A DNA stretch of 64,000 nt from a phage: NCBI GenBank assembly GCA_036253495.1, contig GCA_036253495.1_4125.1; one strand, 5' to 3'. The number at the start of each line of letters is the position of its first letter. Positions within the stretch are counted from its first letter, which is position 1. This document shows positions 1-64,000 of the stretch, in pieces. Made by a program: the position numbers and the translations under genes. Below the pieces are notes generated by a model, which saw nothing but the letters and a program-made list of their open reading frames with translations, made no database searches and was not told where the DNA came from.

Positions 1-88
1 TTCTTATGTATAATTTAATCTGTACTGCTATTGTTCCTTTCTTTTATGAAATTCACAATAACATTAAACGTAAAAAACGAGGTTAATT

Positions 89-442
89 ATGTTTTCTCCT
101 GCTGGGCAAGTTATATTCATGTTATGTACACTGGTATTCTTTATGTTCTCTGTACTACTTGTGATGAAATTCTTTCACATGAAACCATTCAGTACTTGGT
201 ATGATAATATTGTGTACTATATTGGTAATGCTATAACACTCTTTTCAGTTGCATACTATTTCGGTTATTTTGCAATGCTATTTGGGTTATTACTTGAGGC
301 TCGTGCATTGCTTGTAGCTGGTATGATGGCAGATTTAATGTGTATAACACTAGCCTGTATTGGATTTACTGTATGTATGTCGTTAACCATTTTTGACAAA
401 TTATGTAAACTACACAAACGTTTAGGTGAGAGGATGAAATAA
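89..442 (+). CDS. small integral membrane protein
   Basis: 117 aa, several hydrophobic TM-like segments; GAGG SD upstream; first of three coupled ORFs. Confidence 0.6.
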   Translation: MFSPAGQVIFMLCTLVFFMFSVLLVMKFFHMKPFSTWYDNIVYYIGNAITLFSVAYYFGYFAMLFGLLLEARALLVAGMMADLMCITLACIGFTVCMSLTIFDKLCKLHKRLGERMK

Positions 443-825
443 TGACTTACCGTGATTACTTTTGTATTTTTGAAATTGCAGTATTCGCTTTAGGTTCAGT
501 CTGGTTACTTCTATACTACTTCTGTATTAATCCAGTATTCAATTGGGTTCGTCGTGCTGAACAAAGTAGTGCTGGACAAATAGCAGTTGTTATGGGTATG
601 ACATATTATATGTTCGCCGTAGCTTCTGTTGTTATTGAAGTAATATTTGGTGGCATGAATGGTGATGATGGGGCAACGTTCTATGGATTCGTTACATTCT
701 TTAGTGTGCTGATTCCGTGTGGTGCTCTTATTATTACTGCGTTCTATTGGCTATATCGTGGTGTTAAGAAGCTGGAATCAATTCACGTAGATATGCGTTC
801 AAAACGAATGGGGATTGACAAATAA
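442..825 (+). CDS. small integral membrane protein (possibly DUF350/YjfL-like)
   Basis: 127 aa, TM-rich; ATGA start/stop overlap with upstream ORF; sits before DUF1190-like gene as yjfL does before yjfM. Confidence 0.55.
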   Translation: MTYRDYFCIFEIAVFALGSVWLLLYYFCINPVFNWVRRAEQSSAGQIAVVMGMTYYMFAVASVVIEVIFGGMNGDDGATFYGFVTFFSVLIPCGALIITAFYWLYRGVKKLESIHVDMRSKRMGIDK

Positions 826-1376
826 TGAAACGAAGTTCTAATGTCATTCGTGAACGATTTCGTAAAGTAAAAACTATTAAGTACGGAGCGATTGCCTTGG
901 CACTTAGTAGTACTTTTATTATGACTGGATGTGAACGCTCTGAAGATATTTCTGTATATCAGAATGTGGACCAATGTAAAAGAAGTGGTAGCAATCCGGT
1001 ACAATGTGAAGATGATTATAAAAAAGCACTAACTGAATCGGAAAAGGTAGCACCAAAATATAGTTCACAAAGTGATTGCTCTAGTGATTTTGGTAATCAG
1101 TGTCAACAGCATAGCTCTGGATTCTTTTGGATGCCAATTATGAGTGGATTCCATAGTAGTGGTAATGGGTTTGCTAGTCAACCATTATACAACTCTAAAG
1201 GGAACTTCTATGATGCTGGTGGTAACTCCTACGGTAGCAGTACTGCAAAAGGTACAACACGTACTGTATCAAGTTCCGCATTAGCTCCAAAACCTCCTAC
1301 AACGACCACAATCACCCGCAATGGGTTTGGGTCTTCAGTAGCCAGAAGTGCCGCTCACACGAGTTCTGGTGGATAA
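825..1376 (+). CDS. DUF1190 family lipoprotein (YgiB/YjfM-like)
   Basis: signal peptide with lipobox IMTGC; motifs QCQQ, FWMP, APKPPTTTTITRNGFG recalled from E. coli YgiB; ATGA overlap with upstream ORF. Confidence 0.65.
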   Translation: MKRSSNVIRERFRKVKTIKYGAIALALSSTFIMTGCERSEDISVYQNVDQCKRSGSNPVQCEDDYKKALTESEKVAPKYSSQSDCSSDFGNQCQQHSSGFFWMPIMSGFHSSGNGFASQPLYNSKGNFYDAGGNSYGSSTAKGTTRTVSSSALAPKPPTTTTITRNGFGSSVARSAAHTSSGG

Positions 1377-1380
1377 TAAA

Positions 1381-1407
1381 AAAAGCCCACTTAATGTGGG
1401 CTTTTTG
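1381..1407. terminator. bidirectional rho-independent terminator
   Basis: AAAAAGCCCAC-ttaat-GTGGGCTTTTTG between convergent genes. Confidence 0.75.
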
Positions 1408-4341
1408 TTATTTGTGTTTTATGTGTAAAGTGTCTAATATTGTATTGAACAATGATTTAGCAGAAATCATGATTACTTGATCAAAATCTTTAGTATAAGA
1501 AATATTAGCAGTACTGGAAGAATCTTTCACCTCATCCGGTAATGCATCAAACTCTTCTTTTTCCATAATCTTTTCAAGTTCTTCACGAGAAATGGCTTTT
1601 ACGTTTTCAATAGTCCTTAGTTGTATATTATAATCTTTATAATACGAAACTAAGTTCGTTGCGTATGAACCATCTTTAGATGCTGTGCCAGTAAAATCAT
1701 AACATCCTGTATCAGTACTAACCCAATCGATTTTCCCTGAACTACCACTATATACACCTTTGTTAAATTTAATATTAACAACATCGCCAATAGTTTTCAA
1801 TATACCACCTTTACATTCATTAAATGCGTTTAATTGATAACTTGTAGTCATATAGAATTTCGGTTCTAATGTAACAGTATCACCTACAGTTGCTTTCATA
1901 TCAGAAACACTTAAGAACAATTCATTAAATCCTTTTGAATAAGTCTTGGTAATTGTTGTCCCATCCCTGTTAGTTACTGTGTATTCTAAGTCCAATTCAC
2001 AAATACTATTCAATGATAAGTAAGGGATATCAAATTTATCAGTACTAGCATCATAAGGACATCTTGAGGATGGTAGTATACCAGTAGGGTTTGGTACGTA
2101 TTGAACTTTTGTTAACTCATACCCGCTTGCATTCGCTGGTGTAACTGTAATAGACGGTGTAGATATTCCTTTCATTCCACAGAAGTATATGTTATCTGGA
2201 AAATCATTTATTACGAAGTCAGTGACAGGAATATCATAAGTATCTTTATCAGTCCAATTAAGAACAACATTAGAACTGGTTGGATCAACAATATGTTCAC
2301 TAGAACCACAGAAATATACTGATTTGGTATTAGTAATCATTAGTAATGTTTTGGATGATGAGTTCAATTCAAGAACATCTTTCACTTCAAGACCAGATGG
2401 TAATGTCAATGGTAACTTCGTGAATGATGTTAAATCTTGTTCATCTTTAACACCACTAGTCCCCGCCGGAAACTTACCTGAACCATAGAAAACACCTTTA
2501 TTCGTCATGAAATACATGAACGGGGTTGATGTTCCTTTGTCAAATAGTTTAATGTCATCACATGTTAAACCATCAGGTAAACTTACTTTAGATGGAGTTC
2601 TATAAACACCAGGCTTAATACCACCTTCACCATTACTTACATCACCTAGTACATATAAATCTTTACCTAGTTTTAAGAACATTGATTTATTTTTAGCACA
2701 CAAGAATGTATCATATGATTTATCATCAATTGGTAGCTTGGTATACTCGGTGTATGTATGTATTGAATCATCAATCCACGAACTATCACCACTAATGTAA
2801 ATGTGATTGTTTCTGTCAATATAATATGAATACACATCAGTACTGTTCATATATAAAGCATTTAGTGCATTTGTTTTCACTAAGTGATTGAACTTAAGAA
2901 CTTGTTTTCCATCGTACTTATGGGAGTTGACACCAATATCACCATTCAGGCTACTACCAAATGAATATATGTGACCACGTGGTAATAGAACTTGAACACC
3001 ACTTTTGGTTAAATTATATTTGGAGTGCAAGAGATCGTTATATACAACTCTAACTTTCTTAAAGATATCAGTACATTCAATCCACGATTTAGATGGTGTA
3101 CCATCCATTCCTATTATTGCTGGATCACCATAATAATAAGCTTTATTTTCATATGATATTTTAAAAGATGATTTACCATCTTTTGTATTAGCACTGAAAT
3201 ACACATCTTTACTATCTTTAATTGGATAAGTACTATTCTCTACAAAAGTATTATATGAGATATCGTTGTTAGCACTATTAAGAACAAAAGAAGTAGATGT
3301 ACTATTGGACTTATAGACTGCTACGGAAGATGTATCACTGAAATCAATTTTAGTGAACGTATCTTTGTATGTTTCGTTTAATAATCCTACATAAAAAACA
3401 TCAGTGCCATCAGTAACGAATATAGCATTTCTATTATTACATAAAGAAGTAATATTTTTTACTACTTTATTTGAATTATAGTTCGGTAACTTCTTTAATC
3501 CACGAACAAAATTATCACAAATAATACCAGTACCATAGAAGTTATAATCTTTATCACAGTATATAAATGCTGTATCATATGGTGAAGTACTTAAATTCTT
3601 ATAGAATGGGAATGGAGTGAATGTGAATTGTAGAACATTACGCAATTCCCCTACTGTCTCTGTTGGGAATTGTCTGTTTTTATTATTTCCAAGAAAAACA
3701 ACTCTATCTGTTAGGTATGTGTACATAATTCCATATGGTTTTACGTACAAGTCATTATATCCTAATGATAATTTAGTTGGTGATGTTAGTGGACCGGAAT
3801 TTATTTTATTTTGGTTAAAAGAAAATTCATTTGAATTATAACCAGCCCCATATGTATTACCATCAGTACTTAAATAATATACAGTAGCTTCCCCTGCTCC
3901 AAGAAAAGTCTTTACATCAGTTGCTAACGTTTTTTTGAAAGTTGGATAAAATTTATTATATGTTCCCGTTCCCATCATCAGTTCACCATTGCGGTTATGA
4001 CCACGAGCATATAGAATACCTTTGTCTGTATCTAAGAAGAACATTCCATTATATGTTTTGTAAATCTTACCTTTTGTAATATCGAAATTGGAAAAATCAT
4101 CACTAATATCAATGAATATTGTCTCAAGGTTATCTTCAAGGGAGTTTAGAGATTTACCACAATACCATACTGAGTTATCTTTTTTAACAGCAACACAACC
4201 ACACGGACTGGCATCAAAATATGTTACATCGGAAAGAACCAGTGATAAGTTCTTTGTACTGCAATAGTTATCCATTGCATATAAATCGGAATCTTTAAGT
4301 ATATATACGGAATTCCCAACCGCTTTAATCGAATTTATCAT
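1408..4341 (-). CDS. large RCC1-like repeat protein (candidate tail fibre/receptor-binding protein)
   Basis: 977 aa from ATG with GAGGA SD (track TTG start at 4431 lacks SD); GxNxxGELxxG-type blades; lacks MLPFVRM N-terminus. Confidence 0.6.
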   Translation of the reverse strand: MINSIKAVGNSVYILKDSDLYAMDNYCSTKNLSLVLSDVTYFDASPCGCVAVKKDNSVWYCGKSLNSLEDNLETIFIDISDDFSNFDITKGKIYKTYNGMFFLDTDKGILYARGHNRNGELMMGTGTYNKFYPTFKKTLATDVKTFLGAGEATVYYLSTDGNTYGAGYNSNEFSFNQNKINSGPLTSPTKLSLGYNDLYVKPYGIMYTYLTDRVVFLGNNKNRQFPTETVGELRNVLQFTFTPFPFYKNLSTSPYDTAFIYCDKDYNFYGTGIICDNFVRGLKKLPNYNSNKVVKNITSLCNNRNAIFVTDGTDVFYVGLLNETYKDTFTKIDFSDTSSVAVYKSNSTSTSFVLNSANNDISYNTFVENSTYPIKDSKDVYFSANTKDGKSSFKISYENKAYYYGDPAIIGMDGTPSKSWIECTDIFKKVRVVYNDLLHSKYNLTKSGVQVLLPRGHIYSFGSSLNGDIGVNSHKYDGKQVLKFNHLVKTNALNALYMNSTDVYSYYIDRNNHIYISGDSSWIDDSIHTYTEYTKLPIDDKSYDTFLCAKNKSMFLKLGKDLYVLGDVSNGEGGIKPGVYRTPSKVSLPDGLTCDDIKLFDKGTSTPFMYFMTNKGVFYGSGKFPAGTSGVKDEQDLTSFTKLPLTLPSGLEVKDVLELNSSSKTLLMITNTKSVYFCGSSEHIVDPTSSNVVLNWTDKDTYDIPVTDFVINDFPDNIYFCGMKGISTPSITVTPANASGYELTKVQYVPNPTGILPSSRCPYDASTDKFDIPYLSLNSICELDLEYTVTNRDGTTITKTYSKGFNELFLSVSDMKATVGDTVTLEPKFYMTTSYQLNAFNECKGGILKTIGDVVNIKFNKGVYSGSSGKIDWVSTDTGCYDFTGTASKDGSYATNLVSYYKDYNIQLRTIENVKAISREELEKIMEKEEFDALPDEVKDSSSTANISYTKDFDQVIMISAKSLFNTILDTLHIKHK

Positions 4342-4561
4342 GTTTATATCCTCATAAATTGATACCAATTCTAATGTATTTACCCACTTAAAGTACAAAA
4401 AATGATCAATTAAATGGGGAATCTTTAACAAATGAATTCATGATGTACTTGATGAATTGCCCATACCAACGGATTCCCCAGTCCCAGCATACCACATGGT
4501 ATTATCGAACTTTTTTATAATTGTAGTATCATAACCACACCAAACATCATCAACATTAGTA

Positions 4562-5914
4562 TTACAACAATTGTATTTCTGTGAGTGTTTGATATGTTGT
4601 ACCGTTGTACACACCTCTCCAATATACCCTACCTTCAGTACTAACCACTAATAGTCCATATGTTGTAAACCCAAGAGTACCACCAACATACATAGCATCT
4701 TTAATTCGAATACCAATGTCTTCATATGTAAATGAAGCGACTGCTCCCGCTTGCCACGAAGGACTAGCGTAGTAATCACTATAAACACCATGTGCTTTAT
4801 ATATTGATGTTGTTCCTGGTTCAAAAATTACAGTTCCACAGTAGTTCATTCGTATTTTAGTACTGGATGAAGTCGGTACATTTATACCTATGCCATCTTT
4901 TATCCCTGTCGTTAGGACGTTAAAACCACCCGCCACACGGTTGACGTCATTCGCACCGATTAAAAACATACCAACGTTGTATCCCATATAATATACACTA
5001 CTACTTCCATTCCAGAAAGAAAAACCACCACCATTACCACAGCGATATAGTTGTGAATTTGAGCAGTACATCATACCTTCGTTTGTCGCATCAAATTCAT
5101 CTGCTGTTCCTATTGTAGCTACAGTAGTCCACGTTTTAATCACTTGGTTTGTACTAGCTGGTGTTTGTATACCATATCGTATATTATATCCCTTACCAAC
5201 GATTGTACCATCTTCTAATTTAGCATAAAGTACAGGTCTATTACCAACAAAATACATATTATTGTGTGACATGTCTATTGTGCATCTTAATGAAACTACT
5301 TTTTGTGTCAATTGATTATCTTTAGTAAAAGAAGTAAAGTAGTAATCCGATGTTGAGTTGTTTATTAAACCTTGTATTGACAATCCCATATACCAGATTT
5401 CACCATTGCTGTTTAATGCTGCCAAAATACAACTATATTTTGAAGTGTATGCTGGTGATGTTGTTGAAGTTGCTGGTCCTTTATCATATCCACCACAGAA
5501 TACCATCTCCACAACTTCACCTACGTTCGAAAAATAAGAAGATACATTGATAAAACCATTTGTTATAAAAGGTGCTGTATTCATACTTGAATGTGTGAAT
5601 ATCCCATTTGCATATACACCACAAAAATGATATGAACCATCATTATCTTGGACTATTATTCCATTTGATAGTAACCAAAAATTGTTTACATTTTTTCTTA
5701 CTAATTCAACTCCTGCACCATTGGTTGGTGTTATACCAAAAGAAACATATTTTGTTTGACCAATACCATATAAATTTCCATTAGTTGCTAGTATTGCACC
5801 AAACCAGTTCCCACCACCATTCCTATCATGACCCATACCAATGGAGTCGAATTTCTTTACAGTAGGAACTTCAACTTTATTCCCATAATCCAACATTCTT
5901 ACAAAAGGTAACAT
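4562..5914 (-). CDS. RCC1-like repeat protein, MLPFVRM-anchor paralog
   Basis: N-term MLPFVRMLDYGN; RCC1-like blades; SD AAGGAGG 6 nt upstream; track extension to 5980 rejected. Confidence 0.7.
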   Translation of the reverse strand: MLPFVRMLDYGNKVEVPTVKKFDSIGMGHDRNGGGNWFGAILATNGNLYGIGQTKYVSFGITPTNGAGVELVRKNVNNFWLLSNGIIVQDNDGSYHFCGVYANGIFTHSSMNTAPFITNGFINVSSYFSNVGEVVEMVFCGGYDKGPATSTTSPAYTSKYSCILAALNSNGEIWYMGLSIQGLINNSTSDYYFTSFTKDNQLTQKVVSLRCTIDMSHNNMYFVGNRPVLYAKLEDGTIVGKGYNIRYGIQTPASTNQVIKTWTTVATIGTADEFDATNEGMMYCSNSQLYRCGNGGGFSFWNGSSSVYYMGYNVGMFLIGANDVNRVAGGFNVLTTGIKDGIGINVPTSSSTKIRMNYCGTVIFEPGTTSIYKAHGVYSDYYASPSWQAGAVASFTYEDIGIRIKDAMYVGGTLGFTTYGLLVVSTEGRVYWRGVYNGTTYQTLTEIQLL

Positions 5915-5944
5915 ATATCCTCCTTTATTCATTATATTATATTT

Positions 5945-5980
5945 AATCAAAAAAGAAAAGCCAGTACAGAGTACTGGCAT
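5945..5980 (-). terminator. rho-independent terminator between RCC1 paralogs
   Basis: minus-strand GCCAGTAC-tct-GTACTGGC + TTTTCTTTTTTG. Confidence 0.6.
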
Positions 5981-5989
5981 TTAAAATAA

Positions 5990-7165
5990 TCAAAATGTAG
6001 GAAGTTTGAATTCTCTCATAACAGATGAACTGCTTGCAGATACATTATCTGGTGATTTCCCTGCGTAGTATAATTTATTATCAATGAACATATACAATGT
6101 TGCATCATTTCCTGCTACAAGTGATTCACTTTTCTTAAATTTAACACCACTAGGTAAAATTGCTTCAACAAATGAACCTGATTCTCTTGTAGTATTATTT
6201 GCCAATTGACCATTGTTATTATAACCAGTACTATAAATTTTACCTGAACTATAATATACGAGTCCACGAGTACTAGTGTTTTCTATTCGAATGAATTCAC
6301 TATCATCTGGAACTGTCGTTGATAGTACTGGGTTTAACTTATAAGCAGATGATACATTATTATTACCCAATTGACCATAACCTTGAAAGCCTAGTGTATA
6401 CATAGGACATGATTCTGGTGTACCTTTTGTTATAATACCAATATAATTCACACTACAAAAAATGTCTATTACTTCTGTAATAGGTGTACCCTTATATTGA
6501 ACCCAAGGGAATACATACGATTGTTGCTTACCATTTCCCAAAGTACCGGAAGTTGTTGTCCCAGTACGCCACATTGTATCATCAAGTTTAATAATCCAGT
6601 TAGCTGTCGTTATCGATGAACAGAATTTTTTAACATTATCCACTAAAAATGTAAATTGATTATAATATGATGCAGTGTTTATACCAAACTTAGCACCAGT
6701 ATTATCACCTAACAAATATAAACTATTATCTGTACCTAAAATCAAAGCATAATCATAACCCACGTATATATCTTTAATTCTTGAAATTCCAAATTGTGTA
6801 AAATAGCTTGTACATTCTGTGAATGTTGTTATATTATTGGTTGTATTATTACCTAGCCATTTATCTAAACCACTATAAAAGAATCTATCATCATTTGTGC
6901 GTATTAGACAAAAAGCGTTCATTGTACTGCACCAAAAATCTTTAACATTGCTATATATTTTTGTCCATTCAGTTACTGCATTAGTATGACCTAAACCAAA
7001 AATTCCACCATTCTGAAGACCAATAGCCCATATTGAACCATTTTTATCAAGCATCATTGTACATGTATGTGAATAACCACCCGATGGTGTAACTAATTTA
7101 ACAAAATTGGGAATATATGGTAAAACTTTATTTCCATAATCCAACATTCTAACAAAAGGTAACAT
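5990..7165 (-). CDS. RCC1-like repeat protein, MLPFVRM-anchor paralog
   Basis: N-term MLPFVRMLDYGN; motifs GFQGYGQLGNN, GYNNNGQLANN; SD AAGGAGG; track extension rejected. Confidence 0.7.
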   Translation of the reverse strand: MLPFVRMLDYGNKVLPYIPNFVKLVTPSGGYSHTCTMMLDKNGSIWAIGLQNGGIFGLGHTNAVTEWTKIYSNVKDFWCSTMNAFCLIRTNDDRFFYSGLDKWLGNNTTNNITTFTECTSYFTQFGISRIKDIYVGYDYALILGTDNSLYLLGDNTGAKFGINTASYYNQFTFLVDNVKKFCSSITTANWIIKLDDTMWRTGTTTSGTLGNGKQQSYVFPWVQYKGTPITEVIDIFCSVNYIGIITKGTPESCPMYTLGFQGYGQLGNNNVSSAYKLNPVLSTTVPDDSEFIRIENTSTRGLVYYSSGKIYSTGYNNNGQLANNTTRESGSFVEAILPSGVKFKKSESLVAGNDATLYMFIDNKLYYAGKSPDNVSASSSSVMREFKLPTF

Positions 7166-7195
7166 AATTCCTCCTTTATTCATTATACTATATTT

Positions 7196-7230
7196 AATCA
7201 AAAAAGAAATGCCAGCATCGAGTACTGGCA
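7196..7230 (-). terminator. rho-independent terminator between RCC1 paralogs
   Basis: minus-strand imperfect hairpin GCCAG..CTGGC + T-run. Confidence 0.55.
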
Positions 7231-7236
7231 TTATTG

Positions 7237-8424
7237 TTATAGTTGTCTTGGTGTATCAAGTACATATCTATTTGTACTAGGACCACCATCATCATACGTT
7301 CCGGTTGAATAGATATTTTTCATATCAGTTAGAAATGTACGATACGAACCTCTATATATTTTTATTTTATCATACATAGAATATGTTATTTGTGCTGGCA
7401 GTGGACATGCAGTAAATTTACCAATAGTAACATTAGAACCAACACCCAACGAACCAGCATAACTACTCGCATTTAAACCAGTTGCATATACACCAGTACT
7501 CGTAACTAGTATACTAGATTGTGTTGGGTATCCAGTATGGATTGAATACAAAGTTCCAGTTGGTAGAGTAGTACTATTATTTCCTAATACTGCTAGTGCT
7601 GTACTAGTCGTAGTGTTATTACCCCATGCACCATTACTAGCTAAACCACCCACAAGGAACTGTCGTGCTCCTGTACTTGGATTTTCAACTAAAGCACTGA
7701 CCGCACCACTTGAACAACCAGTATATTGTAATGTTTTTGTATATGTTGTACTTGGCTGATATAAAGTATATTCATTATAGGGAGTCCATGTAGTACTGGA
7801 ACTTATACCGGATGTACCACCACCAATATATAAATTATTTTGTGTATCAAAAAACATTACACAGTTATTTGTTGACTGTATTTGTGCAATATCAACATTA
7901 GGTGTGACAGCTTTTACAAATGATCCATCTGTTATTTGTTGAGTTTGTCCAGTACCATCAGCGAATTGTCTACCCCCACTCCAACCAGTACTCCATATTG
8001 TATTATTATCCATTAAGAAAGTAAACCACGTAGTACCTGCATACATCTGTTTAATTGAAGTACTTGAACTTTGTGTGTACAAATTTTCAATATATTGGTT
8101 ATAACTTAAAAATGATGTAGTACTAGTTTCTAAACCAATATGACTACCATATCCACAATAAAAATAATTTAAGTCATTATCTTGTACTAACAAAGTTCCT
8201 TGTGTCACCCAGCAATCTTTGACATTTTCTCTAATTAATGTCCATGATCTTAGTGCATTATTATTTCCTCTCCCAAATTTTCCAAAACTATTACTTCCTC
8301 GTGCGTATAGTTGACCATCAGTATAAAGTACAACAACATCAGTATCAGTTGGTATTATTTTCTTAATTTGAAGTGGAATAGGTACAATATTTCCATAATC
8401 AAACATTCTAACAAAAGGTAACAT
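7237..8424 (-). CDS. RCC1-like repeat protein, MLPFVRM-anchor paralog
   Basis: N-term MLPFVRMFDYGN; SD AAGGAGG; conserved upstream cassette. Confidence 0.7.
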   Translation of the reverse strand: MLPFVRMFDYGNIVPIPLQIKKIIPTDTDVVVLYTDGQLYARGSNSFGKFGRGNNNALRSWTLIRENVKDCWVTQGTLLVQDNDLNYFYCGYGSHIGLETSTTSFLSYNQYIENLYTQSSSTSIKQMYAGTTWFTFLMDNNTIWSTGWSGGRQFADGTGQTQQITDGSFVKAVTPNVDIAQIQSTNNCVMFFDTQNNLYIGGGTSGISSSTTWTPYNEYTLYQPSTTYTKTLQYTGCSSGAVSALVENPSTGARQFLVGGLASNGAWGNNTTTSTALAVLGNNSTTLPTGTLYSIHTGYPTQSSILVTSTGVYATGLNASSYAGSLGVGSNVTIGKFTACPLPAQITYSMYDKIKIYRGSYRTFLTDMKNIYSTGTYDDGGPSTNRYVLDTPRQL

Positions 8425-8455
8425 AATTCCTCCTTTATTCATTATATTATATTTA

Positions 8456-8490
8456 ATCCAAATAAGAAAGCCAGTATCAAGTACTGGCCT
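8456..8490 (-). terminator. rho-independent terminator between RCC1 paralogs
   Basis: minus-strand GCCAGTA-cttga-TACTGGC + TTTCTTATTTGG. Confidence 0.6.
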
Positions 8491-8494
8491 ATAT

Positions 8495-9664
8495 TTAAAC
8501 TGGTGAATCTAATACAAATTCTAAACTACTAATGCCACCATATGTGACATTTGTCCCTGTGCTATATACAAAATTACCATCAGTTATATAAGTTCGGTTA
8601 TACCCACCTGCCATCTGCGACTTACTATAATCAAACCCATCAGGAACGATTGCTTTGGTATATACTAATGCATTATTAGATGTACCAATACCTAACATAC
8701 CAGCTCCTGAAGATTTATTGTAGCCGCAACAATATATACCATCTGTTGTAGCAATAACTTGGTTATAATATGAAGTAATGTTAGCAATGCTTACTACATC
8801 ACCGGGTGGCATTAGTGAAGCAGTTTGAACCTCAAATGCTCTATAATCACTGAGAGAACCATTTATCCCATCTGCTTGTGCACCAAATATTCTCGAACCG
8901 CCATTTGCGATGATGGTTTTACCAGTGGGATCAGTACCAATTGCCATTGCCATTGAAGTACTATTCTCCATATAGTACTTGATATTAATTGTATTTCTTA
9001 AGCTGGTAGGAGCACCATAATATATAGTATATAACTTACCTCCTGAACTTGTAACTGCATTTACTCTTCCTGTATAAAATAGCCATCCTTGGTTTGTAAC
9101 ATAACCGTGCATTAAATTACTTGCAAACAATTTAACAGGTAATTGATCTGCTGCGGTCGGAACAGTACTTTTGACGAATTTTCTAGCAACATTGTTAGTT
9201 GTTGTCCCATCACCCAACTGACCATCACCCCCTGCTCCAGTACTCCATATTGTTTGGTCTGTTAGTAATACACTTGTAGTCTGATAACTAACTGCTATAT
9301 CTAATATTGGTAATGTTAACGTATCGAATGTTGGCATAGCAGAAGTCCATATTGATACTGCTGCCCCTGGCATACCAACAGTTGTTGAACTTCCACTGTA
9401 CCATATTTCATCATTGCTTTTCTTAATAACTATCGACGTGGCTCCCATCCAAAAATCTTGAACATCAGAAGTGCTAAAAGTCCATGTAGTAACAATATTT
9501 TTGTGACCTAAACCCAAAAGACCATTTGTATTCTCACCACGCACATATAAATCACCACTGTTTGTTAAAACAGCAACATTATAGTTGTTAGCTAGTATTT
9601 TTTTAATATTTGGTTTAGCAGGTGCAATATTCCCATACTCTAACATTCTTACAAAAGGTAACAT
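8495..9664 (-). CDS. RCC1-like repeat protein, MLPFVRM-anchor paralog
   Basis: N-term MLPFVRMLEYGN; motif GAGGDGQLGDGTT; SD AAGGAGG; 44-aa track extension rejected. Confidence 0.7.
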   Translation of the reverse strand: MLPFVRMLEYGNIAPAKPNIKKILANNYNVAVLTNSGDLYVRGENTNGLLGLGHKNIVTTWTFSTSDVQDFWMGATSIVIKKSNDEIWYSGSSTTVGMPGAAVSIWTSAMPTFDTLTLPILDIAVSYQTTSVLLTDQTIWSTGAGGDGQLGDGTTTNNVARKFVKSTVPTAADQLPVKLFASNLMHGYVTNQGWLFYTGRVNAVTSSGGKLYTIYYGAPTSLRNTINIKYYMENSTSMAMAIGTDPTGKTIIANGGSRIFGAQADGINGSLSDYRAFEVQTASLMPPGDVVSIANITSYYNQVIATTDGIYCCGYNKSSGAGMLGIGTSNNALVYTKAIVPDGFDYSKSQMAGGYNRTYITDGNFVYSTGTNVTYGGISSLEFVLDSPV

Positions 9665-9695
9665 AATTCCTCCTTTATTCATTATATTATATTTA

Positions 9696-9730
9696 ATCCA
9701 AATAAGAAAGCCAGTATCAAGTACTGGCTT
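9696..9730 (-). terminator. rho-independent terminator between RCC1 paralogs
   Basis: same cassette as 8456-8490. Confidence 0.6.
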
Positions 9731-9734
9731 TAAT

Positions 9735-10883
9735 TCATTGTATAAATGACATATCAACTTCGGTATATCTTGTAGTGTACTGCCCAGAACTTCCACCCAT
9801 TACTAGATTGGAAAAACCAGTATAAAATAACTTACCTTCATCTGTGAGAATCAAACTACCGATGTTATTCAGTACTAAACTGTAAGAACTATTAAAATTA
9901 GCATAGGACTGGGTATAATAGAACTGATTTGTAAGATTACCAACACCCAATTGTCCACCAGTGTTAACCCCAGTTGCAAATATCGTAGTACCAAATCTGC
10001 GAATATGTGAGGCCATATTGCCGACGCAACAATGTACATTCTGAACATCCGAATTCAATAAAGTTGGTGTTGTGTATTGCTTAAGTGTTGTGCCTGTACC
10101 GAATTCATTACCATATGATACCCCATACTGTGTACCACAAGCGTACAATTTATTATCATCTTTAATAAAAAATGTACTCTGATAACTTACATCGACATCT
10201 ATAACATTAGTCTGTATTCTAACAACTCCAGTACTAGCAGTTTGATTGCCTGTCCCTAACTGATAGTAAGTGTTAATACCACAACCCCATAATGTATTAT
10301 CTTCTTTTAGGTATATGTTACCAACAGCTTTTTTTACCGATGATATGGCTTCAATCTTAACAAAGGCGTTAAATGAATTTGTATTTGTGCCATTACCAAA
10401 AGATGATCTGGTTGATGTGCTGTTTGTTCCGCAGCAATATAAAGTACCATCAGTTGTTATCAAATTCACTTTAAGATCACTGTAACTACTCATGTATTTT
10501 ATATCAGAAACATTAATACCACTGGATGTTATCCATGAAGTACAATCTGTCCACGTGTTATAATATGCACCTGAACCAGAAAACGCACTCGGACTTCCAG
10601 TTATAAACACTTTTCCAGTACCGTCTTCTTCATATAATTGACAACCACTACTGTTATTTTCCAAAAGGACTCTTTTAACATTAGTCGCACTAAGAATAAA
10701 TTTACTCGACGCTACACCAGTTCCAGTACCCTGACTGACTGCCGCTGATGCATACAAATTTTTCGTGTATGTATCATGAAAATACATAGCACTACCGCCG
10801 GAATATATTTTAAAACGTGTACTAGGATCAGGCGGGTTAGGTGCAATATTCCCATAATCTAACATTCTTACAAAAGGTAACAT
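9735..10883 (-). CDS. RCC1-like repeat protein, MLPFVRM-anchor paralog
   Basis: N-term MLPFVRMLDYGN; motifs GINTYYQLGTGN, GVNTGGQLGVGN; close paralog of 13279-14427. Confidence 0.7.
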   Translation of the reverse strand: MLPFVRMLDYGNIAPNPPDPSTRFKIYSGGSAMYFHDTYTKNLYASAAVSQGTGTGVASSKFILSATNVKRVLLENNSSGCQLYEEDGTGKVFITGSPSAFSGSGAYYNTWTDCTSWITSSGINVSDIKYMSSYSDLKVNLITTDGTLYCCGTNSTSTRSSFGNGTNTNSFNAFVKIEAISSVKKAVGNIYLKEDNTLWGCGINTYYQLGTGNQTASTGVVRIQTNVIDVDVSYQSTFFIKDDNKLYACGTQYGVSYGNEFGTGTTLKQYTTPTLLNSDVQNVHCCVGNMASHIRRFGTTIFATGVNTGGQLGVGNLTNQFYYTQSYANFNSSYSLVLNNIGSLILTDEGKLFYTGFSNLVMGGSSGQYTTRYTEVDMSFIQ

Positions 10884-10915
10884 AATTCCTCCTTTATTCA
10901 TTATACTATATTTAA

Positions 10916-10950
10916 TACAAAAAAGAAAAGCCAGTATCAAGTACTGGCAT
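10916..10950 (-). terminator. rho-independent terminator between RCC1 paralogs
   Basis: minus-strand GCCAGTA-cttga-TACTGGC + T-run. Confidence 0.6.
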
Positions 10951-10954
10951 TATG

Positions 10955-12064
10955 TTATTTTGGTAAATCAATTTTAGTAAAGACTGCAACATCCTCGCTT
11001 GCACCGGGAATGGCGTAATACGTTCCAGTACTATATACATCTCCATTTTTGGTTAATATTGAAGTCAAACCATCACTAAAAAGAACATCCCTAATCTCAC
11101 TAACTTCAACGGGTAATTGTAAATTTGTAGCACTATATATAGCACCAGTTTGAGAATTGTTTAATCCCAAACCACGGTTCGCCCCAACACCCTTCTGATA
11201 TGTACTGGTAATTACCATTTGTGTAGCAGTATTTAATGCAGGTGAATTCGTCATAAACAACGGAGAACTATTAGGAAAAGTACTTGCAGGAACTGCACGG
11301 AATGTAGTCGTGCCTGAACTAAGAAAGTTTGGAGTTTGACCACATACGAAATATGATGTACCATTATAGTAATTAAATGCATTACCACCAATGGCTGCAT
11401 CGATTACACCAGAACTACGTAATCCCCAAGTGTTAATTTGTGTTTGGTCCCCTGTACCATGCTGCCCACTGCTATTCCATCCAGAACTATATAGCTTATT
11501 ATCTAATGTAATATACATACTATCATTTGCATTAGTCATTACTTTACGCACGTTAGTAGCACATTGAGTTAATGTGTAAATCGATGATGAGCCAATACCT
11601 AAAGAACCACGATATCCATTATCTCCTGCACCATAGAGTACTGAACTAGTGCTAAGTACAAATATTAAACCATTTGTACATACAATATTAGCAATTTCAC
11701 TCACTGGTATAGCATTGGTAAACCAATTAGTCCTTTCAACTAATATAGTACTGTAAGAAGTAGTTGTAGAAGATGAGAACCAGTACGTTTCACCCGATGT
11801 CCATATCGTATTATCATTTTTAATAATAACAAGTGTACGACCACCCACGAAAAAATTAGAAACATCTGAACTTACTAATATCCATGAAGATACCGTGTTG
11901 TTATTACCATTTCCAGATTCACCACCTTGATTTCTACCTATGTAATATAAATCATGTGAATCAGTCAATAAGAATTGACCCTGTGTAGAAGCACCAACTT
12001 TAATTATATTTTTAGGACCGGGTGTAATATTTCCATAATCAAACATTCTAACAAAAGGTAACAT
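10955..12064 (-). CDS. RCC1-like repeat protein, MLPFVRM-anchor paralog
   Basis: N-term MLPFVRMFDYGN; motif GWNSSGQHGTGD; SD AAGGAGG. Confidence 0.7.
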   Translation of the reverse strand: MLPFVRMFDYGNITPGPKNIIKVGASTQGQFLLTDSHDLYYIGRNQGGESGNGNNNTVSSWILVSSDVSNFFVGGRTLVIIKNDNTIWTSGETYWFSSSTTTSYSTILVERTNWFTNAIPVSEIANIVCTNGLIFVLSTSSVLYGAGDNGYRGSLGIGSSSIYTLTQCATNVRKVMTNANDSMYITLDNKLYSSGWNSSGQHGTGDQTQINTWGLRSSGVIDAAIGGNAFNYYNGTSYFVCGQTPNFLSSGTTTFRAVPASTFPNSSPLFMTNSPALNTATQMVITSTYQKGVGANRGLGLNNSQTGAIYSATNLQLPVEVSEIRDVLFSDGLTSILTKNGDVYSTGTYYAIPGASEDVAVFTKIDLPK

Positions 12065-12074
12065 ATTTCCCTCC

Positions 12075-13205
12075 TTAATTTAATAATGCCCCTGGCAAAT
12101 CCACTTTGACGAATTGTGCATATGCTGAGGAATTTTGATCAAAGTTTGGTCCCAATCCATAAAATGAGCTAATGCCGTCTTCATTTGTGTATATGATATA
12201 AACGTTCTTTACATCATTTCCGCATATAAATCGAATGTCTTTCGTTTGTGTTCCCGCTGGAACATTACGAAGGTTAACAACGCCATTACTTGCATTGTTA
12301 TCAGCCGACGCAATTGGTAATTGATTTTGATCATATTGACCACGCATATTTTTTGCATCTAAACCAAACACAGTATTTGATACCGCACCAACTTTCAAAA
12401 ATGAACCAAAACTATTATTGAATGACTTTGGAAATTTACCACTATAAACACTTCTCCCATCTGATAATACCGCTGAACTGAATGCCCCGCTATTCGATAT
12501 GGCAAATTCATTGTAAGGAAGTGTACCCATTTTGGTATATACAGAATATGAATTAGTGGAAGTATTATCAATAATCTTATTACCATTATATCCAATACCA
12601 TACTGGTATCCGTCTGCATCTTGAACTATACACAAAGGACCACTTGGGGTTTGTGTCAACGAAACAACACGTTCAACTTGTATATCACCAAATGTATTTC
12701 TTCGCCATGTTCTATCTATTATAGTACTAGTATTACCCAAAGATAATGCCACACTATATAATAGATTGTTTTCAGTAAAAATGGCAACATAATATGGGTG
12801 GTTAATAACTTGCTTCATCCCAGCATCAATAACTTCCTGTGGAATATGATCAGTAACATCCAACCAATCAAGGTTAGATGATGCAATATCTGGAGTACTG
12901 AATTTGTCAAATCTAGTTGAGCCACAAACTAGCACTCTATCATCATTTGTCAAAGCCACTGTGCTAGTCTGCATATTAGAACTGAATGATTTAACATTAC
13001 TAATGTTAGACTTGTACCAACCCTTATCAGCAGCACCCACCGTGAATCCGGTTCCCATTGATCCACTTGTACTTGTACCATAAGCCCACATCTCACCACT
13101 ATATGTTAGTGCCATACAGTGGCTTCCATTTGCTTGGAAATCCTTTATACCAGTGGGAGCAACCACTGTATTCCCATAATTAAACATTCTAACAAAAGGT
13201 AACAT
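12075..13205 (-). CDS. RCC1-like repeat protein, MLPFVRM-anchor paralog
   Basis: N-term MLPFVRMFNYGN; tightly coupled to downstream paralog (10-nt gap, SD AAGGAGGG). Confidence 0.65.
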   Translation of the reverse strand: MLPFVRMFNYGNTVVAPTGIKDFQANGSHCMALTYSGEMWAYGTSTSGSMGTGFTVGAADKGWYKSNISNVKSFSSNMQTSTVALTNDDRVLVCGSTRFDKFSTPDIASSNLDWLDVTDHIPQEVIDAGMKQVINHPYYVAIFTENNLLYSVALSLGNTSTIIDRTWRRNTFGDIQVERVVSLTQTPSGPLCIVQDADGYQYGIGYNGNKIIDNTSTNSYSVYTKMGTLPYNEFAISNSGAFSSAVLSDGRSVYSGKFPKSFNNSFGSFLKVGAVSNTVFGLDAKNMRGQYDQNQLPIASADNNASNGVVNLRNVPAGTQTKDIRFICGNDVKNVYIIYTNEDGISSFYGLGPNFDQNSSAYAQFVKVDLPGALLN

Positions 13206-13237
13206 ATTTCCCTCCTTTATTCATTATACTATATTTA

Positions 13238-13272
13238 ATCAAAAATAAAAGCCAGTACTTGAGTACTGGCAT
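13238..13272 (-). terminator. rho-independent terminator between RCC1 paralogs
   Basis: minus-strand GCCAGTACTC-aa-GTACTGGC + TTTTATTTTTG. Confidence 0.6.
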
Positions 13273-13278
13273 ATTAAT

Positions 13279-14427
13279 TCATTGTATAAATGACATATCT
13301 ACTTCTGTATAATTAAGAACGTTCTGTCCAGAAATACCACCCATTACTACTATTGCAATGCCACAATAATATAATTTTCCAGTATCCGTAAGTATAAGTG
13401 ATCCAGATGGACTGCGTACCAAATTACAAGAGGTATTAAACGAAGTATATGAAGGAGTATAGGAGTACTGATTAATATTATTACCAACACCTAATTGACC
13501 AGACGAGTTGCTTCCAGATGCATAAAGTACTTCATCACCTTTAACTATATGTGATGCCATGTTACCAACACAAGTATATAAACTATAAACACCTGCACTC
13601 AATAATGTGGGAGTTTTATATTGTATATCAGTAGAAGAGGAAGTACCACCTGTACCAAATTCGTTCCCATATTGTGCACCGAACTGTTTACCACAAGCGT
13701 ACAAATTATTATCCGATTTGATAAAAAATGTACTCTGATAACTTACATTAAAATCTATAACATCCGAAGAAATCATCGTCACCCCAGTAATAGAAGTTTG
13801 ATTACCCGTGCCCAACTGGTAGTAATAGTTAAAACCACAACCCCATAAAGTATTATCTTCTCGCAAATAAATGTTACCAACTGCCTTTTTAACCGAAGTT
13901 ATAGTATCTACTCTTTTGAATGTGTTAAAAGAATTAATGTTTGTACCATCACCAAATGATGATATGTTCGATATATTGTTAGCTCCACAACAATACAATG
14001 TACCATCGTTTGTTATCAAATTCACCTTCATATCATAAAAACTACTCATGTATTTTATATCAGAAACATTAATACCACTTGATGTTATCCACGTAGTACA
14101 GTCCGTCCACAAAGTTTTTCTATCAGTTACACCAGTGAATGCCTTCGTGTTACCAGTGATAAAAACTTTTCCAGTACCTTTCTCTTCATACAATTGACAA
14201 TCACTACTGTTATCTTCCAATAGAACTCGTTTAACATTCTCCGCACAAAGAATAAATTTACTCGATGCTACACCTGTACCAGTACCCCAATTCGTCGCAG
14301 AAGATGCATACAACTTATCAGTATAAGTATCATGAAGATACATGGAATCACTGGAATATATTTTAAAACGTCCATCATCACCAGGGGCAATATTCCCATA
14401 ATCAAACAATCTAACAAAAGGTAACAT
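13279..14427 (-). CDS. RCC1-like repeat protein, MLPFVRM-anchor paralog
   Basis: N-term MLPFVRLFDYGN; motifs GFNYYYQLGTGN, GSNSSGQLGVGN; first gene of minus-strand cluster. Confidence 0.7.
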   Translation of the reverse strand: MLPFVRLFDYGNIAPGDDGRFKIYSSDSMYLHDTYTDKLYASSATNWGTGTGVASSKFILCAENVKRVLLEDNSSDCQLYEEKGTGKVFITGNTKAFTGVTDRKTLWTDCTTWITSSGINVSDIKYMSSFYDMKVNLITNDGTLYCCGANNISNISSFGDGTNINSFNTFKRVDTITSVKKAVGNIYLREDNTLWGCGFNYYYQLGTGNQTSITGVTMISSDVIDFNVSYQSTFFIKSDNNLYACGKQFGAQYGNEFGTGGTSSSTDIQYKTPTLLSAGVYSLYTCVGNMASHIVKGDEVLYASGSNSSGQLGVGNNINQYSYTPSYTSFNTSCNLVRSPSGSLILTDTGKLYYCGIAIVVMGGISGQNVLNYTEVDMSFIQ

Positions 14428-14475
14428 AATTCCTCCTTTATTCATTATAATATATTTAATCAAAAAAGAAAACCC

Positions 14476-14504
14476 TTGACACCCTTTCAGTACTGATGTA
14501 CTAT
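14476..14504 (+). promoter_or_regulatory. sigma70-like promoter for family A array (divergent from RCC1 cluster)
   Basis: TTGACA - 17 nt - TACTAT, then SD AAGGAG and ATG at 14530. Confidence 0.55.
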
Positions 14505-14529
14505 ATGAGAAATCTAAGGAGAATCGTAC

Positions 14530-14757
14530 ATGCCATATGCTCTAAAGTACTACATCAATGAACTAAATGAACTAGAGTACGCAAAGGTTCTCTCTGACCA
14601 ATCGTGGCTAATTGAACTAAAAAATCAGAAGAGCACTGGGTGTAACCTTATGCTTGGTAGTGCACTGAATACCCTTACTGTGAGCATTGTACACAATACA
14701 CTATTAGGGGATACCCGTAAACAATTTTTAAACATCTTAGTACTAGTGGCTATATGA
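14530..14757 (+). CDS. small hypothetical protein, family A-like
   Basis: SD AAGGAG; first ORF after divergent promoter; N-term YALKYY. Confidence 0.55.
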   Translation: MPYALKYYINELNELEYAKVLSDQSWLIELKNQKSTGCNLMLGSALNTLTVSIVHNTLLGDTRKQFLNILVLVAI

Positions 14758-14954
14758 ACATTAACCCGTACTACATCAATGCATTGCACCCTGGGCTACA
14801 AGATGCAATGAAGAACCAAAAAACAGTACTGAAAAATGCTAAACGCATACCAGGACTCCTGAACTCAAACAGGAATAACCTCATCTGGAATGCAATAGAA
14901 GGTAACGAAAGTATGCAGTACTATTTCATCTTAACACTACTATTGGAGTACTAA
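14754..14954 (+). CDS. small hypothetical protein, family A
   Basis: ATGA overlap with upstream; N-term PYYINAL, C-term LTLLLEY. Confidence 0.6.
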   Translation: MNINPYYINALHPGLQDAMKNQKTVLKNAKRIPGLLNSNRNNLIWNAIEGNESMQYYFILTLLLEY

Positions 14955-14955
14955 T

Positions 14956-15165
14956 ATGAATACTGAACATAAAGAATTCTACACCAAATACCTCAGCAAC
15001 GAAGAACAAATGTTTCTAAGGAGTGTACCACCTGTAAGTATAGACACACCCAACACAAGGAATTGCTTTAATAATTGTATACGTAGTACTCTAGAAGCTA
15101 TTGAATGCAATAACAAAAATATGCAGTACTCAAGTTTAATCGGACTAATATACTTCTATGAATAA
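14956..15165 (+). CDS. small hypothetical protein, family A
   Basis: N-term HKEFYTKYL, C-term LIGLIYFYE; coupled. Confidence 0.65.
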   Translation: MNTEHKEFYTKYLSNEEQMFLRSVPPVSIDTPNTRNCFNNCIRSTLEAIECNNKNMQYSSLIGLIYFYE

Positions 15166-15352
15166 TCATAAAGATTTCTACTGTAGTAAACTACACAAGC
15201 AAGACCAGCTATCATTCTCTTTAGCACCACCTATGAGAAAGGATAATCTATATTACAATTACGATTTCAGGATGGCGACACGTTATGCAATAGAACATCA
15301 GTTCCCTGAAACTAAGTACCGCTCTATCCTGAACCTCATCTTTAAGTTCTAA
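15158..15352 (+). CDS. small hypothetical protein, family A
   Basis: N-term HKDFYCSKL, C-term LNLIFKF. Confidence 0.65.
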   Translation: MNNHKDFYCSKLHKQDQLSFSLAPPMRKDNLYYNYDFRMATRYAIEHQFPETKYRSILNLIFKF

Positions 15353-15363
15353 AAAGGTACTAT

Positions 15364-15576
15364 ATGAAAACTACAAACATTCATCAGTACTACATAGATA
15401 TTCTACCTAAAGATGTACAGTTCATACTTAAACAAGAATTCAGTACTTTTAAAAAACTTAAAAGAACCGCACCTTCAGCAATCATCCTGCACCACAAACA
15501 TGTCGTGCGTAATATTCTACAAGGTGCAACAGGGACCGAGTACTTTAATATAGTAAGGCTAATTACATTACAATGA
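15364..15576 (+). CDS. small hypothetical protein, family A
   Basis: N-term HQYYIDIL, C-term IVRLITLQ. Confidence 0.6.
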   Translation: MKTTNIHQYYIDILPKDVQFILKQEFSTFKKLKRTAPSAIILHHKHVVRNILQGATGTEYFNIVRLITLQ

Positions 15577-15758
15577 ATCATATAAGCTACTATTACCAAA
15601 AACTATCCGACAGAGACAAGTACAGCCACAACTCCCATGTGTGGTACTACAAACGCGGCAGTATAAGAGACAAACAACATTACTTCTGTACTGCTATAAA
15701 AGAAGTACTAACAACTAAGTACACGTACAGAGCAGTACTTAAACTTATTGAAATGTAG
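15573..15758 (+). CDS. small hypothetical protein, family A
   Basis: N-term SYYYQKL, C-term VLKLIEM; ATGA overlap. Confidence 0.6.
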   Translation: MNHISYYYQKLSDRDKYSHNSHVWYYKRGSIRDKQHYFCTAIKEVLTTKYTYRAVLKLIEM

Positions 15759-15766
15759 AGAATACA

Positions 15767-15946
15767 ATGCTAGAATACTACCTAAGCGTAATTTACCCAG
15801 AAGATAGATACGGCTTCAATTACTTCTCAATGAGCTATCATTGTAGTTCGCAAAGAAAACAAAGAAAATTACTCCTGAATTGTACTAAATTGGCACAGGA
15901 CGAAATGTTCACATATAATGAAGTACTGAAACTAATTTCTATCTAA
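15767..15946 (+). CDS. small hypothetical protein, family A (59 aa, not in ORF track)
   Basis: MLEYYLSVIY...YNEVLKLISI; below the 60-aa track cutoff. Confidence 0.6.
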   Translation: MLEYYLSVIYPEDRYGFNYFSMSYHCSSQRKQRKLLLNCTKLAQDEMFTYNEVLKLISI

Positions 15947-15954
15947 GGTACACT

Positions 15955-16134
15955 ATGCAAGAATTCTATATCTATAAACTCCAGAACAAAGATAGATACA
16001 TCTATAATCAATTCCAAAGGTACTACACAGTCGGGAACAAAAGAGATAAAAAACGATACCTGCTATCATGTACAGTAGAAGCACAAAACGAAAAGTACAC
16101 GTACAGAGAAGTACTGAAACTAATCTCTATATAA
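15955..16134 (+). CDS. small hypothetical protein, family A (59 aa, not in ORF track)
   Basis: MQEFYIYKLQNKDRY...YREVLKLISI; close paralog of 15767-15946. Confidence 0.6.
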   Translation: MQEFYIYKLQNKDRYIYNQFQRYYTVGNKRDKKRYLLSCTVEAQNEKYTYREVLKLISI

Positions 16135-16144
16135 GGAATAAACT

Positions 16145-16324
16145 ATGCTAGAGTACTACACCGATAATCTCAGTACTAAGGATCGTTTCATGTACGACAC
16201 CTTCGTGAAGTACTACAACCTGGGAACAAAAAGTACTAAAACTATTAATCTCAATAGCTGCATTCATCACGTCCTGACAAAAAATAACCCATACAGAGAA
16301 ATAATCTCGCTTGTAACAGTATAA
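16145..16324 (+). CDS. small hypothetical protein, family A (59 aa, not in ORF track)
   Basis: MLEYYTDNLSTKDRF...YREIISLVTV; overlapping antisense track ORF 16148-16429 rejected. Confidence 0.6.
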   Translation: MLEYYTDNLSTKDRFMYDTFVKYYNLGTKSTKTINLNSCIHHVLTKNNPYREIISLVTV

Positions 16325-16352
16325 GCAGTATAAGCAATTTAAGGAGACTAAA

Positions 16353-17024
16353 ATGAAACTCAATCCACAAAGCAAACGATACCTACAGCACTTCAAGTAC
16401 CTGCAATCAATCCAGGCTGAATCTACCACTAATGCATATACTTATCACCCTAATGTACTAAAGAACCTAAAGAAAAGTAAAAAAACCAGTACAAATGGAG
16501 TTAACGTATCAAAGAACCTTGAATTGTACATGAAGAAAAATAATATAGCTGTTCATTATATGAATATCTATAATACTGATTTAAAAGTATTGAGTACTAA
16601 TACGAGCATGAAGGTACTAAAGAACGCATCCTTCATCATCCATATGCAGTTGGATAATACCCCGTGCACTTTAATGCTATACTTCGGGAATACATACTTC
16701 TTCGGGAATTGTAACACCTCCCACGATGTCAATACAGCACAATTCCAAATGGGTGGCATATACAGTATGGGTTCAGAAGAAATACACGATAACATGCATT
16801 TCTTCCAACAGCAACGTACAGAAGAAACTAAATCAATTGTAGAATTCCTCAAAGAACTAGAACACAAAGAATTATCAGAAGAAGAACTATTCATGTACAG
16901 TACTGTAATCGATAATCCTGTACTGTACAAAAACGCGTACAATCTTACAAAACATGTACAGGAACTTATCAGTACTAATAAGAAAATTCATCACCTCATT
17001 ACATATATTACAAACTATGCATAA
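16353..17024 (+). CDS. hypothetical protein (223 aa) with family C-like EEELFMYSTVID motif
   Basis: SD AAGGAGA; embedded in family A array; C-terminal motif resembles family C core. Confidence 0.6.
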   Translation: MKLNPQSKRYLQHFKYLQSIQAESTTNAYTYHPNVLKNLKKSKKTSTNGVNVSKNLELYMKKNNIAVHYMNIYNTDLKVLSTNTSMKVLKNASFIIHMQLDNTPCTLMLYFGNTYFFGNCNTSHDVNTAQFQMGGIYSMGSEEIHDNMHFFQQQRTEETKSIVEFLKELEHKELSEEELFMYSTVIDNPVLYKNAYNLTKHVQELISTNKKIHHLITYITNYA

Positions 17025-17199
17025 AGAATACTACGTAAGTAAACTTACAATAGATCTCCAAAAACTTATTCCCCAAAAACCTGTAGATTTCAAAGATAAA
17101 AGCCAAACTATATTCTACCGATATCAAACAGAATCTGCAATAAATGAAGATGATATCTATAACTTGTACAATGTACTAACACTTATATACAGGTACTAA
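17017..17199 (+). CDS. small hypothetical protein, family A
   Basis: start MHKEYYVSKL overlaps upstream stop (ATGCATAA); C-term LTLIYRY; track extension rejected. Confidence 0.65.
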   Translation: MHKEYYVSKLTIDLQKLIPQKPVDFKDKSQTIFYRYQTESAINEDDIYNLYNVLTLIYRY

Positions 17200-17200
17200 T

Positions 17201-17389
17201 ATGCACAAAGAATACTACACAAAATATTTCCCAATGTACCTCATAACTAATCTATTAGATAAACCTCGCGGTATCAATGCACAAAACGATAAAAAGTACT
17301 TTACTATGTGCACTAAAGCATGTATACAAGATTATGATAGCTATCATCGAGCACTGTACCACACCCTGTACCTCGCATTCGTGTACTAA
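17201..17389 (+). CDS. small hypothetical protein, family A
   Basis: MHKEYYTKYFPM...LYLAFVY. Confidence 0.7.
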   Translation: MHKEYYTKYFPMYLITNLLDKPRGINAQNDKKYFTMCTKACIQDYDSYHRALYHTLYLAFVY

Positions 17390-17398
17390 GGAAATAAT

Positions 17399-17584
17399 AT
17401 GCATAAAGAATACTACATAAATAAACTCCCAATGCATCTACAATACCTTGTACCAACAAAACCATTGGGTATAGAAAAAGACTACGAAAAAGACTACTTC
17501 GTTAAGTGCACTAAATCCTCGATAGATATTGACGACTATAATCGAGTACTGTATCACATCCTTTTACTAATATATAAGTACTAA
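17399..17584 (+). CDS. small hypothetical protein, family A
   Basis: MHKEYYINKLPMHLQYLVPTKPLGI...LLLIYKY. Confidence 0.7.
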   Translation: MHKEYYINKLPMHLQYLVPTKPLGIEKDYEKDYFVKCTKSSIDIDDYNRVLYHILLLIYKY

Positions 17585-17585
17585 T

Positions 17586-17774
17586 ATGAACGACTATAAA
17601 GAATACTACCAAGATAAACTCCCAATGCATCTCCAACACCTTGTGCCAACAAAACCATTGGGCATAAAAGATCATGCAAAAATAATGTTCCAACAATGTA
17701 CTAAGTACACCCTAATATACGATGACAATCCATATATGCTGTACTACATAACAATGCTAATATTCAGGTACTAA
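17586..17774 (+). CDS. small hypothetical protein, family A
   Basis: MNDYKEYYQDKLPMHLQHLVPTKPLGI...MLIFRY. Confidence 0.7.
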   Translation: MNDYKEYYQDKLPMHLQHLVPTKPLGIKDHAKIMFQQCTKYTLIYDDNPYMLYYITMLIFRY

Positions 17775-17776
17775 TC

Positions 17777-17977
17777 ATGTATAAAGAATACTATATGAGT
17801 AAACTATCAAGCACCGAAAGAATCTGGTGCGAAGCCGCCGCCCCCGTTAATCCAAAAAGTGCATACGCAAAAATGGGCTTTAGGAAAGCTACAACGAACT
17901 CAATTGAAGCTCTAGAACAAGATGACACTAAAGCACTATACTCTAACCTAATGTTGCTAGTATATATCTATGGATAA
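17777..17977 (+). CDS. small hypothetical protein, family A
   Basis: MYKEYYMSKL...LLVYIYG. Confidence 0.65.
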   Translation: MYKEYYMSKLSSTERIWCEAAAPVNPKSAYAKMGFRKATTNSIEALEQDDTKALYSNLMLLVYIYG

Positions 17978-18161
17978 TTATAAAGAATACTATAAACAAT
18001 TTGTTAAAGAGAACTACAAAGATGCCGTCCCCGTAATCCCTTTAAATTCCCATGACCCAAGTTCTATATTCTTGTTTAAGGACGCAATACGTACAGTACT
18101 CAATACTAAAGATGAACAGGTGCAGTACGTATTCTTACTATTACTTATATACAGACACTAA
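17970..18161 (+). CDS. small hypothetical protein, family A
   Basis: MDNYKEYYKQF...LLLIYRH. Confidence 0.65.
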   Translation: MDNYKEYYKQFVKENYKDAVPVIPLNSHDPSSIFLFKDAIRTVLNTKDEQVQYVFLLLLIYRH

Positions 18162-18162
18162 T

Positions 18163-18360
18163 ATGAATGACCATAAAGAATTCTATATAAGTAAACTCAA
18201 AGAGAATGAACAAGTATGGATTAACGCTCTAATCCCTCTACCAATGACTCGATATGAATTTAATAAATGTACTAATATAGCAATAGACCCTTCTCCTGTT
18301 CTAGAGAATGTACAGTACAATCAGTACTACTATATCTTAATGCTTATATATAGGAAGTAA
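18163..18360 (+). CDS. small hypothetical protein, family A
   Basis: MNDHKEFYISKL...LMLIYRK; track N-terminal extension from 18052 rejected. Confidence 0.65.
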   Translation: MNDHKEFYISKLKENEQVWINALIPLPMTRYEFNKCTNIAIDPSPVLENVQYNQYYYILMLIYRK

Positions 18361-18990
18361 TTAAACACATATAGCTAGGGGAAGCTCCGTAGTGCAAGCA
18401 TTATACAGGCTTTAACATATGTTGCATATGTTAAAATTCAGCCTGGACAAATGCGATCACTAGGATTCTCCCCAGGCTAAACCCCGTAATCATAAGTAAT
18501 CATATATAAACATTTAAGTAATCATTTATAATCATTGTAGTGAACAGTATTGAGTACTAGAGTGCAGGAATGATTCAGAATGATTCAGTACTGATATCCC
18601 ACTAAGTAGGCAAATGAAGTCGCCCAAAATTTACATAATTTTACAGTACTGAACAATTGCAAAACAAATCATTTCCAATCAAAAGTAATCACGGAATGAC
18701 CAGTACTGAAAACTCCCAATCACCTATTCAAAAAAGTTCAATTTACCCTTTGTCAAAAATCCCGAATACCCATTGGGGAAAATTCCGAATACCCCTTGAG
18801 GCTCCAGCAAAAAGTTGGTTAGTACTCCATCGTAAATCTGGATCGTAAAAATTTTGGAGTACCTATGAAATAAAAGTTGGATCTTCGAAAGTTGAAATTT
18901 ACATTGGGACATATAGGATTAGTGGGATATAATGAGTTTTGAAGAGATACAGAGTATACGATTTCAGTACTGAATAATGGAAGAAATCTA

Positions 18991-19018
18991 TTGACATTAT
19001 GATTCAGTACTGTATAAT
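18991..19018 (+). promoter_or_regulatory. sigma70-like promoter with no downstream ORF
   Basis: TTGACA - 16 nt - TATAAT with AGTACTG spacer; T-run about 115 nt downstream. Confidence 0.5.
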
Positions 19019-19140
19019 GTTCTACATAGAGTGATGAATTGCCGCAAACAATTCAGAGCCTTAGCCCTCCTGTCGTGAGACAGTACAGAAGAGATTGAAT
19101 CCTCCTATGCAGTGGTTCATCTTTGACAACCTCTTTTTTC
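19019..19140 (+). ncRNA. candidate small non-coding transcript
   Basis: starts after promoter 18991-19018; no ORF or SD; internal hairpin CTGTC-gtga-GACAG; ends at CCTCTTTTTTCG. Confidence 0.25.
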
Positions 19141-19150
19141 GTAATATAAA

Positions 19151-19219
19151 CAGTACTGTTATTAACAGAATGGTAGCAGTACTGTTATTAACAGAATGGT
19201 AGCAGTACTGATATTAATC
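19151..19219. repeat. tandem direct repeat (26 bp x 2.6)
   Basis: CAGTACTGTTATTAACAGAATGGTAG x2 then CAGTACTGATATTAATC. Confidence 0.85.
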
Positions 19220-19372
19220 TAATATAATGTTACCATGCAATGTGGTGAATTTCCCTTAACAGTATTCAGTACTACATGATAGTCTTCATCCTCCTAGGGT
19301 AACATAGTGAGGGCTATGATGGCAGTACTGAATACTCCCTTCTTAAAGATAGATCTATGGTATAGTACTGAC

Positions 19373-19413
19373 GGATTTTGGGCGTAGTAACCCTGGGTGG
19401 ATTTTGGACGTAG
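19373..19413. repeat. direct repeat GGATTTTGG(G/A)CGTAG x2
   Basis: two copies 11 bp apart; related motif recurs at ~19745 and ~19950. Confidence 0.7.
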
Positions 19414-19444
19414 AGATGCCTAGCCCTCCAGAAGTCTGGAAGTA

Positions 19445-19592
19445 AAGATGGCTATCCCTCTAGACGGCTGGATGGCTGGATGGCTAGATTTCTAGATGGC
19501 TGTACTGCTAGACGTTTGGACGGCTAAACGGCTAGATGGTTAAACGTCTGGATGTATAGACGGTTAAATCAAAATTTTTATTTTGTTTTTTC
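19445..19592. repeat. iteron-like array plus AT-rich tract (candidate replication origin)
   Basis: about 10 degenerate copies of (T/G)(A/G)GA(T/C)GG(C/T)T in ~125 bp, followed by AAAATTTTTATTTTGTTTTTTCC. Confidence 0.4.
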
Positions 19593-19725
19593 CAATAGTT
19601 CCCCTACCGCGTGGGGATGGTTTCCCCGCAGTATCTGGAGTTAGATTTTTCTGAATCTGGAAACATTATCCCAGTTTTAGCGGGGTATGTCAACCGCCTG
19701 GATGAATATTTTTAAAAAATAATCT

Positions 19726-19808
19726 AGTACTGAATTTTGGGCGTAACTATGCACCCGGTGGGCTAGAGTCTTTCTCGACTTGATGAAATAATTATAGCAG
19801 TACTGAAT
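19726..19808. repeat. ~80-bp repeated intergenic element (copy 1)
   Basis: AGTACTGAATTTTGGGCGTA..GCACCCGGTGGGCTAGAG..TAATTATAGCAGTACTGAA; copies at 19944-20030 and 24041-24127. Confidence 0.6.
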
Positions 19809-19943
19809 TATAAAAGCAATAGCCTAAGTGTAAAAAGTTTTAATTAATTTGCTTGCCATCCTGGGGCGTACTATGGTACTATGATTCAGTACTGAGAAAG
19901 TACTTTGACCCGCTAGGGTGCGGGAGTGTATCCTTTTTAAATT

Positions 19944-20030
19944 TACTGAATTTTGGGCGTAGTTCCGCACCCCCTGGGGTATCCGCTTTCTCGCGTCTAT
20001 GTAGTAATTATACGCTTTTTTAGTACTGAG
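19944..20030. repeat. ~80-bp repeated intergenic element (copy 2)
   Basis: ACTGAATTTTGGGCGTAG..CACCCCCTGGGG..TAATTATACG..AGTACTGA. Confidence 0.55.
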
Positions 20031-20269
20031 TCAATAGCTAAAAACAAAATAATTGAAAATAATTTAACGCGTTTAAACGGCCCGTAAAGCCCTGGATTGT
20101 TGGGAGTGGTGCAAATGTATAGCTTAGGTGTATTAATGCGTTAGAATGCGTCTGAGGCCGTTTTAAGGGTATAGTACTGAATAATTGTACTCACTGGATT
20201 GATTCAGTACTGAATGATAGTACTCCTATATAGAAAGAAAACTATTTTAAAAGTATTTGCAGAAAGTAC

Positions 20270-20297
20270 TTGCATACTATGTTTAAGGGCGTATAAT
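20270..20297 (+). promoter_or_regulatory. early promoter
   Basis: AAAGTACTTGCAT ... TATAAT GTTTTACATC. Confidence 0.6.
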
Positions 20298-20353
20298 GTT
20301 TTACATCGAGACGGGGGAAACGCTCCTAACTCACTTTAATAGGAATTAAAACG

Positions 20354-20716
20354 ATGGCGACTCAAATCACTAAAATCATTGCTAACCTGGTTAACTTTCG
20401 CGAAGAGATGAAAGATCTTCCGGCTGAGACTGTAAAGATTCATATTTCAGCTTATCGGGAATTGATTGCAATGTTGCCGCTTAAGCGTGAACAATACGCC
20501 GCTACTGTGATGCTTGATGCGATGATCCACAAGATGATTGCCAGTGATTTAACGATGGCTTATCAGTACATGGGCGAACTATTTGCGGTGTATAGTAAAC
20601 CAGTGCCTGGGATGGAAAGTACAGAAGTATTGCACGGCTTAAACTTAAAACAAGATGCATGGGATAATATGCCTCGTTTCCTGGTATGGGCTGACAGTGG
20701 CAAGATTTACGAATAA
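20354..20716 (+). CDS. hypothetical early protein
   Basis: 120 aa; promoter TTGCAT/TATAAT upstream; SD AGGA. Confidence 0.65.
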   Translation: MATQITKIIANLVNFREEMKDLPAETVKIHISAYRELIAMLPLKREQYAATVMLDAMIHKMIASDLTMAYQYMGELFAVYSKPVPGMESTEVLHGLNLKQDAWDNMPRFLVWADSGKIYE

Positions 20717-20730
20717 GTTTTAAAAAGTAC

Positions 20731-20758
20731 TTGCAAAGTAAGTTTAAAAGCGTATAAT
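20731..20758 (+). promoter_or_regulatory. early promoter + 5' stem-loop
   Basis: TTGCAA-16-TATAAT; hairpin GTGGGGAA-tag-TTCCCCAC at ~20770-20789. Confidence 0.65.
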
Positions 20759-20810
20759 GTTTTACATCAGGTGGGGAATAGTTCCCCACTATATAAGAGG
20801 ATTTTTAATT

Positions 20811-21050
20811 ATGGCTACTACTAAAACTTTCAACGGTCACAAAAACAAAACTCATTGGAATGTAAGCCTTTGGATTAATAACGATGAGTCATTGTATCGT
20901 CTGGCGAAAGAATTTATCGACGCTAATACTAATCGTAATGATGCGGCCCGTCATATGATGCTATTTTTAGAACAAATTGGACAAGATAAAACTCCAGACG
21001 GTTTCAAGTATAGCACTACGGCGATCCGTGCTGCAATGGTTGGAATGTAA
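20811..21050 (+). CDS. hypothetical early protein
   Basis: 79 aa from MATTKTF; promoter + 5' hairpin + SD AGAGGA; track extension rejected. Confidence 0.65.
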   Translation: MATTKTFNGHKNKTHWNVSLWINNDESLYRLAKEFIDANTNRNDAARHMMLFLEQIGQDKTPDGFKYSTTAIRAAMVGM

Positions 21051-21071
21051 GAGAATAGATTTAAAGTACTA

Positions 21072-21096
21072 TTGCACGGTGATAGTACTTTATAAT
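21072..21096 (+). promoter_or_regulatory. possible promoter (weak spacing)
   Basis: TTGCAC ... TATAAT with short spacer. Confidence 0.3.
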
Positions 21097-21132
21097 AGAT
21101 TTCTTTTATACAACAACGATAGGGGTAACAGC

Positions 21133-21399
21133 ATGAATATTATATACTTTGCAACGCGTGAACAAGCTCGGCAAGCGGCAAAGGTTGACGGTGCAACGTT
21201 TAAAGATATGGGCGTACAATCTGAACGTGGTAAACGTTGGGCCGTAGTAAAGCAAAGTACAGCCCGATCAATTCAGTACTGGCTATCGGCTTTAAAGAGT
21301 CCTGATAGTGTATCGCGTCGAGTGGTAGAAATAAAGCACGACCGCAAGGGCAACCGTGTTACTGTGTACAGTACTAAAAAGATTGCAGTACTTGAATAA
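21133..21399 (+). CDS. hypothetical early protein (paralog of 33805-34200)
   Basis: 88 aa; shares FYATREQAR..GA.FKDMG..RWAV and HDRKGNRVTVYS with 33805-34200. Confidence 0.65.
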   Translation: MNIIYFATREQARQAAKVDGATFKDMGVQSERGKRWAVVKQSTARSIQYWLSALKSPDSVSRRVVEIKHDRKGNRVTVYSTKKIAVLE

Positions 21400-21405
21400 A
21401 AGTAC

Positions 21406-21433
21406 TTGCAAAGTAATTAGATTAACGTATAAT
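21406..21433 (+). promoter_or_regulatory. early promoter + 5' stem-loop
   Basis: TTGCAA-16-TATAAT; hairpin GTGGGGAA/TTCCCCAC. Confidence 0.65.
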
Positions 21434-21486
21434 ACTTTCTATCAGGTGGGGAATAGTTCCCCACTACAAATAAGAGGATTTTTAAA

Positions 21487-21717
21487 ATGGCTATTATGTA
21501 TATGACCGAAGTTAAAACCGTAAAAGATACTACCACTAATAAAACTACTTACTTACAGCGGGTATGCGGTGTATGGCAACGTATTAGTAAAGCAAAGTAC
21601 TTTAAATTAACATCATATGCTAATCGTTCGGATTCATTCAGTACTGAAATAAAAGGTAATAAATTACACCAATACGGCACTTATTATTATTATAGCCTGG
21701 ACGCGATTGCAGTCTAA
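21487..21717 (+). CDS. hypothetical early protein
   Basis: 76 aa; 5' region nearly identical to that of 20811-21050. Confidence 0.65.
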   Translation: MAIMYMTEVKTVKDTTTNKTTYLQRVCGVWQRISKAKYFKLTSYANRSDSFSTEIKGNKLHQYGTYYYYSLDAIAV

Positions 21718-21747
21718 GCAGTTTACAAATCTTTACAATTGCCGGTA

Positions 21748-21776
21748 TTGACTTATTTTGTCAGTACTGGCATAAT
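21748..21776 (+). promoter_or_regulatory. sigma70-like promoter in non-coding region
   Basis: TTGACT-17-CATAAT. Confidence 0.5.
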
Positions 21777-21968
21777 GTATCTATTGAAACGAACAATTTG
21801 GCCCACGGGGTGCGGGAGTGTATCTATAGAAAAAGTAGTTTAGTACAGTTACAATTGTGCACCCTATGGGTTAGCTGTTGTCATGGGGTATATTATACCA
21901 GTACTTGATAATGCTGTCAATACTTTTTTTTTACTATTCAGTACTGAAAACTATTTTTTAAAAAGTAC

Positions 21969-21996
21969 TTGCATACTATGTTTAAAGGCGTATAAT
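21969..21996 (+). promoter_or_regulatory. early promoter (upstream of structured leader)
   Basis: AAAAAGTACTTGCAT ... TATAAT GTTTTACATCAG. Confidence 0.6.
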
Positions 21997-22002
21997 GTTT
22001 TA

Positions 22003-22085
22003 CATCAGGACGGGGAACGAAATAAGTAACTCCCCGTTAAGTAGCCCAGGAGTAAGGCACACGAAAAACTCCCCTGATAAAATAG
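22003..22085 (+). other. conserved structured 5' leader RNA between tandem promoters (copy 1)
   Basis: ACGGGGAAcgaaataagtaaCTCCCCGT hairpin then CCAGGAG...CTCCCCTG; copy at 32613-32694 shows covariation. Confidence 0.5.
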
Positions 22086-22114
22086 TTTGACAAATGTTTT
22101 TAAAAGCGTATAAT
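22086..22114 (+). promoter_or_regulatory. second (proximal) promoter
   Basis: TTGACA-17-TATAAT, 30 nt before ATG 22147. Confidence 0.55.
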
Positions 22115-22146
22115 ACTTACATCAACTACTGAATGAGAGTTACAAA

Positions 22147-22821
22147 ATGAAAACTATCACTACTACTACTTTCGTTATGGATTTTTCTGAATTGAATGAG
22201 GGTGGCAAAGCGAAAACTATCACTACTACTACTTATGTTATGGCTTTTTCTGAATTGACCGCAGAACAACAAACGTCAGCTATCGAACTGGTTCGGGATC
22301 GTGAGCGTTCATGCGGGGATGATTTCTTTTCTGAGTCAGTGATCGAATACTATAAAGAAACATTATTGCCGGAATATGGCATTAATGACGCAGATTTACG
22401 ATTCAGTGGTTTTTGGTCGCAGGGTGACGGTGCATCAATCAGTACTGATCACGTTGACGGTGTGAAGTTTTTACGCAAGATTAAAGCATTAACTAAGTAT
22501 CGTTCTATCCGTCACCTGCTGAATGAAGATGATTTGGCAATGAGTGTAAAGCGTTCTCACTCCCACTACTCGCATGAAAACACTGTAAGCGGGTACATTG
22601 AATCGGCTTACACTGATTTAACCGCAAAACAAGAAACGTTAGTTAATGAGCTTGAGGAACTACTCACTGAAACTATTCGTGAATTATCTCGCAAGTTGTA
22701 CCGTGATTTAGAGAATGCATATGAGGATCAATTCACTACTGAGAACATTGTAGCACTGATTGAGGGTAACGAATATCAATTCAATGTTATTGATGGCGTA
22801 GTAGAATCAATCGAATATTAA
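22147..22821 (+). CDS. hypothetical protein with N-terminal in-frame tandem duplication
   Basis: 224 aa; KTITTTT(F/Y)VM(D/A)FSEL repeated twice; tandem promoters and structured leader upstream. Confidence 0.65.
   Translation: MKTITTTTFVMDFSELNEGGKAKTITTTTYVMAFSELTAEQQTSAIELVRDRERSCGDDFFSESVIEYYKETLLPEYGINDADLRFSGFWSQGDGASISTDHVDGVKFLRKIKALTKYRSIRHLLNEDDLAMSVKRSHSHYSHENTVSGYIESAYTDLTAKQETLVNELEELLTETIRELSRKLYRDLENAYEDQFTTENIVALIEGNEYQFNVIDGVVESIEY
22150..22262 (+). repeat. in-frame tandem duplication (~66-bp period) at 5' end of CDS 22147-22821
   Basis: AAAACTATCACTACTACTACTT..GTTATGG.TTTTTCTGAATTGA present twice. Confidence 0.8.
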
Positions 22822-22877
22822 TTCAGTACTGAATCAATGGCGGGAGTGGTTCCCGCCTATAACCAGGAGTAAGCATC

Positions 22878-23111
22878 ATGATCGAACAAATTCAAACGAC
22901 TACTAGCCGGAGCGGAACGAAAGTACATTCCATCGCTGATACTGATAAAGGTGTACCCTATTGTGCTGTACACGTAAACACTGACGGTGACTATTGGTTA
23001 ACTGTATACGGGCGTTACTCGTTTGCTTTTAGTGCACATAGTAAGATCCTGGAAGTAGTGAAGCCAACGGGTAAAAATATTACCGCTGAAATGTTTTATA
23101 AAAAGCACTAA
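22878..23111 (+). CDS. hypothetical early protein (paralog of 24247-24483)
   Basis: 77 aa; GVPYCAVHVNTDG.YW.TVYG..SF and PTGKNITAEMFYKK shared with 24247-24483. Confidence 0.65.
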   Translation: MIEQIQTTTSRSGTKVHSIADTDKGVPYCAVHVNTDGDYWLTVYGRYSFAFSAHSKILEVVKPTGKNITAEMFYKKH

Positions 23112-23118
23112 AAAGTAC

Positions 23119-23146
23119 TTGCAAAGTAATTAGATTAACGTATAAT
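23119..23146 (+). promoter_or_regulatory. early promoter + 5' stem-loop
   Basis: TTGCAA-16-TATAAT; hairpin GCGGGAA/TTCCCGC. Confidence 0.65.
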
Positions 23147-23196
23147 ACTTTATATCGAGAGCGGGAATAGTTCCCGCCTATACTGAGGATTATCTA

Positions 23197-23478
23197 ATGA
23201 GCAAAGTAATTAACTATACAGTACTAAGCAAGTCATTGTCTATCAGTGAGTGCACCGATGGTTATTGGCTTTATGATGAAACGCGTGGCATGAATTTAGC
23301 TATGCAGGAGAAAACTACTGATGCGGCATATCTTAAAGCACTGGAATACTACCAGAAGCGTTTAAAGGAAGTAGAAAACGATTATAATAACCTGAAAGCG
23401 AAAGTAGATAATTTCGTTGGTCAATTCGTTGACGATGACGAGGGGCACTACTGCGACCGTTGCGGATCTTACAGTTAA
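23197..23478 (+). CDS. hypothetical early protein
   Basis: 93 aa; promoter + hairpin GCGGGAA/TTCCCGC upstream. Confidence 0.6.
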   Translation: MSKVINYTVLSKSLSISECTDGYWLYDETRGMNLAMQEKTTDAAYLKALEYYQKRLKEVENDYNNLKAKVDNFVGQFVDDDEGHYCDRCGSYS

Positions 23479-23495
23479 GTACTAAGGATTATATA

Positions 23496-23699
23496 ATGAG
23501 TGATTTAATTGAACGTATCAAAGAGCTTGAAGAAAAAGAATTGCAGCTAATCGGCTTACAGAATAAAATCTATCATGATTTGGGGAGTTTTATCAATGCC
23601 TGGGATAGTGGCGATCCTGATGCGTTACCTGCTAACCGCCAGGCGATGATCAATGATGTGCGTCGTGTCTTTGAGTATGTTTTTAAGCAATTAAATTAA
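23496..23699 (+). CDS. hypothetical early protein
   Basis: 67 aa from MSDLIERIKELEE; SD AAGGA; track start 23460 rejected. Confidence 0.55.
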   Translation: MSDLIERIKELEEKELQLIGLQNKIYHDLGSFINAWDSGDPDALPANRQAMINDVRRVFEYVFKQLN

Positions 23700-23706
23700 A
23701 AAGTAC

Positions 23707-23734
23707 TTGCAATTAGTTTTCAGTACTGTATAAT
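23707..23734 (+). promoter_or_regulatory. early promoter + 5' stem-loop
   Basis: TTGCAA ... cAGTACTG TATAAT; hairpin GGGGAGAA/TTCTCCC. Confidence 0.65.
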
Positions 23735-23784
23735 AGTTTACATCAAGGGGAGAAATGGTTCTCCCTGGTAATGAGGAAAATACA

Positions 23785-24006
23785 ATGGCTAACATTACTA
23801 CCCTTTCCCAACTTGAAGCACTGGTTAAATCTATGCGGGAACATGCCGACAATATCGGCGTAAAAGATCCAGCCGTTTGCTTCTGCGACGATGTAAATGA
23901 TGATACACTGGTAATAGCAGAAGTCCAGGACGTTTCTAACTATTCATCGCGTTACACTGGCGGTGTAGCAAATAAAGGTGACTTCTGTTTATACCTTACT
24001 AAGTAA
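23785..24006 (+). CDS. hypothetical early protein
   Basis: 73 aa from MANITTLSQ; promoter + hairpin upstream; terminator downstream. Confidence 0.65.
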   Translation: MANITTLSQLEALVKSMREHADNIGVKDPAVCFCDDVNDDTLVIAEVQDVSNYSSRYTGGVANKGDFCLYLTK

Positions 24007-24010
24007 TACA

Positions 24011-24040
24011 GAGGGGATCGATTGATCCCCTTTATTTTGC
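24011..24040 (+). terminator. rho-independent terminator
   Basis: GGGGATC-gatt-GATCCCC + TTTATTTT. Confidence 0.7.
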
Positions 24041-24127
24041 AGTACTGAATCATTTAATAGACGGATCTATGCACCCGGTGGGTTAGAGACTGTATCGTCT
24101 TGATGTAGTAATTATGCCAGTACTGGA
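24041..24127. repeat. ~80-bp repeated intergenic element (copy 3)
   Basis: AGTACTGAA..CTATGCACCCGGTGGGTTAGAG..GTAATTATGCCAGTACTGG. Confidence 0.6.
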
Positions 24128-24172
24128 TGCAGTTGTCAAGAACTATTTTTCAAATACTTTTTATTAAAATAC

Positions 24173-24200
24173 TTGCTAATAGTTTTTAAACGCGTATAAT
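24173..24200 (+). promoter_or_regulatory. early promoter + 5' stem-loop
   Basis: TTGCTA-16-TATAAT; hairpin GGGGAgcgGTTCCCC. Confidence 0.6.
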
Positions 24201-24246
24201 GTTTTGCATAGGGGAGCGGTTCCCCTGGTAACTAAGGAATAAGAAA

Positions 24247-24483
24247 ATGCTTGAACAAATCAAAACAACGTCTGCGAATGTAACGGGAACGGTATCACAC
24301 TTTATTGGTGATGAATCGCGGGGCGTACCCTATTGTGCTGTACATGTAAACACTGATGGCAACTACTGGTTTACGGTTTACGGATCTTATTCATTTGGTC
24401 GACCTGGACATCAAAAAATCCTGGATAAAGTACAGCCAACGGGTAAAAATATCACTGCTGAAATGTTTTATAAAAAATCATAA
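24247..24483 (+). CDS. hypothetical early protein (paralog of 22878-23111)
   Basis: 78 aa; promoter + hairpin upstream. Confidence 0.65.
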   Translation: MLEQIKTTSANVTGTVSHFIGDESRGVPYCAVHVNTDGNYWFTVYGSYSFGRPGHQKILDKVQPTGKNITAEMFYKKS

Positions 24484-24488
24484 AGTAC

Positions 24489-24516
24489 TTGCAATTAGTT
24501 TTTAGTACTGTATAAT
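24489..24516 (+). promoter_or_regulatory. early promoter + 5' stem-loop
   Basis: TTGCAA-16-TATAAT; hairpin GGGGGAAC/GTTCCCC. Confidence 0.65.
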
Positions 24517-24566
24517 ATTTTACATAGCAAGGGGGAACGGTTCCCCTGGTAACTAAGGATAATCAA

Positions 24567-24866
24567 ATGAAAATTGCAATCATCGCCCTGGCTTTATCTG
24601 TTTCCTCTTTCGCTGTTAATGCGTCATTAGATGTACCTGGTGATAAATTCATTCAGTGCACAGTAGCAATGACAGATGAAAGTACTGGCGAGATTGTTTT
24701 AAAGGATCTGGAATTACAGCCAGAAGCATTTAAAAACGGGCCGTTCCATGAAGAAGACGAAAAAGGTAGCACAACAATTTATTATGATGCAATGAAAAAA
24801 CGTGGTTCTGTCACTGTTATGGATACTGAGAAAGTAACGCATACAGGCGTTATTAACTGCCTATAA
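24567..24866 (+). CDS. small secreted protein (signal peptide)
   Basis: MKIAIIALALSVSSFAVNA then mature part; terminator downstream. Confidence 0.65.
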   Translation: MKIAIIALALSVSSFAVNASLDVPGDKFIQCTVAMTDESTGEIVLKDLELQPEAFKNGPFHEEDEKGSTTIYYDAMKKRGSVTVMDTEKVTHTGVINCL

Positions 24867-24885
24867 TACATCAGTACTGAATCAC

Positions 24886-24915
24886 TAGCCCACTATAAGC
24901 AGTGGGCTTTTTTGT
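24886..24915 (+). terminator. rho-independent terminator
   Basis: AGCCCACT-ataagc-AGTGGGCT + TTTTTG. Confidence 0.75.
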
Positions 24916-24961
24916 AGTATCGTAGTACTGGAATACTTTGAAAATAGTTTTAAAAAAGTAG

Positions 24962-24990
24962 TTGACATTACCGCAAAAAGGCGTAGAATG
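24962..24990 (+). promoter_or_regulatory. promoter with long leader (H-NS-like gene)
   Basis: TTGACA-17-TAGAAT; ~120-nt leader before ATG 25113. Confidence 0.55.
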
Positions 24991-25112
24991 TATTACATCA
25001 AGACGGGGAACACTAAGTAGACCGCCAGTAAGTCGAACGAAAAACTGGACACGTCGAGAAAACTTTGATACACTAACTAACGTAAACTAAACTTTAATTG
25101 AGGAATTACATA

Positions 25113-25595
25113 ATGGCTAACGTAAAATCATTCATCAAAGCACTGGTAGCAAATGAAACTAACGTAGCGGCAGAAATCCTGGCCGAACTGGATAGCGATA
25201 CCATGAAAGCAGTACGCAACAATTTTAACATTGCGTACAGCGAAGCGAAAGAACTGCAAGCTAATAAAGCGGCAGCACTTGAAGCTGAGAAGGCAGCACG
25301 CGAAGCTGAATTGCAGAAAACGATTGAAGATATTAACGCCGCCGTCGCTGGGCTTGATCTGGAAGTAGTTACCGAAATGGCACGTAAAGCCCTGGCAGCG
25401 AAATACGGGGAAGACAAGCCAGAAGTAAAAGCTAAAAAATGGATTCAAGAACGTGTGACGGTTGTACTGGATAATGGCGAGGAATACACTGTACCAGTAC
25501 GCGGTAACTGCATTGCGGTAGTACTGGATGCTATCAAAGAAAGCGGATTGACTCGCGAGGAATGGATCGAATCTCATCGCAAAGTTGAAGCATAA
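25113..25595 (+). CDS. H-NS-like protein candidate (coiled-coil N-terminus, H-NS-like C-terminal domain)
   Basis: Ala/Glu/Lys-rich N-terminal half; C-terminus LDNGEEYTVPVRGNCIAVVLDAIKESGLTREEWI resembles H-NS [33 protein letters not shown]; long 5' leader; terminator. Confidence 0.45.
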   Translation: MANVKSFIKALVANETNVAAEILAELDSDTMKAVRNNFNIAYSEAKELQANKAAALEAEKAAREAELQKTIEDINAAVAGLDLEVVTEMARKALAAKYGEDKPEVKAKKWIQERVTVVLDNGEEYTVPVRGNCIAVVLDAIKESGLTREEWIESHRKVEA

Positions 25596-25615
25596 CAATT
25601 AAAGTACTGAATCAC

Positions 25616-25646
25616 TAGCCCACCTTAAACAGTGGGCTTTTTTTGT
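25616..25646 (+). terminator. rho-independent terminator
   Basis: AGCCCAC-cttaaac-AGTGGGCT + TTTTTTT. Confidence 0.75.
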
Positions 25647-25663
25647 GTCTATAGTATCCCAGT

Positions 25664-25733
25664 CCACCAGCACCGCCTAGAATCGATTCTAACGCATTAA
25701 ACTGATTATCTGATGCATCGCCCTAGCTGGTGG
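25664..25733. repeat. inverted repeat bounded by Chi octamers
   Basis: CCACCAGC (25664-25671) and GCTGGTGG (25726-25733); inner inverted CGATTCTAACGCATT / CGTTAGAATGCGATT. Confidence 0.6.
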
Positions 25734-25798
25734 CGTTAAGGTCGTTAGAATGCGATTGAGAGCGTTTAAAGTATTTTGCAAAAAGTAATAAAAAGTAC

Positions 25799-25826
25799 TT
25801 GCACGATAAAGAGATTAGCGTATAAT
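25799..25826 (+). promoter_or_regulatory. early promoter
   Basis: AAAAAGTACTTGCAC-16-TATAAT. Confidence 0.6.
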
Positions 25827-25871
25827 TAATTACATCAAGGCGAGACACCTTAACTAACTGAGGATATAAAG

Positions 25872-26024
25872 ATGAATACTTATGAACTGGATTGTTTCAC
25901 TTTACAAGTAATGTCAGTATGCAGTAAAAAAGATTGGTCATCAAAGGAATTTAAAGCAGTTATCGCGTGTGCAAAACACGGCAAGACTATCAATGAAACG
26001 GCATCAATCATTGATAAACTTTAA
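25872..26024 (+). CDS. small hypothetical protein (50 aa, not in ORF track)
   Basis: promoter TTGCAC/TATAAT upstream, SD GAGGA; MNTYELDCFTLQVMSVCSKK... Confidence 0.5.
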   Translation: MNTYELDCFTLQVMSVCSKKDWSSKEFKAVIACAKHGKTINETASIIDKL

Positions 26025-26032
26025 AAAATAGT

Positions 26033-26061
26033 TTGACAATAGTTTTAAGTACTGCGATAAT
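26033..26061 (+). promoter_or_regulatory. early promoter
   Basis: TTGACA-17-GATAAT. Confidence 0.55.
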
Positions 26062-26094
26062 ACATACATCAACTACTGAATAGGAATCAAAACA

Positions 26095-26322
26095 ATGGCT
26101 ATCGTAATCACTCGCGTAACTGGTACTACTGGCAATTCTTCTACTGTTGCTGTAATTACTAATAAGAAAGGTGCGGAATTGCATTTTGCAATGGATACCT
26201 GGGCAGTGAATGAGTTCGGTCAGTGGGCTAGTGTAGAATACATTGAATCCTATCAAGTGCCATCGATTAGCTTAACTGATTTAGGTGTAGAACGTATCCT
26301 TTGCCTGGATGAATTAAATTAA
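26095..26322 (+). CDS. hypothetical early protein
   Basis: 75 aa; promoter TTGACA/GATAAT upstream. Confidence 0.6.
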   Translation: MAIVITRVTGTTGNSSTVAVITNKKGAELHFAMDTWAVNEFGQWASVEYIESYQVPSISLTDLGVERILCLDELN

Positions 26323-26330
26323 AAAAGTAC

Positions 26331-26358
26331 TTGCAAAGTAAATCAAATAAAGTATAAT
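26331..26358 (+). promoter_or_regulatory. early promoter + 5' stem-loop
   Basis: TTGCAA-16-TATAAT; hairpin GGGGAGAA/TTCTCCCC. Confidence 0.65.
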
Positions 26359-26408
26359 ACATTACATCAAGGGGAGAAATGGTTCTCCCCACTAAGAGGA
26401 AACGAAAA

Positions 26409-26552
26409 ATGAAAACTTGTCAATGTGGTAAAAAATCTATTACTGGTTTAAAGCGGGGCGTTGCTCTTTGTCAGTATCACTATAATGCTCAAGTATGGGG
26501 TAAAGAGTGGGCCGACCGGGTTGAAGCATCAAAGAAAGCAAAAAGTAAGTAA
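26409..26552 (+). CDS. small Cys-rich protein (47 aa, not in ORF track)
   Basis: MKTCQCGKK...CQYHY; promoter + hairpin + SD AGAGGA upstream. Confidence 0.5.
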   Translation: MKTCQCGKKSITGLKRGVALCQYHYNAQVWGKEWADRVEASKKAKSK

Positions 26553-26571
26553 AAATATTATCACAGTACTA

Positions 26572-26600
26572 TTGACATAGATTGATAGTACTGGCATAAT
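26572..26600 (+). promoter_or_regulatory. early promoter (duplicated cassette, copy 1)
   Basis: TTGACA-17-CATAAT; same 90-bp cassette at 26857-26947 and 30738-30827. Confidence 0.6.
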
Positions 26601-26643
26601 AGATTTTATCAAGACAACACATATTAATTTAAGGAATACTAAA

Positions 26644-26856
26644 ATGGCTATCATTATTAAAAACAAAGTTAACAAGACTATCGTTAAACTGGCAGAAGTG
26701 AAAGAAGGTTATAAAGTATCTTGGGAGGGTTTTTATAGGATGTTCACAGATATAGACGATGCAATCAAGTACTACACTGATACGGTTGCTGACTTTGTTC
26801 GTTCTGATGTAGTAATGGCAGTTGCACAACATAAAGCATCGAAAGAAAGTAAGTAA
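26644..26856 (+). CDS. hypothetical early protein (cassette paralog, cf. 30828-31007)
   Basis: 70 aa; near-identical promoter/leader to 26857-26947 and 30738-30827. Confidence 0.65.
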   Translation: MAIIIKNKVNKTIVKLAEVKEGYKVSWEGFYRMFTDIDDAIKYYTDTVADFVRSDVVMAVAQHKASKESK

Positions 26857-26875
26857 AATTATTATCACAGTACTA

Positions 26876-26904
26876 TTGACATAGTTTGATAGTACTGGCA
26901 TAAT
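26876..26904 (+). promoter_or_regulatory. early promoter (duplicated cassette, copy 2)
   Basis: TTGACA-17-CATAAT. Confidence 0.6.
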
Positions 26905-26947
26905 AGATTTTATCAAGACAACACATATTAATTTAAGGAATACTAAA

Positions 26948-27271
26948 ATGGCTAAAACTATCATTAACACCGTATCCCTGGCTGCAATCCGTGCAATCAA
27001 TGTTGACGGTAAACGTTGGACTGATTCATATGGCAATACTTATCATTCTTGTCATGTAAGCGTTGAACTGGATAACGGTGTGAATGATCTGGCGGTTGAA
27101 TCATTTACTTATGGCTATGAAGATGCATATCAACAAACGGCGTTATCTCTCTTAAAGGAATCAGTAGATGGGCTTGATACTGTTGAAACCTCCCTTAATC
27201 GTTTGTGCAATGATTTGTCTATCCCGTTGCATTGTACTGTACAGAATGTTAAACGCAAAAAAGATCTTTAA
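26948..27271 (+). CDS. hypothetical early protein (paralog of 33386-33709)
   Basis: 107 aa; RWTDS.GNTYHSC, FTYGY, VKRKKD shared with 33386-33709. Confidence 0.7.
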   Translation: MAKTIINTVSLAAIRAINVDGKRWTDSYGNTYHSCHVSVELDNGVNDLAVESFTYGYEDAYQQTALSLLKESVDGLDTVETSLNRLCNDLSIPLHCTVQNVKRKKDL

Positions 27272-27351
27272 TTAGCTTTACTTTATGCAGATACTTTGAT
27301 ATAGTGTCTGCATAGGGGAAAGAAATTAAATTAACTTAAGAGGATAGTATA

Positions 27352-27621
27352 ATGAAAAATATCAGTACTTTAATCGATGCAGGTACGCATGTTCGTCGGT
27401 CTATGGTTGCAACCAGTACTACAAAACAAGTAGCGAGCGGTTATCTTGTATTTGTGCACGATGGTAAACTCCTGGAACGTTCAATCAATTTTGATGTTAA
27501 AAACAATTGCCGTTTTATTATCTTTAAGCGTGAACAATATAAAATTGATTTACCAGCGAAGCCCATAAGCGGGGCGTACAACGTGCAATCATTGTTTGAG
27601 CGTCAACCATACACCTATTAA
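27352..27621 (+). CDS. hypothetical early protein
   Basis: 89 aa; SD AAGAGGA. Confidence 0.6.
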   Translation: MKNISTLIDAGTHVRRSMVATSTTKQVASGYLVFVHDGKLLERSINFDVKNNCRFIIFKREQYKIDLPAKPISGAYNVQSLFERQPYTY

Positions 27622-27672
27622 TCAAAACATCGTTAGCGGTTGATTTAGGCCGCTTATATTGAGGATTATACC

Positions 27673-27942
27673 ATGAACGTTAATCAAGTACTGAATGAAG
27701 TTGAAAGCATCATTAAACCAATGAAACGAATTGATGCAATTCCTACACCGGAAGAATGCCGCCTTTATGAGCGTTACAGTGTAGAACAAGCCCAGGCGAT
27801 GGCCCGTATCCGTCCGGTTGCTAGTACTGAGAACGCGGATCAGGACGTTACAGGGGATTATATCATTAATCCAGTACTAGGGAAGATGCCGCCAATCACC
27901 GAAGAACAAAAAGACTATTTGAGCCAGTACTTAAAAGGTTAA
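27673..27942 (+). CDS. hypothetical early protein
   Basis: 89 aa; SD GAGGA. Confidence 0.6.
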   Translation: MNVNQVLNEVESIIKPMKRIDAIPTPEECRLYERYSVEQAQAMARIRPVASTENADQDVTGDYIINPVLGKMPPITEEQKDYLSQYLKG

Positions 27943-27947
27943 TTAAT

Positions 27948-28157
27948 ATGCTTACTGTACAGGATAAGATCGACATCTTAAAGGTTAATATGTATGTGAT
28001 TGATGCAGATCCTGAAAAAGTATTTGCATACGATGATTCTAATCGTAGTCCTTTCTATTGTAGTCATGTAGTTGGATACGTGCCGTTGGCGTATGTTATC
28101 GAAAGAGTGGTTGATGCAGCATACAATCATTTTTTAGAAAATAATACTTGCAATTAG
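27948..28157 (+). CDS. hypothetical early protein
   Basis: 69 aa; closely follows upstream ORF. Confidence 0.55.
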   Translation: MLTVQDKIDILKVNMYVIDADPEKVFAYDDSNRSPFYCSHVVGYVPLAYVIERVVDAAYNHFLENNTCN

Positions 28158-28175
28158 TTTTCAGTACTGTATAAT
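28148..28175 (+). promoter_or_regulatory. early promoter + 5' stem-loop
   Basis: TTGCAA-16-TATAAT; hairpin GCGGGAA/TTCCCGC. Confidence 0.65.
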
Positions 28176-28229
28176 GATTTGCATCGAGAGCGGGAATGGT
28201 TCCCGCCTAACTCAAAGAGAGAAAATATA

Positions 28230-28472
28230 ATGGAAACTATTTTAATCAAAGACACTGCAACTACTGTTACTTATGATAATGATTGTATTATCCCTGGCAC
28301 TGATTACGGTGAACGTGTACCCGTTCAAGTCGAGATTGATACTACATACATTGACCAGGCTGAAAAGTGTATCACTATTGTTATTGGTGAATATCGTTTT
28401 CTACCAGAAGAGATCCAAAAATGGCAGTATATGATTGACCGTGCGAAATTAGTCGCACAAAGTTTAAAATAA
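28230..28472 (+). CDS. hypothetical early protein
   Basis: 80 aa from METILIKD; promoter + hairpin upstream; track extension rejected. Confidence 0.6.
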   Translation: METILIKDTATTVTYDNDCIIPGTDYGERVPVQVEIDTTYIDQAEKCITIVIGEYRFLPEEIQKWQYMIDRAKLVAQSLK

Positions 28473-28475
28473 TAC

Positions 28476-28503
28476 TTGCAATTAGTTTTCAGTACTGTAT
28501 AAT
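28476..28503 (+). promoter_or_regulatory. early promoter + 5' stem-loop
   Basis: TTGCAA-16-TATAAT; hairpin GGGGAG/CTCCCC. Confidence 0.65.
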
Positions 28504-28554
28504 GTTTTACATGAAGGGGAGAAATAGTACTCCCCACTAATTAAGGAATATGAA

Positions 28555-28701
28555 ATGAAAGCATCAAAAAAGAGTAATACTAAGAAAGCATGTTCACCTT
28601 TCGCTGGGGTATTCCCTTTACGTTTCGTTGATGAAGTGGTTTCCTACCCGCCGGGCCTTACTCCTGAGATGGTAGAAAGTTTGCGTAAATCTAAAAAATA
28701 G
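28555..28701 (+). CDS. small basic protein (48 aa, not in ORF track)
   Basis: MKASKKSNTKKACSPF...; promoter + hairpin + SD AAGGA upstream. Confidence 0.5.
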   Translation: MKASKKSNTKKACSPFAGVFPLRFVDEVVSYPPGLTPEMVESLRKSKK

Positions 28702-28704
28702 TAC

Positions 28705-28732
28705 TTGCAATTAGTTTTCAGTACTGTATAAT
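28705..28732 (+). promoter_or_regulatory. early promoter + 5' stem-loop
   Basis: TTGCAA-16-TATAAT; hairpin GGGGAAA/GGTTCTCCCC. Confidence 0.65.
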
Positions 28733-28782
28733 GTTTTACATAGAGGGGGGAAATGGTTCTCCCCGATACTAGGAGAATCAAA

Positions 28783-28935
28783 ATGAAACAATATAATGCT
28801 CGGTTTGATGTTACTATCGGCAACGGCAAAGGTCAATTTTCTTTCAGTACTCGTCGCAGTTATACAGAAAACTTCCTGCGTAATTGTGCATTGACCGCCG
28901 CACAAATTAAACATTACTTCCAGGCTAAAAAATGA
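28783..28935 (+). CDS. small hypothetical protein (50 aa)
   Basis: MKQYNARFDV...; promoter + hairpin + SD AGGAGA; track extension rejected. Confidence 0.55.
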   Translation: MKQYNARFDVTIGNGKGQFSFSTRRSYTENFLRNCALTAAQIKHYFQAKK

Positions 28936-29021
28936 AATCATTGGCTTATTACAGTTCGGCGGTGATCGGTGCATTGATCGCGGCATTGTTAGTAACCTAT
29001 CTATTCTTTGTGGTGATTTAA
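28932..29021 (+). CDS. small hydrophobic membrane peptide (29 aa)
   Basis: MKSLAYYSSAVIGALIAALLVTYLFFVVI; ATGA overlap with upstream stop. Confidence 0.4.
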   Translation: MKSLAYYSSAVIGALIAALLVTYLFFVVI

Positions 29022-29159
29022 ATGAATCCTAACGGTTTAATTTATAGTACTCCTAAAACGAAAGCAGATAAAGCGAAAGCACGTAAAGCGAAAGTAAAGG
29101 AGTACATCAAGCAAGGCATGACGCGAAAAGCAGCAGTACTAAAAGCTAAAAATAAATGA
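29022..29159 (+). CDS. small Lys-rich protein (45 aa)
   Basis: MNPNGLIYSTPKTKADKAKARKAKVKEY...; directly follows membrane peptide. Confidence 0.4.
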   Translation: MNPNGLIYSTPKTKADKAKARKAKVKEYIKQGMTRKAAVLKAKNK

Positions 29160-29164
29160 AAAAA

Positions 29165-29197
29165 GTGGTTGACTTCGGTCAGCCATTTTGCTATTAT
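29165..29197 (+). promoter_or_regulatory. composite terminator-hairpin/promoter element (copy 1, divergent)
   Basis: AAAAAGTGGTTGACTTCGGTCAGCCATTTTGCTATTAT: hairpin spans -35 TTGACT and spacer; -10 TATTAT. Confidence 0.5.
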
Positions 29198-29278
29198 ATA
29201 TTCATTGAGAGATAGCTCACTAGCCCACCGGGTGCGGAAGTGTAAATAAAATATATCAATCTAATAAGGAGTACTACA

Positions 29279-29461
29279 ATGTTTAAACCAATCGAACTAG
29301 CGGCATCACATATCATCGGTAAACCTGCCGTTATCATACGCCAGGAAGACGTAAACCTATGGATCATCTATGTAGACATGAAAGAGATTGAGCGTCACGA
29401 TGATTTCAAATCAGCGTCAATTGCGTATGATATGGCGTTATGTGAGTATCAAAGAGATTAA
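29279..29461 (+). CDS. hypothetical early protein
   Basis: 60 aa; SD AAGGAG; composite terminator/promoter element upstream. Confidence 0.6.
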   Translation: MFKPIELAASHIIGKPAVIIRQEDVNLWIIYVDMKEIERHDDFKSASIAYDMALCEYQRD

Positions 29462-29481
29462 AAGTATTTTGCAAAAAGTAC

Positions 29482-29509
29482 TTGCATTGTACTTAGAATC
29501 AAGTATAAT
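29482..29509 (+). promoter_or_regulatory. early promoter + 5' stem-loop
   Basis: TTGCAT-16-TATAAT; hairpin GGGGAAAC/GTTTCCCC. Confidence 0.65.
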
Positions 29510-29561
29510 GTTTTACATAGCAAGGGGAAACGGTTTCCCCTGGTAACTAAGGAAATGAATT

Positions 29562-30029
29562 ATGAATAGCATCGAATTCGTCGCAGCAGTACAAGAAAAC
29601 TTCCTGAAAGTATTCCCTAACGGTTTCTTTATCGCCCGACCTTTACCGCTGGGTGGCGACGTGGGGATCACTATGTCACTGACTCGCGAGCTTGCCGACT
29701 GCCCCCACAATATCCGCGATAACGACCGCATGATGATGACCTTTGCGATCCACGGTATGAAGTTCGGGGATAGCGACGAATACACAGACAAGCTGATCAT
29801 GGAACCGTACCGCAGCGTTATCAGTACTATTCCACGTAAACAGTACTACGCGATGGGACATGACAAAATCCCTACCCGTAAGACTACAAACACGCCTGAG
29901 AAGCTGTTAGCGACTCTTAACAAGTATATTCGGGCCGCAGGTAAACAGGTGTTAGATCTTAAAGCATTAAACGAGATTTACCAACAGGAAAACATCAAAG
30001 AGCAGTACTTAGAAATTAACGTAAAATAG
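29562..30029 (+). CDS. hypothetical early protein
   Basis: 155 aa; promoter TTGCAT/TATAAT + hairpin GGGGAAAC/GTTTCCCC upstream. Confidence 0.7.
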   Translation: MNSIEFVAAVQENFLKVFPNGFFIARPLPLGGDVGITMSLTRELADCPHNIRDNDRMMMTFAIHGMKFGDSDEYTDKLIMEPYRSVISTIPRKQYYAMGHDKIPTRKTTNTPEKLLATLNKYIRAAGKQVLDLKALNEIYQQENIKEQYLEINVK

Positions 30030-30032
30030 TAC

Positions 30033-30061
30033 TAGACAACACAACGGGGCTATTATATAAT
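30033..30061 (+). promoter_or_regulatory. promoter
   Basis: TAGACA-17-TATAAT within imperfect palindrome. Confidence 0.45.
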
Positions 30062-30093
30062 AGTCCCATCTTAAGCAAACAAGGAACTACAAA

Positions 30094-30432
30094 ATGATCT
30101 CAATCGCTCAATCTAACTTTGAAAACGAAATCATCGCCCAGGCACTGCGTTTAAATGATGGTCGGGCCGAAATTAATTACGGTTTCAATTCAGGCGGTTG
30201 TGAAAACTATCAGTACTTTGTAACGGCTGATGGCGGTGTCCTGGGAATCAATACAGTTATTGTAAACATTCAGAAAATTAATTTCAATGATCCAGAAGAT
30301 AGCCAGTTTTACATCACGGGCGTAGACGTGAACTATGAGGATGACTCACTAACTGATGATTGCACTGGTGAGAAGTTAGAAAGTGCATACGGTGAAGATG
30401 ATTATCAGTCCGGTCCAGAAGATTTCGAATAA
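30094..30432 (+). CDS. acidic hypothetical protein (candidate DNA-mimic)
   Basis: 112 aa; highly acidic C-terminal half (NDPEDSQFY...YEDDSLTDD...YGEDDYQSGPEDFE). Confidence 0.6.
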   Translation: MISIAQSNFENEIIAQALRLNDGRAEINYGFNSGGCENYQYFVTADGGVLGINTVIVNIQKINFNDPEDSQFYITGVDVNYEDDSLTDDCTGEKLESAYGEDDYQSGPEDFE

Positions 30433-30445
30433 TATAAAAAATAGT

Positions 30446-30473
30446 TTGACAATAGATTATAGTACTGTATAAT
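30446..30473 (+). promoter_or_regulatory. early promoter + 5' stem-loop
   Basis: TTGACA-16-TATAAT; hairpin GGGGAGAA/TTCTCCCC. Confidence 0.65.
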
Positions 30474-30524
30474 AAGTTACATCAAGGGGAGAATAGTTCT
30501 CCCCACAAACAGAGAGAAAACAAA

Positions 30525-30737
30525 ATGGCTAATATCCGCACTGTACTGAAAAATGCAAAACAAGTTTTATTTTCTGATCATGAAAATTTCAACAAGGATA
30601 TCACAGGCGTTCGGAATATCAAAGATGTAAAAAATGTTATGGGTATCTATTGCAATATGAAACGTGTTGGCACGTTCGGCGATAAAGTACTATACCAGGC
30701 AGGGGATTACAATTTTACACTGACTATCATTAACTAA
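30525..30737 (+). CDS. hypothetical early protein
   Basis: 70 aa; promoter + hairpin upstream. Confidence 0.65.
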   Translation: MANIRTVLKNAKQVLFSDHENFNKDITGVRNIKDVKNVMGIYCNMKRVGTFGDKVLYQAGDYNFTLTIIN

Positions 30738-30756
30738 AAATATTATCACAGTACTA

Positions 30757-30785
30757 TTGACAACGTTTGATAGTACTGACATAAT
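30757..30785 (+). promoter_or_regulatory. early promoter (duplicated cassette, copy 3)
   Basis: TTGACA-17-CATAAT. Confidence 0.6.
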
Positions 30786-30827
30786 AACTTTTATCAAGAC
30801 AACGCATATTAACTTAAGGAATTAAAA

Positions 30828-31007
30828 ATGGCTATTATCGCAAAAACTGAAATCGTTGGTCTGGATTCTATCATCATGACGTTTGAAGATCAAAAAGGGA
30901 TGTATGTAGTTTCCTATGGTGATTATGTTCGGGAGTATGAAACGGTAGACGAAGCCTTTGAAAGTTACATTCGCCAGGTGAATAAAGCATACGACGACTA
31001 CCGCTAA
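30828..31007 (+). CDS. small hypothetical protein (59 aa, not in ORF track), cassette paralog of 26644-26856
   Basis: MAIIAKTEIVGLDS...; same promoter/leader cassette as 26553-26643. Confidence 0.55.
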   Translation: MAIIAKTEIVGLDSIIMTFEDQKGMYVVSYGDYVREYETVDEAFESYIRQVNKAYDDYR

Positions 31008-31034
31008 AATATATTACCAGTACTATTAAAGATA

Positions 31035-31062
31035 TTGACATAGTTTGATAGTACTGTATAAT
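31035..31062 (+). promoter_or_regulatory. early promoter
   Basis: TTGACA-16-TATAAT. Confidence 0.6.
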
Positions 31063-31106
31063 AAGTTTTATCAACAGTAGTTAACTTAACCTAAGAGAGA
31101 AAGAAA

Positions 31107-31250
31107 ATGATCGCACTGGATTCATTCATCGAAGCAGTACTGGCAAAAACTGGCGAAGATCTGACCGCAGAACAATACGCAATGATCGAACAATGCCAGC
31201 AAGACGGTAAATCGGTGAAAGATACTGTTAAGATTATCCGCAAGATGTAA
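31107..31250 (+). CDS. small hypothetical protein (47 aa, not in ORF track)
   Basis: MIALDSFIEAVLAKTGEDLTAEQYAMIEQCQQDGK...; promoter upstream, terminator downstream. Confidence 0.5.
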   Translation: MIALDSFIEAVLAKTGEDLTAEQYAMIEQCQQDGKSVKDTVKIIRKM

Positions 31251-31255
31251 GATTA

Positions 31256-31288
31256 TAGCCCACTGGTTAACGCTGGTGGGCTTTTTAG
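31256..31288 (+). terminator. rho-independent terminator (contains Chi octamer)
   Basis: AGCCCAC-tggttaacgctg-GTGGGCT + TTTT; includes GCTGGTGG. Confidence 0.65.
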
Positions 31289-31362
31289 TATATACCTATC
31301 CGATAGTACTACAAAATAGATTAGCTCGTTAGAATGCGTTTGAGAGCGTTTAAATAAGTACT

Positions 31363-31390
31363 AAAAAGTATTGACAGTACTGATAGATAG
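31363..31390 (+). promoter_or_regulatory. early promoter + 5' stem-loop
   Basis: TTGACA-16-TATAAT; hairpin GGGGAA-acatc-TTCCCC. Confidence 0.65.
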
Positions 31391-31445
31391 TGTATAATGT
31401 TTTACATGAAGGGGAAACATCTTCCCCTACTAAGAGGAAAACAAA

Positions 31446-31634
31446 ATGGAACAATTATCAAGTATTTTAGTACAAGATGAATACGGCAATCCAGGAAGTG
31501 CTATCATTGTTCGGGGTAATAAGGCAACGTTTGTTATTGCTGGTGGACCTGTACAGCGTAGCATTAAAAACAATGCCGTTACTATTAATAATGTACGCTA
31601 TCGTTTAGATAAAGAATTAATTCATAAACTTTAA
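31446..31634 (+). CDS. hypothetical early protein
   Basis: 62 aa; promoter + hairpin upstream. Confidence 0.65.
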   Translation: MEQLSSILVQDEYGNPGSAIIVRGNKATFVIAGGPVQRSIKNNAVTINNVRYRLDKELIHKL

Positions 31635-31642
31635 AAAAGTAC

Positions 31643-31670
31643 TGGACAATAGATTATAGTACTGTATAAT
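31643..31670 (+). promoter_or_regulatory. early promoter + 5' stem-loop
   Basis: TGGACA-16-TATAAT; hairpin GGGGAGAA/TTCTCCCC. Confidence 0.6.
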
Positions 31671-31720
31671 AAGTTACATGAAGGGGAGAAATGATTCTCC
31701 CCAGTACTGAGGAAAGAAAA

Positions 31721-31933
31721 ATGCAAGGTCAACTAATCGTTCGTAAATGGTCTGATACTAACGCTAAACCGTGGGATGTACAATACATCGCCCCCAATGG
31801 TGAATCCAGATATCAACCAGGTGTAACGCATAGTACTGAGCAATATGCCGCCGCACACCGTGAACGCCTGTTACAATCCATGCAGCAAGGCTTCGGTGAA
31901 AAATTCATCCAAGATCATTGGCTGAAAGATTAA
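31721..31933 (+). CDS. hypothetical early protein
   Basis: 70 aa from MQGQLIVRKW; promoter + hairpin; track extension rejected. Confidence 0.65.
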   Translation: MQGQLIVRKWSDTNAKPWDVQYIAPNGESRYQPGVTHSTEQYAAAHRERLLQSMQQGFGEKFIQDHWLKD

Positions 31934-31941
31934 AAAAGTAT

Positions 31942-31969
31942 TTGACAAAGTATCACAGTACTGTATAAT
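31942..31969 (+). promoter_or_regulatory. early promoter + 5' stem-loop
   Basis: TTGACA-16-TATAAT; hairpin GGGGAGAA/TTTCTCCCC. Confidence 0.65.
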
Positions 31970-32020
31970 TAATTACATCAAGGGGAGAAGTTTTCTCCCC
32001 ACCATATAAGGGTAACAGTT

Positions 32021-32110
32021 ATGCACATGAATCCGTTCATAGTAGTAATTGCAATCATTATGGCAGTACAGGCCGTATTAGTTTACTTAAGCAAAGCAGG
32101 AGTTATCTAA
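32021..32110 (+). CDS. small hydrophobic membrane peptide (29 aa)
   Basis: MHMNPFIVVIAIIMAVQAVLVYLSKAGVI; promoter + hairpin upstream. Confidence 0.4.
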   Translation: MHMNPFIVVIAIIMAVQAVLVYLSKAGVI

Positions 32111-32111
32111 A

Positions 32112-32285
32112 ATGATCCATGTAGAATTATCAGTACTGAAAGATTTGTTTTATCGGATGGGTACTACTGGCGAATATCCGAAGGGTGATACCGCAAAACT
32201 TTTTGTATCACTCGACTTATGGCAACGCGAACAATTAGTAACGTCCTGGCGTAAAGGTAAAGCCGACAAGGGGGCCGTAGCATGA
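32112..32285 (+). CDS. small hypothetical protein (57 aa, not in ORF track)
   Basis: MIHVELSVLKDLFYRMGTTGEYPKGD...; preferred over antisense track ORF 32150-32332. Confidence 0.45.
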   Translation: MIHVELSVLKDLFYRMGTTGEYPKGDTAKLFVSLDLWQREQLVTSWRKGKADKGAVA

Positions 32286-32431
32286 AAGAATACATTTTCG
32301 AAGTTACGTTTTTGGGTAAAGGTATGCATCAACTGATACGGTCCAGCGGATACAGTGTTAACCAGGCGTGGAATAACTTAAAACAAATGTACCCGAACGC
32401 TATCACATATCGCAACCCTCGCGAGGCATAA
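32282..32431 (+). CDS. small hypothetical protein (49 aa, not in ORF track)
   Basis: MKEYIFEVTFLGKGMHQLIRSSGYS...; ATGA overlap with upstream ORF. Confidence 0.45.
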   Translation: MKEYIFEVTFLGKGMHQLIRSSGYSVNQAWNNLKQMYPNAITYRNPREA

Positions 32432-32446
32432 AATAAATTGAAAAAA

Positions 32447-32479
32447 GGGATTGACTCCGGTCAGTCCCTTTGCTATTAT
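32447..32479 (+). promoter_or_regulatory. composite terminator-hairpin/promoter element (copy 2)
   Basis: AAAAAAGGGATTGACTCCGGTCAGTCCCTTTGCTATTAT. Confidence 0.55.
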
Positions 32480-32578
32480 ATACGCATAGAAACAAATTAG
32501 CCCACCGGGTGCATAAATGTATCTATTGTTTGCTGGTGGAGGTATTATCTAGTACTGAAAACTATTTTTAAAAAGTAC

Positions 32579-32606
32579 TTGCATTGTACTTAGAATCAAG
32601 TATAAT
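32579..32606 (+). promoter_or_regulatory. early promoter (upstream of structured leader)
   Basis: TTGCAT-16-TATAAT GTTTTACATCAG. Confidence 0.6.
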
Positions 32607-32612
32607 GTTTTA

Positions 32613-32694
32613 CATCAGGACGGGGAATGAAACAAGTAACCCCGTTAAGTAGTCCAGGAGTAAGACATAAGAAAACCTCCCCTGATAAAATAGT
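32613..32694 (+). other. conserved structured 5' leader RNA between tandem promoters (copy 2)
   Basis: ACGGGGAAtgaaacaagtaaCCCCGT then CCAGGAG...CCTCCCCTG. Confidence 0.5.
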
Positions 32695-32722
32695 TTGACA
32701 ATAGAAAGTAAACGAGTATAAT
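32695..32722 (+). promoter_or_regulatory. second (proximal) promoter
   Basis: TTGACA-16-TATAAT before ATG 32755. Confidence 0.55.
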
Positions 32723-32754
32723 ACTTACATCAACCACTGATAAGGAAACATAAA

Positions 32755-33030
32755 ATGCGGATTCTACTGACAGCTAACGAAATCGAGCAAGTACTGACTA
32801 CTAACCTGGAACAATGGAAACGTGATGCAGATATCCAGGCGGTACAATGGCTTAACGATAAGTTAACGCCAGATGACTTAAGCAAGATTGTTGACCCTCA
32901 ATTCTATGAAGATATTCACGACACGGCTTTAAGCGTCGAGGATGTACTTGATAAGCACTACATTGATATTGATTTGCAGGTTTACGGTCGTAAAAACTTT
33001 ATCACTATTCACGACATTTACAATACTTAA
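32755..33030 (+). CDS. hypothetical early protein
   Basis: 91 aa; tandem promoters and structured leader upstream. Confidence 0.65.
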   Translation: MRILLTANEIEQVLTTNLEQWKRDADIQAVQWLNDKLTPDDLSKIVDPQFYEDIHDTALSVEDVLDKHYIDIDLQVYGRKNFITIHDIYNT

Positions 33031-33033
33031 GTA

Positions 33034-33061
33034 TTGACAAAGTATCTTAGTACTGTATAAT
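33034..33061 (+). promoter_or_regulatory. early promoter + 5' stem-loop
   Basis: TTGACA-16-TATAAT; hairpin GAGGGGAA/TTCCCCTC. Confidence 0.65.
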
Positions 33062-33115
33062 AGTTTACATCAAGAGGGGAATGGTTCCCCTCCTAACAAA
33101 GAGAGAGAAATAAAA

Positions 33116-33298
33116 ATGGCTAAGTGCACTATCTGTAAGAAAGAAATCGTATTAGTTCCAAGTGCCCGTGAACGTGCCGCTCGGTTCGGTGGCAAAGCGT
33201 CAGACTATACAAAAATGTTTACTGCCCATGCAGATTGCCAGGTAGCAAAACGTTCACAAGAAAGCGTAGAATTAATGCGTAAACTTTCCAAAAAATAA
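33116..33298 (+). CDS. small zinc-ribbon-like protein
   Basis: 60 aa; CTIC...HADC motif; promoter + hairpin upstream. Confidence 0.6.
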   Translation: MAKCTICKKEIVLVPSARERAARFGGKASDYTKMFTAHADCQVAKRSQESVELMRKLSKK

Positions 33299-33301
33299 GT
33301 A

Positions 33302-33329
33302 TTGACAAAGTATCTTAGTACTGTATAAT
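33302..33329 (+). promoter_or_regulatory. early promoter + 5' stem-loop (duplicate of 33034)
   Basis: TTGACA-16-TATAAT; hairpin GAGGGGAA/TTCCCCTC. Confidence 0.65.
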
Positions 33330-33385
33330 AGTTTACATCAAGTGAGGGGAATGGTTCCCCTCCTAACTAAAAGAGAGAAATAAAA

Positions 33386-33709
33386 ATGGCTATGATCCTC
33401 ACCCAGAAAGTAGAACTGAAAATTGTAACATCCTTTGACATTAAAGTTAATCGGTGGACTGATTCACACGGCAATACTTACCACTCTTGCTACGTGTCTG
33501 CGTTAATTGGCGACCGCTGGGAGGATTTAGGACATGAAACCTTTACTTACGGTTACGGCACACAAGGCGAATACACGGGCTTGGAGATCATTAAAGAAAC
33601 GGTTATAGGTTTCAACCCGAAAGAAAAAGTTATTCATCAAATAGAAAAAGAGATCAACAAAGAAATAACAGTTCGCTACAACGATGTAAAACGTAAGAAA
33701 GACATGTAA
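33386..33709 (+). CDS. hypothetical early protein (paralog of 26948-27271)
   Basis: 107 aa; upstream promoter/hairpin nearly identical to that of 33116. Confidence 0.7.
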   Translation: MAMILTQKVELKIVTSFDIKVNRWTDSHGNTYHSCYVSALIGDRWEDLGHETFTYGYGTQGEYTGLEIIKETVIGFNPKEKVIHQIEKEINKEITVRYNDVKRKKDM

Positions 33710-33731
33710 TAGAATCCATTTAAAGTACTAT

Positions 33732-33760
33732 TTGACATTGCCCAGATAGTACTTTATAAT
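33732..33760 (+). promoter_or_regulatory. early promoter
   Basis: TTGACA-17-TATAAT. Confidence 0.6.
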
Positions 33761-33804
33761 AGACTCTAGCTTGTAGTACTAACTTAACTAATAGGATGTA
33801 TACC

Positions 33805-34200
33805 ATGATTACTAAATTCTACGCTACCCGTGAAGCTGCCCGTATTGTTGCACGCGAGGAAGGAGCAGCATTTAAAGACATGGGCACGACCGCACCGAAA
33901 GGCCAACGCTGGGCCGTACAGTTCAAAGAAATCTCTGATATTGTGAATTCACCTGAACCAGTACTAACAGCAGCAGAACAGAAGAAAGCTGATGAACTGT
34001 CAGCAGTACTTAACGCTCAAGATGAATTTATCGCGGGTTCTGATATCAAAGTACAGGTAAATGCTAATGCATGGACTCACGCGGATCACCTGGCTAACCT
34101 GAAGCGTCCAAGTGAACTGGTTCGCAACCAGAAAGAGATCCGACACGACCGTAAGGGTAATCGTGTAACAGTATACAGTAAACGCCGCCAGGTTATCTAA
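33805..34200 (+). CDS. hypothetical early protein (paralog of 21133-21399)
   Basis: 131 aa from MITKFYATREAAR; SD AGGA; terminator downstream. Confidence 0.65.
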   Translation: MITKFYATREAARIVAREEGAAFKDMGTTAPKGQRWAVQFKEISDIVNSPEPVLTAAEQKKADELSAVLNAQDEFIAGSDIKVQVNANAWTHADHLANLKRPSELVRNQKEIRHDRKGNRVTVYSKRRQVI

Positions 34201-34221
34201 TAACTTGCAGTACTAACAACA

Positions 34222-34250
34222 CGGCGGGATCAGTTCCCGCCTTTTTTATA
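34222..34250 (+). terminator. rho-independent terminator
   Basis: GGCGGGA-tcagt-TCCCGCC + TTTTTT. Confidence 0.75.
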
Positions 34251-34262
34251 GGATAAACTAAA

Positions 34263-34517
34263 ATGATTAAGGTACAACTATCTAAAGATAATATCTTGCG
34301 GGTACACTATAAAGCCCCTCAGAGAATCATCACAAAGGCCGTACAGCTTGCTAATGAGTTTATTAATGGTAATCTATTGCCCAGGAAGTTAAGCAACGGC
34401 AAACTGCGTGTAATCGATGTAGACACTAACAACAGGATAGTAATCGAGAATACCGGAAAGATAAACCTCTATGAACACCAACAATATAATAAGAAAATAA
34501 AACTAATATCACGTTGA
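34263..34517 (+). CDS. hypothetical early protein
   Basis: 84 aa; SD AGGA. Confidence 0.6.
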   Translation: MIKVQLSKDNILRVHYKAPQRIITKAVQLANEFINGNLLPRKLSNGKLRVIDVDTNNRIVIENTGKINLYEHQQYNKKIKLISR

Positions 34518-34542
34518 CAGTACTCAATTGTTTTAGTACTAT
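34514..34542 (+). promoter_or_regulatory. early promoter
   Basis: TTGACA-17-TACTAT. Confidence 0.55.
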
Positions 34543-34570
34543 GTATCTATACCAACACGGGAGAAACAAA

Positions 34571-34789
34571 ATGAAATTATCTAAAATCGAAAAGAAAACT
34601 ATTGATGAAGCAGTTAAGCACGGTTATACCTTTCGTAATGATTCACATTTTACCAATTTTCAACAAGGGTATCGTACTATTAAAAAACTAATTGACAAAG
34701 GTTTATTAGTTAAAGTAGATAACGGTAACGGCGTGGAGTATCAGCCAACACAAGACGCATTATCTTTAAAGAAATATGCAATTATCTAA
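34571..34789 (+). CDS. hypothetical early protein
   Basis: 72 aa from MKLSKIEKK; promoter TTGACA/TACTAT; SD GGGAGA; track extension rejected. Confidence 0.6.
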   Translation: MKLSKIEKKTIDEAVKHGYTFRNDSHFTNFQQGYRTIKKLIDKGLLVKVDNGNGVEYQPTQDALSLKKYAII

Positions 34790-34818
34790 TTGACAGTACT
34801 CAAATGTTTTAGTACTAT
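34790..34818 (+). promoter_or_regulatory. early promoter (duplicate of 34514)
   Basis: TTGACA-17-TACTAT. Confidence 0.55.
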
Positions 34819-34854
34819 ATGTACATACCAACACGGAATAACTGGAGAAACAAA

Positions 34855-35082
34855 ATGATTAATATCTTAGAACGCATCAAAGAAACTACTACGCTGGTGG
34901 ATCTACTCAATGTACTGACTTTTAAAGTAACTCGGTTTAGTACTCCTGAATTTATCAACCTCATTGATAGTAAAGGTGAATACCGCATCACTATTGAAAA
35001 TGGTCGTGCTAATGTATTCAGTACTAAATCAGGTAAAACCGCAATTCATTCTGTAATTGCAAATAAAACTGTTGCAATCTAA
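34855..35082 (+). CDS. hypothetical early protein
   Basis: 75 aa from MINILERIK; duplicated promoter as upstream gene. Confidence 0.6.
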   Translation: MINILERIKETTTLVDLLNVLTFKVTRFSTPEFINLIDSKGEYRITIENGRANVFSTKSGKTAIHSVIANKTVAI

Positions 35083-35100
35083 TTAGTACTAACATATAAT
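35072..35100 (+). promoter_or_regulatory. promoter + 5' stem-loop (kinase-like gene)
   Basis: TTGCAA-17-TATAAT; hairpin GCAGGGA/TCCCTGC. Confidence 0.55.
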
Positions 35101-35151
35101 AGTCACATCAAGGCAGGGAATACCTCCCTGCTATCTTAAAGAGTAAATGCA

Positions 35152-35736
35152 ATGCGTAATTATACTAAATTCATCCGGGCACTGGCAGAAATGGAAACTA
35201 ACAAAGAGATCCTTACAGCTTGTCGGTTGGCTGGTCTGGAGATCATCGGGGCCGGATCATCCCGTATCGTATTCGCTTTAAATGATCGGTTAGTGATTAA
35301 GGTCGCTAATTGTGACGCTGGCGTAGAACAAAATGAAACAGAATGTAAGGTATGGAATTTTTTAGATTATGACCGCCCTCACCTTAAACAGTACTTTGCT
35401 AAGGTGCATATGCATTTAAGCGATCCTGATAATATGTTTATTGTTATGGATCGTTTGAGTACTGCAAGCAAAGGCAGTGTAAAGCACGTTAACGCTTGCA
35501 ATGAATTAAAGTACAATGTCAAACGTAACACTATTGAACGCCAACACCATTTCGCTGATGCACTACAACACGTTGATGATACCTTATCAACACTAACGAT
35601 AAGAGATATCAGAAAGCAGAACATAGGCCAAGATCGCAATGGCCTGATTAAAGTACTTGATTACGGTTTAACCCGCAATATCTGGAATCAGTACTATAAA
35701 CAACGCGACGTAAAAGCCGTAACTATAACACGATAA
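35152..35736 (+). CDS. protein kinase-like protein (candidate small Ser/Thr or atypical kinase)
   Basis: 194 aa; Gly-loop IIGAGSSRIVF, Lys motif LVIKV, catalytic-loop-like IRDIRKQNIG, DFG-like VLDYG. Confidence 0.5.
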   Translation: MRNYTKFIRALAEMETNKEILTACRLAGLEIIGAGSSRIVFALNDRLVIKVANCDAGVEQNETECKVWNFLDYDRPHLKQYFAKVHMHLSDPDNMFIVMDRLSTASKGSVKHVNACNELKYNVKRNTIERQHHFADALQHVDDTLSTLTIRDIRKQNIGQDRNGLIKVLDYGLTRNIWNQYYKQRDVKAVTITR

Positions 35737-35750
35737 AAAAGATTAAAAAA

Positions 35751-35783
35751 GGGATTGACTCCAGTCAGTCCCTTTGCTATTAT
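35751..35783 (+). promoter_or_regulatory. composite terminator-hairpin/promoter element (copy 3)
   Basis: AAAAAAGGGATTGACTCCAGTCAGTCCCTTTGCTATTAT. Confidence 0.55.
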
Positions 35784-35878
35784 ATAGTCATTGAGAGATA
35801 ACTCACTGACCCATAGGGTGCATAAGTGTATCTATAATATAAGTATTGTCAGTACTGAAAACTATTTTAAAAAAGTAC

Positions 35879-35906
35879 TTGCATTGTACTTAGAATCAAG
35901 TATAAT
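35879..35906 (+). promoter_or_regulatory. early promoter + 5' stem-loop
   Basis: TTGCAT-16-TATAAT; hairpin GGGGGAAAC/GTTCTCCC. Confidence 0.65.
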
Positions 35907-35958
35907 GTTTTATATCGAGAGGGGGAAACGGTTCTCCCTGGCAATAAGGAATAAAATC

Positions 35959-36180
35959 ATGACTACAATGACTTGCATTTACGCTTCCAATCTTCTGAAT
36001 GATGCGGCCTTTAATGTTGATTCAGAATATCAATGTTATCGGGATGAAAATAAAAAAGTTTTTGTAGTTGATAATAATGGTTTCCATATTGAATTGCAAT
36101 CCGGCTTCACTGGCGTTGATGGTAAATCAGTATGGGGCGTACAGGATGATAAAGGTACATATCATTTTAAACGTAATTAA
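35959..36180 (+). CDS. hypothetical early protein
   Basis: 73 aa from MTTMTCIY; promoter + hairpin; track extension from 35791 rejected. Confidence 0.6.
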   Translation: MTTMTCIYASNLLNDAAFNVDSEYQCYRDENKKVFVVDNNGFHIELQSGFTGVDGKSVWGVQDDKGTYHFKRN

Positions 36181-36183
36181 GTA

Positions 36184-36211
36184 TTGACAAAGTATCTTAG
36201 TACTGTATAAT
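36184..36211 (+). promoter_or_regulatory. early promoter + 5' stem-loop
   Basis: TTGACA-16-TATAAT; hairpin GGGGAGAA/TTCTCCCC. Confidence 0.65.
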
Positions 36212-36263
36212 AGTTTACATCAAGGGGAGAATAGTTCTCCCCGATACTAAAAGGAATAAAATC

Positions 36264-36671
36264 ATGACTACTACTAATCAAGCTCGGTCCATCGCCAACG
36301 ATAAAAATCATGCTGCAATGGTCGCTGGTTACATTGAAGCTATGCAATTCAGTACTGTACACAATGAGAACGGCGAATACCTGGAAGATTATGAATTATC
36401 AGAGCAAGCCCATCAAGCGGCAGTGATTGCATGTTCACGTTTCCTTGCTGTACATGGTGAAGATATGGAAACAGTACAAAAACACCATAATCCTGATTAT
36501 ACTTATAATCATGCAGGTCATGATCTCTTTCTTACTCGCGAAGGTCACGGTACTGGCTTTTGGGATCGTGATATCGGTCACTATGACGATGTATTCACTA
36601 AGTACTGCGAAGAAATCAACGTTTGCGATCCCTATGTAGGCGATGATAATCTAATCTATATGGGCGAATAA
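36264..36671 (+). CDS. hypothetical protein with His/Asp-rich motif
   Basis: 135 aa; HAGHDLFLTREGHGTGFWDRDIGHYDD suggests metal-binding/hydrolase-like site (speculative). Confidence 0.65.
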   Translation: MTTTNQARSIANDKNHAAMVAGYIEAMQFSTVHNENGEYLEDYELSEQAHQAAVIACSRFLAVHGEDMETVQKHHNPDYTYNHAGHDLFLTREGHGTGFWDRDIGHYDDVFTKYCEEINVCDPYVGDDNLIYMGE

Positions 36672-36677
36672 AAGTAC

Positions 36678-36705
36678 TTGACAAAGTATATCAGTACTGT
36701 ATAAT
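36678..36705 (+). promoter_or_regulatory. early promoter + 5' stem-loop
   Basis: TTGACA-16-TATAAT; hairpin GGGGAGAA/TTCTCCCC. Confidence 0.65.
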
Positions 36706-36758
36706 AGTTTACATCAAGGGGAGAATAGTTCTCCCCACCAATAAAAGGAAACAACATT

Positions 36759-37031
36759 ATGTCAAGCTACTCCGCTACTATGATCATTAAAGATATGAAC
36801 GGTAATCCTACTTCTGCTGGTGGATCATTTGGAAACATTAACTTAGATGGTCGGTTATCAATGGAATCAGCCATCAATGCAGCGAAAGAAGTTTTTAAGA
36901 ATGAATGTACTGTAAGCAAGCTAGATTATATGGGCTTCGCTATCGAGAAAACTAAACGTTTTGTGGACTACAAAAATCCACTAATGATTGATACTAACCT
37001 GAAAGCTAACGAAGTGGAATACTTATTATGA
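36759..37031 (+). CDS. hypothetical early protein
   Basis: 90 aa; promoter + hairpin upstream. Confidence 0.65.
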   Translation: MSSYSATMIIKDMNGNPTSAGGSFGNINLDGRLSMESAINAAKEVFKNECTVSKLDYMGFAIEKTKRFVDYKNPLMIDTNLKANEVEYLL

Positions 37032-37219
37032 CAGTTGAAGAAGTTAAAAAAGTACTGGCAGTACTACGCTATCATAATCATTGCAAGGTGAAGAATGATC
37101 CTGATTATGTTGATTCATCCCTGGAGGAAGACACCTTAAACGCGATAAGCCATATGCAAACATTAGCAAAGCGTATGACCGAAAAGAATAGGCCGGACTA
37201 TATCGGAAATAAAATTTAA
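37028..37219 (+). CDS. hypothetical early protein
   Basis: 63 aa; ATGA overlap with upstream ORF. Confidence 0.55.
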   Translation: MTVEEVKKVLAVLRYHNHCKVKNDPDYVDSSLEEDTLNAISHMQTLAKRMTEKNRPDYIGNKI

Positions 37220-37226
37220 AAAGTAC

Positions 37227-37254
37227 TTGCATTGTAGTTAGATTAAAGTATAAT
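37227..37254 (+). promoter_or_regulatory. early promoter + 5' stem-loop
   Basis: TTGCAT-16-TATAAT; hairpin GGGGGAAA/TTTCCCCT. Confidence 0.65.
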
Positions 37255-37306
37255 GTTTTATATCGAGAGGGGGAAATGGTTTCCCCTCAAGTCCAGGAGA
37301 TACACC

Positions 37307-37570
37307 ATGAACACTATCGAAATCACTATTAATGCTCACGTATACGACAACGTAGTACTGCAAACTACTATGACCGCTAACGATACCAGTACTTTGCGGA
37401 ATACTGTTATAAGTGCTGTATGTGCCGCTATCGGTGATGTATCCCTGGAAAATGCAGAACACATCAACAACGGTTTCACTATGTGCAAACGTGATAACGC
37501 AAAACATATCATCGTAGAAGGTTACGGCGGTGTAGAATATAACCTTTATATGAAAAAAGTACTTGCATAG
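37307..37570 (+). CDS. hypothetical early protein
   Basis: 87 aa from MNTIEITINAH; 3' end overlaps next promoter. Confidence 0.6.
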   Translation: MNTIEITINAHVYDNVVLQTTMTANDTSTLRNTVISAVCAAIGDVSLENAEHINNGFTMCKRDNAKHIIVEGYGGVEYNLYMKKVLA

Positions 37571-37590
37571 TAACTAAAACAAAGTATAAT
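37563..37590 (+). promoter_or_regulatory. early promoter + 5' stem-loop
   Basis: TTGCAT-16-TATAAT; hairpin GGGGGAG-atatc-CTCCCCC. Confidence 0.65.
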
Positions 37591-37638
37591 GTTTTGCATA
37601 GGGGGAGATATCCTCCCCCACTAATAAGGAGTACTACG

Positions 37639-37863
37639 ATGGCTAATCATGATGAACTGATTCGGGAAGTAGCTAACCTGGCGGCAGAAAAGAAATCATT
37701 TGATTCTATCTATAACACCGCTCACCGTGATTCAGTACTGGCATGTAATCAGGATCAAAAAGATGAACTGATCGCAACCTATCATGAAGCATGGAAGTAT
37801 TACCGTCAATGGGAGAAAGAAGAAAAAGCATCAACCATAAGAGGATTAAATAATCTAGTATAA
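37639..37863 (+). CDS. hypothetical early protein
   Basis: 74 aa from MANHDELIREV; SD AAGGAG. Confidence 0.6.
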   Translation: MANHDELIREVANLAAEKKSFDSIYNTAHRDSVLACNQDQKDELIATYHEAWKYYRQWEKEEKASTIRGLNNLV

Positions 37864-37869
37864 CAATAA

Positions 37870-37900
37870 AAGGGGATGATAATATCCCCTTAATAATTTC
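37870..37900 (+). terminator. possible terminator (weak U-tract)
   Basis: GGGGAT-gataat-ATCCCC + TTAATAATTT. Confidence 0.4.
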
Positions 37901-37915
37901 TATAATAGGTTAACA

Positions 37916-38182
37916 ATGAAAAAGAAAACAACATATCGCTATAATAAAAATTATCAATCCGTTGTATTAGATCACTCTATGCTCCCGCTCGTTGTCCCTG
38001 CCGTTGGTGTAGTCTATCAATCCATATACTGGTCAAGGAAACAACAAAAGTACTTAAAAGGCCCACTAGCACGTTATGAGGGTAACGGTGTATGGTCCGA
38101 TCCGTTACATCCAATCACTACGCGTTATATTGAATATTTTCCTTATTGTGACTACATTGAAATACATCCTAAATTTAATTGA
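37916..38182 (+). CDS. hypothetical early protein (paralog of 38263-38520)
   Basis: 88 aa; shares NG.W.DP..PI and YIE motifs with next gene. Confidence 0.6.
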   Translation: MKKKTTYRYNKNYQSVVLDHSMLPLVVPAVGVVYQSIYWSRKQQKYLKGPLARYEGNGVWSDPLHPITTRYIEYFPYCDYIEIHPKFN

Positions 38183-38187
38183 TAGTA

Positions 38188-38215
38188 TTGACAGTACTAA
38201 CTGATAGTGTATAAT
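38188..38215 (+). promoter_or_regulatory. early promoter + 5' stem-loop
   Basis: TTGACA-16-TATAAT; hairpin GGGGGAATACTCCCCC. Confidence 0.65.
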
Positions 38216-38262
38216 GTTTTGCATAGGGGGAATACTCCCCCAATATTAAAAGGGGAATCATC

Positions 38263-38520
38263 ATGGAACAATTCACACAATATCGGGTAAATCCTCAAGC
38301 TATGGCCTACGTAGAAGACCATAAAACGTTACCAGTACTGCAACCAGTTAAAGGCCGTATCTATCGTGGCCTTGCATGGAATACGGCCCAGGATGGATAT
38401 AAAACCGTTGCCGTGGGGATGTATTGCGGGAATGGTGAATGGTTTGATCCTAACAATCCGATTGCACTTGACAGTACTGAAAAAATGAAATGGGCCGACT
38501 ATATCGAGGATATCTCATAA
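38263..38520 (+). CDS. hypothetical early protein (paralog of 37916-38182)
   Basis: 85 aa; promoter + hairpin GGGGGAATACTCCCCC upstream. Confidence 0.65.
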   Translation: MEQFTQYRVNPQAMAYVEDHKTLPVLQPVKGRIYRGLAWNTAQDGYKTVAVGMYCGNGEWFDPNNPIALDSTEKMKWADYIEDIS

Positions 38521-38525
38521 AACTA

Positions 38526-38554
38526 TTTGACAGTACTATCATATAGTGTATAAT
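38526..38554 (+). promoter_or_regulatory. early promoter + 5' stem-loop
   Basis: TTGACA-17-TATAAT; hairpin GCGGGGGAA/TTCTCCCGC. Confidence 0.65.
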
Positions 38555-38609
38555 GTTTTACATAGAGCGGGGGAATAGTTCTCCCGCCAATAGTTTGGAG
38601 TAAAACATT

Positions 38610-38810
38610 ATGTCAATCGCTATCGCCCTGGTTGAAGTACTGAAAGAAGCTAAAGCTAACCTGATCGACGTAAAGATCCAGGAACTACAATCCGGCTTAA
38701 TCGGCTGTACTTGTACCGCTGGTGGGGCGACAGATTATCGTGAATTCGAATCACTCGAATCTATGGTTCGGTATCTTACAATGATCGTGGAAGATTGGAA
38801 GATCATCTAA
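38610..38810 (+). CDS. hypothetical early protein
   Basis: 66 aa; promoter + hairpin upstream. Confidence 0.6.
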   Translation: MSIAIALVEVLKEAKANLIDVKIQELQSGLIGCTCTAGGATDYREFESLESMVRYLTMIVEDWKII

Positions 38811-38828
38811 CAAAAAAGAATAAAAAAA

Positions 38829-38861
38829 GGGATTGACTCCGGTCAGTCCCTTTGCTATTAT
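38829..38861 (+). promoter_or_regulatory. composite terminator-hairpin/promoter element (copy 4)
   Basis: AAAAAAAGGGATTGACTCCGGTCAGTCCCTTTGCTATTAT. Confidence 0.55.
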
Positions 38862-38974
38862 ATACGCATAGACAAAAACTAGCCCACAGGGTGCATAGGT
38901 GTATCTAAAATATATAGTTAATAACGGTGAGTAACTATCTGCTGGTGGAGTGAAAACTATTAATAAAAAACTAT

Positions 38975-39002
38975 TGACAAAGTATAGCAGTACTGCAATA
39001 AT
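38975..39002 (+). promoter_or_regulatory. promoter
   Basis: TTGACA-16-AATAAT. Confidence 0.5.
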
Positions 39003-39055
39003 GTATCTCGTAGGGCGGCAATGGTGCGACGGTCCACAAAGTTAGGAGATTCAAA

Positions 39056-39388
39056 ATGAGTACTTCAATCGCTATCGTAAACGCTTTCATCCGTACCAAT
39101 GTTTCATCTGTATTCATTGACGGGCTGGATCGGGAAGTAGAATACTCAATCATTATCGCACAAACTGCAAACGGTGCTCGGTATATCCTCAATGATAGTG
39201 AAGCAAATCACTACTACTACACTAAAGCTACTGGCTTTAAACGCATCGATGCGGACGTAGTATACGCTAAGATGAATAAGCTGGTAGACAAGATTAACGC
39301 TAAAGGTACTATCGATTTACAGTACTGGACCGAAACCGATCCAGAATATGGATCACATCGCTACCTGAATCCAGGTATTAAAATGTAA
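39056..39388 (+). CDS. hypothetical early protein
   Basis: 110 aa; SD AGGAGA; promoter TTGACA upstream. Confidence 0.65.
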   Translation: MSTSIAIVNAFIRTNVSSVFIDGLDREVEYSIIIAQTANGARYILNDSEANHYYYTKATGFKRIDADVVYAKMNKLVDKINAKGTIDLQYWTETDPEYGSHRYLNPGIKM

Positions 39389-39395
39389 AAAGTAC

Positions 39396-39423
39396 TTGCA
39401 TAGTACTTAGTAAAGTGTATAAT
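39396..39423 (+). promoter_or_regulatory. early promoter + 5' stem-loop
   Basis: TTGCAT-16-TATAAT; hairpin GAGGGGGAAA/GGTTCTCCCTC. Confidence 0.65.
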
Positions 39424-39477
39424 GTTTTACATAGAGAGGGGGAAATGGTTCTCCCTCCTAAATTAAGGAGTTTTATC

Positions 39478-39879
39478 ATGACCTTCTCAATCACTTCTTA
39501 CGCTGACGTTTTAGTACTGGCTCGGACTTTTGGTAAAGATGCACTGGAGTACGCTGTAAGTAATGGTACTATCCAACCGGAGCAGTGCCGCATCATTGGA
39601 AACTGCAAACGTTGGGCGGTATCCAATACTATTGCACTGGAAAACTTCAACGATGGCAACAATGAATATTCTGTTGATGTAGTATTCGAAGCCGTTGATC
39701 TCGGCGGTATCTATAACACTAACCTGAATGATGTGCGTATCGTTCGCACGGGGTTCGGTGCTTATGATGTATCTATTCGTGAAGCTATGAACACCGGATA
39801 CATTAGCAAGGACTTACTTGCTCACATCATGCAGCTGTGGACGGAACGTAACGAAGCACGCACTATCTTAGGACTGTAA
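39478..39879 (+). CDS. hypothetical early protein
   Basis: 133 aa from MTFSITSYADV; promoter + hairpin; track extension rejected. Confidence 0.65.
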   Translation: MTFSITSYADVLVLARTFGKDALEYAVSNGTIQPEQCRIIGNCKRWAVSNTIALENFNDGNNEYSVDVVFEAVDLGGIYNTNLNDVRIVRTGFGAYDVSIREAMNTGYISKDLLAHIMQLWTERNEARTILGL

Positions 39880-39947
39880 GCATTACACATCACCAAACAT
39901 CATAGGCCGCTCTCTAGCGGCCTTAACTATATCAGGAGTACACACAC

Positions 39948-40157
39948 ATGATCTATACAGTATACAGCGTTCTAGGTACTATTGCAGGCGTACACGATAA
40001 CGTCAATGATGCTATGCGTACAGTACTGCAACAGGTTCCACTAAAGCCTAAGACTATTAAGCAGATGACAGCACGACTAACCAGGGCAAAGGCTGGCGGT
40101 GAAGTCTGGCAGGACTACGCGGATACGCAGATTATCATTGCAGTAAGTAATGATTAA
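39948..40157 (+). CDS. hypothetical protein
   Basis: 69 aa; SD AGGAG; strong terminator downstream. Confidence 0.6.
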   Translation: MIYTVYSVLGTIAGVHDNVNDAMRTVLQQVPLKPKTIKQMTARLTRAKAGGEVWQDYADTQIIIAVSND

Positions 40158-40199
40158 TGAATTAAATGATTCAGTACTAAAACTATTAGTCAGAAAATA

Positions 40200-40236
40200 A
40201 TCGGTGCATTTTTAAAATGCATCGTTTTTTATTTTA
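40200..40236 (+). terminator. rho-independent terminator at end of early region
   Basis: CGGTGCATTTT-ta-AAATGCATCG + TTTTTTATTTT. Confidence 0.7.
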
Positions 40237-40339
40237 ACCAGTACACTATAACGTATGAAATAGTTTCGACCTGTTATTATAACTTAGGGCAACTAGGGGC
40301 GGGTAATTGCTTAGCTCGTGTGAAGGGGTTCATAGGGTA

Positions 40340-40368
40340 TTGACTTTTTATATGAATCGTGTATTATA
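40340..40368 (+). promoter_or_regulatory. promoter for family B array
   Basis: TTGACT-17-TATTAT, then SD AAGGGAG and ATG 40398. Confidence 0.55.
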
Positions 40369-40397
40369 TGATTGATATTAATTTTAAGGGAGTCCCT

Positions 40398-40595
40398 ATG
40401 CGTATTTTAACACAAGAAGAGCATCACGAAAGACTTATCAATAACATGGCTATGATAATGTATAAGTCTCATAAACGTGGTAATGCCTATAAACGTGAAT
40501 TAGTTATGGAACTATTCTTAGGAACTAACTTACAAAATGAATATGTTAAACTATATGTAAAAGAGTTATGTTTAGAGATAAATGGTAAACTATGA
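40398..40595 (+). CDS. small protein, family B (LGTNYQ-motif)
   Basis: first array member; promoter TTGACT/TATTAT and SD AAGGGAG upstream; FLGTNLQNEYV. Confidence 0.65.
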   Translation: MRILTQEEHHERLINNMAMIMYKSHKRGNAYKRELVMELFLGTNLQNEYVKLYVKELCLEINGKL

Positions 40596-40792
40596 AAATG
40601 CGTACATTAACTCAAGATGAATATCATCATATACTACGTAAAAACACGGCAAGAATTTACCAAAGCAATGTGCACTTAGAAAGAGTTGAGTTGTACCTGT
40701 TGATTACGATGGGAACAAACTATCAGGAAGTGTGGATAACTCACTATTTGGAATCTTTGAAAGCTGACATACGAGCTAGGAGAAAACTATGA
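40592..40792 (+). CDS. small protein, family B
   Basis: MKMRTLTQDEY...MGTNYQEVWI; ATGA overlap. Confidence 0.65.
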   Translation: MKMRTLTQDEYHHILRKNTARIYQSNVHLERVELYLLITMGTNYQEVWITHYLESLKADIRARRKL

Positions 40793-40989
40793 AAATGCGT
40801 ACATTAACCGAAAAAGAATATCAAGCTCTACTACGTAAAAACATGGTAAGGATTTACCAAAGCGATGTGCACTTAGAAAGAGTTGAGTTGTACCTTTTGA
40901 TTACAATGGGAACCAACTATCAGGAAGCATTGATATCGAAATATTTGGAATCTTTGAAAGCTGACATACGAGCGAGGTGCAAACATTGA
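40789..40989 (+). CDS. small protein, family B
   Basis: MKMRTLTEKEY...MGTNYQEALI; near-duplicate of previous. Confidence 0.65.
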   Translation: MKMRTLTEKEYQALLRKNMVRIYQSDVHLERVELYLLITMGTNYQEALISKYLESLKADIRARCKH

Positions 40990-41195
40990 AAATCATAACA
41001 CAGACACAAGCATTTGGTCGTATATTGAAATACCTTGATGACATGATAGATATACATAGTGACCTCCCTAAAACTGTAATCGACGCCAAAAGAGCAGAAT
41101 ATCGCATGATGGCTGTACTGAACACAAACTTTCAGGAAGAGTATGTCAATGATTGGATTGGATTTTTAATTGAAGATATAAAGAGTAAACTATGA
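40977..41195 (+). CDS. small protein, family B (divergent)
   Basis: non-ATG start (GTG at 40977 or TTG near 40986); LNTNFQEEYV. Confidence 0.5.
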   Translation: MQTLKIITQTQAFGRILKYLDDMIDIHSDLPKTVIDAKRAEYRMMAVLNTNFQEEYVNDWIGFLIEDIKSKL

Positions 41196-41404
41196 TTATA
41201 TTAACACCAGAGCAATATAGGAAACGTTACAATTCTAAGCAGATTGAAATCTTGCTGATATATGCAGACAGGGATGATGTATACTTATCAAAAGTTATGG
41301 AAAAAGAATTACTTATGGGTGTCTTCTTAGGAACTGACCACCAGAAATCTTATGTCCAAGAGTATCTAATAGCTCTTGAGAAATACATCAGGAGTAAACT
41401 ATGA
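41192..41404 (+). CDS. small protein, family B
   Basis: FLGTDHQKSYV; ATGA overlap. Confidence 0.6.
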   Translation: MIILTPEQYRKRYNSKQIEILLIYADRDDVYLSKVMEKELLMGVFLGTDHQKSYVQEYLIALEKYIRSKL

Positions 41405-41625
41405 ACTGCATTAATAACTTTGAATACGAGGCTCGCTCAAGGTGTGCATCTCAAAAAGAGAACCACATTTACTTCACTATGATGTACTTATCTTGGAATG
41501 AAATTGAAGAAATGGTTGCTGAAGTATGGCTGTTTGAATTCATGGGGACGCAGTATCAGAATAGGTTTGTGGGTGAGTATCTTAATGTTCTTATGAAACA
41601 TATAGAAAGAAAGGGAATGAACTAA
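41401..41625 (+). CDS. small protein, family B
   Basis: FMGTQYQNRFV; ATGA overlap. Confidence 0.6.
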   Translation: MNCINNFEYEARSRCASQKENHIYFTMMYLSWNEIEEMVAEVWLFEFMGTQYQNRFVGEYLNVLMKHIERKGMN

Positions 41626-41876
41626 TGAAAGTATTATCAAGCACTGAGTATCAATCTGCCCTATTCTCTTTACTAAACACCCTTCGCAAGAACAATGAAC
41701 TTTATCCTTCCCCTGAGAATGATGTAGTTAATGGTGACGTGTTTCTACTTAAATTCGTTGGAACTAATAAACAAGATATCTTCACTGATCGTTATATCAA
41801 TGCACTAAGAAACCTTGTAGCGTATAAAACCCGCCAGGCCAAAAGAGAATGGAAGAGACAATGCGATCCAGAATAA
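41625..41876 (+). CDS. small protein, family B
   Basis: FVGTNKQDIFT; start overlaps upstream stop. Confidence 0.6.
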   Translation: MKVLSSTEYQSALFSLLNTLRKNNELYPSPENDVVNGDVFLLKFVGTNKQDIFTDRYINALRNLVAYKTRQAKREWKRQCDPE

Positions 41877-42109
41877 ATCACATCATGTACGTTAAACTAT
41901 TTCAGAAACTAATCCACAAACACTATGATACAGTATCTGATAAACTCACTAATGATATCAGCAGACTTATTCACTGTGAAGCAGAGATGCTTGTACTGAT
42001 GACGGGAGACGATACACAAACAATCTCTAAGGCAATAGAGAACTATCTGGAAGCATATCAACAACATATAAGAACGGAAGTCTGGAGACGAGAGAATGAA
42101 AATCCTTAG
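41861..42109 (+). CDS. small protein, family B-like (start uncertain)
   Basis: overlaps upstream 3' end; track start 41849. Confidence 0.5.
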   Translation: MRSRINHIMYVKLFQKLIHKHYDTVSDKLTNDISRLIHCEAEMLVLMTGDDTQTISKAIENYLEAYQQHIRTEVWRRENENP

Positions 42110-42311
42110 TGGGTATGAATATTACAGGCTGTTGCGAACTATACAAGCAAAAGTTTCTAGTATTTCTTTAAACAAATCTATTGCACAAGTGGACAAATGT
42201 GTTATAATAACTGAAATGAAGCTATCTATCTTCATTGGGACAAACTATCAAAGCATCTACACTGACGCATGGTTAGCAAGTCTACGTAACAAGGTGATAT
42301 CCAGAGAATGA
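42096..42311 (+). CDS. small protein, family B
   Basis: FIGTNYQSIYT. Confidence 0.6.
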   Translation: MKILSGYEYYRLLRTIQAKVSSISLNKSIAQVDKCVIITEMKLSIFIGTNYQSIYTDAWLASLRNKVISRE

Positions 42312-42526
42312 AAAAATTACAAGGTTTTGAATATATTAAGCTTCTGCAAACCTGTGAAATCCAAAGAAGAAAGATTCAAAAGGCTAAAAGAATTACCGCA
42401 GAACGAAAGTTTACACTGATAACTGAAGTCTATGTAGAGGCACTCTTAGGCACAAACTATCAACAAACGTATATAGACCTATGGATTGATGCACTCCAGA
42501 AAGAGGTTAAAAGTAAATGCAAATGA
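42308..42526 (+). CDS. small protein, family B
   Basis: LLGTNYQQTYI; ATGA overlap. Confidence 0.6.
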   Translation: MKKLQGFEYIKLLQTCEIQRRKIQKAKRITAERKFTLITEVYVEALLGTNYQQTYIDLWIDALQKEVKSKCK

Positions 42527-42741
42527 TTAATTTAAGTAAAGATGAATATTATGTACGTCTTGCAAAAACTTATTCATTACGCAAGGCCATTTATGAAAGT
42601 CACATTATTGAACAATCAAATAAGTGGATTGTAGTAAATGAAATCAAGATGCTTTCAGTCTTAGGAACAAACTATCAAGCGAGTGCTGTACTGAAGGTCA
42701 TTAATGCACTTCAAAATGAGGTCCAAAGTAAATGCAAATGA
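42517..42741 (+). CDS. small protein, family B
   Basis: MQMINLSKDEY...LGTNYQASAV. Confidence 0.6.
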   Translation: MQMINLSKDEYYVRLAKTYSLRKAIYESHIIEQSNKWIVVNEIKMLSVLGTNYQASAVLKVINALQNEVQSKCK

Positions 42742-42995
42742 TCAATTTAAGTCAAGATGAATATAACGAGCGACTTGCAAAAATCTCACCTAAACGTAAT
42801 GCAATCTATCACAGCCAAGAAATTCAACACAGTAAGAAGATGATTATGTTTCGTGAGTTAAAGATGGGTGTCTTCTTAGGAACAAACTATCAAGAGACAG
42901 AAGTAAATCGCGTCATAACCGAGTTACTCATGGAAATCAGAGGTAAGCTGTACTTTCATCAAATGACCCAACCACTGAGGTGTAATGAGAAATGA
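42732..42995 (+). CDS. small protein, family B
   Basis: MQMINLSQDEY...LGTNYQETEV. Confidence 0.6.
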   Translation: MQMINLSQDEYNERLAKISPKRNAIYHSQEIQHSKKMIMFRELKMGVFLGTNYQETEVNRVITELLMEIRGKLYFHQMTQPLRCNEK

Positions 42996-43228
42996 ATAAA
43001 ATTAATAACATCAACTTAGCAGAAAGATTTGATAGAATTGGGGAAGCTCTGAGAAGATACGATAAAGCATATGGTCATTTAAGCTTTACCATAGAAACGA
43101 GATATGCCCTTGAAGAAGAGTTTAAAATGCATAGTCTCTTAGGCACACAGTATCAAAAACAATATGTTCAAAAATGGATTGAATGTTTAATCCAAACAAT
43201 TCATGTGAGGAACATAAAATGCAAATGA
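42992..43228 (+). CDS. small protein, family B
   Basis: LLGTQYQKQYV; ATGA overlap. Confidence 0.6.
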   Translation: MNKINNINLAERFDRIGEALRRYDKAYGHLSFTIETRYALEEEFKMHSLLGTQYQKQYVQKWIECLIQTIHVRNIKCK

Positions 43229-43473
43229 TATACTTAACAGACGATGAAATAAAAGAAAGAATAATTAAATCCAGAAAACATACAAATCAACTGCCAAAAG
43301 ACCCAAATCAAACCCCTGCTGAAAGGAGTGCAGAAGTATTATATCAACAACTCCTGTACTTTCTTGGAACTGATAGACAGGATTATTATGTTCGATCGAT
43401 TCTTAGATATCTTAAAATGACTATTCAGGAAAAGATACATGACCAAATATATAAAAATCTTAACAGTCAATGA
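43219..43473 (+). CDS. small protein, family B
   Basis: MQMIYLTDDE...LGTDRQDYYV; track extension from 43183 rejected. Confidence 0.6.
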   Translation: MQMIYLTDDEIKERIIKSRKHTNQLPKDPNQTPAERSAEVLYQQLLYFLGTDRQDYYVRSILRYLKMTIQEKIHDQIYKNLNSQ

Positions 43474-43690
43474 ATATCATAAGATTATCATGAAGACTAA
43501 TATTGAGAATTCTAAAAAATCAAATACCAAGTACATTCTGGAACACACATTTGAAGAACGACAATTAGCTTTAGTTGAAGCAAAACTTCTTGCACTATTA
43601 GGGACTAACTATCAAGACGAGTACGTAAGAAAACTAATATACCTTTTAACTAAACACATCAGGAAAAGAAATGCAGCACTTGACAGATGA
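43439..43690 (+). CDS. small protein, family B
   Basis: LLGTNYQDEYV; start overlaps upstream gene. Confidence 0.55.
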   Translation: MTKYIKILTVNEYHKIIMKTNIENSKKSNTKYILEHTFEERQLALVEAKLLALLGTNYQDEYVRKLIYLLTKHIRKRNAALDR

Positions 43691-43880
43691 CGAATACGGT
43701 GTTATCATCCTTGATGTTATCAATAAAGAATACCATAGGAAACAACGATACGCTTGTTATGAAGATAAACAGCTTTCTATAGCTGAACAACAATTAGTTC
43801 ATTTATTAGGAACAAACTATCAAGAACAATGCACTGAACGTTACCTGTATCTACTGTCGAGGAAAACACAAAGATTATGA
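43671..43880 (+). CDS. small protein, family B
   Basis: LLGTNYQEQCT. Confidence 0.6.
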   Translation: MQHLTDDEYGVIILDVINKEYHRKQRYACYEDKQLSIAEQQLVHLLGTNYQEQCTERYLYLLSRKTQRL

Positions 43881-44092
43881 AAATTTTAAGCGAAGGTGAT
43901 GAAGTAATATTACTTATAGAGAATTCAAGTAAATTCTTAAACATATCACTGTCTGATATAGATGAAGATGACAAAGAAGTACTGAGAGCAGATTTAAGAG
44001 TACTGTTACATCTCGGAACAAACCTACAAGAACAATTTGTTGAGGACTACATCAATGAACTTAAAGAATCAGTACTGAGAAGATGCAAATGA
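43877..44092 (+). CDS. small protein, family B
   Basis: HLGTNLQEQFV; ATGA overlap. Confidence 0.6.
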   Translation: MKILSEGDEVILLIENSSKFLNISLSDIDEDDKEVLRADLRVLLHLGTNLQEQFVEDYINELKESVLRRCK

Positions 44093-44325
44093 AAATCATT
44101 TCACCTACTGAATACAACCAACTATTAAGTAGTTTAATTCCAAAGTTGCATCGTAGCTGGTCAGCAGAATTATCACAGGATGAAAAAAATATTCTAATAA
44201 GTGAAATCTATGTTCTAGCTACTATAGGAACTAACTATCAAGAACACATCATCGTGGATTATATTAATACACTTAAAAGGGTAATACAATTAAAATGCAC
44301 AGACAGCACATACACAAACCCCTAG
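44083..44325 (+). CDS. small protein, family B
   Basis: TIGTNYQEHII. Confidence 0.6.
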   Translation: MQMKIISPTEYNQLLSSLIPKLHRSWSAELSQDEKNILISEIYVLATIGTNYQEHIIVDYINTLKRVIQLKCTDSTYTNP

Positions 44326-44525
44326 GAACAGCAGAATACATTGAACTAATGGCAGCAAACTTCTCATCCTTTCAGAAACTGAGGCAAGAATCAAATAATG
44401 ATTTAGAATATCATATCAAAAGTTCAGATTTAAGATTGTTACTCACTCTAGGAACAGACAGTCAGTACAAATTCGTACAGGAGCATATTAGAGCACTTTT
44501 AAATGGCATCAGGGATAAACTATGA
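44295..44525 (+). CDS. small protein, family B
   Basis: TLGTDSQYKFV; start overlaps upstream gene. Confidence 0.55.
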   Translation: MHRQHIHKPLGTAEYIELMAANFSSFQKLRQESNNDLEYHIKSSDLRLLLTLGTDSQYKFVQEHIRALLNGIRDKL

Positions 44526-44737
44526 AGGAAATATCAAATCAAGAGTACTTGGCACTATTCAGAAAAAATAAGAAAGAATTTATTGTACTTGATACAAGAA
44601 CTGATATAGGGGAACTTGAAAAAAATCTTTTGCGTTCAGATATGATAGTACTGATACTCTTAGGAACACAGCATCAAGAAAGAACTGTTAATTCACACAT
44701 AGAAATACTTAAGAAGCTTATACAGGAAAAGTTATGA
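44522..44737 (+). CDS. small protein, family B
   Basis: LLGTQHQERTV; ATGA overlap. Confidence 0.6.
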   Translation: MKEISNQEYLALFRKNKKEFIVLDTRTDIGELEKNLLRSDMIVLILLGTQHQERTVNSHIEILKKLIQEKL

Positions 44738-44955
44738 GAATCATAACACAAAAAGATATGTTTAAGTTAGCAAGGGATCATGCATCTGAAATTGATGCTA
44801 TAGTATCAAAAAGTTACAATGACCCTTATACACAAGATGTACACTACAATGAATTATGGGTGTATATACTTTTAGATACAAATTATCAAGAGCAAGCAGT
44901 ACAGAGGTATTTGAGTGCTTTAAGTACTGCTACTGCTAATGGAATAGGTGTTTAA
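44734..44955 (+). CDS. small protein, family B
   Basis: LLDTNYQEQAV; ATGA overlap. Confidence 0.6.
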   Translation: MRIITQKDMFKLARDHASEIDAIVSKSYNDPYTQDVHYNELWVYILLDTNYQEQAVQRYLSALSTATANGIGV

Positions 44956-44957
44956 AA

Positions 44958-45299
44958 ATGAAAACTAATATTCAACTTAAGGTTTATAAATCATTTGCAA
45001 GTACATATATCAAATGCAGTCTATGTAAAGATGTAATGGACTACAAAGGTAAGCCATTCACGATTACTTACGATTCTACAAGAGGTTTTTATATATCTTT
45101 TGCTGATTACAAATATAACATGTACGAACACATTGACATTGAAGATTTAAGTACTTTATCTGAAGAAGAATACTTTCAAGAATCATTAGTATGGGATTTA
45201 GAGTTTCCTATGCCATTGGTACATAAGATGATAGTACTAATAAAAGAAACTAAACAGGAGCCTAATAGTGCTTATGAAGAACACATTATTGAGTACTGA
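44958..45299 (+). CDS. small protein, family C (EEYFQxS-motif) inside family B array
   Basis: SEEEYFQESLVWD. Confidence 0.65.
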   Translation: MKTNIQLKVYKSFASTYIKCSLCKDVMDYKGKPFTITYDSTRGFYISFADYKYNMYEHIDIEDLSTLSEEEYFQESLVWDLEFPMPLVHKMIVLIKETKQEPNSAYEEHIIEY

Positions 45300-45302
45300 A
45301 CC

Positions 45303-45533
45303 ATGAAAAGATTATCATTCGAAGAGTACTGCAAGCTTATTAATACTTTACAACCACAAATAAAACAAATAAATTCTCTTCCTATATCCCAAGAAGAACG
45401 TGCAGTACTGAAAGATGAGTTAATTTTAAAATGCACAGTAGGTACTAACTATCAAGCTGATAGTGTTCGTTATCTAATTTGGGGTTTAATGTGCATAATA
45501 GAGAACAAAGCAGTTGACAGTACTCTAATGTAG
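45303..45533 (+). CDS. small protein, family B
   Basis: TVGTNYQADSV. Confidence 0.6.
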   Translation: MKRLSFEEYCKLINTLQPQIKQINSLPISQEERAVLKDELILKCTVGTNYQADSVRYLIWGLMCIIENKAVDSTLM

Positions 45534-45542
45534 TGCTATAGT
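45514..45542 (+). promoter_or_regulatory. internal promoter
   Basis: TTGACA-17-TATAGT. Confidence 0.45.
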
Positions 45543-45582
45543 GTCAGTACTTTTTCGAGCGTTAAAATATAGGGTACAGATT

Positions 45583-45828
45583 ATGTTAAAATTTTTAAAT
45601 TTCCTTATCGTCTTGTGTATTGTTCTTGGGATTGCACCGTTTGTATTAGCGTATCTGGATTCAGATGAAATGCACAAGATGAATTGCACAAAGACAGGAC
45701 AGAGTAGAAAAGAGACGGTTATGATGCCCGTAACGGTTATTGTGAATAACATGCCGATTACAAACATGGTCCCTACCCTAACGACAACGTACCAGTACTC
45801 TTGTGATGACGGAGAGAGGTGGAGATAA
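45583..45828 (+). CDS. small membrane protein
   Basis: MLKFLNFLIVLCIVLGIAPFVLAYL TM segment; promoter TTGACA/TATAGT upstream; track start 45541. Confidence 0.5.
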   Translation: MLKFLNFLIVLCIVLGIAPFVLAYLDSDEMHKMNCTKTGQSRKETVMMPVTVIVNNMPITNMVPTLTTTYQYSCDDGERWR

Positions 45829-45835
45829 TGCGATA

Positions 45836-46162
45836 ATGCGTAAGATCAATTGTATAAAAAGAGCGAATACATGTTTCATTGCGTTGACCAATGTACCGGG
45901 TGGGTCTGGTGTTAAGATATTTGAGTACAATAAAGTTGATAATTGTTTCTATTGGGTAGAAGGTATCAAATCATATGAAAATACGATAGCAGTACCGAAT
46001 CTAGTTGATATCTCTGAAGAAGAAGAGTTTCAGTACATGTTAGTACACGATGATTCTTTTGGGTTGACATACAAAGAGATGAAGGAAGTACAAAGGCAGA
46101 TGATATCATGTATGAATATTTCTAAGCATTTCCTTCAAAATATTCATCCAATTTACGTATAA
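45836..46162 (+). CDS. small protein, family C
   Basis: SEEEEFQYMLVHDD; start uncertain (track 45803). Confidence 0.55.
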   Translation: MRKINCIKRANTCFIALTNVPGGSGVKIFEYNKVDNCFYWVEGIKSYENTIAVPNLVDISEEEEFQYMLVHDDSFGLTYKEMKEVQRQMISCMNISKHFLQNIHPIYV

Positions 46163-46171
46163 GAGATTAAT

Positions 46172-46507
46172 ATGAAATTCAACATTCATAGAATTAATTC
46201 CGGTTGTATATTTGCTTATACGCATGAGAATTACAAGAAGTACATGAATCATGAAGTACATTATGTTTTTGAGGACGGTAAAGAATATTTTGCTTATTTG
46301 AGTCCCAGGAGTTTAGGTAAGTACGAGTTGCTTCAGGATCTTTCTCTTATGCAGGAAGATGAATTATTTCAGTACAGTCTAATTCATGACCCTTATATGT
46401 TTGATATAGATATTATGTGCAGTTTACAGAAGAGGATGAAAGAAGTTTGGGATTCGATTAAAAGAGGTGATTGTATAGAATATGATAGTATACAAGAAGA
46501 TGCCTAA
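46172..46507 (+). CDS. small protein, family C
   Basis: QEDELFQYSLIHDP. Confidence 0.65.
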   Translation: MKFNIHRINSGCIFAYTHENYKKYMNHEVHYVFEDGKEYFAYLSPRSLGKYELLQDLSLMQEDELFQYSLIHDPYMFDIDIMCSLQKRMKEVWDSIKRGDCIEYDSIQEDA

Positions 46508-46700
46508 CGGATATGAATTGAAGTACAGACATTTTATTCGAAATGTAGATTCAGATCCTTTTAATGTTAAAATGGCAGAGTTCGATTTATTATTTTATCT
46601 AGGAACGAGAGCACAGCCACAATTCGTTGATGCATACATAAGGGCTTTACGAACAGAGATAGTATGCACACCAAAGGAGTCTAAATGTACAAAAATGTAA
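46482..46700 (+). CDS. small protein, family B-like inside family C array
   Basis: FYLGTRAQPQFVDAYIRAL. Confidence 0.55.
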   Translation: MIVYKKMPNGYELKYRHFIRNVDSDPFNVKMAEFDLLFYLGTRAQPQFVDAYIRALRTEIVCTPKESKCTKM

Positions 46701-46942
46701 ACCATCATTTGTACGCATCAAAGTACAGGGATTTTTGTTTACAAGGGGGCGATGAAGATTTTGCTTTGCGATTATCGGAATTTAATATGTTATTTTATCT
46801 TGGTACATCAGTACAAGAAGAAATGGTACAGAAATTTATCAAGCACCTTGAACGAAAAATTCATACGCAAATTTTGGTTGTTAAGTTACAGAATGAGATA
46901 AATGAATACAATGCAGAATCTAACAATAGTACAGGATCTTAG
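46685..46942 (+). CDS. small protein, family B-like inside family C array
   Basis: FYLGTSVQEEMVQKFIKHL. Confidence 0.55.
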   Translation: MYKNVNHHLYASKYRDFCLQGGDEDFALRLSEFNMLFYLGTSVQEEMVQKFIKHLERKIHTQILVVKLQNEINEYNAESNNSTGS

Positions 46943-47303
46943 ACCAGTAATAATGATGTTAAATGCAAGACGAGATTTATGGCACGAAATGCATAACAAG
47001 AAGGATTCATTTGCACAAATCAATTTAGTCTTTCAGGAGTTAATCCAGAGTGCATTGGATGTTATTGAACCAAAATACAAAGATGGTATATTCTGTGTAA
47101 AGAATGCAGTTCGTCCTCATGCAATTCCAAGGAAAATTAAGTTAGCTAGATTAACATTTGACGAGAGGGATTTCTTCAGTTATAATCCCAGTACAGCTTT
47201 ATATTTTATTCCTGATTCAGACAAATATCATCCTATCCATTACGGATGGATTATGTCTTATATAGTAAATGAAACGGAATACCCTATTAAATGGGAAAGA
47301 TGA
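46902..47303 (+). CDS. hypothetical protein
   Basis: 133 aa; start overlaps upstream gene; no family motif. Confidence 0.5.
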   Translation: MNTMQNLTIVQDLRPVIMMLNARRDLWHEMHNKKDSFAQINLVFQELIQSALDVIEPKYKDGIFCVKNAVRPHAIPRKIKLARLTFDERDFFSYNPSTALYFIPDSDKYHPIHYGWIMSYIVNETEYPIKWER

Positions 47304-47479
47304 TGATAGATGTTAAGACATTAAATGCATTACAGGATTCATTATTAGATAGTATTAAGCTGTATTACAATATGCATTTGAGGGGTGGTATCAATGATTA
47401 CAATTATTATTTGAGTGTAATTATATTTGAGCATCTTTCAGTACAGGATAGAATTTTACACAAGTACAAACATTATTGA
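47291..47479 (+). CDS. small hypothetical protein
   Basis: 62 aa; coupled. Confidence 0.45.
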   Translation: MGKMMIDVKTLNALQDSLLDSIKLYYNMHLRGGINDYNYYLSVIIFEHLSVQDRILHKYKHY

Positions 47480-47850
47480 GGAAACAAAATATGTTCAATA
47501 AAATCATGTTCATTTTAACATTTGTGTTTTTATCATTCACAAACACCGCTCATGCAGTACATGCAGAACAGGCATCATCGGATGTACCGTTATATGAAAC
47601 ATACAAATTTGATTGCAGATTGCAGAATAATGAAATAATCAATATCTTTTTACACAATACAGAAGTACCTTATTTGCAGATTGAAGCAACGAAGTACATG
47701 TATTATGGTACGAATTCGGTACAGGAATTTTTATTCAAACACACCAATCAGGATGTAATTATATCATTGCAGTACGTTGATAGTTCATTGTCTTTAATGC
47801 ATTTCAAGAATGCAGAGGGATTAGTTACAGTGCTCAAATGCTATAGGTAA
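47476..47850 (+). CDS. small secreted protein (signal peptide)
   Basis: MFNKIMFILTFVFLSFTNTAHA signal-like N-terminus; ATGA overlap. Confidence 0.55.
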   Translation: MRKQNMFNKIMFILTFVFLSFTNTAHAVHAEQASSDVPLYETYKFDCRLQNNEIINIFLHNTEVPYLQIEATKYMYYGTNSVQEFLFKHTNQDVIISLQYVDSSLSLMHFKNAEGLVTVLKCYR

Positions 47851-47856
47851 TAATAT

Positions 47857-48372
47857 ATGAATGAAATTGAATTATTAACGCACAAGATTAGTACAATAAT
47901 GCTTATGCTCAAAAATAATCATCCTATACATAAGTACATTGATATAGATGAATTACGCATAGAAGATAGGCATGGTAAATTATCGTTTATGTTTCACAAT
48001 GCAAATAATGCAGGGAATGTTAACGTTTGTATTGCAGCATTTACCCAAGCCAATCCAGTACAAACATCTCCTGTTGTATACGAAAATAAAGAAGGGTATT
48101 TGTGGGTAAACACAAACGATTATTTCTTTTATGATTTGAAACAAGATGATGAAGTAGAAGAACGAATTGATTTAATTGATATTAGTACAGATTGTAGTGC
48201 TGAATTATTTCAGAAATCGTTATTATATAGTCCTCGTCAAATGCATTATCTAAAGTTATTCAGTTCATTGTACGCGAATCCTTTAATTAAGGGTTTTAAA
48301 TTTTATATAAAAGTTCCTGACATTCAAGCAGTTTATGATATTTTGATGCAAGGATATAGTTATGAAGTATAG
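47857..48372 (+). CDS. small protein, family C
   Basis: SAELFQKSLLYSP. Confidence 0.65.
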   Translation: MNEIELLTHKISTIMLMLKNNHPIHKYIDIDELRIEDRHGKLSFMFHNANNAGNVNVCIAAFTQANPVQTSPVVYENKEGYLWVNTNDYFFYDLKQDDEVEERIDLIDISTDCSAELFQKSLLYSPRQMHYLKLFSSLYANPLIKGFKFYIKVPDIQAVYDILMQGYSYEV

Positions 48373-48670
48373 AATGCTCTATACAAAAGATATGATTTAT
48401 GTTGAATTAGAAGGCGATGAAGACGGTTGGAATTTGATTTATTCATGTAGTTCAGGTTGGTACATGGCACATTTAAATGATAACGAAGTCACAGATTATT
48501 TTGTAGATTTCAATACATTATCCGACGAAGAATTGTTTCAACAGCAATTAGTGATTGACACAGGTGGATATGATGTGTTATTATTAAAAAAGATACAGAA
48601 AGCTGTTATGAATTTTAATGCCCAGGTATCCGAATGGGAAAGGAAATATTATGACCTCGAAGTACAATAA
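48362..48670 (+). CDS. small protein, family C
   Basis: SDEELFQQQLVIDT. Confidence 0.6.
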   Translation: MKYRMLYTKDMIYVELEGDEDGWNLIYSCSSGWYMAHLNDNEVTDYFVDFNTLSDEELFQQQLVIDTGGYDVLLLKKIQKAVMNFNAQVSEWERKYYDLEVQ

Positions 48671-49019
48671 TACATTTGATATCAATAAGTTAACAGAATG
48701 GTTTTATAATATTGAAATTGAAGCTATTCCGTATCATAAGTACGAACAAAGTGATTTGCGTAGTATAGATATTCGTGAGTTGTATGCATATTATCAGAGT
48801 GCATTAGAGATGCATAAGATATTTTTGAGTACAGAATACATGACACGTTGTAAGGATGCGTTTGATGAATTCAAGAAGAATGATAATTTAGTACAGAAAT
48901 ATGTAATAGCAAAGTACATGTACCTTCAGGGAATTACAAGTACAGTGGAATTCAATACAGTTCTTGCTTTAGTTGAGATTATTTTATTATGCAAAAATGT
49001 AAAGTGGAATTTAGTTTAG
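48651..49019 (+). CDS. hypothetical protein
   Basis: from MTSKYNNTF with SD AAGGAAA; track start 48618. Confidence 0.5.
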   Translation: MTSKYNNTFDINKLTEWFYNIEIEAIPYHKYEQSDLRSIDIRELYAYYQSALEMHKIFLSTEYMTRCKDAFDEFKKNDNLVQKYVIAKYMYLQGITSTVEFNTVLALVEIILLCKNVKWNLV

Positions 49020-49486
49020 AGAGTGCTGTACAGTACGTTAAGTACATTGAAGGTGTATACAATATAATGAAAGCATATGAAGGAAAAGGATATGCTTCAA
49101 TAAATCACAAATATGATTATATTAACAATCAGTTAGAAGAATCAAATTCAGGTAAAGTGCTTTTTAGTTTTTTATATTTTGCTCCTGACAATGTATATCC
49201 TGATGAAAATGATCTTCGTCTGGAAAGAGATGACCTTTGGTATATGTATCCAGGACGTGATAAGCCAATGGATGATGCTTTGTTGGAAATCAAATACAGT
49301 ACAGAACCTTTGACACCGGAGTTGTGGTTCCAGTACAGTACAATACATGAAGAAATTGATATCTTTTTCTACGCAATATATAAGATGCTTTATGAGAATG
49401 GTGTGCTTAAGAATCATGTATATTTTTATTTCCAGCAAATGAAAAATGTATATGAGTCCTTTTACCCAACCGAGCCTGTATCGTAA
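48989..49486 (+). CDS. small protein, family C
   Basis: TPELWFQYSTIHEE; start overlaps upstream. Confidence 0.6.
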   Translation: MQKCKVEFSLESAVQYVKYIEGVYNIMKAYEGKGYASINHKYDYINNQLEESNSGKVLFSFLYFAPDNVYPDENDLRLERDDLWYMYPGRDKPMDDALLEIKYSTEPLTPELWFQYSTIHEEIDIFFYAIYKMLYENGVLKNHVYFYFQQMKNVYESFYPTEPVS

Positions 49487-49512
49487 GATATGGGCTTTTT
49501 TACGTTTTGGTA

Positions 49513-49541
49513 TTGACACAGTACAGAATCGGTGCTAACAT
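49513..49541 (+). promoter_or_regulatory. possible internal promoter
   Basis: TTGACA-17-TAACAT (weak -10). Confidence 0.35.
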
Positions 49542-49568
49542 ACCTGAACCATTTTTAAGGAGAACCCA

Positions 49569-50111
49569 ATGCAAACATCGCAAAAATCGCAAAAATCGCA
49601 AGTACAGAAAGCAATGACATTCAATGAAATTGGTGCATTTAAAGATAAGATTATTGATTGTATTGAATACGCGATTTGTAGTAATATCAAAAGTATAGAG
49701 GTATTTAACAAGTCAAATCGCTCTTACCATATGATGTACATTGCAAACAATAATGGTATCATTCCATTTGTTTCGGATAGTACAATATGGTTCGCTTGCG
49801 ATGTGAAAAAATACACAATAGGTTCATATGTCTTCGGTAAACATGGTGATCTAATTATTCCTGAGCATTGTATGCAAGAAGAAGAATATTTTCAAAAGCA
49901 ATGTGTACATGAACCATTAGAGATGGTTGCTTTATATATGATACCTTATATCTCTAAATGTGTTCATGAGAATAAAGCTCCGTGGAATCATGAATTTGTA
50001 TCGTTGAAGTTATTGTATAATGTTTTAGTACAATATTATGATTACAGACACGAGGGTACAATCAGCGATGTATGGGATTTCGAAAATTTAAGGGTAAAAA
50101 CATATGAATAA
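49569..50111 (+). CDS. small protein, family C
   Basis: QEEEYFQKQCVHEP; N-terminal QKSQKSQ repeat; SD AAGGAG; weak promoter upstream. Confidence 0.65.
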   Translation: MQTSQKSQKSQVQKAMTFNEIGAFKDKIIDCIEYAICSNIKSIEVFNKSNRSYHMMYIANNNGIIPFVSDSTIWFACDVKKYTIGSYVFGKHGDLIIPEHCMQEEEYFQKQCVHEPLEMVALYMIPYISKCVHENKAPWNHEFVSLKLLYNVLVQYYDYRHEGTISDVWDFENLRVKTYE

Positions 50112-50742
50112 TTTTCCAAGAAATGCTTCACCGTATGAGGTGATGAAGTTCATGGAGCCTCATGTTCCTTATATGTTTGAAATGCTAAAGAAGTTCAATG
50201 CTATTTTCCCTGAGAATTCAAAATTGGAGATTCCATTTGATTCCGCATCCAGATACAGTGCATCCTGTGGTAAATTAGTTTTAGTTATCGGTAGTGACAG
50301 AATTGGTTTCAGGGAAGTATTTGACACGTCATTAGCATTTGGTATATTCGATAACAACAATAACATCACATACATTGACAAGTACATTTGCGACATAGCA
50401 GGTTCATCTAAGCCGGATTCCTTTGTGGATTCAGTTGCAGATTATGGTGTTTCAAAAGATGGTAATGTAATAAGTACAAAGACGTTCATATCATTATCGT
50501 TAGACGATGACATATGTTACATTGCAGGTCAAGAGTACGAGGGTGTAGAGGAAGTGCTTTTTCAAATGTCCTTAGTACAGAAGGATATGGTGGACCCTAC
50601 CGAAATCCTGAAGTTGTGCAAATATGCAAATGAGTACAAGAAATTGATTGAACCTGGGTTTAGTTTCAGTGCACAGAGTCCGCATTTTCAGATAAAAGTA
50701 TATGAAGATTTCATTTTGAAGTTAAAAGAGATTGTGTTATAA
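50104..50742 (+). CDS. small protein, family C
   Basis: VEEVLFQMSLVQKD. Confidence 0.65.
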   Translation: MNNFPRNASPYEVMKFMEPHVPYMFEMLKKFNAIFPENSKLEIPFDSASRYSASCGKLVLVIGSDRIGFREVFDTSLAFGIFDNNNNITYIDKYICDIAGSSKPDSFVDSVADYGVSKDGNVISTKTFISLSLDDDICYIAGQEYEGVEEVLFQMSLVQKDMVDPTEILKLCKYANEYKKLIEPGFSFSAQSPHFQIKVYEDFILKLKEIVL

Positions 50743-50794
50743 TACGCAATAACATGCAATAACACACAATACAACAAAGACGGGAGTGATTTAG

Positions 50795-51331
50795 ATGATC
50801 CAGCACAAACATTTTGAGTACGAGTTCGCTGACAATTTAGTAAAAATCGTACAGGCGTTTGAGGCTGGGGATTTTGACCACATCTATCCTAAGCACAAGG
50901 AAGGATGGCTTGAGCCTAAGAGCGATATTGAAAAGTATCCATCTATTGTGTATTACAGGAGAGATACGGTAATGCACGCTGTAGGTGAGAAGATGCAGTT
51001 AGAGTATTGTCTTTTGTTCAATGCTATTACATCGGCTACATCAGCATCTGAAGAGTTCGCTCCAGTGAATTGGATTCGTTATTTGGATATGAGCAAGAGA
51101 GAGGAAGAAACCTTTTTTGCTTTAACAAAGCACGTTGATATTGCAACCTTGAATCCTAACATCCTGAGTCCTGAAGAATATTTTCAGGAGTCCTTAGTAC
51201 AAGATCCTTATGTTTTACAGGTGCAGCAAGTATATAATGTATTACGTGCTAATGTGAAAACGAATTTCTTTTTAGCTTTAACGTGGTACGATAGGTTAGT
51301 AAAAGATCTCAAAGAGATTAAGGGGGAGTAA
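50795..51331 (+). CDS. small protein, family C
   Basis: SPEEYFQESLVQDP; SD GGGAG. Confidence 0.65.
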   Translation: MIQHKHFEYEFADNLVKIVQAFEAGDFDHIYPKHKEGWLEPKSDIEKYPSIVYYRRDTVMHAVGEKMQLEYCLLFNAITSATSASEEFAPVNWIRYLDMSKREEETFFALTKHVDIATLNPNILSPEEYFQESLVQDPYVLQVQQVYNVLRANVKTNFFLALTWYDRLVKDLKEIKGE

Positions 51332-51897
51332 TGCTGGACCTTCAGGACATAGAAAGTACATGCAAAGCGATAGAAGATGATTTAGAATACATCAAGGGGT
51401 TGTATTTAATTGTAGATAGGATTTACAAAAATCCGAATGCGTTTCAGGAAACGTACCAGCATGATAAATTTCGTCACGAACCAATCATTACGCTTATGTC
51501 GGATTTATCGATTTACGAAAGAAAATCCAACAAATCACATAGTGTATTATTTGTGAGTACAGATAGATTTTACAGTACAACATCAATTTGTTCAGATGTA
51601 TCATGTGCATGGTTCAGTTCAAATGAATATATAACAGTTAAAAATAATGGCGAAAATGAGAAATTAAAAGTAAGTGAGCTTATTGATTTGATGCCATATA
51701 GTCCTGATGTTGTGTTTCAGTACAGTACATTGCACGATTATAATTCAATACGATATCGTTATTTTGTTAAGCATTATTATGATACCTTCGGGGAGTTGAC
51801 GGAGAAGTTAACGTTGAGATTTGACCGTGATATCGATCTCGTTGCAATGCTTCAGTACATACAGTACGTGTTTGATAAGGACGCGGAAAAGGGGTAA
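51331..51897 (+). CDS. small protein, family C
   Basis: SPDVVFQYSTLHDY. Confidence 0.65.
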   Translation: MLDLQDIESTCKAIEDDLEYIKGLYLIVDRIYKNPNAFQETYQHDKFRHEPIITLMSDLSIYERKSNKSHSVLFVSTDRFYSTTSICSDVSCAWFSSNEYITVKNNGENEKLKVSELIDLMPYSPDVVFQYSTLHDYNSIRYRYFVKHYYDTFGELTEKLTLRFDRDIDLVAMLQYIQYVFDKDAEKG

Positions 51898-52097
51898 TTT
51901 TAAAATGATAAATATAGGCTTGTTTTTGGGGGTCAAAAAAATTTTCGCTGAAAAACATGTTAAGGTATATGTTTAATATAAAATTTTATATTGTGTTTTT
52001 CAGAGTACAGTTCATGTTTCCTTAAACAAAAAATACCCCGCCGCCGAACGTGCTCCTTATATTGTAGTTTACCTTATTAATTATAGTAGAGGTTATT

Positions 52098-52454
52098 ATG
52101 AGCAATGATTTTGCTATTCACAGTTTTTTCTACAAAAAGGTTGAGTTCTATTGTAATCTCGTTAAGGGTGATACCAATCATTCGTTGGACCAATATATTA
52201 AGTACACCTCAAATGGATTTTCTTTTATTGATTACGGTCGAGTGGGTGGTGGTGTTAATGAACCTCTACTGGACTATACAGAAATGGATGAGGCTACACT
52301 ATTTCAGGAATCATTAGTGTTCGATAAGAAATATATTTGTACACTAGATGAAGTTATTGGTATTCAGAATATCATGAAAGAACACTCTGCGAAGTGCATG
52401 ATAGAATTAACTCAAGATAAGCACAAGACTGTTCAGTACCATTTCAATCTTTAG
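52098..52454 (+). CDS. small protein, family C
   Basis: DEATLFQESLVFDK; SD AGAGG. Confidence 0.65.
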   Translation: MSNDFAIHSFFYKKVEFYCNLVKGDTNHSLDQYIKYTSNGFSFIDYGRVGGGVNEPLLDYTEMDEATLFQESLVFDKKYICTLDEVIGIQNIMKEHSAKCMIELTQDKHKTVQYHFNL

Positions 52455-52465
52455 GGGTCTTAACT

Positions 52466-52810
52466 ATGACATACAATGAATACCGTGAAATAGATCTTCT
52501 CCAGAATACATTATATGAAATTGAAGATTTAATGCACGGATGGACAAGTCTTTCTTTCTTTAATGAAATGTTCGAAGAAATAAAAGTAGTACTACAGAAA
52601 AAACATAATGGTACTAAAATTAAAATAAAGACTTTCACTGGAGAAGTCTGGTGCGGAGAAATTGTGAAATACATTATAACTCGCAATAACGCATCATTCT
52701 GTTTGAATACTGGTCATTACAGAAATCATTTCAACAATAGCAGTACTCAAATTATTTCCGAGGAAGAATACAATGAGCACTGTAATAAACTTCTTAAGAG
52801 TAGATTCTAA
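52466..52810 (+). CDS. hypothetical protein
   Basis: 114 aa; no clear family motif. Confidence 0.5.
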   Translation: MTYNEYREIDLLQNTLYEIEDLMHGWTSLSFFNEMFEEIKVVLQKKHNGTKIKIKTFTGEVWCGEIVKYIITRNNASFCLNTGHYRNHFNNSSTQIISEEEYNEHCNKLLKSRF

Positions 52811-53136
52811 TGAATACTAAAATATATGTTTCTTCAAGTACAATGGGAAGTGGTTTTACTTATACGTGCTTTTTTACTACATTGAATAAAACACCTATAT
52901 TGATTATTCGTGATTTCAATGAATGTAATATAGAGTACGTATCCAAAACAGATAAGCTTCCTAATTACATCGAATGCGAATACATGGAGAACTATGAAAG
53001 TTTTATATTTCAGGAATCATTAGTATGGGATAAAGAAATCGATTTCTTTATGTACCTTGCATTACAAAAGTACTACAGAGATAACAAGGACCAAATAGTT
53101 CGTTCTTGCATTTATTCTATTAATCTGGAGTACTGA
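52810..53136 (+). CDS. small protein, family C
   Basis: YESFIFQESLVWDK. Confidence 0.65.
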   Translation: MNTKIYVSSSTMGSGFTYTCFFTTLNKTPILIIRDFNECNIEYVSKTDKLPNYIECEYMENYESFIFQESLVWDKEIDFFMYLALQKYYRDNKDQIVRSCIYSINLEY

Positions 53137-53306
53137 TGCTTAAAAAAGAACAAATGGAATCATTAATGAATGCAGTTATTCGTCGTTTTGTTAAAGACAT
53201 TAGTCATAAAAACTGTATTACAAATGACAGGTACGGTATAGAATTGTATATAGCTAATATTCACATGGCGTACAGAGAATATATTAAGACACGTCACAGG
53301 GGTTGA
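53136..53306 (+). CDS. small hypothetical protein (56 aa, not in ORF track)
   Basis: MLKKEQMESLMNAVIRRF...KTRHRG; ends with same CACAGGGGTTGA junction as 53308-53790. Confidence 0.4.
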   Translation: MLKKEQMESLMNAVIRRFVKDISHKNCITNDRYGIELYIANIHMAYREYIKTRHRG

Positions 53307-53307
53307 A

Positions 53308-53790
53308 ATGAGTTTAGAAAGTGCATTGAAAGAAGCAAAGAAGATTCATGAGTACATGAATATGGCAAAAGAAGGTTCAGTTTACGGTATTTTCAAAGAC
53401 ACAAGTACTCAATATTATGTCTCTGATAACCTCATTGATAATGACTTCCCAGATACAGAAACGTGCGTACTAGATACCGACCCTAATGATTATGAATGTT
53501 TCATTGATATGCATAATGAGTACATGGTCTATGTTAATGATGGAGATATTACCATCTACAGTACTGTCCACGATACCGATGACATTATAATTCCGTGTGC
53601 AGTACTGGAAGGTCCGTGGGATAGTGAAGAGTATTACTTCCAACAAAGTACTGTATACAATGAAGAAGAACTTGATTGTATTGTAATTATGTGGTACTTT
53701 AAAAGTATTGGTTCTGAGAACTTCTATTTCGATTACAGATACGTAAAGAAAACTGTAGATAACGGTATTAATAAACTTCACAGGGGTTGA
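53308..53790 (+). CDS. small protein, family C
   Basis: MSLESALKEAKKIHEY...SEEYYFQQSTVYNE. Confidence 0.7.
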   Translation: MSLESALKEAKKIHEYMNMAKEGSVYGIFKDTSTQYYVSDNLIDNDFPDTETCVLDTDPNDYECFIDMHNEYMVYVNDGDITIYSTVHDTDDIIIPCAVLEGPWDSEEYYFQQSTVYNEEELDCIVIMWYFKSIGSENFYFDYRYVKKTVDNGINKLHRG

Positions 53791-53791
53791 A

Positions 53792-54235
53792 ATGAGTTTA
53801 GAAAGAGCACTAGAACTAGCCAACAAAATACATCACTTCCACGATAACATAAAAAGTGGGTTCTATGGTGATAAAGTAAGTGCATTTGGTAATGAGTATT
53901 ATCTATCAGGTATAAAGACATACTCTGCTGATATTTTACTTATGGGTCATGATAAAGACAATACTATACAGTACTCTTCATGTAGTCAATATACTAGTTT
54001 TATGGTATATATTCCAGGTACTAAGATTACTTTTGACACAACAAATACACCTGTTGACTTCGGGGTACTTGATGGCCCGTGGGGTACTGAAGAGTATTAC
54101 TTCCAACAGAGTCTCATTTTTAACCAAGAAATGCTTGATTCCTTGGTTGTGTTGTGGTACTTTAAGGAATTGAATTTTGAACCATTCTTTCTTGACTGGG
54201 GAGCATGTGAATATTTAAGTACAGGGGATTTGTAA
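53792..54235 (+). CDS. small protein, family C
   Basis: MSLERALELANKIHHF...TEEYYFQQSLIFNQ. Confidence 0.7.
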   Translation: MSLERALELANKIHHFHDNIKSGFYGDKVSAFGNEYYLSGIKTYSADILLMGHDKDNTIQYSSCSQYTSFMVYIPGTKITFDTTNTPVDFGVLDGPWGTEEYYFQQSLIFNQEMLDSLVVLWYFKELNFEPFFLDWGACEYLSTGDL

Positions 54236-54690
54236 TGTCGTTACAAAGTGCATTGAAAGAAGCAAAGAAGATTCATGAGTACATGATTAAGGTCAAAGGT
54301 GGAGAAATTCCAGGTATCTTCAAAATGTCAGAGACAGAATATTGCACGAAGAATATTGAGGATTTTGATGGTTCTGATACATTAGTACTGCAATGTGATG
54401 ATTATGATCATGATAATTGTGGTTATAACCCTTTGTACTACTTTATCAATTACTACCCAGGGTCAGATATAACCGTATACAACCCTGATTATTATGGTAA
54501 AGATTTGACAATTCCGTTTTCAGTACTGGATGGTCCGTGGGATAGTGAAGAGTATTACTTTCAGCAAAGTACTGTATATACTGAACATGAACTCGATACT
54601 CTGGTCATTATGTGGTACTTTAAAAGTATAGATTCAACATGTTTCTATATGGATTATGAATACATAGAGACACAGAAATATAAGAGGTAA
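54235..54690 (+). CDS. small protein, family C
   Basis: MSLQSALKEAKKIHEY...SEEYYFQQSTVYTE. Confidence 0.7.
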   Translation: MSLQSALKEAKKIHEYMIKVKGGEIPGIFKMSETEYCTKNIEDFDGSDTLVLQCDDYDHDNCGYNPLYYFINYYPGSDITVYNPDYYGKDLTIPFSVLDGPWDSEEYYFQQSTVYTEHELDTLVIMWYFKSIDSTCFYMDYEYIETQKYKR

Positions 54691-54695
54691 TTGTA

Positions 54696-55142
54696 ATGTT
54701 TTTTTATTATTATGAAGTAAATGATAAGTTGGTTCAGGATATTGTACAAATAATCAAGTACTTCAATGATAATCCTAACGTATTGGGTAGTGAGCTTGAA
54801 TACGAGAAAGGTGGGTGTGTATATTTTACTTTCTGTGGTGGGTGCTCGGAAGAGCAATCATTTTTCAATTCTTATTCAAATTACATCTCCTATAATGCAC
54901 TTGCAGACGAGTTGATTGTGGTACGTGACAGTAGTGATGACCGTACAGTGTATACCAGAGAGACAATACAAAGTGTAGGTAATGAAGAAGGATACTTTCA
55001 ATTGAGTACAGTACTTAATCATGAAGAACTACATGTATTACGTTTGTTTTATCTTATTAGTACTATGAACTTGAAGCACGATCAGGTATACATTGATTTA
55101 GATTACTTTGAGTACTTACGTAAGATTAGTTCTAAAAAATAA
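54696..55142 (+). CDS. small protein, family C
   Basis: NEEGYFQLSTVLNH. Confidence 0.65.
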   Translation: MFFYYYEVNDKLVQDIVQIIKYFNDNPNVLGSELEYEKGGCVYFTFCGGCSEEQSFFNSYSNYISYNALADELIVVRDSSDDRTVYTRETIQSVGNEEGYFQLSTVLNHEELHVLRLFYLISTMNLKHDQVYIDLDYFEYLRKISSKK

Positions 55143-55152
55143 GTTCATGCTA

Positions 55153-55180
55153 TTGACAAGAGCCTGTACTGTGTTACAAT
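55153..55180 (+). promoter_or_regulatory. internal promoter
   Basis: TTGACA-16-TACAAT. Confidence 0.5.
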
Positions 55181-55214
55181 GCACAGTAATATTAATTCAA
55201 AAGGTGCACATTAA

Positions 55215-55748
55215 ATGATTATTGATGCTTACAATGCTGAGGAAATGCAGGAATTATCTCGTAAAATCAACATTATAGTTCCTTTGCTTAAGGATTGCAG
55301 TACTGGTTTGATTCCATCACGAGACATTATTAAAGAAGGATACTACCTACAGGCAGTCTATAAGGGTGGTACATTTCATCGTTGTCGTGTATTACGTGAT
55401 GGCCTTCCTGCACTTACACTCATTGGTATTGGTATTGCCTTATGCGGTACGAACCGTTTGTACTTGAATGAAAAAAATCAAATCATGAATTTGTTTTATA
55501 CAGGAAAAAGTACTGAATTATATTTTGGTATTCAGAACTGGTGGGATACAGTAAAGAGTAGTACTATTGAAATCCCAAAATACAATTACAACGCATTTGA
55601 AGAGCAGATGTTTCAATTGTCATGTACAGATGACATGTACATGATTCTACGTCTATATATGGAGATGCAAATGAACTTCAGAAGTAATTTATACATTGAT
55701 ACTTCAACATTTGAATTCGAAGATGTATTCGTTGATGGTATACTATGA
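55215..55748 (+). CDS. small protein, family C (divergent)
   Basis: FEEQMFQLSCTDD; promoter TTGACA/TACAAT upstream. Confidence 0.6.
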   Translation: MIIDAYNAEEMQELSRKINIIVPLLKDCSTGLIPSRDIIKEGYYLQAVYKGGTFHRCRVLRDGLPALTLIGIGIALCGTNRLYLNEKNQIMNLFYTGKSTELYFGIQNWWDTVKSSTIEIPKYNYNAFEEQMFQLSCTDDMYMILRLYMEMQMNFRSNLYIDTSTFEFEDVFVDGIL

Positions 55749-55972
55749 AGTATATTCCAAAACACCAGTACTACAGGATGTGTTCTGACATTTACACAAA
55801 ATGGAATACATTTCATCCCCTTTTGAAGAAGAGGCGTCCATATCATGATTACAAGTTGAATCATTTTCTTGGAACTAATTATCAAGAGGTTGTGATGAAA
55901 GATTACATTTTTAACCTTCAGAAATTAATTCAGAATAAAGTTCAAGGAAAGGGGGAGTCACCGTGGGTATAA
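55745..55972 (+). CDS. small protein, family B-like inside family C array
   Basis: HFLGTNYQEVVMKDYIFNL. Confidence 0.55.
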   Translation: MKYIPKHQYYRMCSDIYTKWNTFHPLLKKRRPYHDYKLNHFLGTNYQEVVMKDYIFNLQKLIQNKVQGKGESPWV

Positions 55973-56169
55973 GACACAGAGACATGCAAGATATTCTTAA
56001 CCAATACAGTGCTCAAATGTTCACTGCAATCAGGTCTTCCAATCAAAATGACGTGTCGGAATTACAGTTACTGATGTACATAGGGACACAATACCAGGAG
56101 GCTTCAGTTGAGACGTATATTAAGTACCTATTGGGTATTATAAGGATGAAAAATGGACAATACTTTTGA
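55963..56169 (+). CDS. small protein, family B-like inside family C array
   Basis: MYIGTQYQEASVETYIKYL. Confidence 0.55.
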   Translation: MGIRHRDMQDILNQYSAQMFTAIRSSNQNDVSELQLLMYIGTQYQEASVETYIKYLLGIIRMKNGQYF

Positions 56170-56389
56170 ACAAGCACCAGCATCGGATTTTAGTTATGGG
56201 TTTATTATAGATATATTTTCTGGTACTGAAGAATCGGATATACCTCTCTATATCTTTGCTAATATGCGTTATATTTTTCGTATTGCAGAGGACAGTGACA
56301 AATCTGATATGTCTTTTATGATTAAAAAAATTATATACCTATCGTGCTATGAATATATGAATAAAATGAGCGAACACTATGACCTATGA
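56153..56389 (+). CDS. small hypothetical protein
   Basis: 78 aa; coupled. Confidence 0.45.
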   Translation: MDNTFEQAPASDFSYGFIIDIFSGTEESDIPLYIFANMRYIFRIAEDSDKSDMSFMIKKIIYLSCYEYMNKMSEHYDL

Positions 56390-56927
56390 TGAGATAATTT
56401 CTTTTGCAAATAAGTTAAGTACACTAACCAAATTGACGGAAGTAGTACTGCAAGATGAGCGTATACTTTCTAGGAGTGAGCTAATTGTTTCACAACACGA
56501 TTACATGACGTATATGTCTTTCAGATCGTCAGGCCGAACAATTATTAAGTTCGGTTCTGTTCCTGAAACAAATGGAAAATTATCTATGTGCACCCATAAC
56601 AATGGGGAATTGTATGGATTAGTGTACAGAAAAGATTCGACAGTACTGAATACTTTTAATGCAGGTGCGAGTGCAGTTGATGTTACATCATTAAGCGATG
56701 TTGACAAACACATAGATTTACCACACCTTGAAATTAATGAAGAAAGTGTTTTTCAGTTAAGTACAGTGTACAATGATATTGAAGTGTTTGGTATTTCTTT
56801 GTGGAATATCCTTCGTTTAAGGGATGATGCTCCTGTATTTGTATATGCAAATTATGAAGACATTGATACTTGTATTGATGAAATGGAGAAATACATTGAT
56901 CAATTTAAACAAAACTTCCACATTTGA
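56379..56927 (+). CDS. small protein, family C
   Basis: NEESVFQLSTVYND. Confidence 0.65.
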   Translation: MTYDEIISFANKLSTLTKLTEVVLQDERILSRSELIVSQHDYMTYMSFRSSGRTIIKFGSVPETNGKLSMCTHNNGELYGLVYRKDSTVLNTFNAGASAVDVTSLSDVDKHIDLPHLEINEESVFQLSTVYNDIEVFGISLWNILRLRDDAPVFVYANYEDIDTCIDEMEKYIDQFKQNFHI

Positions 56928-57474
56928 TATTCACGAGAAAGCTAAGCTACTCATCAGTACTGCTGAATATTATTACGATACAGTACTGAGTCAATCACCT
57001 TCTACATTTCGTGATTTAGTTAAATCATTTAATAAAACACAAAAAGAATGTGAGCTTTCATATAATGGTGTGAACTTTATGTATATTAAACCATATATGT
57101 CAAAGCGTGATTTGATTAAATGCAATGATGATTTCAAGATTGATCGTGATTTAAATCGTTTCTTCTACGATGTAAGAAGCAATCTGTATCAACTTACATT
57201 AAATTCCAGTACTTCTTTCATTATTGGATTGGGTAAGAATTTAGGCACAGGTACTTCATTTTATAATAAAGGTGCAGTACAAGATGTGGATCTCAATCCA
57301 AGTACTGATGTTGCATTCCAACAGGATTTGATTATGAATGTGGATTCAGCATCAGTATACAGTTCTAATGTTCTGTGTAAGGAATTTCAGAATTCCAAAA
57401 TTCTTGAGTTATTGTACATTGCGGATTGCAATATACTGTACAAATTTTGTACTCATCTGAAGGAGATTTTATGA
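56824..57474 (+). CDS. hypothetical protein, family C-like (start uncertain)
   Basis: TDVAFQQDLIMNVD; track start overlaps upstream gene by ~100 nt, true start probably internal. Confidence 0.5.
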   Translation: MMLLYLYMQIMKTLILVLMKWRNTLINLNKTSTFDIHEKAKLLISTAEYYYDTVLSQSPSTFRDLVKSFNKTQKECELSYNGVNFMYIKPYMSKRDLIKCNDDFKIDRDLNRFFYDVRSNLYQLTLNSSTSFIIGLGKNLGTGTSFYNKGAVQDVDLNPSTDVAFQQDLIMNVDSASVYSSNVLCKEFQNSKILELLYIADCNILYKFCTHLKEIL

Positions 57475-57839
57475 AAAAAGAAATTAGAATCCAATTCGGT
57501 ATGAGGAAAAAAGAGGTCATTTGTACACTGAATCATGAGGTCGTGGAAAGGTTTGATGCATTACAAAAATTCTCCCATTTTGTTCTTGTACTATATGAAA
57601 ATGGGTCTTTTAAAATCTTCACATATGATGATTCAAAAAATTATCGTAATGATTTTGTAAATCTTACAGTACTGTCAGAAGAGGAATTCTTTCAGGAAAG
57701 TACAGTTTGGGATTTACCAGGAGCACCAATTGAATACGTCCGTGCTACACAGGTAGAGATGATCAAAGCAATGCAGAACTATCCAGAAGATCATATGACT
57801 AAGTTTCCTGAATCTATTCATGTAGAGGTTGAGTACTGA
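57471..57839 (+). CDS. small protein, family C
   Basis: from MKKEIRIQFG with SD AAGGAG; SEEEFFQESTVWD; track start 57426 rejected. Confidence 0.65.
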   Translation: MKKEIRIQFGMRKKEVICTLNHEVVERFDALQKFSHFVLVLYENGSFKIFTYDDSKNYRNDFVNLTVLSEEEFFQESTVWDLPGAPIEYVRATQVEMIKAMQNYPEDHMTKFPESIHVEVEY

Positions 57840-58177
57840 TGGATTTAGTAAAAGTTACTATAGCCAAACATCAGTACTATGTAATGATTGAGTTAGGTTA
57901 TAACCACAAGAAAGAACATTTTTATTATCTTACATATGAAAAGAATATGTTCAAGATAATCACTAATAATTTAGCACGAGATGTATATCATATTTTTGAT
58001 TACAGTGATTATAGTGAAGAAGAGTTATTTCAGGAATCATTAGTATGGGAGTACAATAGAATTGTAGATATTGAAAAGTTAATTAAGTATCAACAACTAA
58101 TGAAAGATATAATGAATAACTATCCATGTAAACTACAAAGAGAACTGGAATTTATTGTCCAATACAAAGAGGTTTAA
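57839..58177 (+). CDS. small protein, family C
   Basis: SEEELFQESLVWEY. Confidence 0.65.
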   Translation: MDLVKVTIAKHQYYVMIELGYNHKKEHFYYLTYEKNMFKIITNNLARDVYHIFDYSDYSEEELFQESLVWEYNRIVDIEKLIKYQQLMKDIMNNYPCKLQRELEFIVQYKEV

Positions 58178-58179
58178 TT

Positions 58180-58716
58180 ATGTTAGATTATGACAGAATA
58201 GAGAAAGATGATTGGGACGGTACTCACCATTTAAAGGTTGACACTTTTGAACACGCTCGCAGTACTGCTCAAGATCTTATGCAAATCCATGAGTTCATTT
58301 GTAATAACAGAGAGACTTCTATTTGGACAAAATCTGACAGATTTATTGATTCAAGTTATGATTACTTCAGTATTCGTTCAAATCATCTAGATGATGACGG
58401 GTACAGTGTTGATATGTTCAATATCAACAAATTTAATGACCCTGAATATGATCCAAAATACAGCGGTGGATTTTTAAGTTATTCCCCTAACTATGACAGA
58501 ATAAAGTTCTTTTACGTAGATACTGACATTGTTCTTCCATTTATCGAAGAAGAACTTACAGAAGAACTGTTCTTTCAGATGAGTACTGTTGACGACCCGT
58601 ACATAGTTGGTGTACAATTCATGTTCTCTTGGCTTAAACAGAATAACTTCCCTCCTTTTTATGTTGACCTTACTTTTTACGATCTAATTTGGAATTTTGT
58701 TCGTAATCCATCTTGA
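58180..58716 (+). CDS. small protein, family C
   Basis: TEELFFQMSTVDDP. Confidence 0.65.
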   Translation: MLDYDRIEKDDWDGTHHLKVDTFEHARSTAQDLMQIHEFICNNRETSIWTKSDRFIDSSYDYFSIRSNHLDDDGYSVDMFNINKFNDPEYDPKYSGGFLSYSPNYDRIKFFYVDTDIVLPFIEEELTEELFFQMSTVDDPYIVGVQFMFSWLKQNNFPPFYVDLTFYDLIWNFVRNPS

Positions 58717-58741
58717 CACCTCCTTCTGTGCATGATATAAT
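58713..58741 (+). promoter_or_regulatory. internal promoter
   Basis: TTGACA-17-TATAAT. Confidence 0.55.
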
Positions 58742-58772
58742 CTTTTTCATCTAATACGAAAAGGATCATATC

Positions 58773-59279
58773 ATGCAATTCAATCCTGAACTCTCATACA
58801 GTAATGCTATAACTTTTGCAGACAATTTAATTCGCATTCATAACTTTTTAAGAGATGTTGAAACTAATTTTGACGTTACATATGTGGACCCCAAAAGTGG
58901 TGAAATGTTTACCGATACAGTACAGGTATCCAGTATCCTGTCATTTCGTATGCATATGTTATACAGCAAAGTTGAAGCACATAATAATGTCAGAATTCTT
59001 GGTTCGTCATTCTTTGGATTCAATGCGAAAGCGAAAGGTACTCTTCGTTTTTATAAAGAATTTTTGGAGTACGAAGATATAGAATATATAGATCTCATTG
59101 ATATCAATGATGAGTGTGAATACTTTCAGTACTGCACAATCTATTCAGAAGATGTGGTTTTTGCATTAACTGCAATATCTGAATTGCATAAAAAATTACC
59201 ACCAGATGCCCAATTTTACTTTGACCTTAGTGATTATGATATCATGTTGGATCATATTAATCGTGTAGGAGAATTGTAA
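58773..59279 (+). CDS. small protein, family C
   Basis: DECEYFQYCTIYSE; promoter TTGACA/TATAAT upstream. Confidence 0.65.
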   Translation: MQFNPELSYSNAITFADNLIRIHNFLRDVETNFDVTYVDPKSGEMFTDTVQVSSILSFRMHMLYSKVEAHNNVRILGSSFFGFNAKAKGTLRFYKEFLEYEDIEYIDLIDINDECEYFQYCTIYSEDVVFALTAISELHKKLPPDAQFYFDLSDYDIMLDHINRVGEL

Positions 59280-59782
59280 TGCCTGATATTAGTAAACTTA
59301 ATTACGATGAGATTGAACAGTACGCAAAAGATATCTACGAAATCTATGATGAATTCAAGAACAATACTACAGCATTTGGTTCAATGTATTCTCGAAAAAA
59401 GAGTCTTAACAGGGATAGGAAAAGTTGTTTAACATATACACAGAAATCGGGCGAAATGATGGAAATCTTCTGTGAATCATTTGATGATAGTGAATATAGT
59501 GTAGGCATGAATTACCTATCTTACTCAAAAAAAGGTGAAGTTGTAGTAGATTTACGTCTTGAAAATGGTCGTAATAGAAAGAGTAGTATCAATGAAGAAG
59601 ATGTAAAACTAATTTCTGAAGAAGATTACTTTCAGTTAAGTACTACTATGAATATGTTGGTATTGAGTGTCATAACACTCTACGGTTTCCTTCGATATAA
59701 GCATGAAATTGAAACTGACTTCTATTTTGATTTGAATGATTTTGAAGTATGCAAGGGATATCTAAATGGGAAAAGTAGTTGA
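59279..59782 (+). CDS. small protein, family C
   Basis: SEEDYFQLSTTMN. Confidence 0.65.
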   Translation: MPDISKLNYDEIEQYAKDIYEIYDEFKNNTTAFGSMYSRKKSLNRDRKSCLTYTQKSGEMMEIFCESFDDSEYSVGMNYLSYSKKGEVVVDLRLENGRNRKSSINEEDVKLISEEDYFQLSTTMNMLVLSVITLYGFLRYKHEIETDFYFDLNDFEVCKGYLNGKSS

Positions 59783-60104
59783 TATTGAGTACATGCACGA
59801 TGGTGATGAAATTTTCATTGTCCAAAAAGAATGCAAGGCTGGACATTGGGTTATCTTCTCTGTAGAAGAGGATGAATCCATTGTATCTTTTATTTCTACT
59901 AAACACAAAGATACGAATTTAGAACTTCTTTACAATTTAAGTGAAGAAGAACTATTTCAAATGAGCACTGCATTTGAATATGATGTATACGAATTATTAG
60001 ATGTACAGAATATTTTGTTGGAGTCTCTTCAGAAACTAAAACACAAAGATTTATTTCTGGTTAAATCATTTATGATGCACAAATATACACTTGAGGTGGA
60101 TTAA
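59766..60104 (+). CDS. small protein, family C
   Basis: SEEELFQMSTAFEYD. Confidence 0.6.
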   Translation: MGKVVDIEYMHDGDEIFIVQKECKAGHWVIFSVEEDESIVSFISTKHKDTNLELLYNLSEEELFQMSTAFEYDVYELLDVQNILLESLQKLKHKDLFLVKSFMMHKYTLEVD

Positions 60105-60535
60105 TGTATTTTGAAATTATAAAAGTTAAATCAAAGGCGTTACTTAATACAAGATTTCAAACGTATGGTTGCACTCATAGTGTAATGCTGGATGATAATA
60201 ACGAATTGTATTATTCTAAAGTAACACAACCAGTACCGGAGAATAAATTCTATATCTATTCTCACAAAGATAACTCACAATATGACATTGAGAATCTCGC
60301 TGTAATGCCACCTGACGAGCTATTTCAGTACAGCTTAGTATGTCCTTACCGTGGTGATATTGACCTTCTCAAGAAGATTCAGGAGGGTTTAATGGACTTT
60401 GTGCCTAAGTCTAGCCCTGAATATTTTTCAACTAATGTAGAGTTTTTAAAGATCGAAAGAGAAATTCCTGATTATATGCTTAGTGATGATGAGTTCTACG
60501 ATAAGCATTTCCCAGGAAAAAAATGGAGAGATTAA
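60104..60535 (+). CDS. small protein, family C
   Basis: PPDELFQYSLVCPY. Confidence 0.65.
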   Translation: MYFEIIKVKSKALLNTRFQTYGCTHSVMLDDNNELYYSKVTQPVPENKFYIYSHKDNSQYDIENLAVMPPDELFQYSLVCPYRGDIDLLKKIQEGLMDFVPKSSPEYFSTNVEFLKIEREIPDYMLSDDEFYDKHFPGKKWRD

Positions 60536-61005
60536 TGACATTCCAGGAAGATATTGATTTTGCAAAAAAGATTTACAAAATTCATCTTATAATGGAAAGT
60601 ACTGAGTTCCAAAAGCGTTCATATGTCGATAAGATTAAAAGCTGTGATAAAAGTTCATTTGTCATAAAACTACCAACATTCAAATCCAAAAGAGAGGCCA
60701 TCTACGCTACGATTTATGATGATTCAGAATACAATCTAATGGATTTGTACATGACCTTTACCCCAGGGAATACACTTGTATGTTACTTCCAATGGGAGGA
60801 AGAGACAATTGTACTTGATAATATAAGTTCTTATAAGCCCACTGAAGAGACGCACTTTCAGTTATCTTTGATCTATACAGAAGAAACGGTTCGTGCTATA
60901 ATGTTGTATTCATATCTCAATAGTGTAAATGCCAGTGCTTTCTATCTGGATTTAGTACATCTTGAACTTATTGAGGAATTACTTGCAGAGGAACTTTCTC
61001 TATGA
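60523..61005 (+). CDS. small protein, family C
   Basis: TEETHFQLSLIYTE. Confidence 0.6.
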   Translation: MERLMTFQEDIDFAKKIYKIHLIMESTEFQKRSYVDKIKSCDKSSFVIKLPTFKSKREAIYATIYDDSEYNLMDLYMTFTPGNTLVCYFQWEEETIVLDNISSYKPTEETHFQLSLIYTEETVRAIMLYSYLNSVNASAFYLDLVHLELIEELLAEELSL

Positions 61006-61472
61006 TAGAATCCGACGAGTTAGTACTGGATGGTCACGTTATCCGATACGATTCATTTGCGGCGTGTATTGATTTTGCAAAGATTTTGATGAAGATTTAT
61101 CATGCTGGTAATAATGGTAAATTTGACAAAGTGTTTGAAAAATCATTTACTCATAATGCATGGTATTACGCTGGTACTGAAGTTTTAAACATAGGGGAAT
61201 CAGTGTGTGATAATGAATCATTCATGAGCTTTGATTACTATTATATTCAGTACCATTCATACCTTGATAAAATTTGTGTTCATGACAGTGATTTTAAAGT
61301 ATTACCTTCATATATTGAAATATGTAATGAAGAGATGTACTTTCAAAACTCATTATTATATACAAGTAATATACTTTTACTATCTGTGATTGTAACATAC
61401 TTAAGAAGCGAAGGACTTAATTCCTTTTATATTGATTTGGATTTCTTTAATACATTTTTGGAACATTTATAA
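61002..61472 (+). CDS. small protein, family C
   Basis: NEEMYFQNSLLYTS. Confidence 0.65.
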   Translation: MIESDELVLDGHVIRYDSFAACIDFAKILMKIYHAGNNGKFDKVFEKSFTHNAWYYAGTEVLNIGESVCDNESFMSFDYYYIQYHSYLDKICVHDSDFKVLPSYIEICNEEMYFQNSLLYTSNILLLSVIVTYLRSEGLNSFYIDLDFFNTFLEHL

Positions 61473-61481
61473 AGGTGCTAT

Positions 61482-61988
61482 ATGTCGAGGAAACTATCAG
61501 AACTAATAAAGTTCGCAAAGGATTGTCTTGATACAATAACTTATTTGTACGTTAATGAAGTTAATTTGCATAGATATTTCGCTATCCATCACAGTACTGA
61601 ATCGTCTTTCAATATTCGTCACGGTGCTCATAGTATATATTTTCATACTAAAGCTGAAGATCGTCTGGCTCATTCTATGTTTGAGAAAGGTAAAACGGAC
61701 TATATTCTATTTCGTTCAGATGGTTCTGATATAAAATATATTTCACACCAAAGAGGAAAAGCCCAATTTATTAATCATATACTTCCGTACATTACGGATT
61801 TAACGGATGAAAATTATTTCCAAAATTCATTAATTTACAATGACTCTGAACTTAAAGCTATGTTTATTCTATCGTACTTTAAAAAATATAGTGAGTTTCA
61901 GAGAATTAGTTTTGAATTTGCTTCAATGAAGCACTTTATTAAACAGGTAAGGATTTTAAAAAATGCTGACAAACGAAACAATAGATAA
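61482..61988 (+). CDS. small protein, family C
   Basis: TDENYFQNSLIYND. Confidence 0.65.
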   Translation: MSRKLSELIKFAKDCLDTITYLYVNEVNLHRYFAIHHSTESSFNIRHGAHSIYFHTKAEDRLAHSMFEKGKTDYILFRSDGSDIKYISHQRGKAQFINHILPYITDLTDENYFQNSLIYNDSELKAMFILSYFKKYSEFQRISFEFASMKHFIKQVRILKNADKRNNR

Positions 61989-62574
61989 AATTAGTCAGAT
62001 AAGTTTAGAACTAATTCGTATTCATGAATTTGCATGGCGTCTAACAAATCGTGTTATTTCATTTCATACCAGTACTGACCAAAATTCTACATACAAATTT
62101 GACCGTGGTGACAAATGGTTTGATTTAATGGATGAAAATGATAAATGTATCATCTGCGTAAGAACTGAATTGACCGACCGCAACAGTGCAAGAGATTTAG
62201 ATATATATATGCCCAGTTCTTATATTTGTATCTCAAGAAGCGATGGTATTTTTATTAGTTCATCTGGACTTAATTATCTTAATAAAGTCTACATTGATAT
62301 GGATGAAGAAGAATACTATGTCACAACACATGAACCTGAATTTCTGGATATTCCAGATGATGATGTACTCGACGAAACATTGTTTCAGTACTCATTAATT
62401 CACAACGCCTGTGTTATTGATGCTATTAAATTTTGTAAAAATCTATCCCCTAAATTACCATTAACAAAGTATATCAAATTAGAACCTGAAATATTCAAAG
62501 AACAGGACTGGGATGGGTTATTACTTAAATTAAAAAGTATTACTGAAGAAAACATATGTACAATTGAGGATTAA
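61963..62574 (+). CDS. small protein, family C
   Basis: LDETLFQYSLIHNA; start overlaps upstream gene. Confidence 0.6.
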   Translation: MLTNETIDKISQISLELIRIHEFAWRLTNRVISFHTSTDQNSTYKFDRGDKWFDLMDENDKCIICVRTELTDRNSARDLDIYMPSSYICISRSDGIFISSSGLNYLNKVYIDMDEEEYYVTTHEPEFLDIPDDDVLDETLFQYSLIHNACVIDAIKFCKNLSPKLPLTKYIKLEPEIFKEQDWDGLLLKLKSITEENICTIED

Positions 62575-62578
62575 TTGA

Positions 62579-63211
62579 ATGAGTACAAAAAGAAAACCAA
62601 TTTCAAAGTACGTTTTTCATCGCCTAGAATATAAGCACTGCATTGCGTATGCACGAGCCTTAACGGACATATTACCACGTCTGAAAGATGATAAGTTCCT
62701 TGAATGTTATGACATGCGTTTTCATAACAATGTTCTTGAGTACATAGAATCAGATGATAGTGAGTTGAATGAAGTATGGCTTGATTTCAGTCCTAGTGGT
62801 TTAGATAAAAATAGAGTTGGGAACTTGGGTCTATTTTATACGCACTGCTTGAACTTCGATTTGTCAGATAAAACATTAGTACTGGATAGTAATGAGGTAC
62901 TTAGATTGAACCTCAATGTTATGGATTATTCAGAAGAATCATTCTTTCAAAATAGTTTAATATATGAACCGAATGATTTATTATATACTATTGTTTTCCC
63001 ATATCTACATGAGCACCTTAAAGGTACTACAGTTCAAAGAGCAGACATTACCTTTAGTTTAGTAAATTTATTCAAGTACAGTGACGTATTCAAAGAAATA
63101 TGTATTGAAGGCGGTTACTTCGATGACCTTGCTGATTTGAATAACATGGCGTTTGAAAATGATAATTATTTTAACGATACCTATATAGGCGGTTCAAGGA
63201 TAATGAAATGA
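62579..63211 (+). CDS. small protein, family C
   Basis: SEESFFQNSLIYEP. Confidence 0.65.
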   Translation: MSTKRKPISKYVFHRLEYKHCIAYARALTDILPRLKDDKFLECYDMRFHNNVLEYIESDDSELNEVWLDFSPSGLDKNRVGNLGLFYTHCLNFDLSDKTLVLDSNEVLRLNLNVMDYSEESFFQNSLIYEPNDLLYTIVFPYLHEHLKGTTVQRADITFSLVNLFKYSDVFKEICIEGGYFDDLADLNNMAFENDNYFNDTYIGGSRIMK

Positions 63212-63759
63212 GTTTACCATTAACAATAAACCCAGTACTAAAAGATCTATCTAAAGTTATTATGAACTTTTTTCCTATTGTACTACAAGATATAAAACCT
63301 ATATCAAATCTTGGTTCATGTTATATTCGACACAGTAATAATAAAAACGGTACTATAGGTACTTTGTACATTAGTGATAGTTCATTGTTTCTTTTGCACC
63401 CTGAGTTATCAGATGAAGAAATTGCAGATGGTTGTTCGGAGGCACAGAATCGTGTACTCACCCGTTATCCATATGTGTACATAAGCAGCATTAAACATAA
63501 AAATCTTGCTAATAACTTTTGCCAATGCAATCACGGTGATAACTTAATAGATTTAAATGTTGACGATGGGGTGCTTTTCCAGTACAGTACTCTATATGAT
63601 CAGTTAACAATGGATATCATTGAGTTGGATAAGTTAGTGCGTGATTACATCCCTGATGGTTTCTATCTTACAATGGATCTTAATGTACTGAATTCCGTAA
63701 TGGAACAAGGCACTCTACCAAACATTCTGAGAGACTTACGAGCATTTAAAAGACCCTGA
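63208..63759 (+). CDS. small protein, family C
   Basis: DDGVLFQYSTLYDQ; last array member, terminator follows. Confidence 0.65.
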   Translation: MSLPLTINPVLKDLSKVIMNFFPIVLQDIKPISNLGSCYIRHSNNKNGTIGTLYISDSSLFLLHPELSDEEIADGCSEAQNRVLTRYPYVYISSIKHKNLANNFCQCNHGDNLIDLNVDDGVLFQYSTLYDQLTMDIIELDKLVRDYIPDGFYLTMDLNVLNSVMEQGTLPNILRDLRAFKRP

Positions 63760-63775
63760 TGGGTCTTTTTTCGTT
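63749..63775 (+). terminator. rho-independent terminator after family C array
   Basis: AGACCC-tgat-GGGTCT + TTTTTCGTTT. Confidence 0.75.
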
Positions 63776-63781
63776 TATAGG

Positions 63782-63810
63782 TTGACATTAGTAATGTAGA
63801 GTGTTAGAAT
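63782..63810 (+). promoter_or_regulatory. promoter
   Basis: TTGACA-17-TAGAAT after terminator. Confidence 0.5.
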
Positions 63811-63841
63811 ATTGTAACCTATTTAAAAGAGAGCGTATTTT

Positions 63842-64000
63842 ATGGATAGCATTGTAAATATTATTGAATGCATGATTTATATTTTTAAAAACAGTCCTGA
63901 TAATAAGACTGTTAATTTTGAGTTAGGTGAATTAAATATCAACCCAAAAGAATCTCCATCAGTATATTCTAATATTACATTGTTCATTAGTGGTTTAGGT
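63842..64000 (+). CDS. hypothetical protein (3' end beyond window)
   Basis: ATG after promoter TTGACA/TAGAAT and SD AAGAGAG; MDSIVNIIECMIYIF... Confidence 0.5.
   Translation, partial: MDSIVNIIECMIYIFKNSPDNKTVNFELGELNINPKESPSVYSNITLFISGLG

Follow-up and report, generated by a model that had tools for sequence, protein, structure and literature searches.

The question raised by this locus is why a phage should keep about 2 kb of DNA (18361-20353), filled with repeats, palindromes and promoter-like sites, immediately before its first early gene. The initial annotation described the tract as non-coding and as a candidate replication origin, and gave as alternatives a site for packaging or clustered sites for regulatory proteins. 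The window (the whole 64-kb stretch of DNA that was analysed) is from an Asteriusvirus jumbo phage of E. coli with a genome of ~350 kb, a member of the 121Q/PBECO4/G17 group; related phages infect E. coli and Salmonella. Genome end positions have already been deposited in a few Asteriusvirus records, and the content of the 2-kb tract appears to be undescribed. Our answer, to which we give a probability of roughly 0.55, is that the region is a T5/T7-style 'end module', non-coding and recruiting a host repressor, in a jumbo phage with long terminal repeats. In such a module, 244 bp of unique DNA from the right end would come first, and the rest would be the opening 1.75 kb of a direct terminal repeat (DTR) of ~21.7 kb.

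Results

A conserved tract without genes

The features listed in the initial annotation are all real and lie at or near the positions that it gave (Table 1). The tract was also correctly called non-coding, as no conserved open reading frame (ORF) was found when the 11 ORFs of at least 30 aa in 18361-20353 were checked against 11 relatives. Ten of these are intact in only 1-3 of the 11 aligned relatives. The other ORF (19953-20087) is intact in 11/11, yet it sits in near-invariant DNA, and a stop truncates its reading frame in the cross-genus relative fENko-Kae01. A tRNA search found none, and an Rfam scan of 17500-21500 (E <= 1) gave zero RNA family matches. In 11 Asteriusvirus genomes, conservation is 0.95-1.0 for blocks 18441-18510, 18801-18900, 19261-19460, 19481-19660 and 20041-20160, so that several non-coding blocks outscore adjacent genes; the first gene scores 0.67-0.77.

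Table 1. Features in and around 18361-20353 (positions are those of the window)
Feature	Position	Strand	Remark
Inverted repeat GCCTGG...CCAGGC, conserved	18440..18478		127 bp upstream of genome end
TAATCAT-type direct repeats, 10-bp and 22-bp periods	18486..18536	+	Tandem Repeats Finder, repeat search
Genome-end motif, GATATCCCACTA then AGTAGGCA	18593..18612		Predicted left end between 18604 and 18605
Predicted DTR, ~21.7 kb	18605..40310		Homology to G17 repeat junction
Ultra-conserved block, core AAATCTGGA...TAAAAATTTTGGAGTACC	18801..18900		Candidate terminase recognition site
First early promoter, TTGACA-16-TATAAT, CAGTACTG in spacer	18991..19018	+	12/12 consensus match
26-bp tandem repeat, 2.6 copies, each unit opening with CAGTACTG	~19151-19228	+	Tandem Repeats Finder
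Two GGATTTTGGRCGTAG copies, 26 bp apart	19373..19413	+	Repeat search
Metbox-like array of 8-bp units, consensus RGAYGKCT	19406-19565		20 in-phase units
A/T-rich tract ending in TTTTTTCCAATAG, 33 bp	19566..19598		Conserved
GC hairpins CCCCTACCGCGTGGGG and GGGGATGGTTTCCCC	19599..19660		Conservation 0.96-1.0
Leftward promoter, TTGACA-17-GATAAT, TG-extended	19665..19693	-	Points at hairpins, AT tract and array
Minus-strand unit 1 (80-bp element copy 1): promoter 19834->19807, then CCCACCGGGTGC	19715..19850	-
Weak promoter, then hairpin CCCGC-TAGGGT-GCGGG and T-run	19853..19940	+	Converges with minus-strand unit 2
Minus-strand unit 2 (80-bp element copy 2): promoter 20034->20007, then CCCCAGGGGGTGC	19930..20050	-
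Block similar to T5 inverted repeat B' and its copy in T5 repeat region 3	20135..20176
Promoter of first DTR gene, typical TACAT leader hairpin	20270..20297	+
First DTR gene	ATG 20354	+
Minus-strand promoter unit, copy 3	21815..21935	-	Outside 18361-20353
Minus-strand promoter unit, copy 4 (third copy of the initial annotation)	24030..24155	-

The predicted genome end

The genome-end motif was found in 11/11 genomes. The window contains one repeat copy only and the end was placed by homology to relatives. G17, fEgEco12 and vB_Ec-M-J, with ends determined by read coverage, by PhageTerm plus restriction digests and from an annotated repeat, respectively, all begin with AGTAGGCAGAGGAAGTC, homologous to window position 18605. 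These three independently determined relatives begin at one identical base, indicating fixed, sequence-specific ends like those of genomes with long direct terminal repeats of the T5/SPO1 type. Because of this, the region is predicted to straddle the left boundary of a ~21-kb DTR, and the predicted left end of the virion DNA begins with AGTAGGCAAATGAAGTC at 18605. The CCACTA directly before the end is conserved across five genera. A terminase-made left end between 18604 and 18605, right after CCACTA, is strongly indicated by these comparisons, and this predicted end supports the packaging-site alternative of the initial annotation. In G17 the terminal repeat is exactly 20,668 bp; the right boundary of the DTR in our window is approximate (40305-40312).

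Two elements flank the predicted end. The upstream inverted repeat has a conservation of 0.98-1.0 (11 genomes) and a loop with CGATC..GGATTC. At the equivalent place in RaK2 and GAP32, single-sequence folds gave hairpins with unrelated stems and an identical loop motif. A covarying hairpin upstream of the genome end is strongly indicated. The ultra-conserved block 200-300 bp inside the end (conservation 0.92-1.0 among 11 Asteriusviruses) is likely to be a phage-specific packaging recognition site; its core is kept in RaK2, GAP32, CBB, BF and fENko-Kae01, 60-270 bp from the end.

Promoters and palindromes

The initial annotation reported a 12-bp palindrome and variants of it many times over. 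The 8-bp core CAGTACTG is indeed frequent, with 59 copies in the window (0.83 expected), 12 of them in the region, but the exact 12-mer TTCAGTACTGAA has only 2 copies in the region and 5 in the window. This 12-mer may resemble the SlmA site, GTGAGTACTCAC. The plus strand of the DTR contains 39 near-consensus sigma-70 promoters, and AGTACT-type motifs are present in 36 of them. There is thus a strong case that the CAGTACTG palindrome is a component of the sigma-70 early promoters that fill the DTR. In the region itself, six or more strong promoter-like sites are spread over the two strands, and it very probably holds the first of ~40 strong sigma-70 early promoters as well as several leftward promoters facing the DNA end.

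The sigma70 promoter at 18991-19018 matches the consensus 12/12, but the transcript of ~115 nt proposed to arise from it is not a conserved unit, because the T-run at ~19133 occurs only in the present phage and A4 among the relatives compared. No ORF lies downstream of this promoter. The 26-bp tandem repeat reported at 19151-19219 was recovered (19151-19217 by Tandem Repeats Finder). Its copy number varies, with an extra copy specific to this phage and fewer copies in A4 and the remaining relatives. The ~80-bp element is real and repeated but has four copies, not three, and each consists of a minus-strand promoter followed by CCCAnnGGGTGC. Unit 2 is kept in fENko-Kae01, where base changes in its palindrome are symmetric. 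A sequence homologous to the plus-strand unit at 19853..19940, GCCCACAGGGTGCGGAG, was seen in CBB, GAP32, BF and Kae01.

Candidate small RNAs were also compared with shuffled sequences. Predicted transcripts of promoter 18991, the plus-strand unit and the minus-strand units were not more stably folded than shuffled sequences (z = -0.1 to -1.7), so there is no support for the 80-bp element as a structured RNA. The minus-strand hairpin region 19560-19658 is the only fold that stands out (z = -3.15).

The array matches MetJ operators

The ~10 degenerate 8-9-mers first noticed at 19445-19570 are part of an array that is real but longer, with 20 in-phase units. Tandem Repeats Finder gave periods of 8, 16 and 24, and array indels among relatives differ from the window by multiples of 8 bp. 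The direct repeat noted twice at 19373-19413 was confirmed as two copies of GGATTTTGGRCGTAG; two further copies lie inside 80-bp elements and one is inverted at 18619-18631. Similar repeats, ATTTTGGG, are shared by CBB, BF and GAP32 and by the terminal regions of T5 and Pontus. The AT-rich tract and the CCCCTACCGCGTGGGG hairpin are both present, conserved and found in other genera as well, and the TTTTTCCATTAG motif of the AT-rich tract is kept in CBB, BF, GAP32 and RaK2.

The unit consensus includes the E. coli MetJ metbox AGACGTCT, which ranks 5th of the 65,536 possible 8-mers as consensus of the units. Variation between units mirrors the tolerance of MetJ, with A/G at position 1 and C/T at position 4; at position 6, G is commoner than the preferred T. 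As in MetJ operators, for which two adjacent boxes are the minimum, the 8-bp boxes are in tandem and without spacing. We applied the published MetJ matrix and thresholds (PMC3228920) to the array, to E. coli DNA and to the 64-kb window. Twelve metboxes in the array pass the published criteria, in runs of 5 and 7 (19462-19501 and 19510-19565), and three more good boxes occur at 16-bp spacing (19414, 19430 and 19446). The two runs score 36.5 + 56.6 bits (93 bits), compared to 31.2 and 24.9 bits for the E. coli metJ/metB and metF operators, so that the array reaches ~3x the score of metJ/metB, the strongest E. coli operator tested. On 5 kb of E. coli DNA the matrix recovers exactly these two operators, in the 64-kb window it passes the array and nothing else, and shuffled windows gave at most 21.5 bits and 3 boxes.

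These data suggest that the array is probably a super-sized MetJ operator with 12-15 usable metboxes, on which host MetJ-SAM dimers would assemble as a cooperative filament of ~150 bp. The filament would sit 0.8-0.95 kb from the DNA end, beside the conserved T-rich tract and the GC hairpins. The alternative of regulatory-protein sites is thus supported, both by the predicted MetJ operator and by the promoter-like sites found in both orientations. No met gene is present and no methionine-regulon promoter overlaps the array, whose nearest promoters are at a distance of ~100 bp on the minus strand and ~400 bp on the plus strand. No MetJ homologue encoded by the phage records was found. Literature searches gave only unrelated papers for the repeat sequence and nothing relevant for MetJ boxes in phages.

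Two other candidates for the units were rejected. Chi-like protection from RecBCD does not fit, as there is no GCTGGTGG, the units GCTGGATGG contain an insertion and their orientation is wrong for the nearby end. A CsrA-sponge RNA was dropped since GGA motifs occur in only ~1/3 of the units and MetJ fits them far better.

Arrays in other phages

At least six Asteriusvirus records have the array at +785 to +975 in two copies each, and in four jumbo-phage genera its distance from the end is fixed (+0.65 to +0.97 kb). Metbox arrays also occur in the terminal repeats of unrelated phages, namely T7-like, T5-like and other jumbo phages. The T7-like phage PGT2 has 9 boxes within a 260-bp terminal repeat, the T5-like Vibrio phage Pontus has an array of 15 boxes, and CBB, BF and GAP32 carry metbox arrays at their terminal repeats. 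In each of the four IMG/VR contigs with strict 4-box matches, these lie within ~0.8 kb of one end of the fetched locus, so that a terminal position may be likely; a looser 5-box pattern was dropped from the statistics since it also caught probably unrelated simple repeats in giant-virus contigs. MetJ occurs in Enterobacterales, Vibrionales and Aeromonadales, in keeping with the host here, and 78 of 79 array-bearing records have hosts from MetJ-possessing orders. The exception is a phage listed on Xanthomonas, which is outside the five orders reported with MetJ. RaK2 and fENko-Kae01 keep the module, but the array slot is filled by Fur-box-like units. Because these phages have a different array there, MetJ seems to be dispensable for the role of the slot.

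Discussion

What a MetJ-bound module would do is a more tentative matter. The role that we favour, though at a low probability, is by analogy with the untranslated, repeat-rich tract at the boundary of the T5 terminal repeat: the array would be a host-factor- and SAM-dependent cis-acting barrier or anchor that blocks translocation and insulates the genome end. Positioned between convergent promoters, it would halt RNA polymerase or some other machine that moves along the DNA, and insulation of the end would act during DNA entry or end processing. A broader and somewhat more speculative idea, drawn from these sequence comparisons, is that in DTR phages of at least three unrelated families the non-coding DNA of the terminal repeat may carry long cooperative arrays for cofactor-sensing host proteins that gate genome-end events. 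MetJ (SAM), Fur (iron) and DnaA (ATP) would be the proteins and cofactors concerned. Such interchangeable landing pads would let the metabolic state of the host gate the incoming or maturing genome end, whether by pausing entry, protecting the end or insulating early transcription.

Other explanations have to be weighed against recruitment of MetJ. The best of them, which we consider unlikely, is that the array is part of the packaging signal and is bound by a protein of the phage itself, for instance the small terminase subunit or a ribbon-helix-helix regulator, the resemblance to metboxes being coincidental or convergent. Packaging sites are often short repeat arrays, as at P1 pac, SPP1 pac and the CCTAAAG arrays of T7 (confirmed here), and both the fixed distance from the end in jumbo phages and the position within terminal repeats of T7-like phages would fit. 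However, a single 8-mer consensus is found in three unrelated phage families with differing terminases and regulators, per-position variation tracks the tolerance of MetJ, and the host distribution matches that of MetJ. Less probable again is a replication origin, with the array as iterons for a phage initiator or with the leftward promoter priming through an R-loop. The AT-rich element (19566-19598) does adjoin the array, and the leftward promoter (19693->19665) points at GC hairpins and, beyond them, at the 33-bp tract, so that it would fire into AT-rich DNA as at T4 and T7 origins. In addition, Rak2-like phages carry T4-type replisome genes (PMC5259590). The cumulative GC skew has its minimum at ~18,800, within the window. 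In T4-like systems, terminally redundant DNA ends also initiate recombination-dependent replication, which would suit an origin near the end. Against this, the 8-bp units abut as in MetJ operators, and there are no iterons of 17-22 bp with spacers in the region, no DnaA box (TTWTNCACA) or IHF site (WATCAANNNNTTR) in 18361-20353 and no initiator gene adjoining it. In RaK2 and Kae01 a different repeat replaces the array. The skew turn is uninformative because its position is also that of the physical genome end and of a paralogue family with an odd composition and a skew contrary to its own coding strand; no change of gene strand coincides with it. Skew within the window is confounded by module composition. 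The initial view that iterons plus an AT-rich unwinding element make a classical origin is therefore unsupported here, and annotators should be aware that 'iterons plus AT tract' near a phage genome end is not necessarily an origin.

We give still less weight to two further ideas, which seem to us about equally improbable. As a decoy, replicating phage DNA would titrate MetJ and, to the benefit of the phage, lift the repression of the host's synthesis and transport of methionine and SAM, and 12-15 boxes per copy, two copies per genome and the high array score would serve this well. But the T5- and T7-type phages with such arrays shut off and degrade host DNA early, so that host de-repression would be of little use, and a sponge gives no reason for the near-end location in every lineage. 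The other idea is an injection stop like that of T5, where DNA entry would pause at the module and the ~50 small early genes of the terminal repeat would be expressed before the rest. This is consistent with an untranslated tract, dense in repeats and palindromes, that crosses the repeat/unique boundary and is conserved above adjacent ORFs as in T5 repeat region 3, with the 42-nt block common to the module and T5, and with the metbox array that T5-like Vibrio phages have in place of the T5 DRC repeats. However, the module is at the tip of the left repeat and is 'distal' only if the opposite end enters first, it has no paired DnaA boxes, and two-step transfer is not known from these phages.

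If MetJ does bind the array, no known MetJ operator would come near it in size, and at their genome ends virulent phages of different families would have converged on a repressor of host metabolism. Binding would also provide a cheap handle on the function of the conserved repeats at T5-type terminal-repeat boundaries, and on recognition and duplication of long terminal repeats and early control of DNA entry in jumbo phages. Landing pads for cofactor-sensing proteins, if real, would be a previously unrecognised class of cis-acting element.

Comparison with known systems

Iteron-type origins of plasmids and lambda-like phages share direct repeats that abut an AT-rich tract with the present region. 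They differ from it in that the unit here is 8 bp without spacers, there is no cognate initiator gene or DnaA box, and the array is exchangeable for a different repeat in sister genera.

The likeness to T5 repeat region 3, which contains the injection stop signal, is closer. Both are gene-free tracts of 1.2-1.7 kb that straddle a repeat/unique junction, both are conserved above adjacent ORFs, and both lie beside pre-early genes with strong host-type promoters. They also share ATTTTGGG-type repeats and the block at 20135..20176 (conservation 0.97-0.99 within the genus), which blastn matched over 42 nt to T5 9267-9308 (E = 2.8e-4) and over 25 nt to T5 6189-6213. In T5-like Vibrio phages a metbox array occupies the equivalent slot. 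By contrast, T5 itself has Fur-box-like repeats and paired DnaA boxes in inverted repeats, its hallmark, instead of metboxes, and no such pairs were found in 18361-20353. The T5 tract is at the inner end of the left repeat, whereas ours is at the outer tip of the left one, a position equivalent to the inner edge of the right repeat.

The left end of T7 has the same order of parts: genome end, short-repeat array, leftward E. coli promoter (A0), AT-rich stretch, strong early promoters for the host polymerase and then the first gene ~0.9 kb in. T7 differs in its repeat unit, CCTAAAG, which fails the MetJ matrix, in a terminal repeat of 160 bp rather than ~21 kb, and in having a promoter for the phage RNA polymerase (phiOL).

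As a final comparison, natural MetJ operators hold 2-5 boxes; each E. coli operator tested has 4 and the phage array has 12-20. Unlike these operators, the array overlaps no methionine gene promoter and has a preference for G rather than T at the sixth position of the box. The metJ/metB and metF operators share with the array tandem abutting 8-bp boxes with CTAG junctions, and all pass the identical matrix and thresholds. Some boxes are near-identical, as in metF GGACGTCT AAACGGAT AGATGT and phage GGACGGCT AAACGGCT AGATGG.

Setting and coding content of the tract

The 2-kb gene-free tract at 18361-20353 has matches in 42 phage records (80-93% identity), each of them a jumbo myovirus of the 121Q/PBECO4/G17 group (Asteriusvirus), with Escherichia phage A4 as the nearest relative. 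It is flanked 5' by a plus-strand array of ~60-aa paralogues and 3' by a long series of small plus-strand genes. Its annotation in the matching records consists of one software-predicted terminator (G17) and scattered short hypothetical ORFs that are inconsistent between records. Eleven ORFs of at least 30 aa occur in the tract, and ten of these are preserved in no more than 1-3 of the 11 genomes aligned. The remaining one (19953-20087; 44 codons, TTG start, no ribosome-binding site) is intact in 11 of 11 Asteriusviruses and is probably non-coding, since it overlaps the invariant second minus-strand promoter unit, in near-invariant DNA, and its frame is disrupted in fENko-Kae01, a phage of another genus. 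Conservation of the tract across these 11 genomes is mosaic: blocks at 0.95-1.0, versus 0.67-0.77 for the first gene, are separated by variable patches full of insertions and deletions. Dcm sites (CCWGG) are enriched in the tract (7 versus ~1.6 expected from shuffles), and beyond it ORF 22147-22821 contains a 63-bp tandem duplication (22130-22273; two copies, 79-87% identical).

All repeats listed in the initial annotation were found in the tract, with corrections to several details. The exact 12-bp palindrome TTCAGTACTGAA, said to occur many times together with its variants, is present just twice in the region, but its 8-bp core CAGTACTG is commoner, at 12 copies in the region and 59 across the whole window (0.83 expected). 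The 12-mer resembles the SlmA site GTGAGTACTCAC. The 26-bp tandem repeat and the promoter at 18991 are present, but the third copy of the former and the T-run "terminator" of the latter are confined to this phage and A4.

Coordinates of features in the window and in other phages
Feature	Position	Strand	Remark
Inverted repeat, 39 nt	18440-18478		invariant within genus
Conserved block	18801-18900		200-300 bp inside end; conservation 0.92-1.0 in genus
Metbox run, 5 boxes	19462-19501		36.5 bits
Metbox run, 7 boxes	19510-19565		56.6 bits
Leftward promoters in tract	19693->19665; 19834->19807; 20034->20007	minus	
Additional leftward promoters	21920; 24139	minus	
Fur-box-like clusters, T5	9470-9640		13-16/19 to GATAATGATAATCATTATC
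Fur-box-like clusters, RaK2	2047-2160; 2333-2357		13-16/19 to GATAATGATAATCATTATC
Fur-box-like clusters, fENko-Kae01	711-800; 1034-1060		13-16/19 to GATAATGATAATCATTATC

The tract spans a predicted genome end

The G17 record has an exact direct terminal repeat of 20,668 bp, which its authors inferred from read coverage (PMC6563267). In fEgEco12 the ends were obtained with PhageTerm, with restriction digests as confirmation, and the repeat is 20,993 bp (PMC13070987); for vB_Ec-M-J the annotated length is 21,525 bp. The first base is common to these three phages (AGTAGGCAGAGGAAGTC) and aligns with 18605 in the window (AGTAGGCAAATGAAGTC). The junction between GATATCCCACTA and AGTAGGCA is kept in 11 of 11 genomes. 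RaK2, GAP32, CBB and BF, from other genera, also end after CCACTA or start at the aligned base, and have GAAGTCG a dozen bases inward. At least six Asteriusvirus records contain two array copies, at +785 to +975. Because the window contains a single repeat copy, we placed the end in this phage by homology. These comparisons argue strongly that the virion DNA ends between 18604 and 18605. The opposite boundary is predicted at ~40,305-40,312, where, within 40160-40340, GGGGCGGGTAATTGC meets TTAGCTCG and the promoter of the next paralogue family follows directly; the ~180 bp ahead of it are diverged from G17. On this placement the tract would comprise 244 bp of unique right-end DNA, then 1.75 kb from the start of a terminal repeat ~21.7 kb long.

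Upstream of the predicted end lies the inverted repeat. Hairpins occupy the equivalent place in RaK2 and GAP32, with unrelated stems and a common loop, CGATC..GGATTC. T7 duplicates its terminal repeat using a hairpin just outside the repeat, and we regard this parallel as a lead. Inside the end, the core of the conserved block (AAATCTGGA...TAAAAATTTTGGAGTACC) is recognisable across five genera, and this block (18801-18900) is the best candidate for a phage-specific packaging recognition site.

The array matches MetJ metboxes

The 8-bp array, described initially as iteron-like, is present, with its extent corrected to 19406-19565. Its phase-aligned units have the consensus RGAYGKCT, as in CBB, BF, GAP32 and the T7-like phage PGT2, and this contains the MetJ metbox AGACGTCT. 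The metbox scan used the half-metbox matrix published by Augustus and Spicer (PMC3228920), with their thresholds. As a control, 5 kb of E. coli DNA yielded two operators and no others, metJ/metB at 31.2 bits and metF at 24.9 bits. The 64-kb window gave the two runs in the table and nothing else. They share phase, with one weak box between them, and three more good boxes precede the first at 16-bp spacing. Dinucleotide-preserving shuffles (n = 100) reached at most 21.5 bits and three boxes, and as a unit consensus AGACGTCT ranked fifth among 65,536 8-mers. Individual boxes nearly copy real ones (phage, GGACGGCT AAACGGCT AGATGG; metF, GGACGTCT AAACGGAT AGATGT). Array indels between the window and relatives are multiples of 8 bp. 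By matrix match, the "iterons" score as metboxes.

BLAST with the array as query gave 79 records, which fall into three groups: Rak2-like jumbo phages spanning four genera, T5-like phages of Vibrio and Aeromonas (Pontus has 15 boxes, 112 bits), and the T7-like PGT2, phiKT, KPV811 and NNA-G4. In the Rak2-like group, wherever the end coincides with the start of the record or is locatable by homology (CBB, BF, Erwinia pEa phages, XbC2, GAP32), its distance to the array is +0.65 to +0.97 kb. The nine-box array of PGT2 is within an exact 260-bp terminal repeat, and that of NNA-G4 is annotated inside the right terminal repeat. In IMG/VR a strict 4-box pattern matched four uncultivated viral contigs only (118.5, 35.6, 17 and 40 kb; two matches in the first), each match at most ~0.8 kb from the end of the fetched locus, which is possibly not the contig end.

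MetJ is reported only from Enterobacterales, Pasteurellales, Vibrionales, Aeromonadales and Alteromonadales, and these orders include the hosts of 78 of the 79 records. The exception is a Xanthomonas phage, which may reflect either host range or a different binding protein: XbC2 (OP292654.1, Rak2-like jumbo, Xanthomonas listed as host) has a metbox-like array at 655-810, in both terminal repeats. No MetJ homologue was found encoded in the phage records. A shared host protein would explain the identity of the unit across families better than unrelated phage proteins.

RaK2 and fENko-Kae01 have no metboxes but keep the flanking elements: ATTTTGGG repeats, a T-rich tract ending in TTTTTCCATTAG, CTACCGCG..GCAGTATC and a convergent promoter pair. 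Their array slot carries GAGAATnATTCTC-type repeats in which as many as 16 of 19 positions agree with the Fur-box consensus. The Fur-box-like clusters are enriched over shuffles (5-8 matches versus ~0.5 expected). The slot is modular.

Promoters of the terminal repeat

The plus strand of the terminal repeat has about 39 near-consensus sigma-70 promoters in 21 kb (18991-39423). Their common layout is aaAGTACTTGCAA/TTGACA, a 16-17-bp spacer frequently ending with CAGTACTG, TATAAT, a TACAT start and a GGGGAGAA..TTCTCCCC leader hairpin; in most, the TACAT start is identical and the hairpin precedes the ribosome-binding site. The early-gene cassettes are unusually uniform in design. Promoter 18991-19018 belongs to this set and has no downstream gene. 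AGTACT-type motifs occur in 36 of the 39. The ScaI hexamer AGTACT is strongly over-represented (271 in the window; 176 versus 10 expected in G17 1-30000), in promoters and coding sequence alike, with none at ~46-52 kb of the window.

On the minus strand, CCCAnnGGGTGC lies ~30 nt downstream of four of the five leftward promoters (19834, 20034, 21920 and 24139). These units are the "80-bp elements", which are real and number four rather than three. Folding of their predicted RNAs gave no unusual stability.

Discussion

We regard the conserved cis-elements, the end motif, the architecture of the promoters and the match to metboxes as established. We consider it probable (about 0.6), from the operator-like sequence, that host MetJ-SAM coats the array. 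The filament would have the rightward promoter upstream and the leftward promoters downstream. More speculatively, and with rather low confidence, it could be a SAM-dependent barrier or anchor insulating the genome end during entry or end processing. The array might instead be a packaging site bound by a phage protein, a MetJ sponge or an injection stop. Some of these alternatives, including a replication origin, are mutually compatible.

The origin proposed initially does not fit the classical iteron type: the region has no DnaA box, IHF site or Chi site and no adjoining initiator gene, and the units are not iteron-like. The cumulative GC-skew minimum within the window (~18,800) falls at the physical end and marks no replication switch. 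It also coincides with the border of the ~60-aa paralogue array (14300-18360, plus strand; GC skew -0.1 to -0.35, AT skew +0.2 to +0.3), whose skew is opposite to its coding strand, and appears there because this array is reversed relative to the remaining plus-strand genes. An origin may still be transcription-primed (T4 or T7 type), with transcription from leftward promoter 19693 running into the AT tract, or initiation may be recombination-dependent, from the repeat ends.

The closest analogues are the untranslated region at the T5 repeat boundary and the T7 left end. T5 shares a 42-nt block with the window region (E = 2.8e-4). Like RaK2 and fENko-Kae01 it has Fur-like repeats, in repeat region 3, where the T5-like Pontus has metboxes; T5 and Pontus alike have DnaA boxes upstream of this slot and GTGCAAATCCGAC repeats downstream.

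Follow-up and report, generated by a model that had tools for sequence, protein, structure and literature searches.

Excess of the palindrome AGTACT and an ACT-free operon in RaK2-like jumbo phages point to sequence-reading proteins

The window analysed here is a 64,000-nucleotide stretch of DNA from a RaK2/121Q-like jumbo coliphage, and it raises the question of why one short palindrome, AGTACT, is so abundant in it and what might read that word. The preliminary description held that AGTACT exceeds base-composition expectation, and the counts bear this out: 271 copies lie in the window against 20.96±4.3 (maximum 32) in dinucleotide shuffles. In the interval 18,500-40,200, where the excess was first placed, there are 147 copies against 6.8±2.5 (maximum 17), and Markov models of order 2 and order 3 predict 21.6 and 56. 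AGTACT is indeed densest in this interval, but the excess is window-wide (3.6/kb outside 18.5-40.2 kb versus 0.36/kb expected) and not chiefly intergenic, as about 70% of the sites (188/271) are genic.

1..64000, no strand: window-wide AGTACT enrichment, with 188 genic (3.5/kb) and 83 intergenic (8.2/kb) sites

AGTACT is the only enriched hexamer palindrome in the window (13x; the runner-up reaches 1.8x), many others are depleted, and the remaining palindromes show the usual avoidance in the window and in the related phage A4. The 12-bp palindrome TTCAGTACTGAA is likewise abundant, as first claimed, with 5 exact and 21 one-mismatch copies where 0.28 are expected. Around the hexamer there is a weak extended consensus, t-t-c-AGTACT-g-a-a, whose flanks are symmetric, with C favoured at -1 and G at +1. 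Codon or dinucleotide bias, named beforehand as the explanation that would overturn the claim, fails: 190 genic sites were observed against 64±6.5 in synonymous-codon shuffles and 26±5 in codon-order shuffles. Ser-Thr dipeptides are spelled AGTACT in 88 of 163 cases (22 expected), and the dipeptides ST and VL are themselves ~1.8x enriched, whereas TS and LV are not. Genic copies occur in all three frames and both gene orientations, with a flat metagene profile and Poisson spacing. AGTACT is under selection at the DNA level.

The trait is conserved across three genera. A4 carries 922 copies against 101 expected, with uniform, random spacing, and AGTACT encodes 31-78% of the Ser-Thr pairs in every 20-kb bin of its genome versus 11-17% expected; the corresponding counts are 119 versus 12 in RaK2, 177 versus 8.6 in GAP32 and 115 versus 5.8 in CBB. 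The enrichment is absent from relatives at ≤70% capsid identity. Only 32% of AGTACT positions are common to A4 and RaK2, yet the word is ~10x enriched in each; positions turn over while density persists. In E. coli the density is ~0.06/kb, and that of phage DNA is 40-130 times higher. The preliminary description had missed this genome- and clade-wide scope, as well as the terminal-repeat identity of the interval, an AGTACT-exempt segment and an ACT-free operon.

18627..40190, + strand: direct terminal repeat and early host-takeover region of ~21.6 kb, with AGTACT at its densest (6.8/kb)
23702..23734, + strand: example two-site early promoter, with AGTACT at 23,702-23,707 fused to the -35 TTGCAA, a second AGTACT at 23,722-23,727, then g and TATAAT, and a GC stem-loop downstream
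8470..8488, - strand: terminator of a gene with RCC1 repeats, a hairpin formed by the motif (GCCAGTA-loop-TACTGGC)

The records of CRJP21 and E9.1 begin at window ~18,627, position 1 of G17 corresponds to window ~40.19 kb, and the segment is present twice in records >370 kb; a terminal redundancy of ~20 kb was reported for G17 from coverage (PMC6563267). The repeat holds 37 strong sigma-70-type early promoters, of which 35 carry AGTACT next to the -35 and/or at -19..-14. Both promoter placements first described are confirmed: the word abuts the -35 hexamer in 20/37 promoters and occupies the spacer in 24/37, directly before the -10 in 20. Paired sites are 19-24 bp apart. At the -35 the word has no constant register (it may be fused on the upstream side, fused on the downstream side, or 1 nt away), a pattern that maximisation of site density would explain as well as an operator would. 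Promoters bearing the word recur in RaK2 (10/11) and CBB (4/5), and GAP32 has the same design. The reported hairpins of RCC1 genes were also found, with terminators at 8,480, 10,940 and 13,254/13,262, those near 10,940 and at 13,254-13,267 being similar to the one listed. The promoter units resemble the promoter-early stem-loop (PeSL) cassettes of T4-type phages, which are likewise repeated early units with a strong sigma-70 promoter, a stable stem-loop and small genes; they differ in their embedded palindrome, as to our knowledge PeSLs have not been described with one that is also enriched genome-wide.

DNA-level selection, recurrence in three genera and fixed places at early promoters strongly support the earlier suggestion that the enrichment is functional. 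A role as promoter UP or extended -10 determinant cannot explain everything, because ~70% of sites are intragenic, evenly spread and Poisson-spaced; as for the extended -10 itself, the spacer copy is present, but its register of -19..-14 is not that of a canonical TGn. Of the three functions proposed, binding by a transcription factor or nucleoid protein of the phage fits best, although no reader protein for AGTACT was identified and no DNA-binding domain was found in thirty terminal-repeat ORFs. The explanation we favour, at a probability of roughly 0.4, is a clade-specific protein that binds AGTACT in double-stranded DNA and that both marks phage DNA and regulates early promoters. In this reading AGTACT is a 'signature word' kept by selection in the enterobacterial jumbo phages of the RaK2/121Q/GAP32 clade, and we infer a DNA-binding reader that is repressing, and probably phage-encoded and dimeric. 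The word forms two layers. In the positioned layer, it stands at nearly every strong early promoter of the terminal repeat; paired sites are separated by roughly two turns of the helix, so that a reader, once bound, would flank the -35 on both sides and govern early transcription, its most plausible effect being shut-off. In the diffuse layer, AGTACT occurs at about 2.4-2.6/kb throughout genes and spacers alike, with uniform density and random spacing, and the contrast with host site density implies that the reader, or what it recruits, would concentrate on phage DNA. This second layer needs a further function, because classical transcription-factor sites are not normally tenfold enriched inside genes.

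Two regions downstream of the repeat depart from this pattern.

40179..43977, + strand: AGTACT-exempt segment of tandem ~70-aa genes, with no AGTACT, GTAC at background level and ACT normal
45514..45542, + strand: promoter heading the ACT-free unit, TTGACA-N17-TATAGT, start site ~45,549, present in 5/5 Asteriusviruses examined
45794..45799, + strand: full AGTACT 30 nt ahead of the first small gene's stop, kept at +237 to +248 in five phages
45800..52267, + strand: ACT-free stretch of 6,468 nt and ~16 genes, with no ACT on the + strand against 150 expected and AGT normal
51928..52097, + strand: almost invariant non-coding element (~170 nt) on the right-hand edge of the ACT-free unit; carries the inverted repeat CTGAAAAACA...TGTTTTTCAG

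The exempt segment is the sole long stretch without AGTACT enrichment, and its homologue in A4 is a 4.5-kb gap (25,255-29,750). In the ACT-free stretch AGTAC stands at 8.5/kb, the next base being A in 46 cases, G in 7, C in 2 and T in none; GTACT likewise reaches 8.5/kb on the antisense strand and is missing from the sense strand. The coding strand is ACT-free in 5/5 Asteriusviruses, and the unit is the one trinucleotide gap of its kind in the A4 genome. Its left boundary is the transcription start in 5/5 phages, the AGTACT at 45794..45799 being the sole ACT-containing site from there to 52,267. The right boundary lies 44-170 nt into the next gene, with no clear terminator there, and the ~170-nt element at this edge has no Rfam match. 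Internal terminator-like and promoter-like sites are present, and the promoters have the same architecture as elsewhere with AGTACA in place of AGTACT.

Most likely the transcript of the unit is kept free of ACU and so withstands a nuclease specific for ACU. A second, Asteriusvirus-specific constraint would override AGTACT in the transcription unit 45,549-52,267, where sites read AGTACA because ACT is barred from the sense strand, and the RNA would escape an ACU-specific endoribonuclease, which may be a toxin of the host or a shut-off enzyme of the phage. Three points speak against this reading: we know of no ACU-specific RNase, the right boundary is not at a clear terminator, and the terminator-like and promoter-like sites lie within the unit. 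One early gene of the terminal repeat encodes a candidate early endoribonuclease.

34263..34517, + strand: early gene for an 84-aa RelE/ParE-superfamily toxin-like protein (Pfam PF24732, E=6e-11, above cutoff)

This gene is conserved in all Rak2-like phages and is named 'YafQ-like ribonuclease toxin' in the K64-1 RefSeq record; the AF2 model of its product has a pLDDT of 89.8, and its best Foldseek matches, all weak, are YoeB, YafQ, RelK and ParE2. As in the ACA-less transcripts that resist MazF and the GCU-less genes that resist MqsR, one trinucleotide is wholly absent from the sense strand in every frame, and the unit free of it begins at the transcription start site. Unlike those cases, the unit spans ~6.5-7.6 kb and ~16 genes, is kept in five phages despite gene turnover, and avoids ACU, which is tolerated only within AGUACU in the first ~620 nt. 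Phage T5, whose first-step-transfer DNA lacks EcoRI sites, offers a similar region-limited, absolute avoidance of a nuclease site, and it likewise combines long terminal repeats with stepwise early expression. The T5 site, however, is a 6-bp double-strand restriction site in first-entering DNA, whereas here a trinucleotide is avoided on one strand, in a unit ~5.6 kb past a terminal repeat that is itself ACT-rich.

ACT is the exact half-site of AGTACT, a match with about 1 chance in 32 if the two features are unrelated; left unexplained by a two-agent account, it hints at one strand-reading agent behind both. Such an agent would read ACT, with GTACT/AGTACT as its best site, on single-stranded nucleic acid, and selection of GTACT on both strands would produce AGTACT automatically, GTAC being self-complementary. 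Trinucleotide recognition is known from T4 primase, whose primers are pentamers, and 3-nt sites are known for the nickases of chlorella viruses; the candidates here would be the phage's T4-type primase, whose 5-nt primer together with a cryptic 3' T would correspond to a template word of 6 nt (compare T4 GTT/GCT), or a nuclease of the nicking or single-strand type, the ACT-free unit being a region in which no priming or cutting of the sense strand is allowed. The half-words NGTACT and AGTACN are all enriched (GTACT 5.6x), the strand asymmetry of GTACT in the unit agrees, and uniform Poisson spacing fits a replication or repair signal. We nevertheless regard this reading as unlikely: the left boundary at a transcription start argues for transcription rather than replication, missing priming sites on one strand would merely lengthen an Okazaki fragment and leave absolute purging unexplained, ACT itself is not enriched genome-wide (1.15x), the positioned promoter copies have no role, and a phage would hardly be expected to enrich its own DNA for the site of a nuclease. 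A phage-encoded modification (methylation or hypermodification) targeting AGTACT, with the dense modified sites forming an epigenetic self-mark that other phage or host proteins read or that blocks a host nuclease, is possible, if rather unlikely. A palindrome would be recognised equally well by a methyltransferase or another enzyme, which counts against the DNA-binding reader, and the symmetric flanks recall type II methyltransferase sites; ~80% of the phage's genes have no known function, and mollivirus has orphan viral methyltransferases acting on AGTACT (PMC7253447). RaK2 DNA is heavily methylated, the types reported being Dam (GATC) and CpG (PMC3622015). Both annotated methyltransferases, a small Dam (PF05869) and an intein-split Dnmt3/HhaI-like C5 enzyme, match those types and are thus unsuited to AGTACT, which contains neither GATC nor CpG. 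Modification alone, moreover, gives no reason for tenfold site density or promoter placement, so a reader would still be needed.

Restriction of the trait to Enterobacterales phages, across their genera, and its location in sigma-70 promoters would also suit a conserved Enterobacterales host protein exploited or titrated by the phage, for instance a nucleoid-associated protein, a cell-cycle protein or RNA polymerase at promoters. AGTACT forms the core of the SlmA site, GTGAGTACTCAC. Phage-site flanks are random with respect to the SlmA consensus, however, and the C/G preference at -1/+1 is the opposite of SlmA's G/C; intragenic sites lack promoter context and the host itself is very poor in AGTACT, which makes a host reader improbable. 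We think it very unlikely that the excess arose by molecular drive without benefit to the phage, through Vsr-like biased mismatch repair or gene conversion, or a homing-type process, turning near-cognates into AGTACT at co-infection. The uniform, Poisson-like distribution in all sequence classes and the rapid positional turnover do resemble uptake-sequence accumulation, but none of the nine one-mismatch classes is depleted (all ≥1.0x; AGTACA/TGTACT 3.1x), unlike the CTAG-type depletion left by Vsr repair, and fixed promoter positions, the 4.5-kb exempt segment and the same word in three genera are left unexplained.

For the favoured clade-specific DNA-binding reader, two kinds of known system offer comparisons. 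Like the DNA uptake sequences (Neisseria DUS, Haemophilus USS), Chi and KOPS, AGTACT is a short word far above chance genome-wide, genic in all frames, distorting codon and dipeptide usage, and kept in density while its positions turn over; a self-versus-foreign discriminator role is proposed here. Unlike uptake sequences (~1 per kb), it is a viral 6-bp palindrome at 2.6-8 per kb, and unlike all of these words it has no orientation bias, implies no uptake or translocation machinery and has an extra positioned promoter layer. SPO1, too, is large and virulent, and its long terminal repeat is crowded with strong early promoters for the host polymerase; its protein TF1 prefers phage over host DNA, has sites that overlap early promoters and damps early transcription, the role proposed here. 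TF1, however, discriminates by hydroxymethyluracil, whereas here the cue would be a sequence word, with no TF1/HU-like reader identified, and we know of no genome-wide tenfold enrichment of a word in SPO1. Neither the AGTACT enrichment nor the ACT-free operon was found described in the searchable literature; both features, apparently new, point to sequence-reading proteins.

By megablast the window comes from a jumbo coliphage of the RaK2/121Q group (genus Asteriusvirus, ~350 kb, GC ~35%), its closest matches being phages A4, CRJP21, 121Q, G17 and PBECO4, and all genes from ~18.6 kb of the window are directed rightward. These 64 kb contain 271 copies of the hexamer AGTACT, where dinucleotide shuffles give 21±4, and the abundance noted in the preliminary description for 18,500-40,200 is borne out there (147 copies, 6.8±2.5 expected), a third-order Markov model that already includes AGTACT's own tetramers predicting 56. 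It is the sole outlier among palindromic hexamers of the window, at 13x with the runner-up at 1.8x; depletion is seen in several palindromes of the restriction type. The 12-bp palindrome TTCAGTACTGAA is also as abundant as had been described, with 26 copies, one-mismatch variants included, where 0.28 are expected. The signal resides in the hexamer itself, which its flanks extend weakly and symmetrically: 46% of sites have C at -1 and 45% have G at +1, with T/A beyond.

The excess extends beyond that interval and beyond intergenic DNA: 188 of the 271 sites are intragenic and fall in all three frames and both gene orientations (57/39/49 by frame in plus-strand genes). No regular spacing, helical phasing or positional bias within genes was seen for these intragenic copies, whose spacing is Poisson-like. 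Codon or dinucleotide bias, the control named in the preliminary description, is rejected as the source because Markov models and both shuffles fall too low: against 190 in-gene copies observed, synonymous-codon shuffling within genes gives 64±6.5 and codon-order shuffling 26±5. Ser-Thr is spelled AGTACT in 88 of 163 cases (22 expected), and Tyr after AG uses the codon TAC in 80% of cases versus 41% overall. The dipeptides themselves are in excess (Ser-Thr 163 versus 87 expected, Val-Leu 170 versus 96 expected), each being about twice as common as its reverse, and together with the shuffle results this suggests selection on the DNA word strong enough to alter protein sequence. An excess that composition and codon usage leave unexplained, occurrence inside genes in every frame and a shifted peptide composition are properties that AGTACT shares with DUS/USS-like genome-wide words.

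A phage tRNA cluster in A4 (304,019-307,088; local coordinates 4,019-7,088 of sequence piece L008) encodes Ser(GCU), Ser(UGA), Thr(UGU), Gly(UCC), Met and Asn tRNAs, and tRNA Ser(GCU) reads AGT, which is among the codons inflated by the motif. The Ser(GCU) and Thr(UGU) tRNAs fit motif-driven codon demand but are unspecific, and we do not count them as support.

The same word marks the whole A4 genome (922 copies, 101 expected, 9x), all of whose 10-kb bins are enriched, from 6-8/kb near the repeat down to 1.1-2/kb in tail genes. Spelling of Ser-Thr as AGTACT, a constraint-free measure, amounts to 31-78% in every 20-kb bin of A4 against 11-17% expected. Outside the early region the spacing is Poisson (CV 0.91-1.01), copies are even along genes, and density is 2.6/kb in spacers and 2.4/kb in genes. 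A 50-kb sample of E. coli K-12 contains 3 copies (0.06/kb), and the phage density is 40-130x that of the host. The AGTACT excess contrasts with ordinary restriction avoidance, seen in A4 in the 7-30x depletion of GTCGAC (1 observed, 30 expected), ACCGGT (1, 30), CTCGAG (1, 22) and GACGTC (4, 30) and in the absence of GCGC from 119 kb (40-159 kb). Three relatives from other genera, in which the promoter design with AGTACT is the same as in the window, show comparable counts.

AGTACT in relatives from other genera
RaK2, host Klebsiella: 119 observed, 12 expected
GAP32, host Cronobacter: 177 observed, 8.6 expected
CBB terminal repeat, host Pectobacterium: 115 observed, 5.8 expected

For a survey of the clade we took the DNA surrounding the capsid gene in 46 relatives from IMG/VR, graded by capsid identity. 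All relatives at ≥91% identity are enriched for AGTACT and one at 72% is weakly so, while those at ≤70% show neither enrichment nor a substitute palindrome around the capsid gene; the trait therefore arose inside the enterobacterial clade. A4 and RaK2 are 71% identical where their DNA can be aligned, and there only 20 of 62 sites share a position and 29 are RaK2's own. AGTACT density is conserved and positions are not.

The interval of the preliminary description is a real AGTACT-dense region, and what had been missed is that 18.6-40.2 kb is, judging from the deposited records, a direct terminal repeat of the T5/SPO1 type that carries small early genes. This identification draws on record ends, on duplication in long records and on work on G17 and CBB: the CRJP21 and E9.1 records start at window ~18,627 (~18.63 kb) and G17 position 1 lies at ~40,190; every record >370 kb, all from relatives rather than this isolate, carries the segment twice; a ~20-kb terminal redundancy was inferred for G17 by its authors from coverage (PMC6563267); and for CBB a repeat of 22.5 kb has PFGE support (PMC5259590). 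The repeat contains 37 strong sigma-70-type promoters, usually each followed by a GC stem-loop, and 35 of them carry AGTACT, confirming that the motif is part of promoter elements. The copy abuts the -35 hexamer in 20, lies in the spacer in 24 (and in 9/11 RaK2 promoters) and does both in 9, paired copies being 19-24 bp apart; it is also found fused 3' of the -35 (TTGAC-AGTACT). In 20/37 promoters of the window and 9/11 of RaK2 the spacer copy ends 1-3 nt before the -10, in a register of -19..-14 and not that of the canonical TGn at -15/-14. The motif is therefore fixed in position relative to the -10 and -35 hexamers, as a promoter element should be. A promoter UP or extended -10 role, one of those that had been offered, does not cover all copies, since the intragenic majority stands outside any promoter context with a flat metagene profile. 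All that the CBB paper reports in this respect is an 'UP-like element' before RpoD-like promoters.

AGTACT also stands beside terminators (AGTACTGAAT...), and its reported presence in RCC1 hairpins is correct: it lies inside the terminator hairpins of the RCC1 genes, and the intergenic terminator hairpins of that array are composed of the motif. Neighbouring arrays of tightly packed, similar-sized genes look like paralogue families.

Gene arrays outside the terminal repeat
4,562-14,463, minus strand: tandem array of eight RCC1-repeat paralogues, ~370-470 aa, annotated in relatives as 'DNA condensation protein'
14,530-17,977: array of ~60-75-aa genes, before the terminal repeat
52,466-63,759: array of 110-210-aa genes, right of the ACT-free unit

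Early-region cassettes (18,627-40,190) run from a strong sigma-70 promoter through a GC-rich stem-loop (e.g. ggggagaaatggttctcccc) to a small gene, resembling T4-type promoter-early stem-loop cassettes. Towards the left end of the terminal repeat, where genes are sparse over ~1 kb, three tandem 26-bp repeats at 19,152-19,229 each open with the motif (AGTACTGTTATTAACAGAATGGTAGC).

AGTACT is the ScaI/Eco255I site; as an avoided restriction-modification target it is rejected, because it is over-represented instead, 13x in the window and 9x in A4. As to the modification target proposed in the preliminary description, the two annotated enzymes, Dam and an intein-split Dnmt3/HhaI-like C5 methyltransferase, match the published Dam/CpG methylation of RaK2 and not AGTACT, and we keep the idea as a rival. 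The C5 enzyme is annotated in A4 as a 632-aa 'DNA-cytosine methyltransferase' (292,647-294,545; L007 42,647-44,545); its length could suggest a multispecific enzyme, but it consists of one C5 enzyme into which an intein with a LAGLIDADG homing endonuclease is inserted. The SlmA-binding site, GTGAGTACTCAC, has an AGTACT core with GTG...CAC flanks, yet mimicry of it is contradicted by flank mismatches that peak at 5/6 and by a preference for C/G, not G/C, at -1/+1; the window has no copy of GAGTACTC and A4 has 4. Biased repair of the Vsr type is likewise dismissed, no precursor being depleted and all nine one-mismatch classes standing at ≥1.0x (AATACT/AGTATT 1.23x, AGTACA/TGTACT 3.1x). Against an RNA-level role for the general enrichment stands the symmetry of half-sites with respect to the gene strand, a weak test given that the word is palindromic.

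As the cause of the general enrichment we favour, at a probability of roughly 0.4, a reader that is specific to the clade and recognises AGTACT in double-stranded DNA; its simplest form would be a dimeric protein encoded by the phage. The palindromy, the symmetric flanks, the bracketing of the -35 in early promoters of three genera and the uniform low-level scatter suggest such a protein, which would control early promoters and concentrate on phage DNA; we infer the reader together with its origin and the sign of its regulation. Its closest functional analogue is SPO1 TF1, and the uptake-sequence class of genome-wide words is the closest formal analogue of the diffuse layer. Among 30 terminal-repeat ORFs no DNA-binding domain was recognisable and no dedicated reader protein was found.

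Two stretches of the window contain no AGTACT at all, an exempt gene array at 40.2-43.9 kb and a block from which ACT itself is missing.

Segments without AGTACT
40,179-43,977: AGTACT-exempt array right after the terminal repeat, roughly twelve overlapping genes of ~70 aa
45,800-52,267, plus strand: ACT-free unit
51,928-52,097: non-coding element of ~170 nt, nearly invariant, on the ACT-free unit's right edge

In the exempt segment GTAC is at background and ACT normal, as in A4 and G17, and the array may have been acquired later or may be free of selection for AGTACT. Over its 6,468 nt and ~16 plus-strand genes the ACT-free unit has not one ACT on the plus strand (0 against 150 expected) and AGT is normal, TACT occurring once in the region versus 76 AGTA. 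The motif is missing from the sense strand in three frames and in spacers, as in known motif-free transcripts. The Thr codon ACT accounts for 0% in the block versus 44% elsewhere, NAC codons are never followed by T (0/115) nor CTN Leu codons preceded by A (0/38), and the Thr share of residues drops from 7% to 4%. AGTAC is as dense as elsewhere (8.5/kb), with A (46), G (7) or C (2) as the next base, and promoters within the block have the terminal-repeat architecture with AGTACA for AGTACT. Since ~1,100 positions are one substitution from ACT, its absence is actively maintained. CTA, CTG and CTC stand at 0.34-0.49x in the unit and its homologues and TACA at 2x; because this CTN loss exceeds that from removing A-preceded copies, the avoided element may be wider than ACT.

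An ACT-free gap, with 136-150 ACT expected, is present in 5/5 Asteriusviruses, including G17, in which only ~35% of the block is shared at the nucleotide level. A sequencing or planted artefact is thereby discounted, as the five genomes were independently deposited, are 3-15% divergent and differ in gene content. In the whole A4 genome this gap is the sole such anomaly (136 expected versus ≤~22 for other trinucleotide gaps), and no comparable gap occurs in the syntenic 50 kb of RaK2, another 50 kb of RaK2 or 30 kb of GAP32.

ACT-free gaps in relatives (L-numbers are sequence pieces with local coordinates)
A4: 31,575-38,554, 6,981 bp
G17: L010 5,831-13,478, 7,649 bp
121Q: L093 2,589-10,096, 7,511 bp
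Salmonella phage SD-6_S16: L094 3,064-10,072, 7,012 bp

A promoter, TTGACA-N17-TATAGT, is conserved before the block in 5/5 phages, and the left edge of the block is its predicted start site in all five. The nine ACT found 3' of that start over the five phages each lie within a full AGTACT in the first ~620 nt, after which 6.5-7.6 kb pass without ACT. The right edge falls 44-170 nt inside the next gene, past the ~170-nt element, and promoter-like and terminator-like sites occur inside the block. Along with an 18-bp AT palindrome the element contains a long inverted repeat (CTGAAAAACA...TGTTTTTCAG), and it is kept even where flanking genes differ, its invariance leaving no variation in which covariation could show. 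It has no Rfam match, no known RNA family being found in the window, and an IMG/VR search with it for further genomes returned 121Q itself only. The block's ~16 proteins are ORFans, with no Pfam or PADLOC match; the PHROG families they fall into are all of unknown function, and the single homologue seen is uninformative.

The left edge at a predicted transcription start, the strand specificity, and the independence from frame and gene content speak for a constraint tied to the transcript. The simplest option, with ACA-less and GCU-less messages as the analogues, is that the unit yields an ACU-free RNA immune to a putative ACU-specific endoribonuclease, which we hold only tentatively and as somewhat less probable than the AGTACT reader. 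A serious rival is a single strand-reading agent, such as a primase or nickase, behind both AGTACT and the ACT-free unit: ACT is the exact half-site of AGTACT, a coincidence of ~1 in 32 if the features are unrelated, although such an agent accounts more poorly for the absolute purging and for the promoter layer.

For the putative ACU-specific RNase, an early gene of the terminal repeat provides the only candidate, a concrete one by sequence.

34,263-34,517: 84-aa ParE-like toxin-domain protein, RelE/ParE superfamily, early gene in the terminal repeat

The protein matches PF24732 (E=6.1e-11, 42.6 bits, cutoff 24.4), as do all its homologues, and its RefSeq name, given in K64-1, is that of a YafQ-like RNase. 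Its AF2 model (pLDDT 89.8) has weak Foldseek leaders in YoeB, YafQ, RelK, HigB and ParE2 (E 0.08-0.7, TM 0.33-0.51). The C-terminal YEHQQY is invariant in homologues, and the invariant Y70-E71-H72...Y75 is suggestive only as a set of catalytic residues. The gene is kept in the early/terminal-repeat region of all Rak2-like jumbo phages, whose hosts span Escherichia, Klebsiella, Salmonella, Cronobacter, Pectobacterium, Serratia, Yersinia, Erwinia and Xanthomonas. Two points count against this candidate: known RelE-type enzymes cut in frame on the ribosome, so that other frames would not be purged, and RaK2 has the gene and lacks the ACT-free unit.

We rate both features as known kinds, a genome-wide signal word and a motif-free immune transcript, in new variant form. 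Full-text searches turned up neither the AGTACT excess nor the ACT-free block; we found no paper linking AGTACT with these phages, and the Sharanji, phAPEC6, RaK2, CBB and G17 genome papers are silent on it. AGTACT has a visible cost, protein sequence being bent and Ser-Thr and Val-Leu nearly doubled. Phages normally purge short palindromes and this one purges many others, so one palindrome at 10x chance over 350 kb amid that purging argues for a strongly selected DNA reader. To our knowledge the ACT-free block is the largest natural trinucleotide-free unit that is probably a transcription unit, and it predicts an ACU-specific nuclease that is directly searchable. ScaI/RsaI site density is diagnostic for the clade and the ACT-free block for the genus.

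These jumbo phages are phage-therapy candidates, most of whose genes have no assigned function. RaK2-like jumbo phages build no protective nucleus, and AGTACT gives an experimental handle on how DNA is protected or organised without one. A combined reading, unlikely as a whole in our estimate, is that RaK2-like phages use a sequence identity code, in which a phage protein would distinguish phage from host DNA by the ~thousand-copy palindrome, linked to an ACT/ACU-specific nuclease that the Asteriusvirus operon escapes by purging ACT; the nuclease would be phage-made for host or early shut-off, or host-made as defence. If this is true, the identity code would be a new kind of viral self-marking, accompanied by a new trinucleotide-specific nuclease with a 7-kb natural immune operon as its readout.
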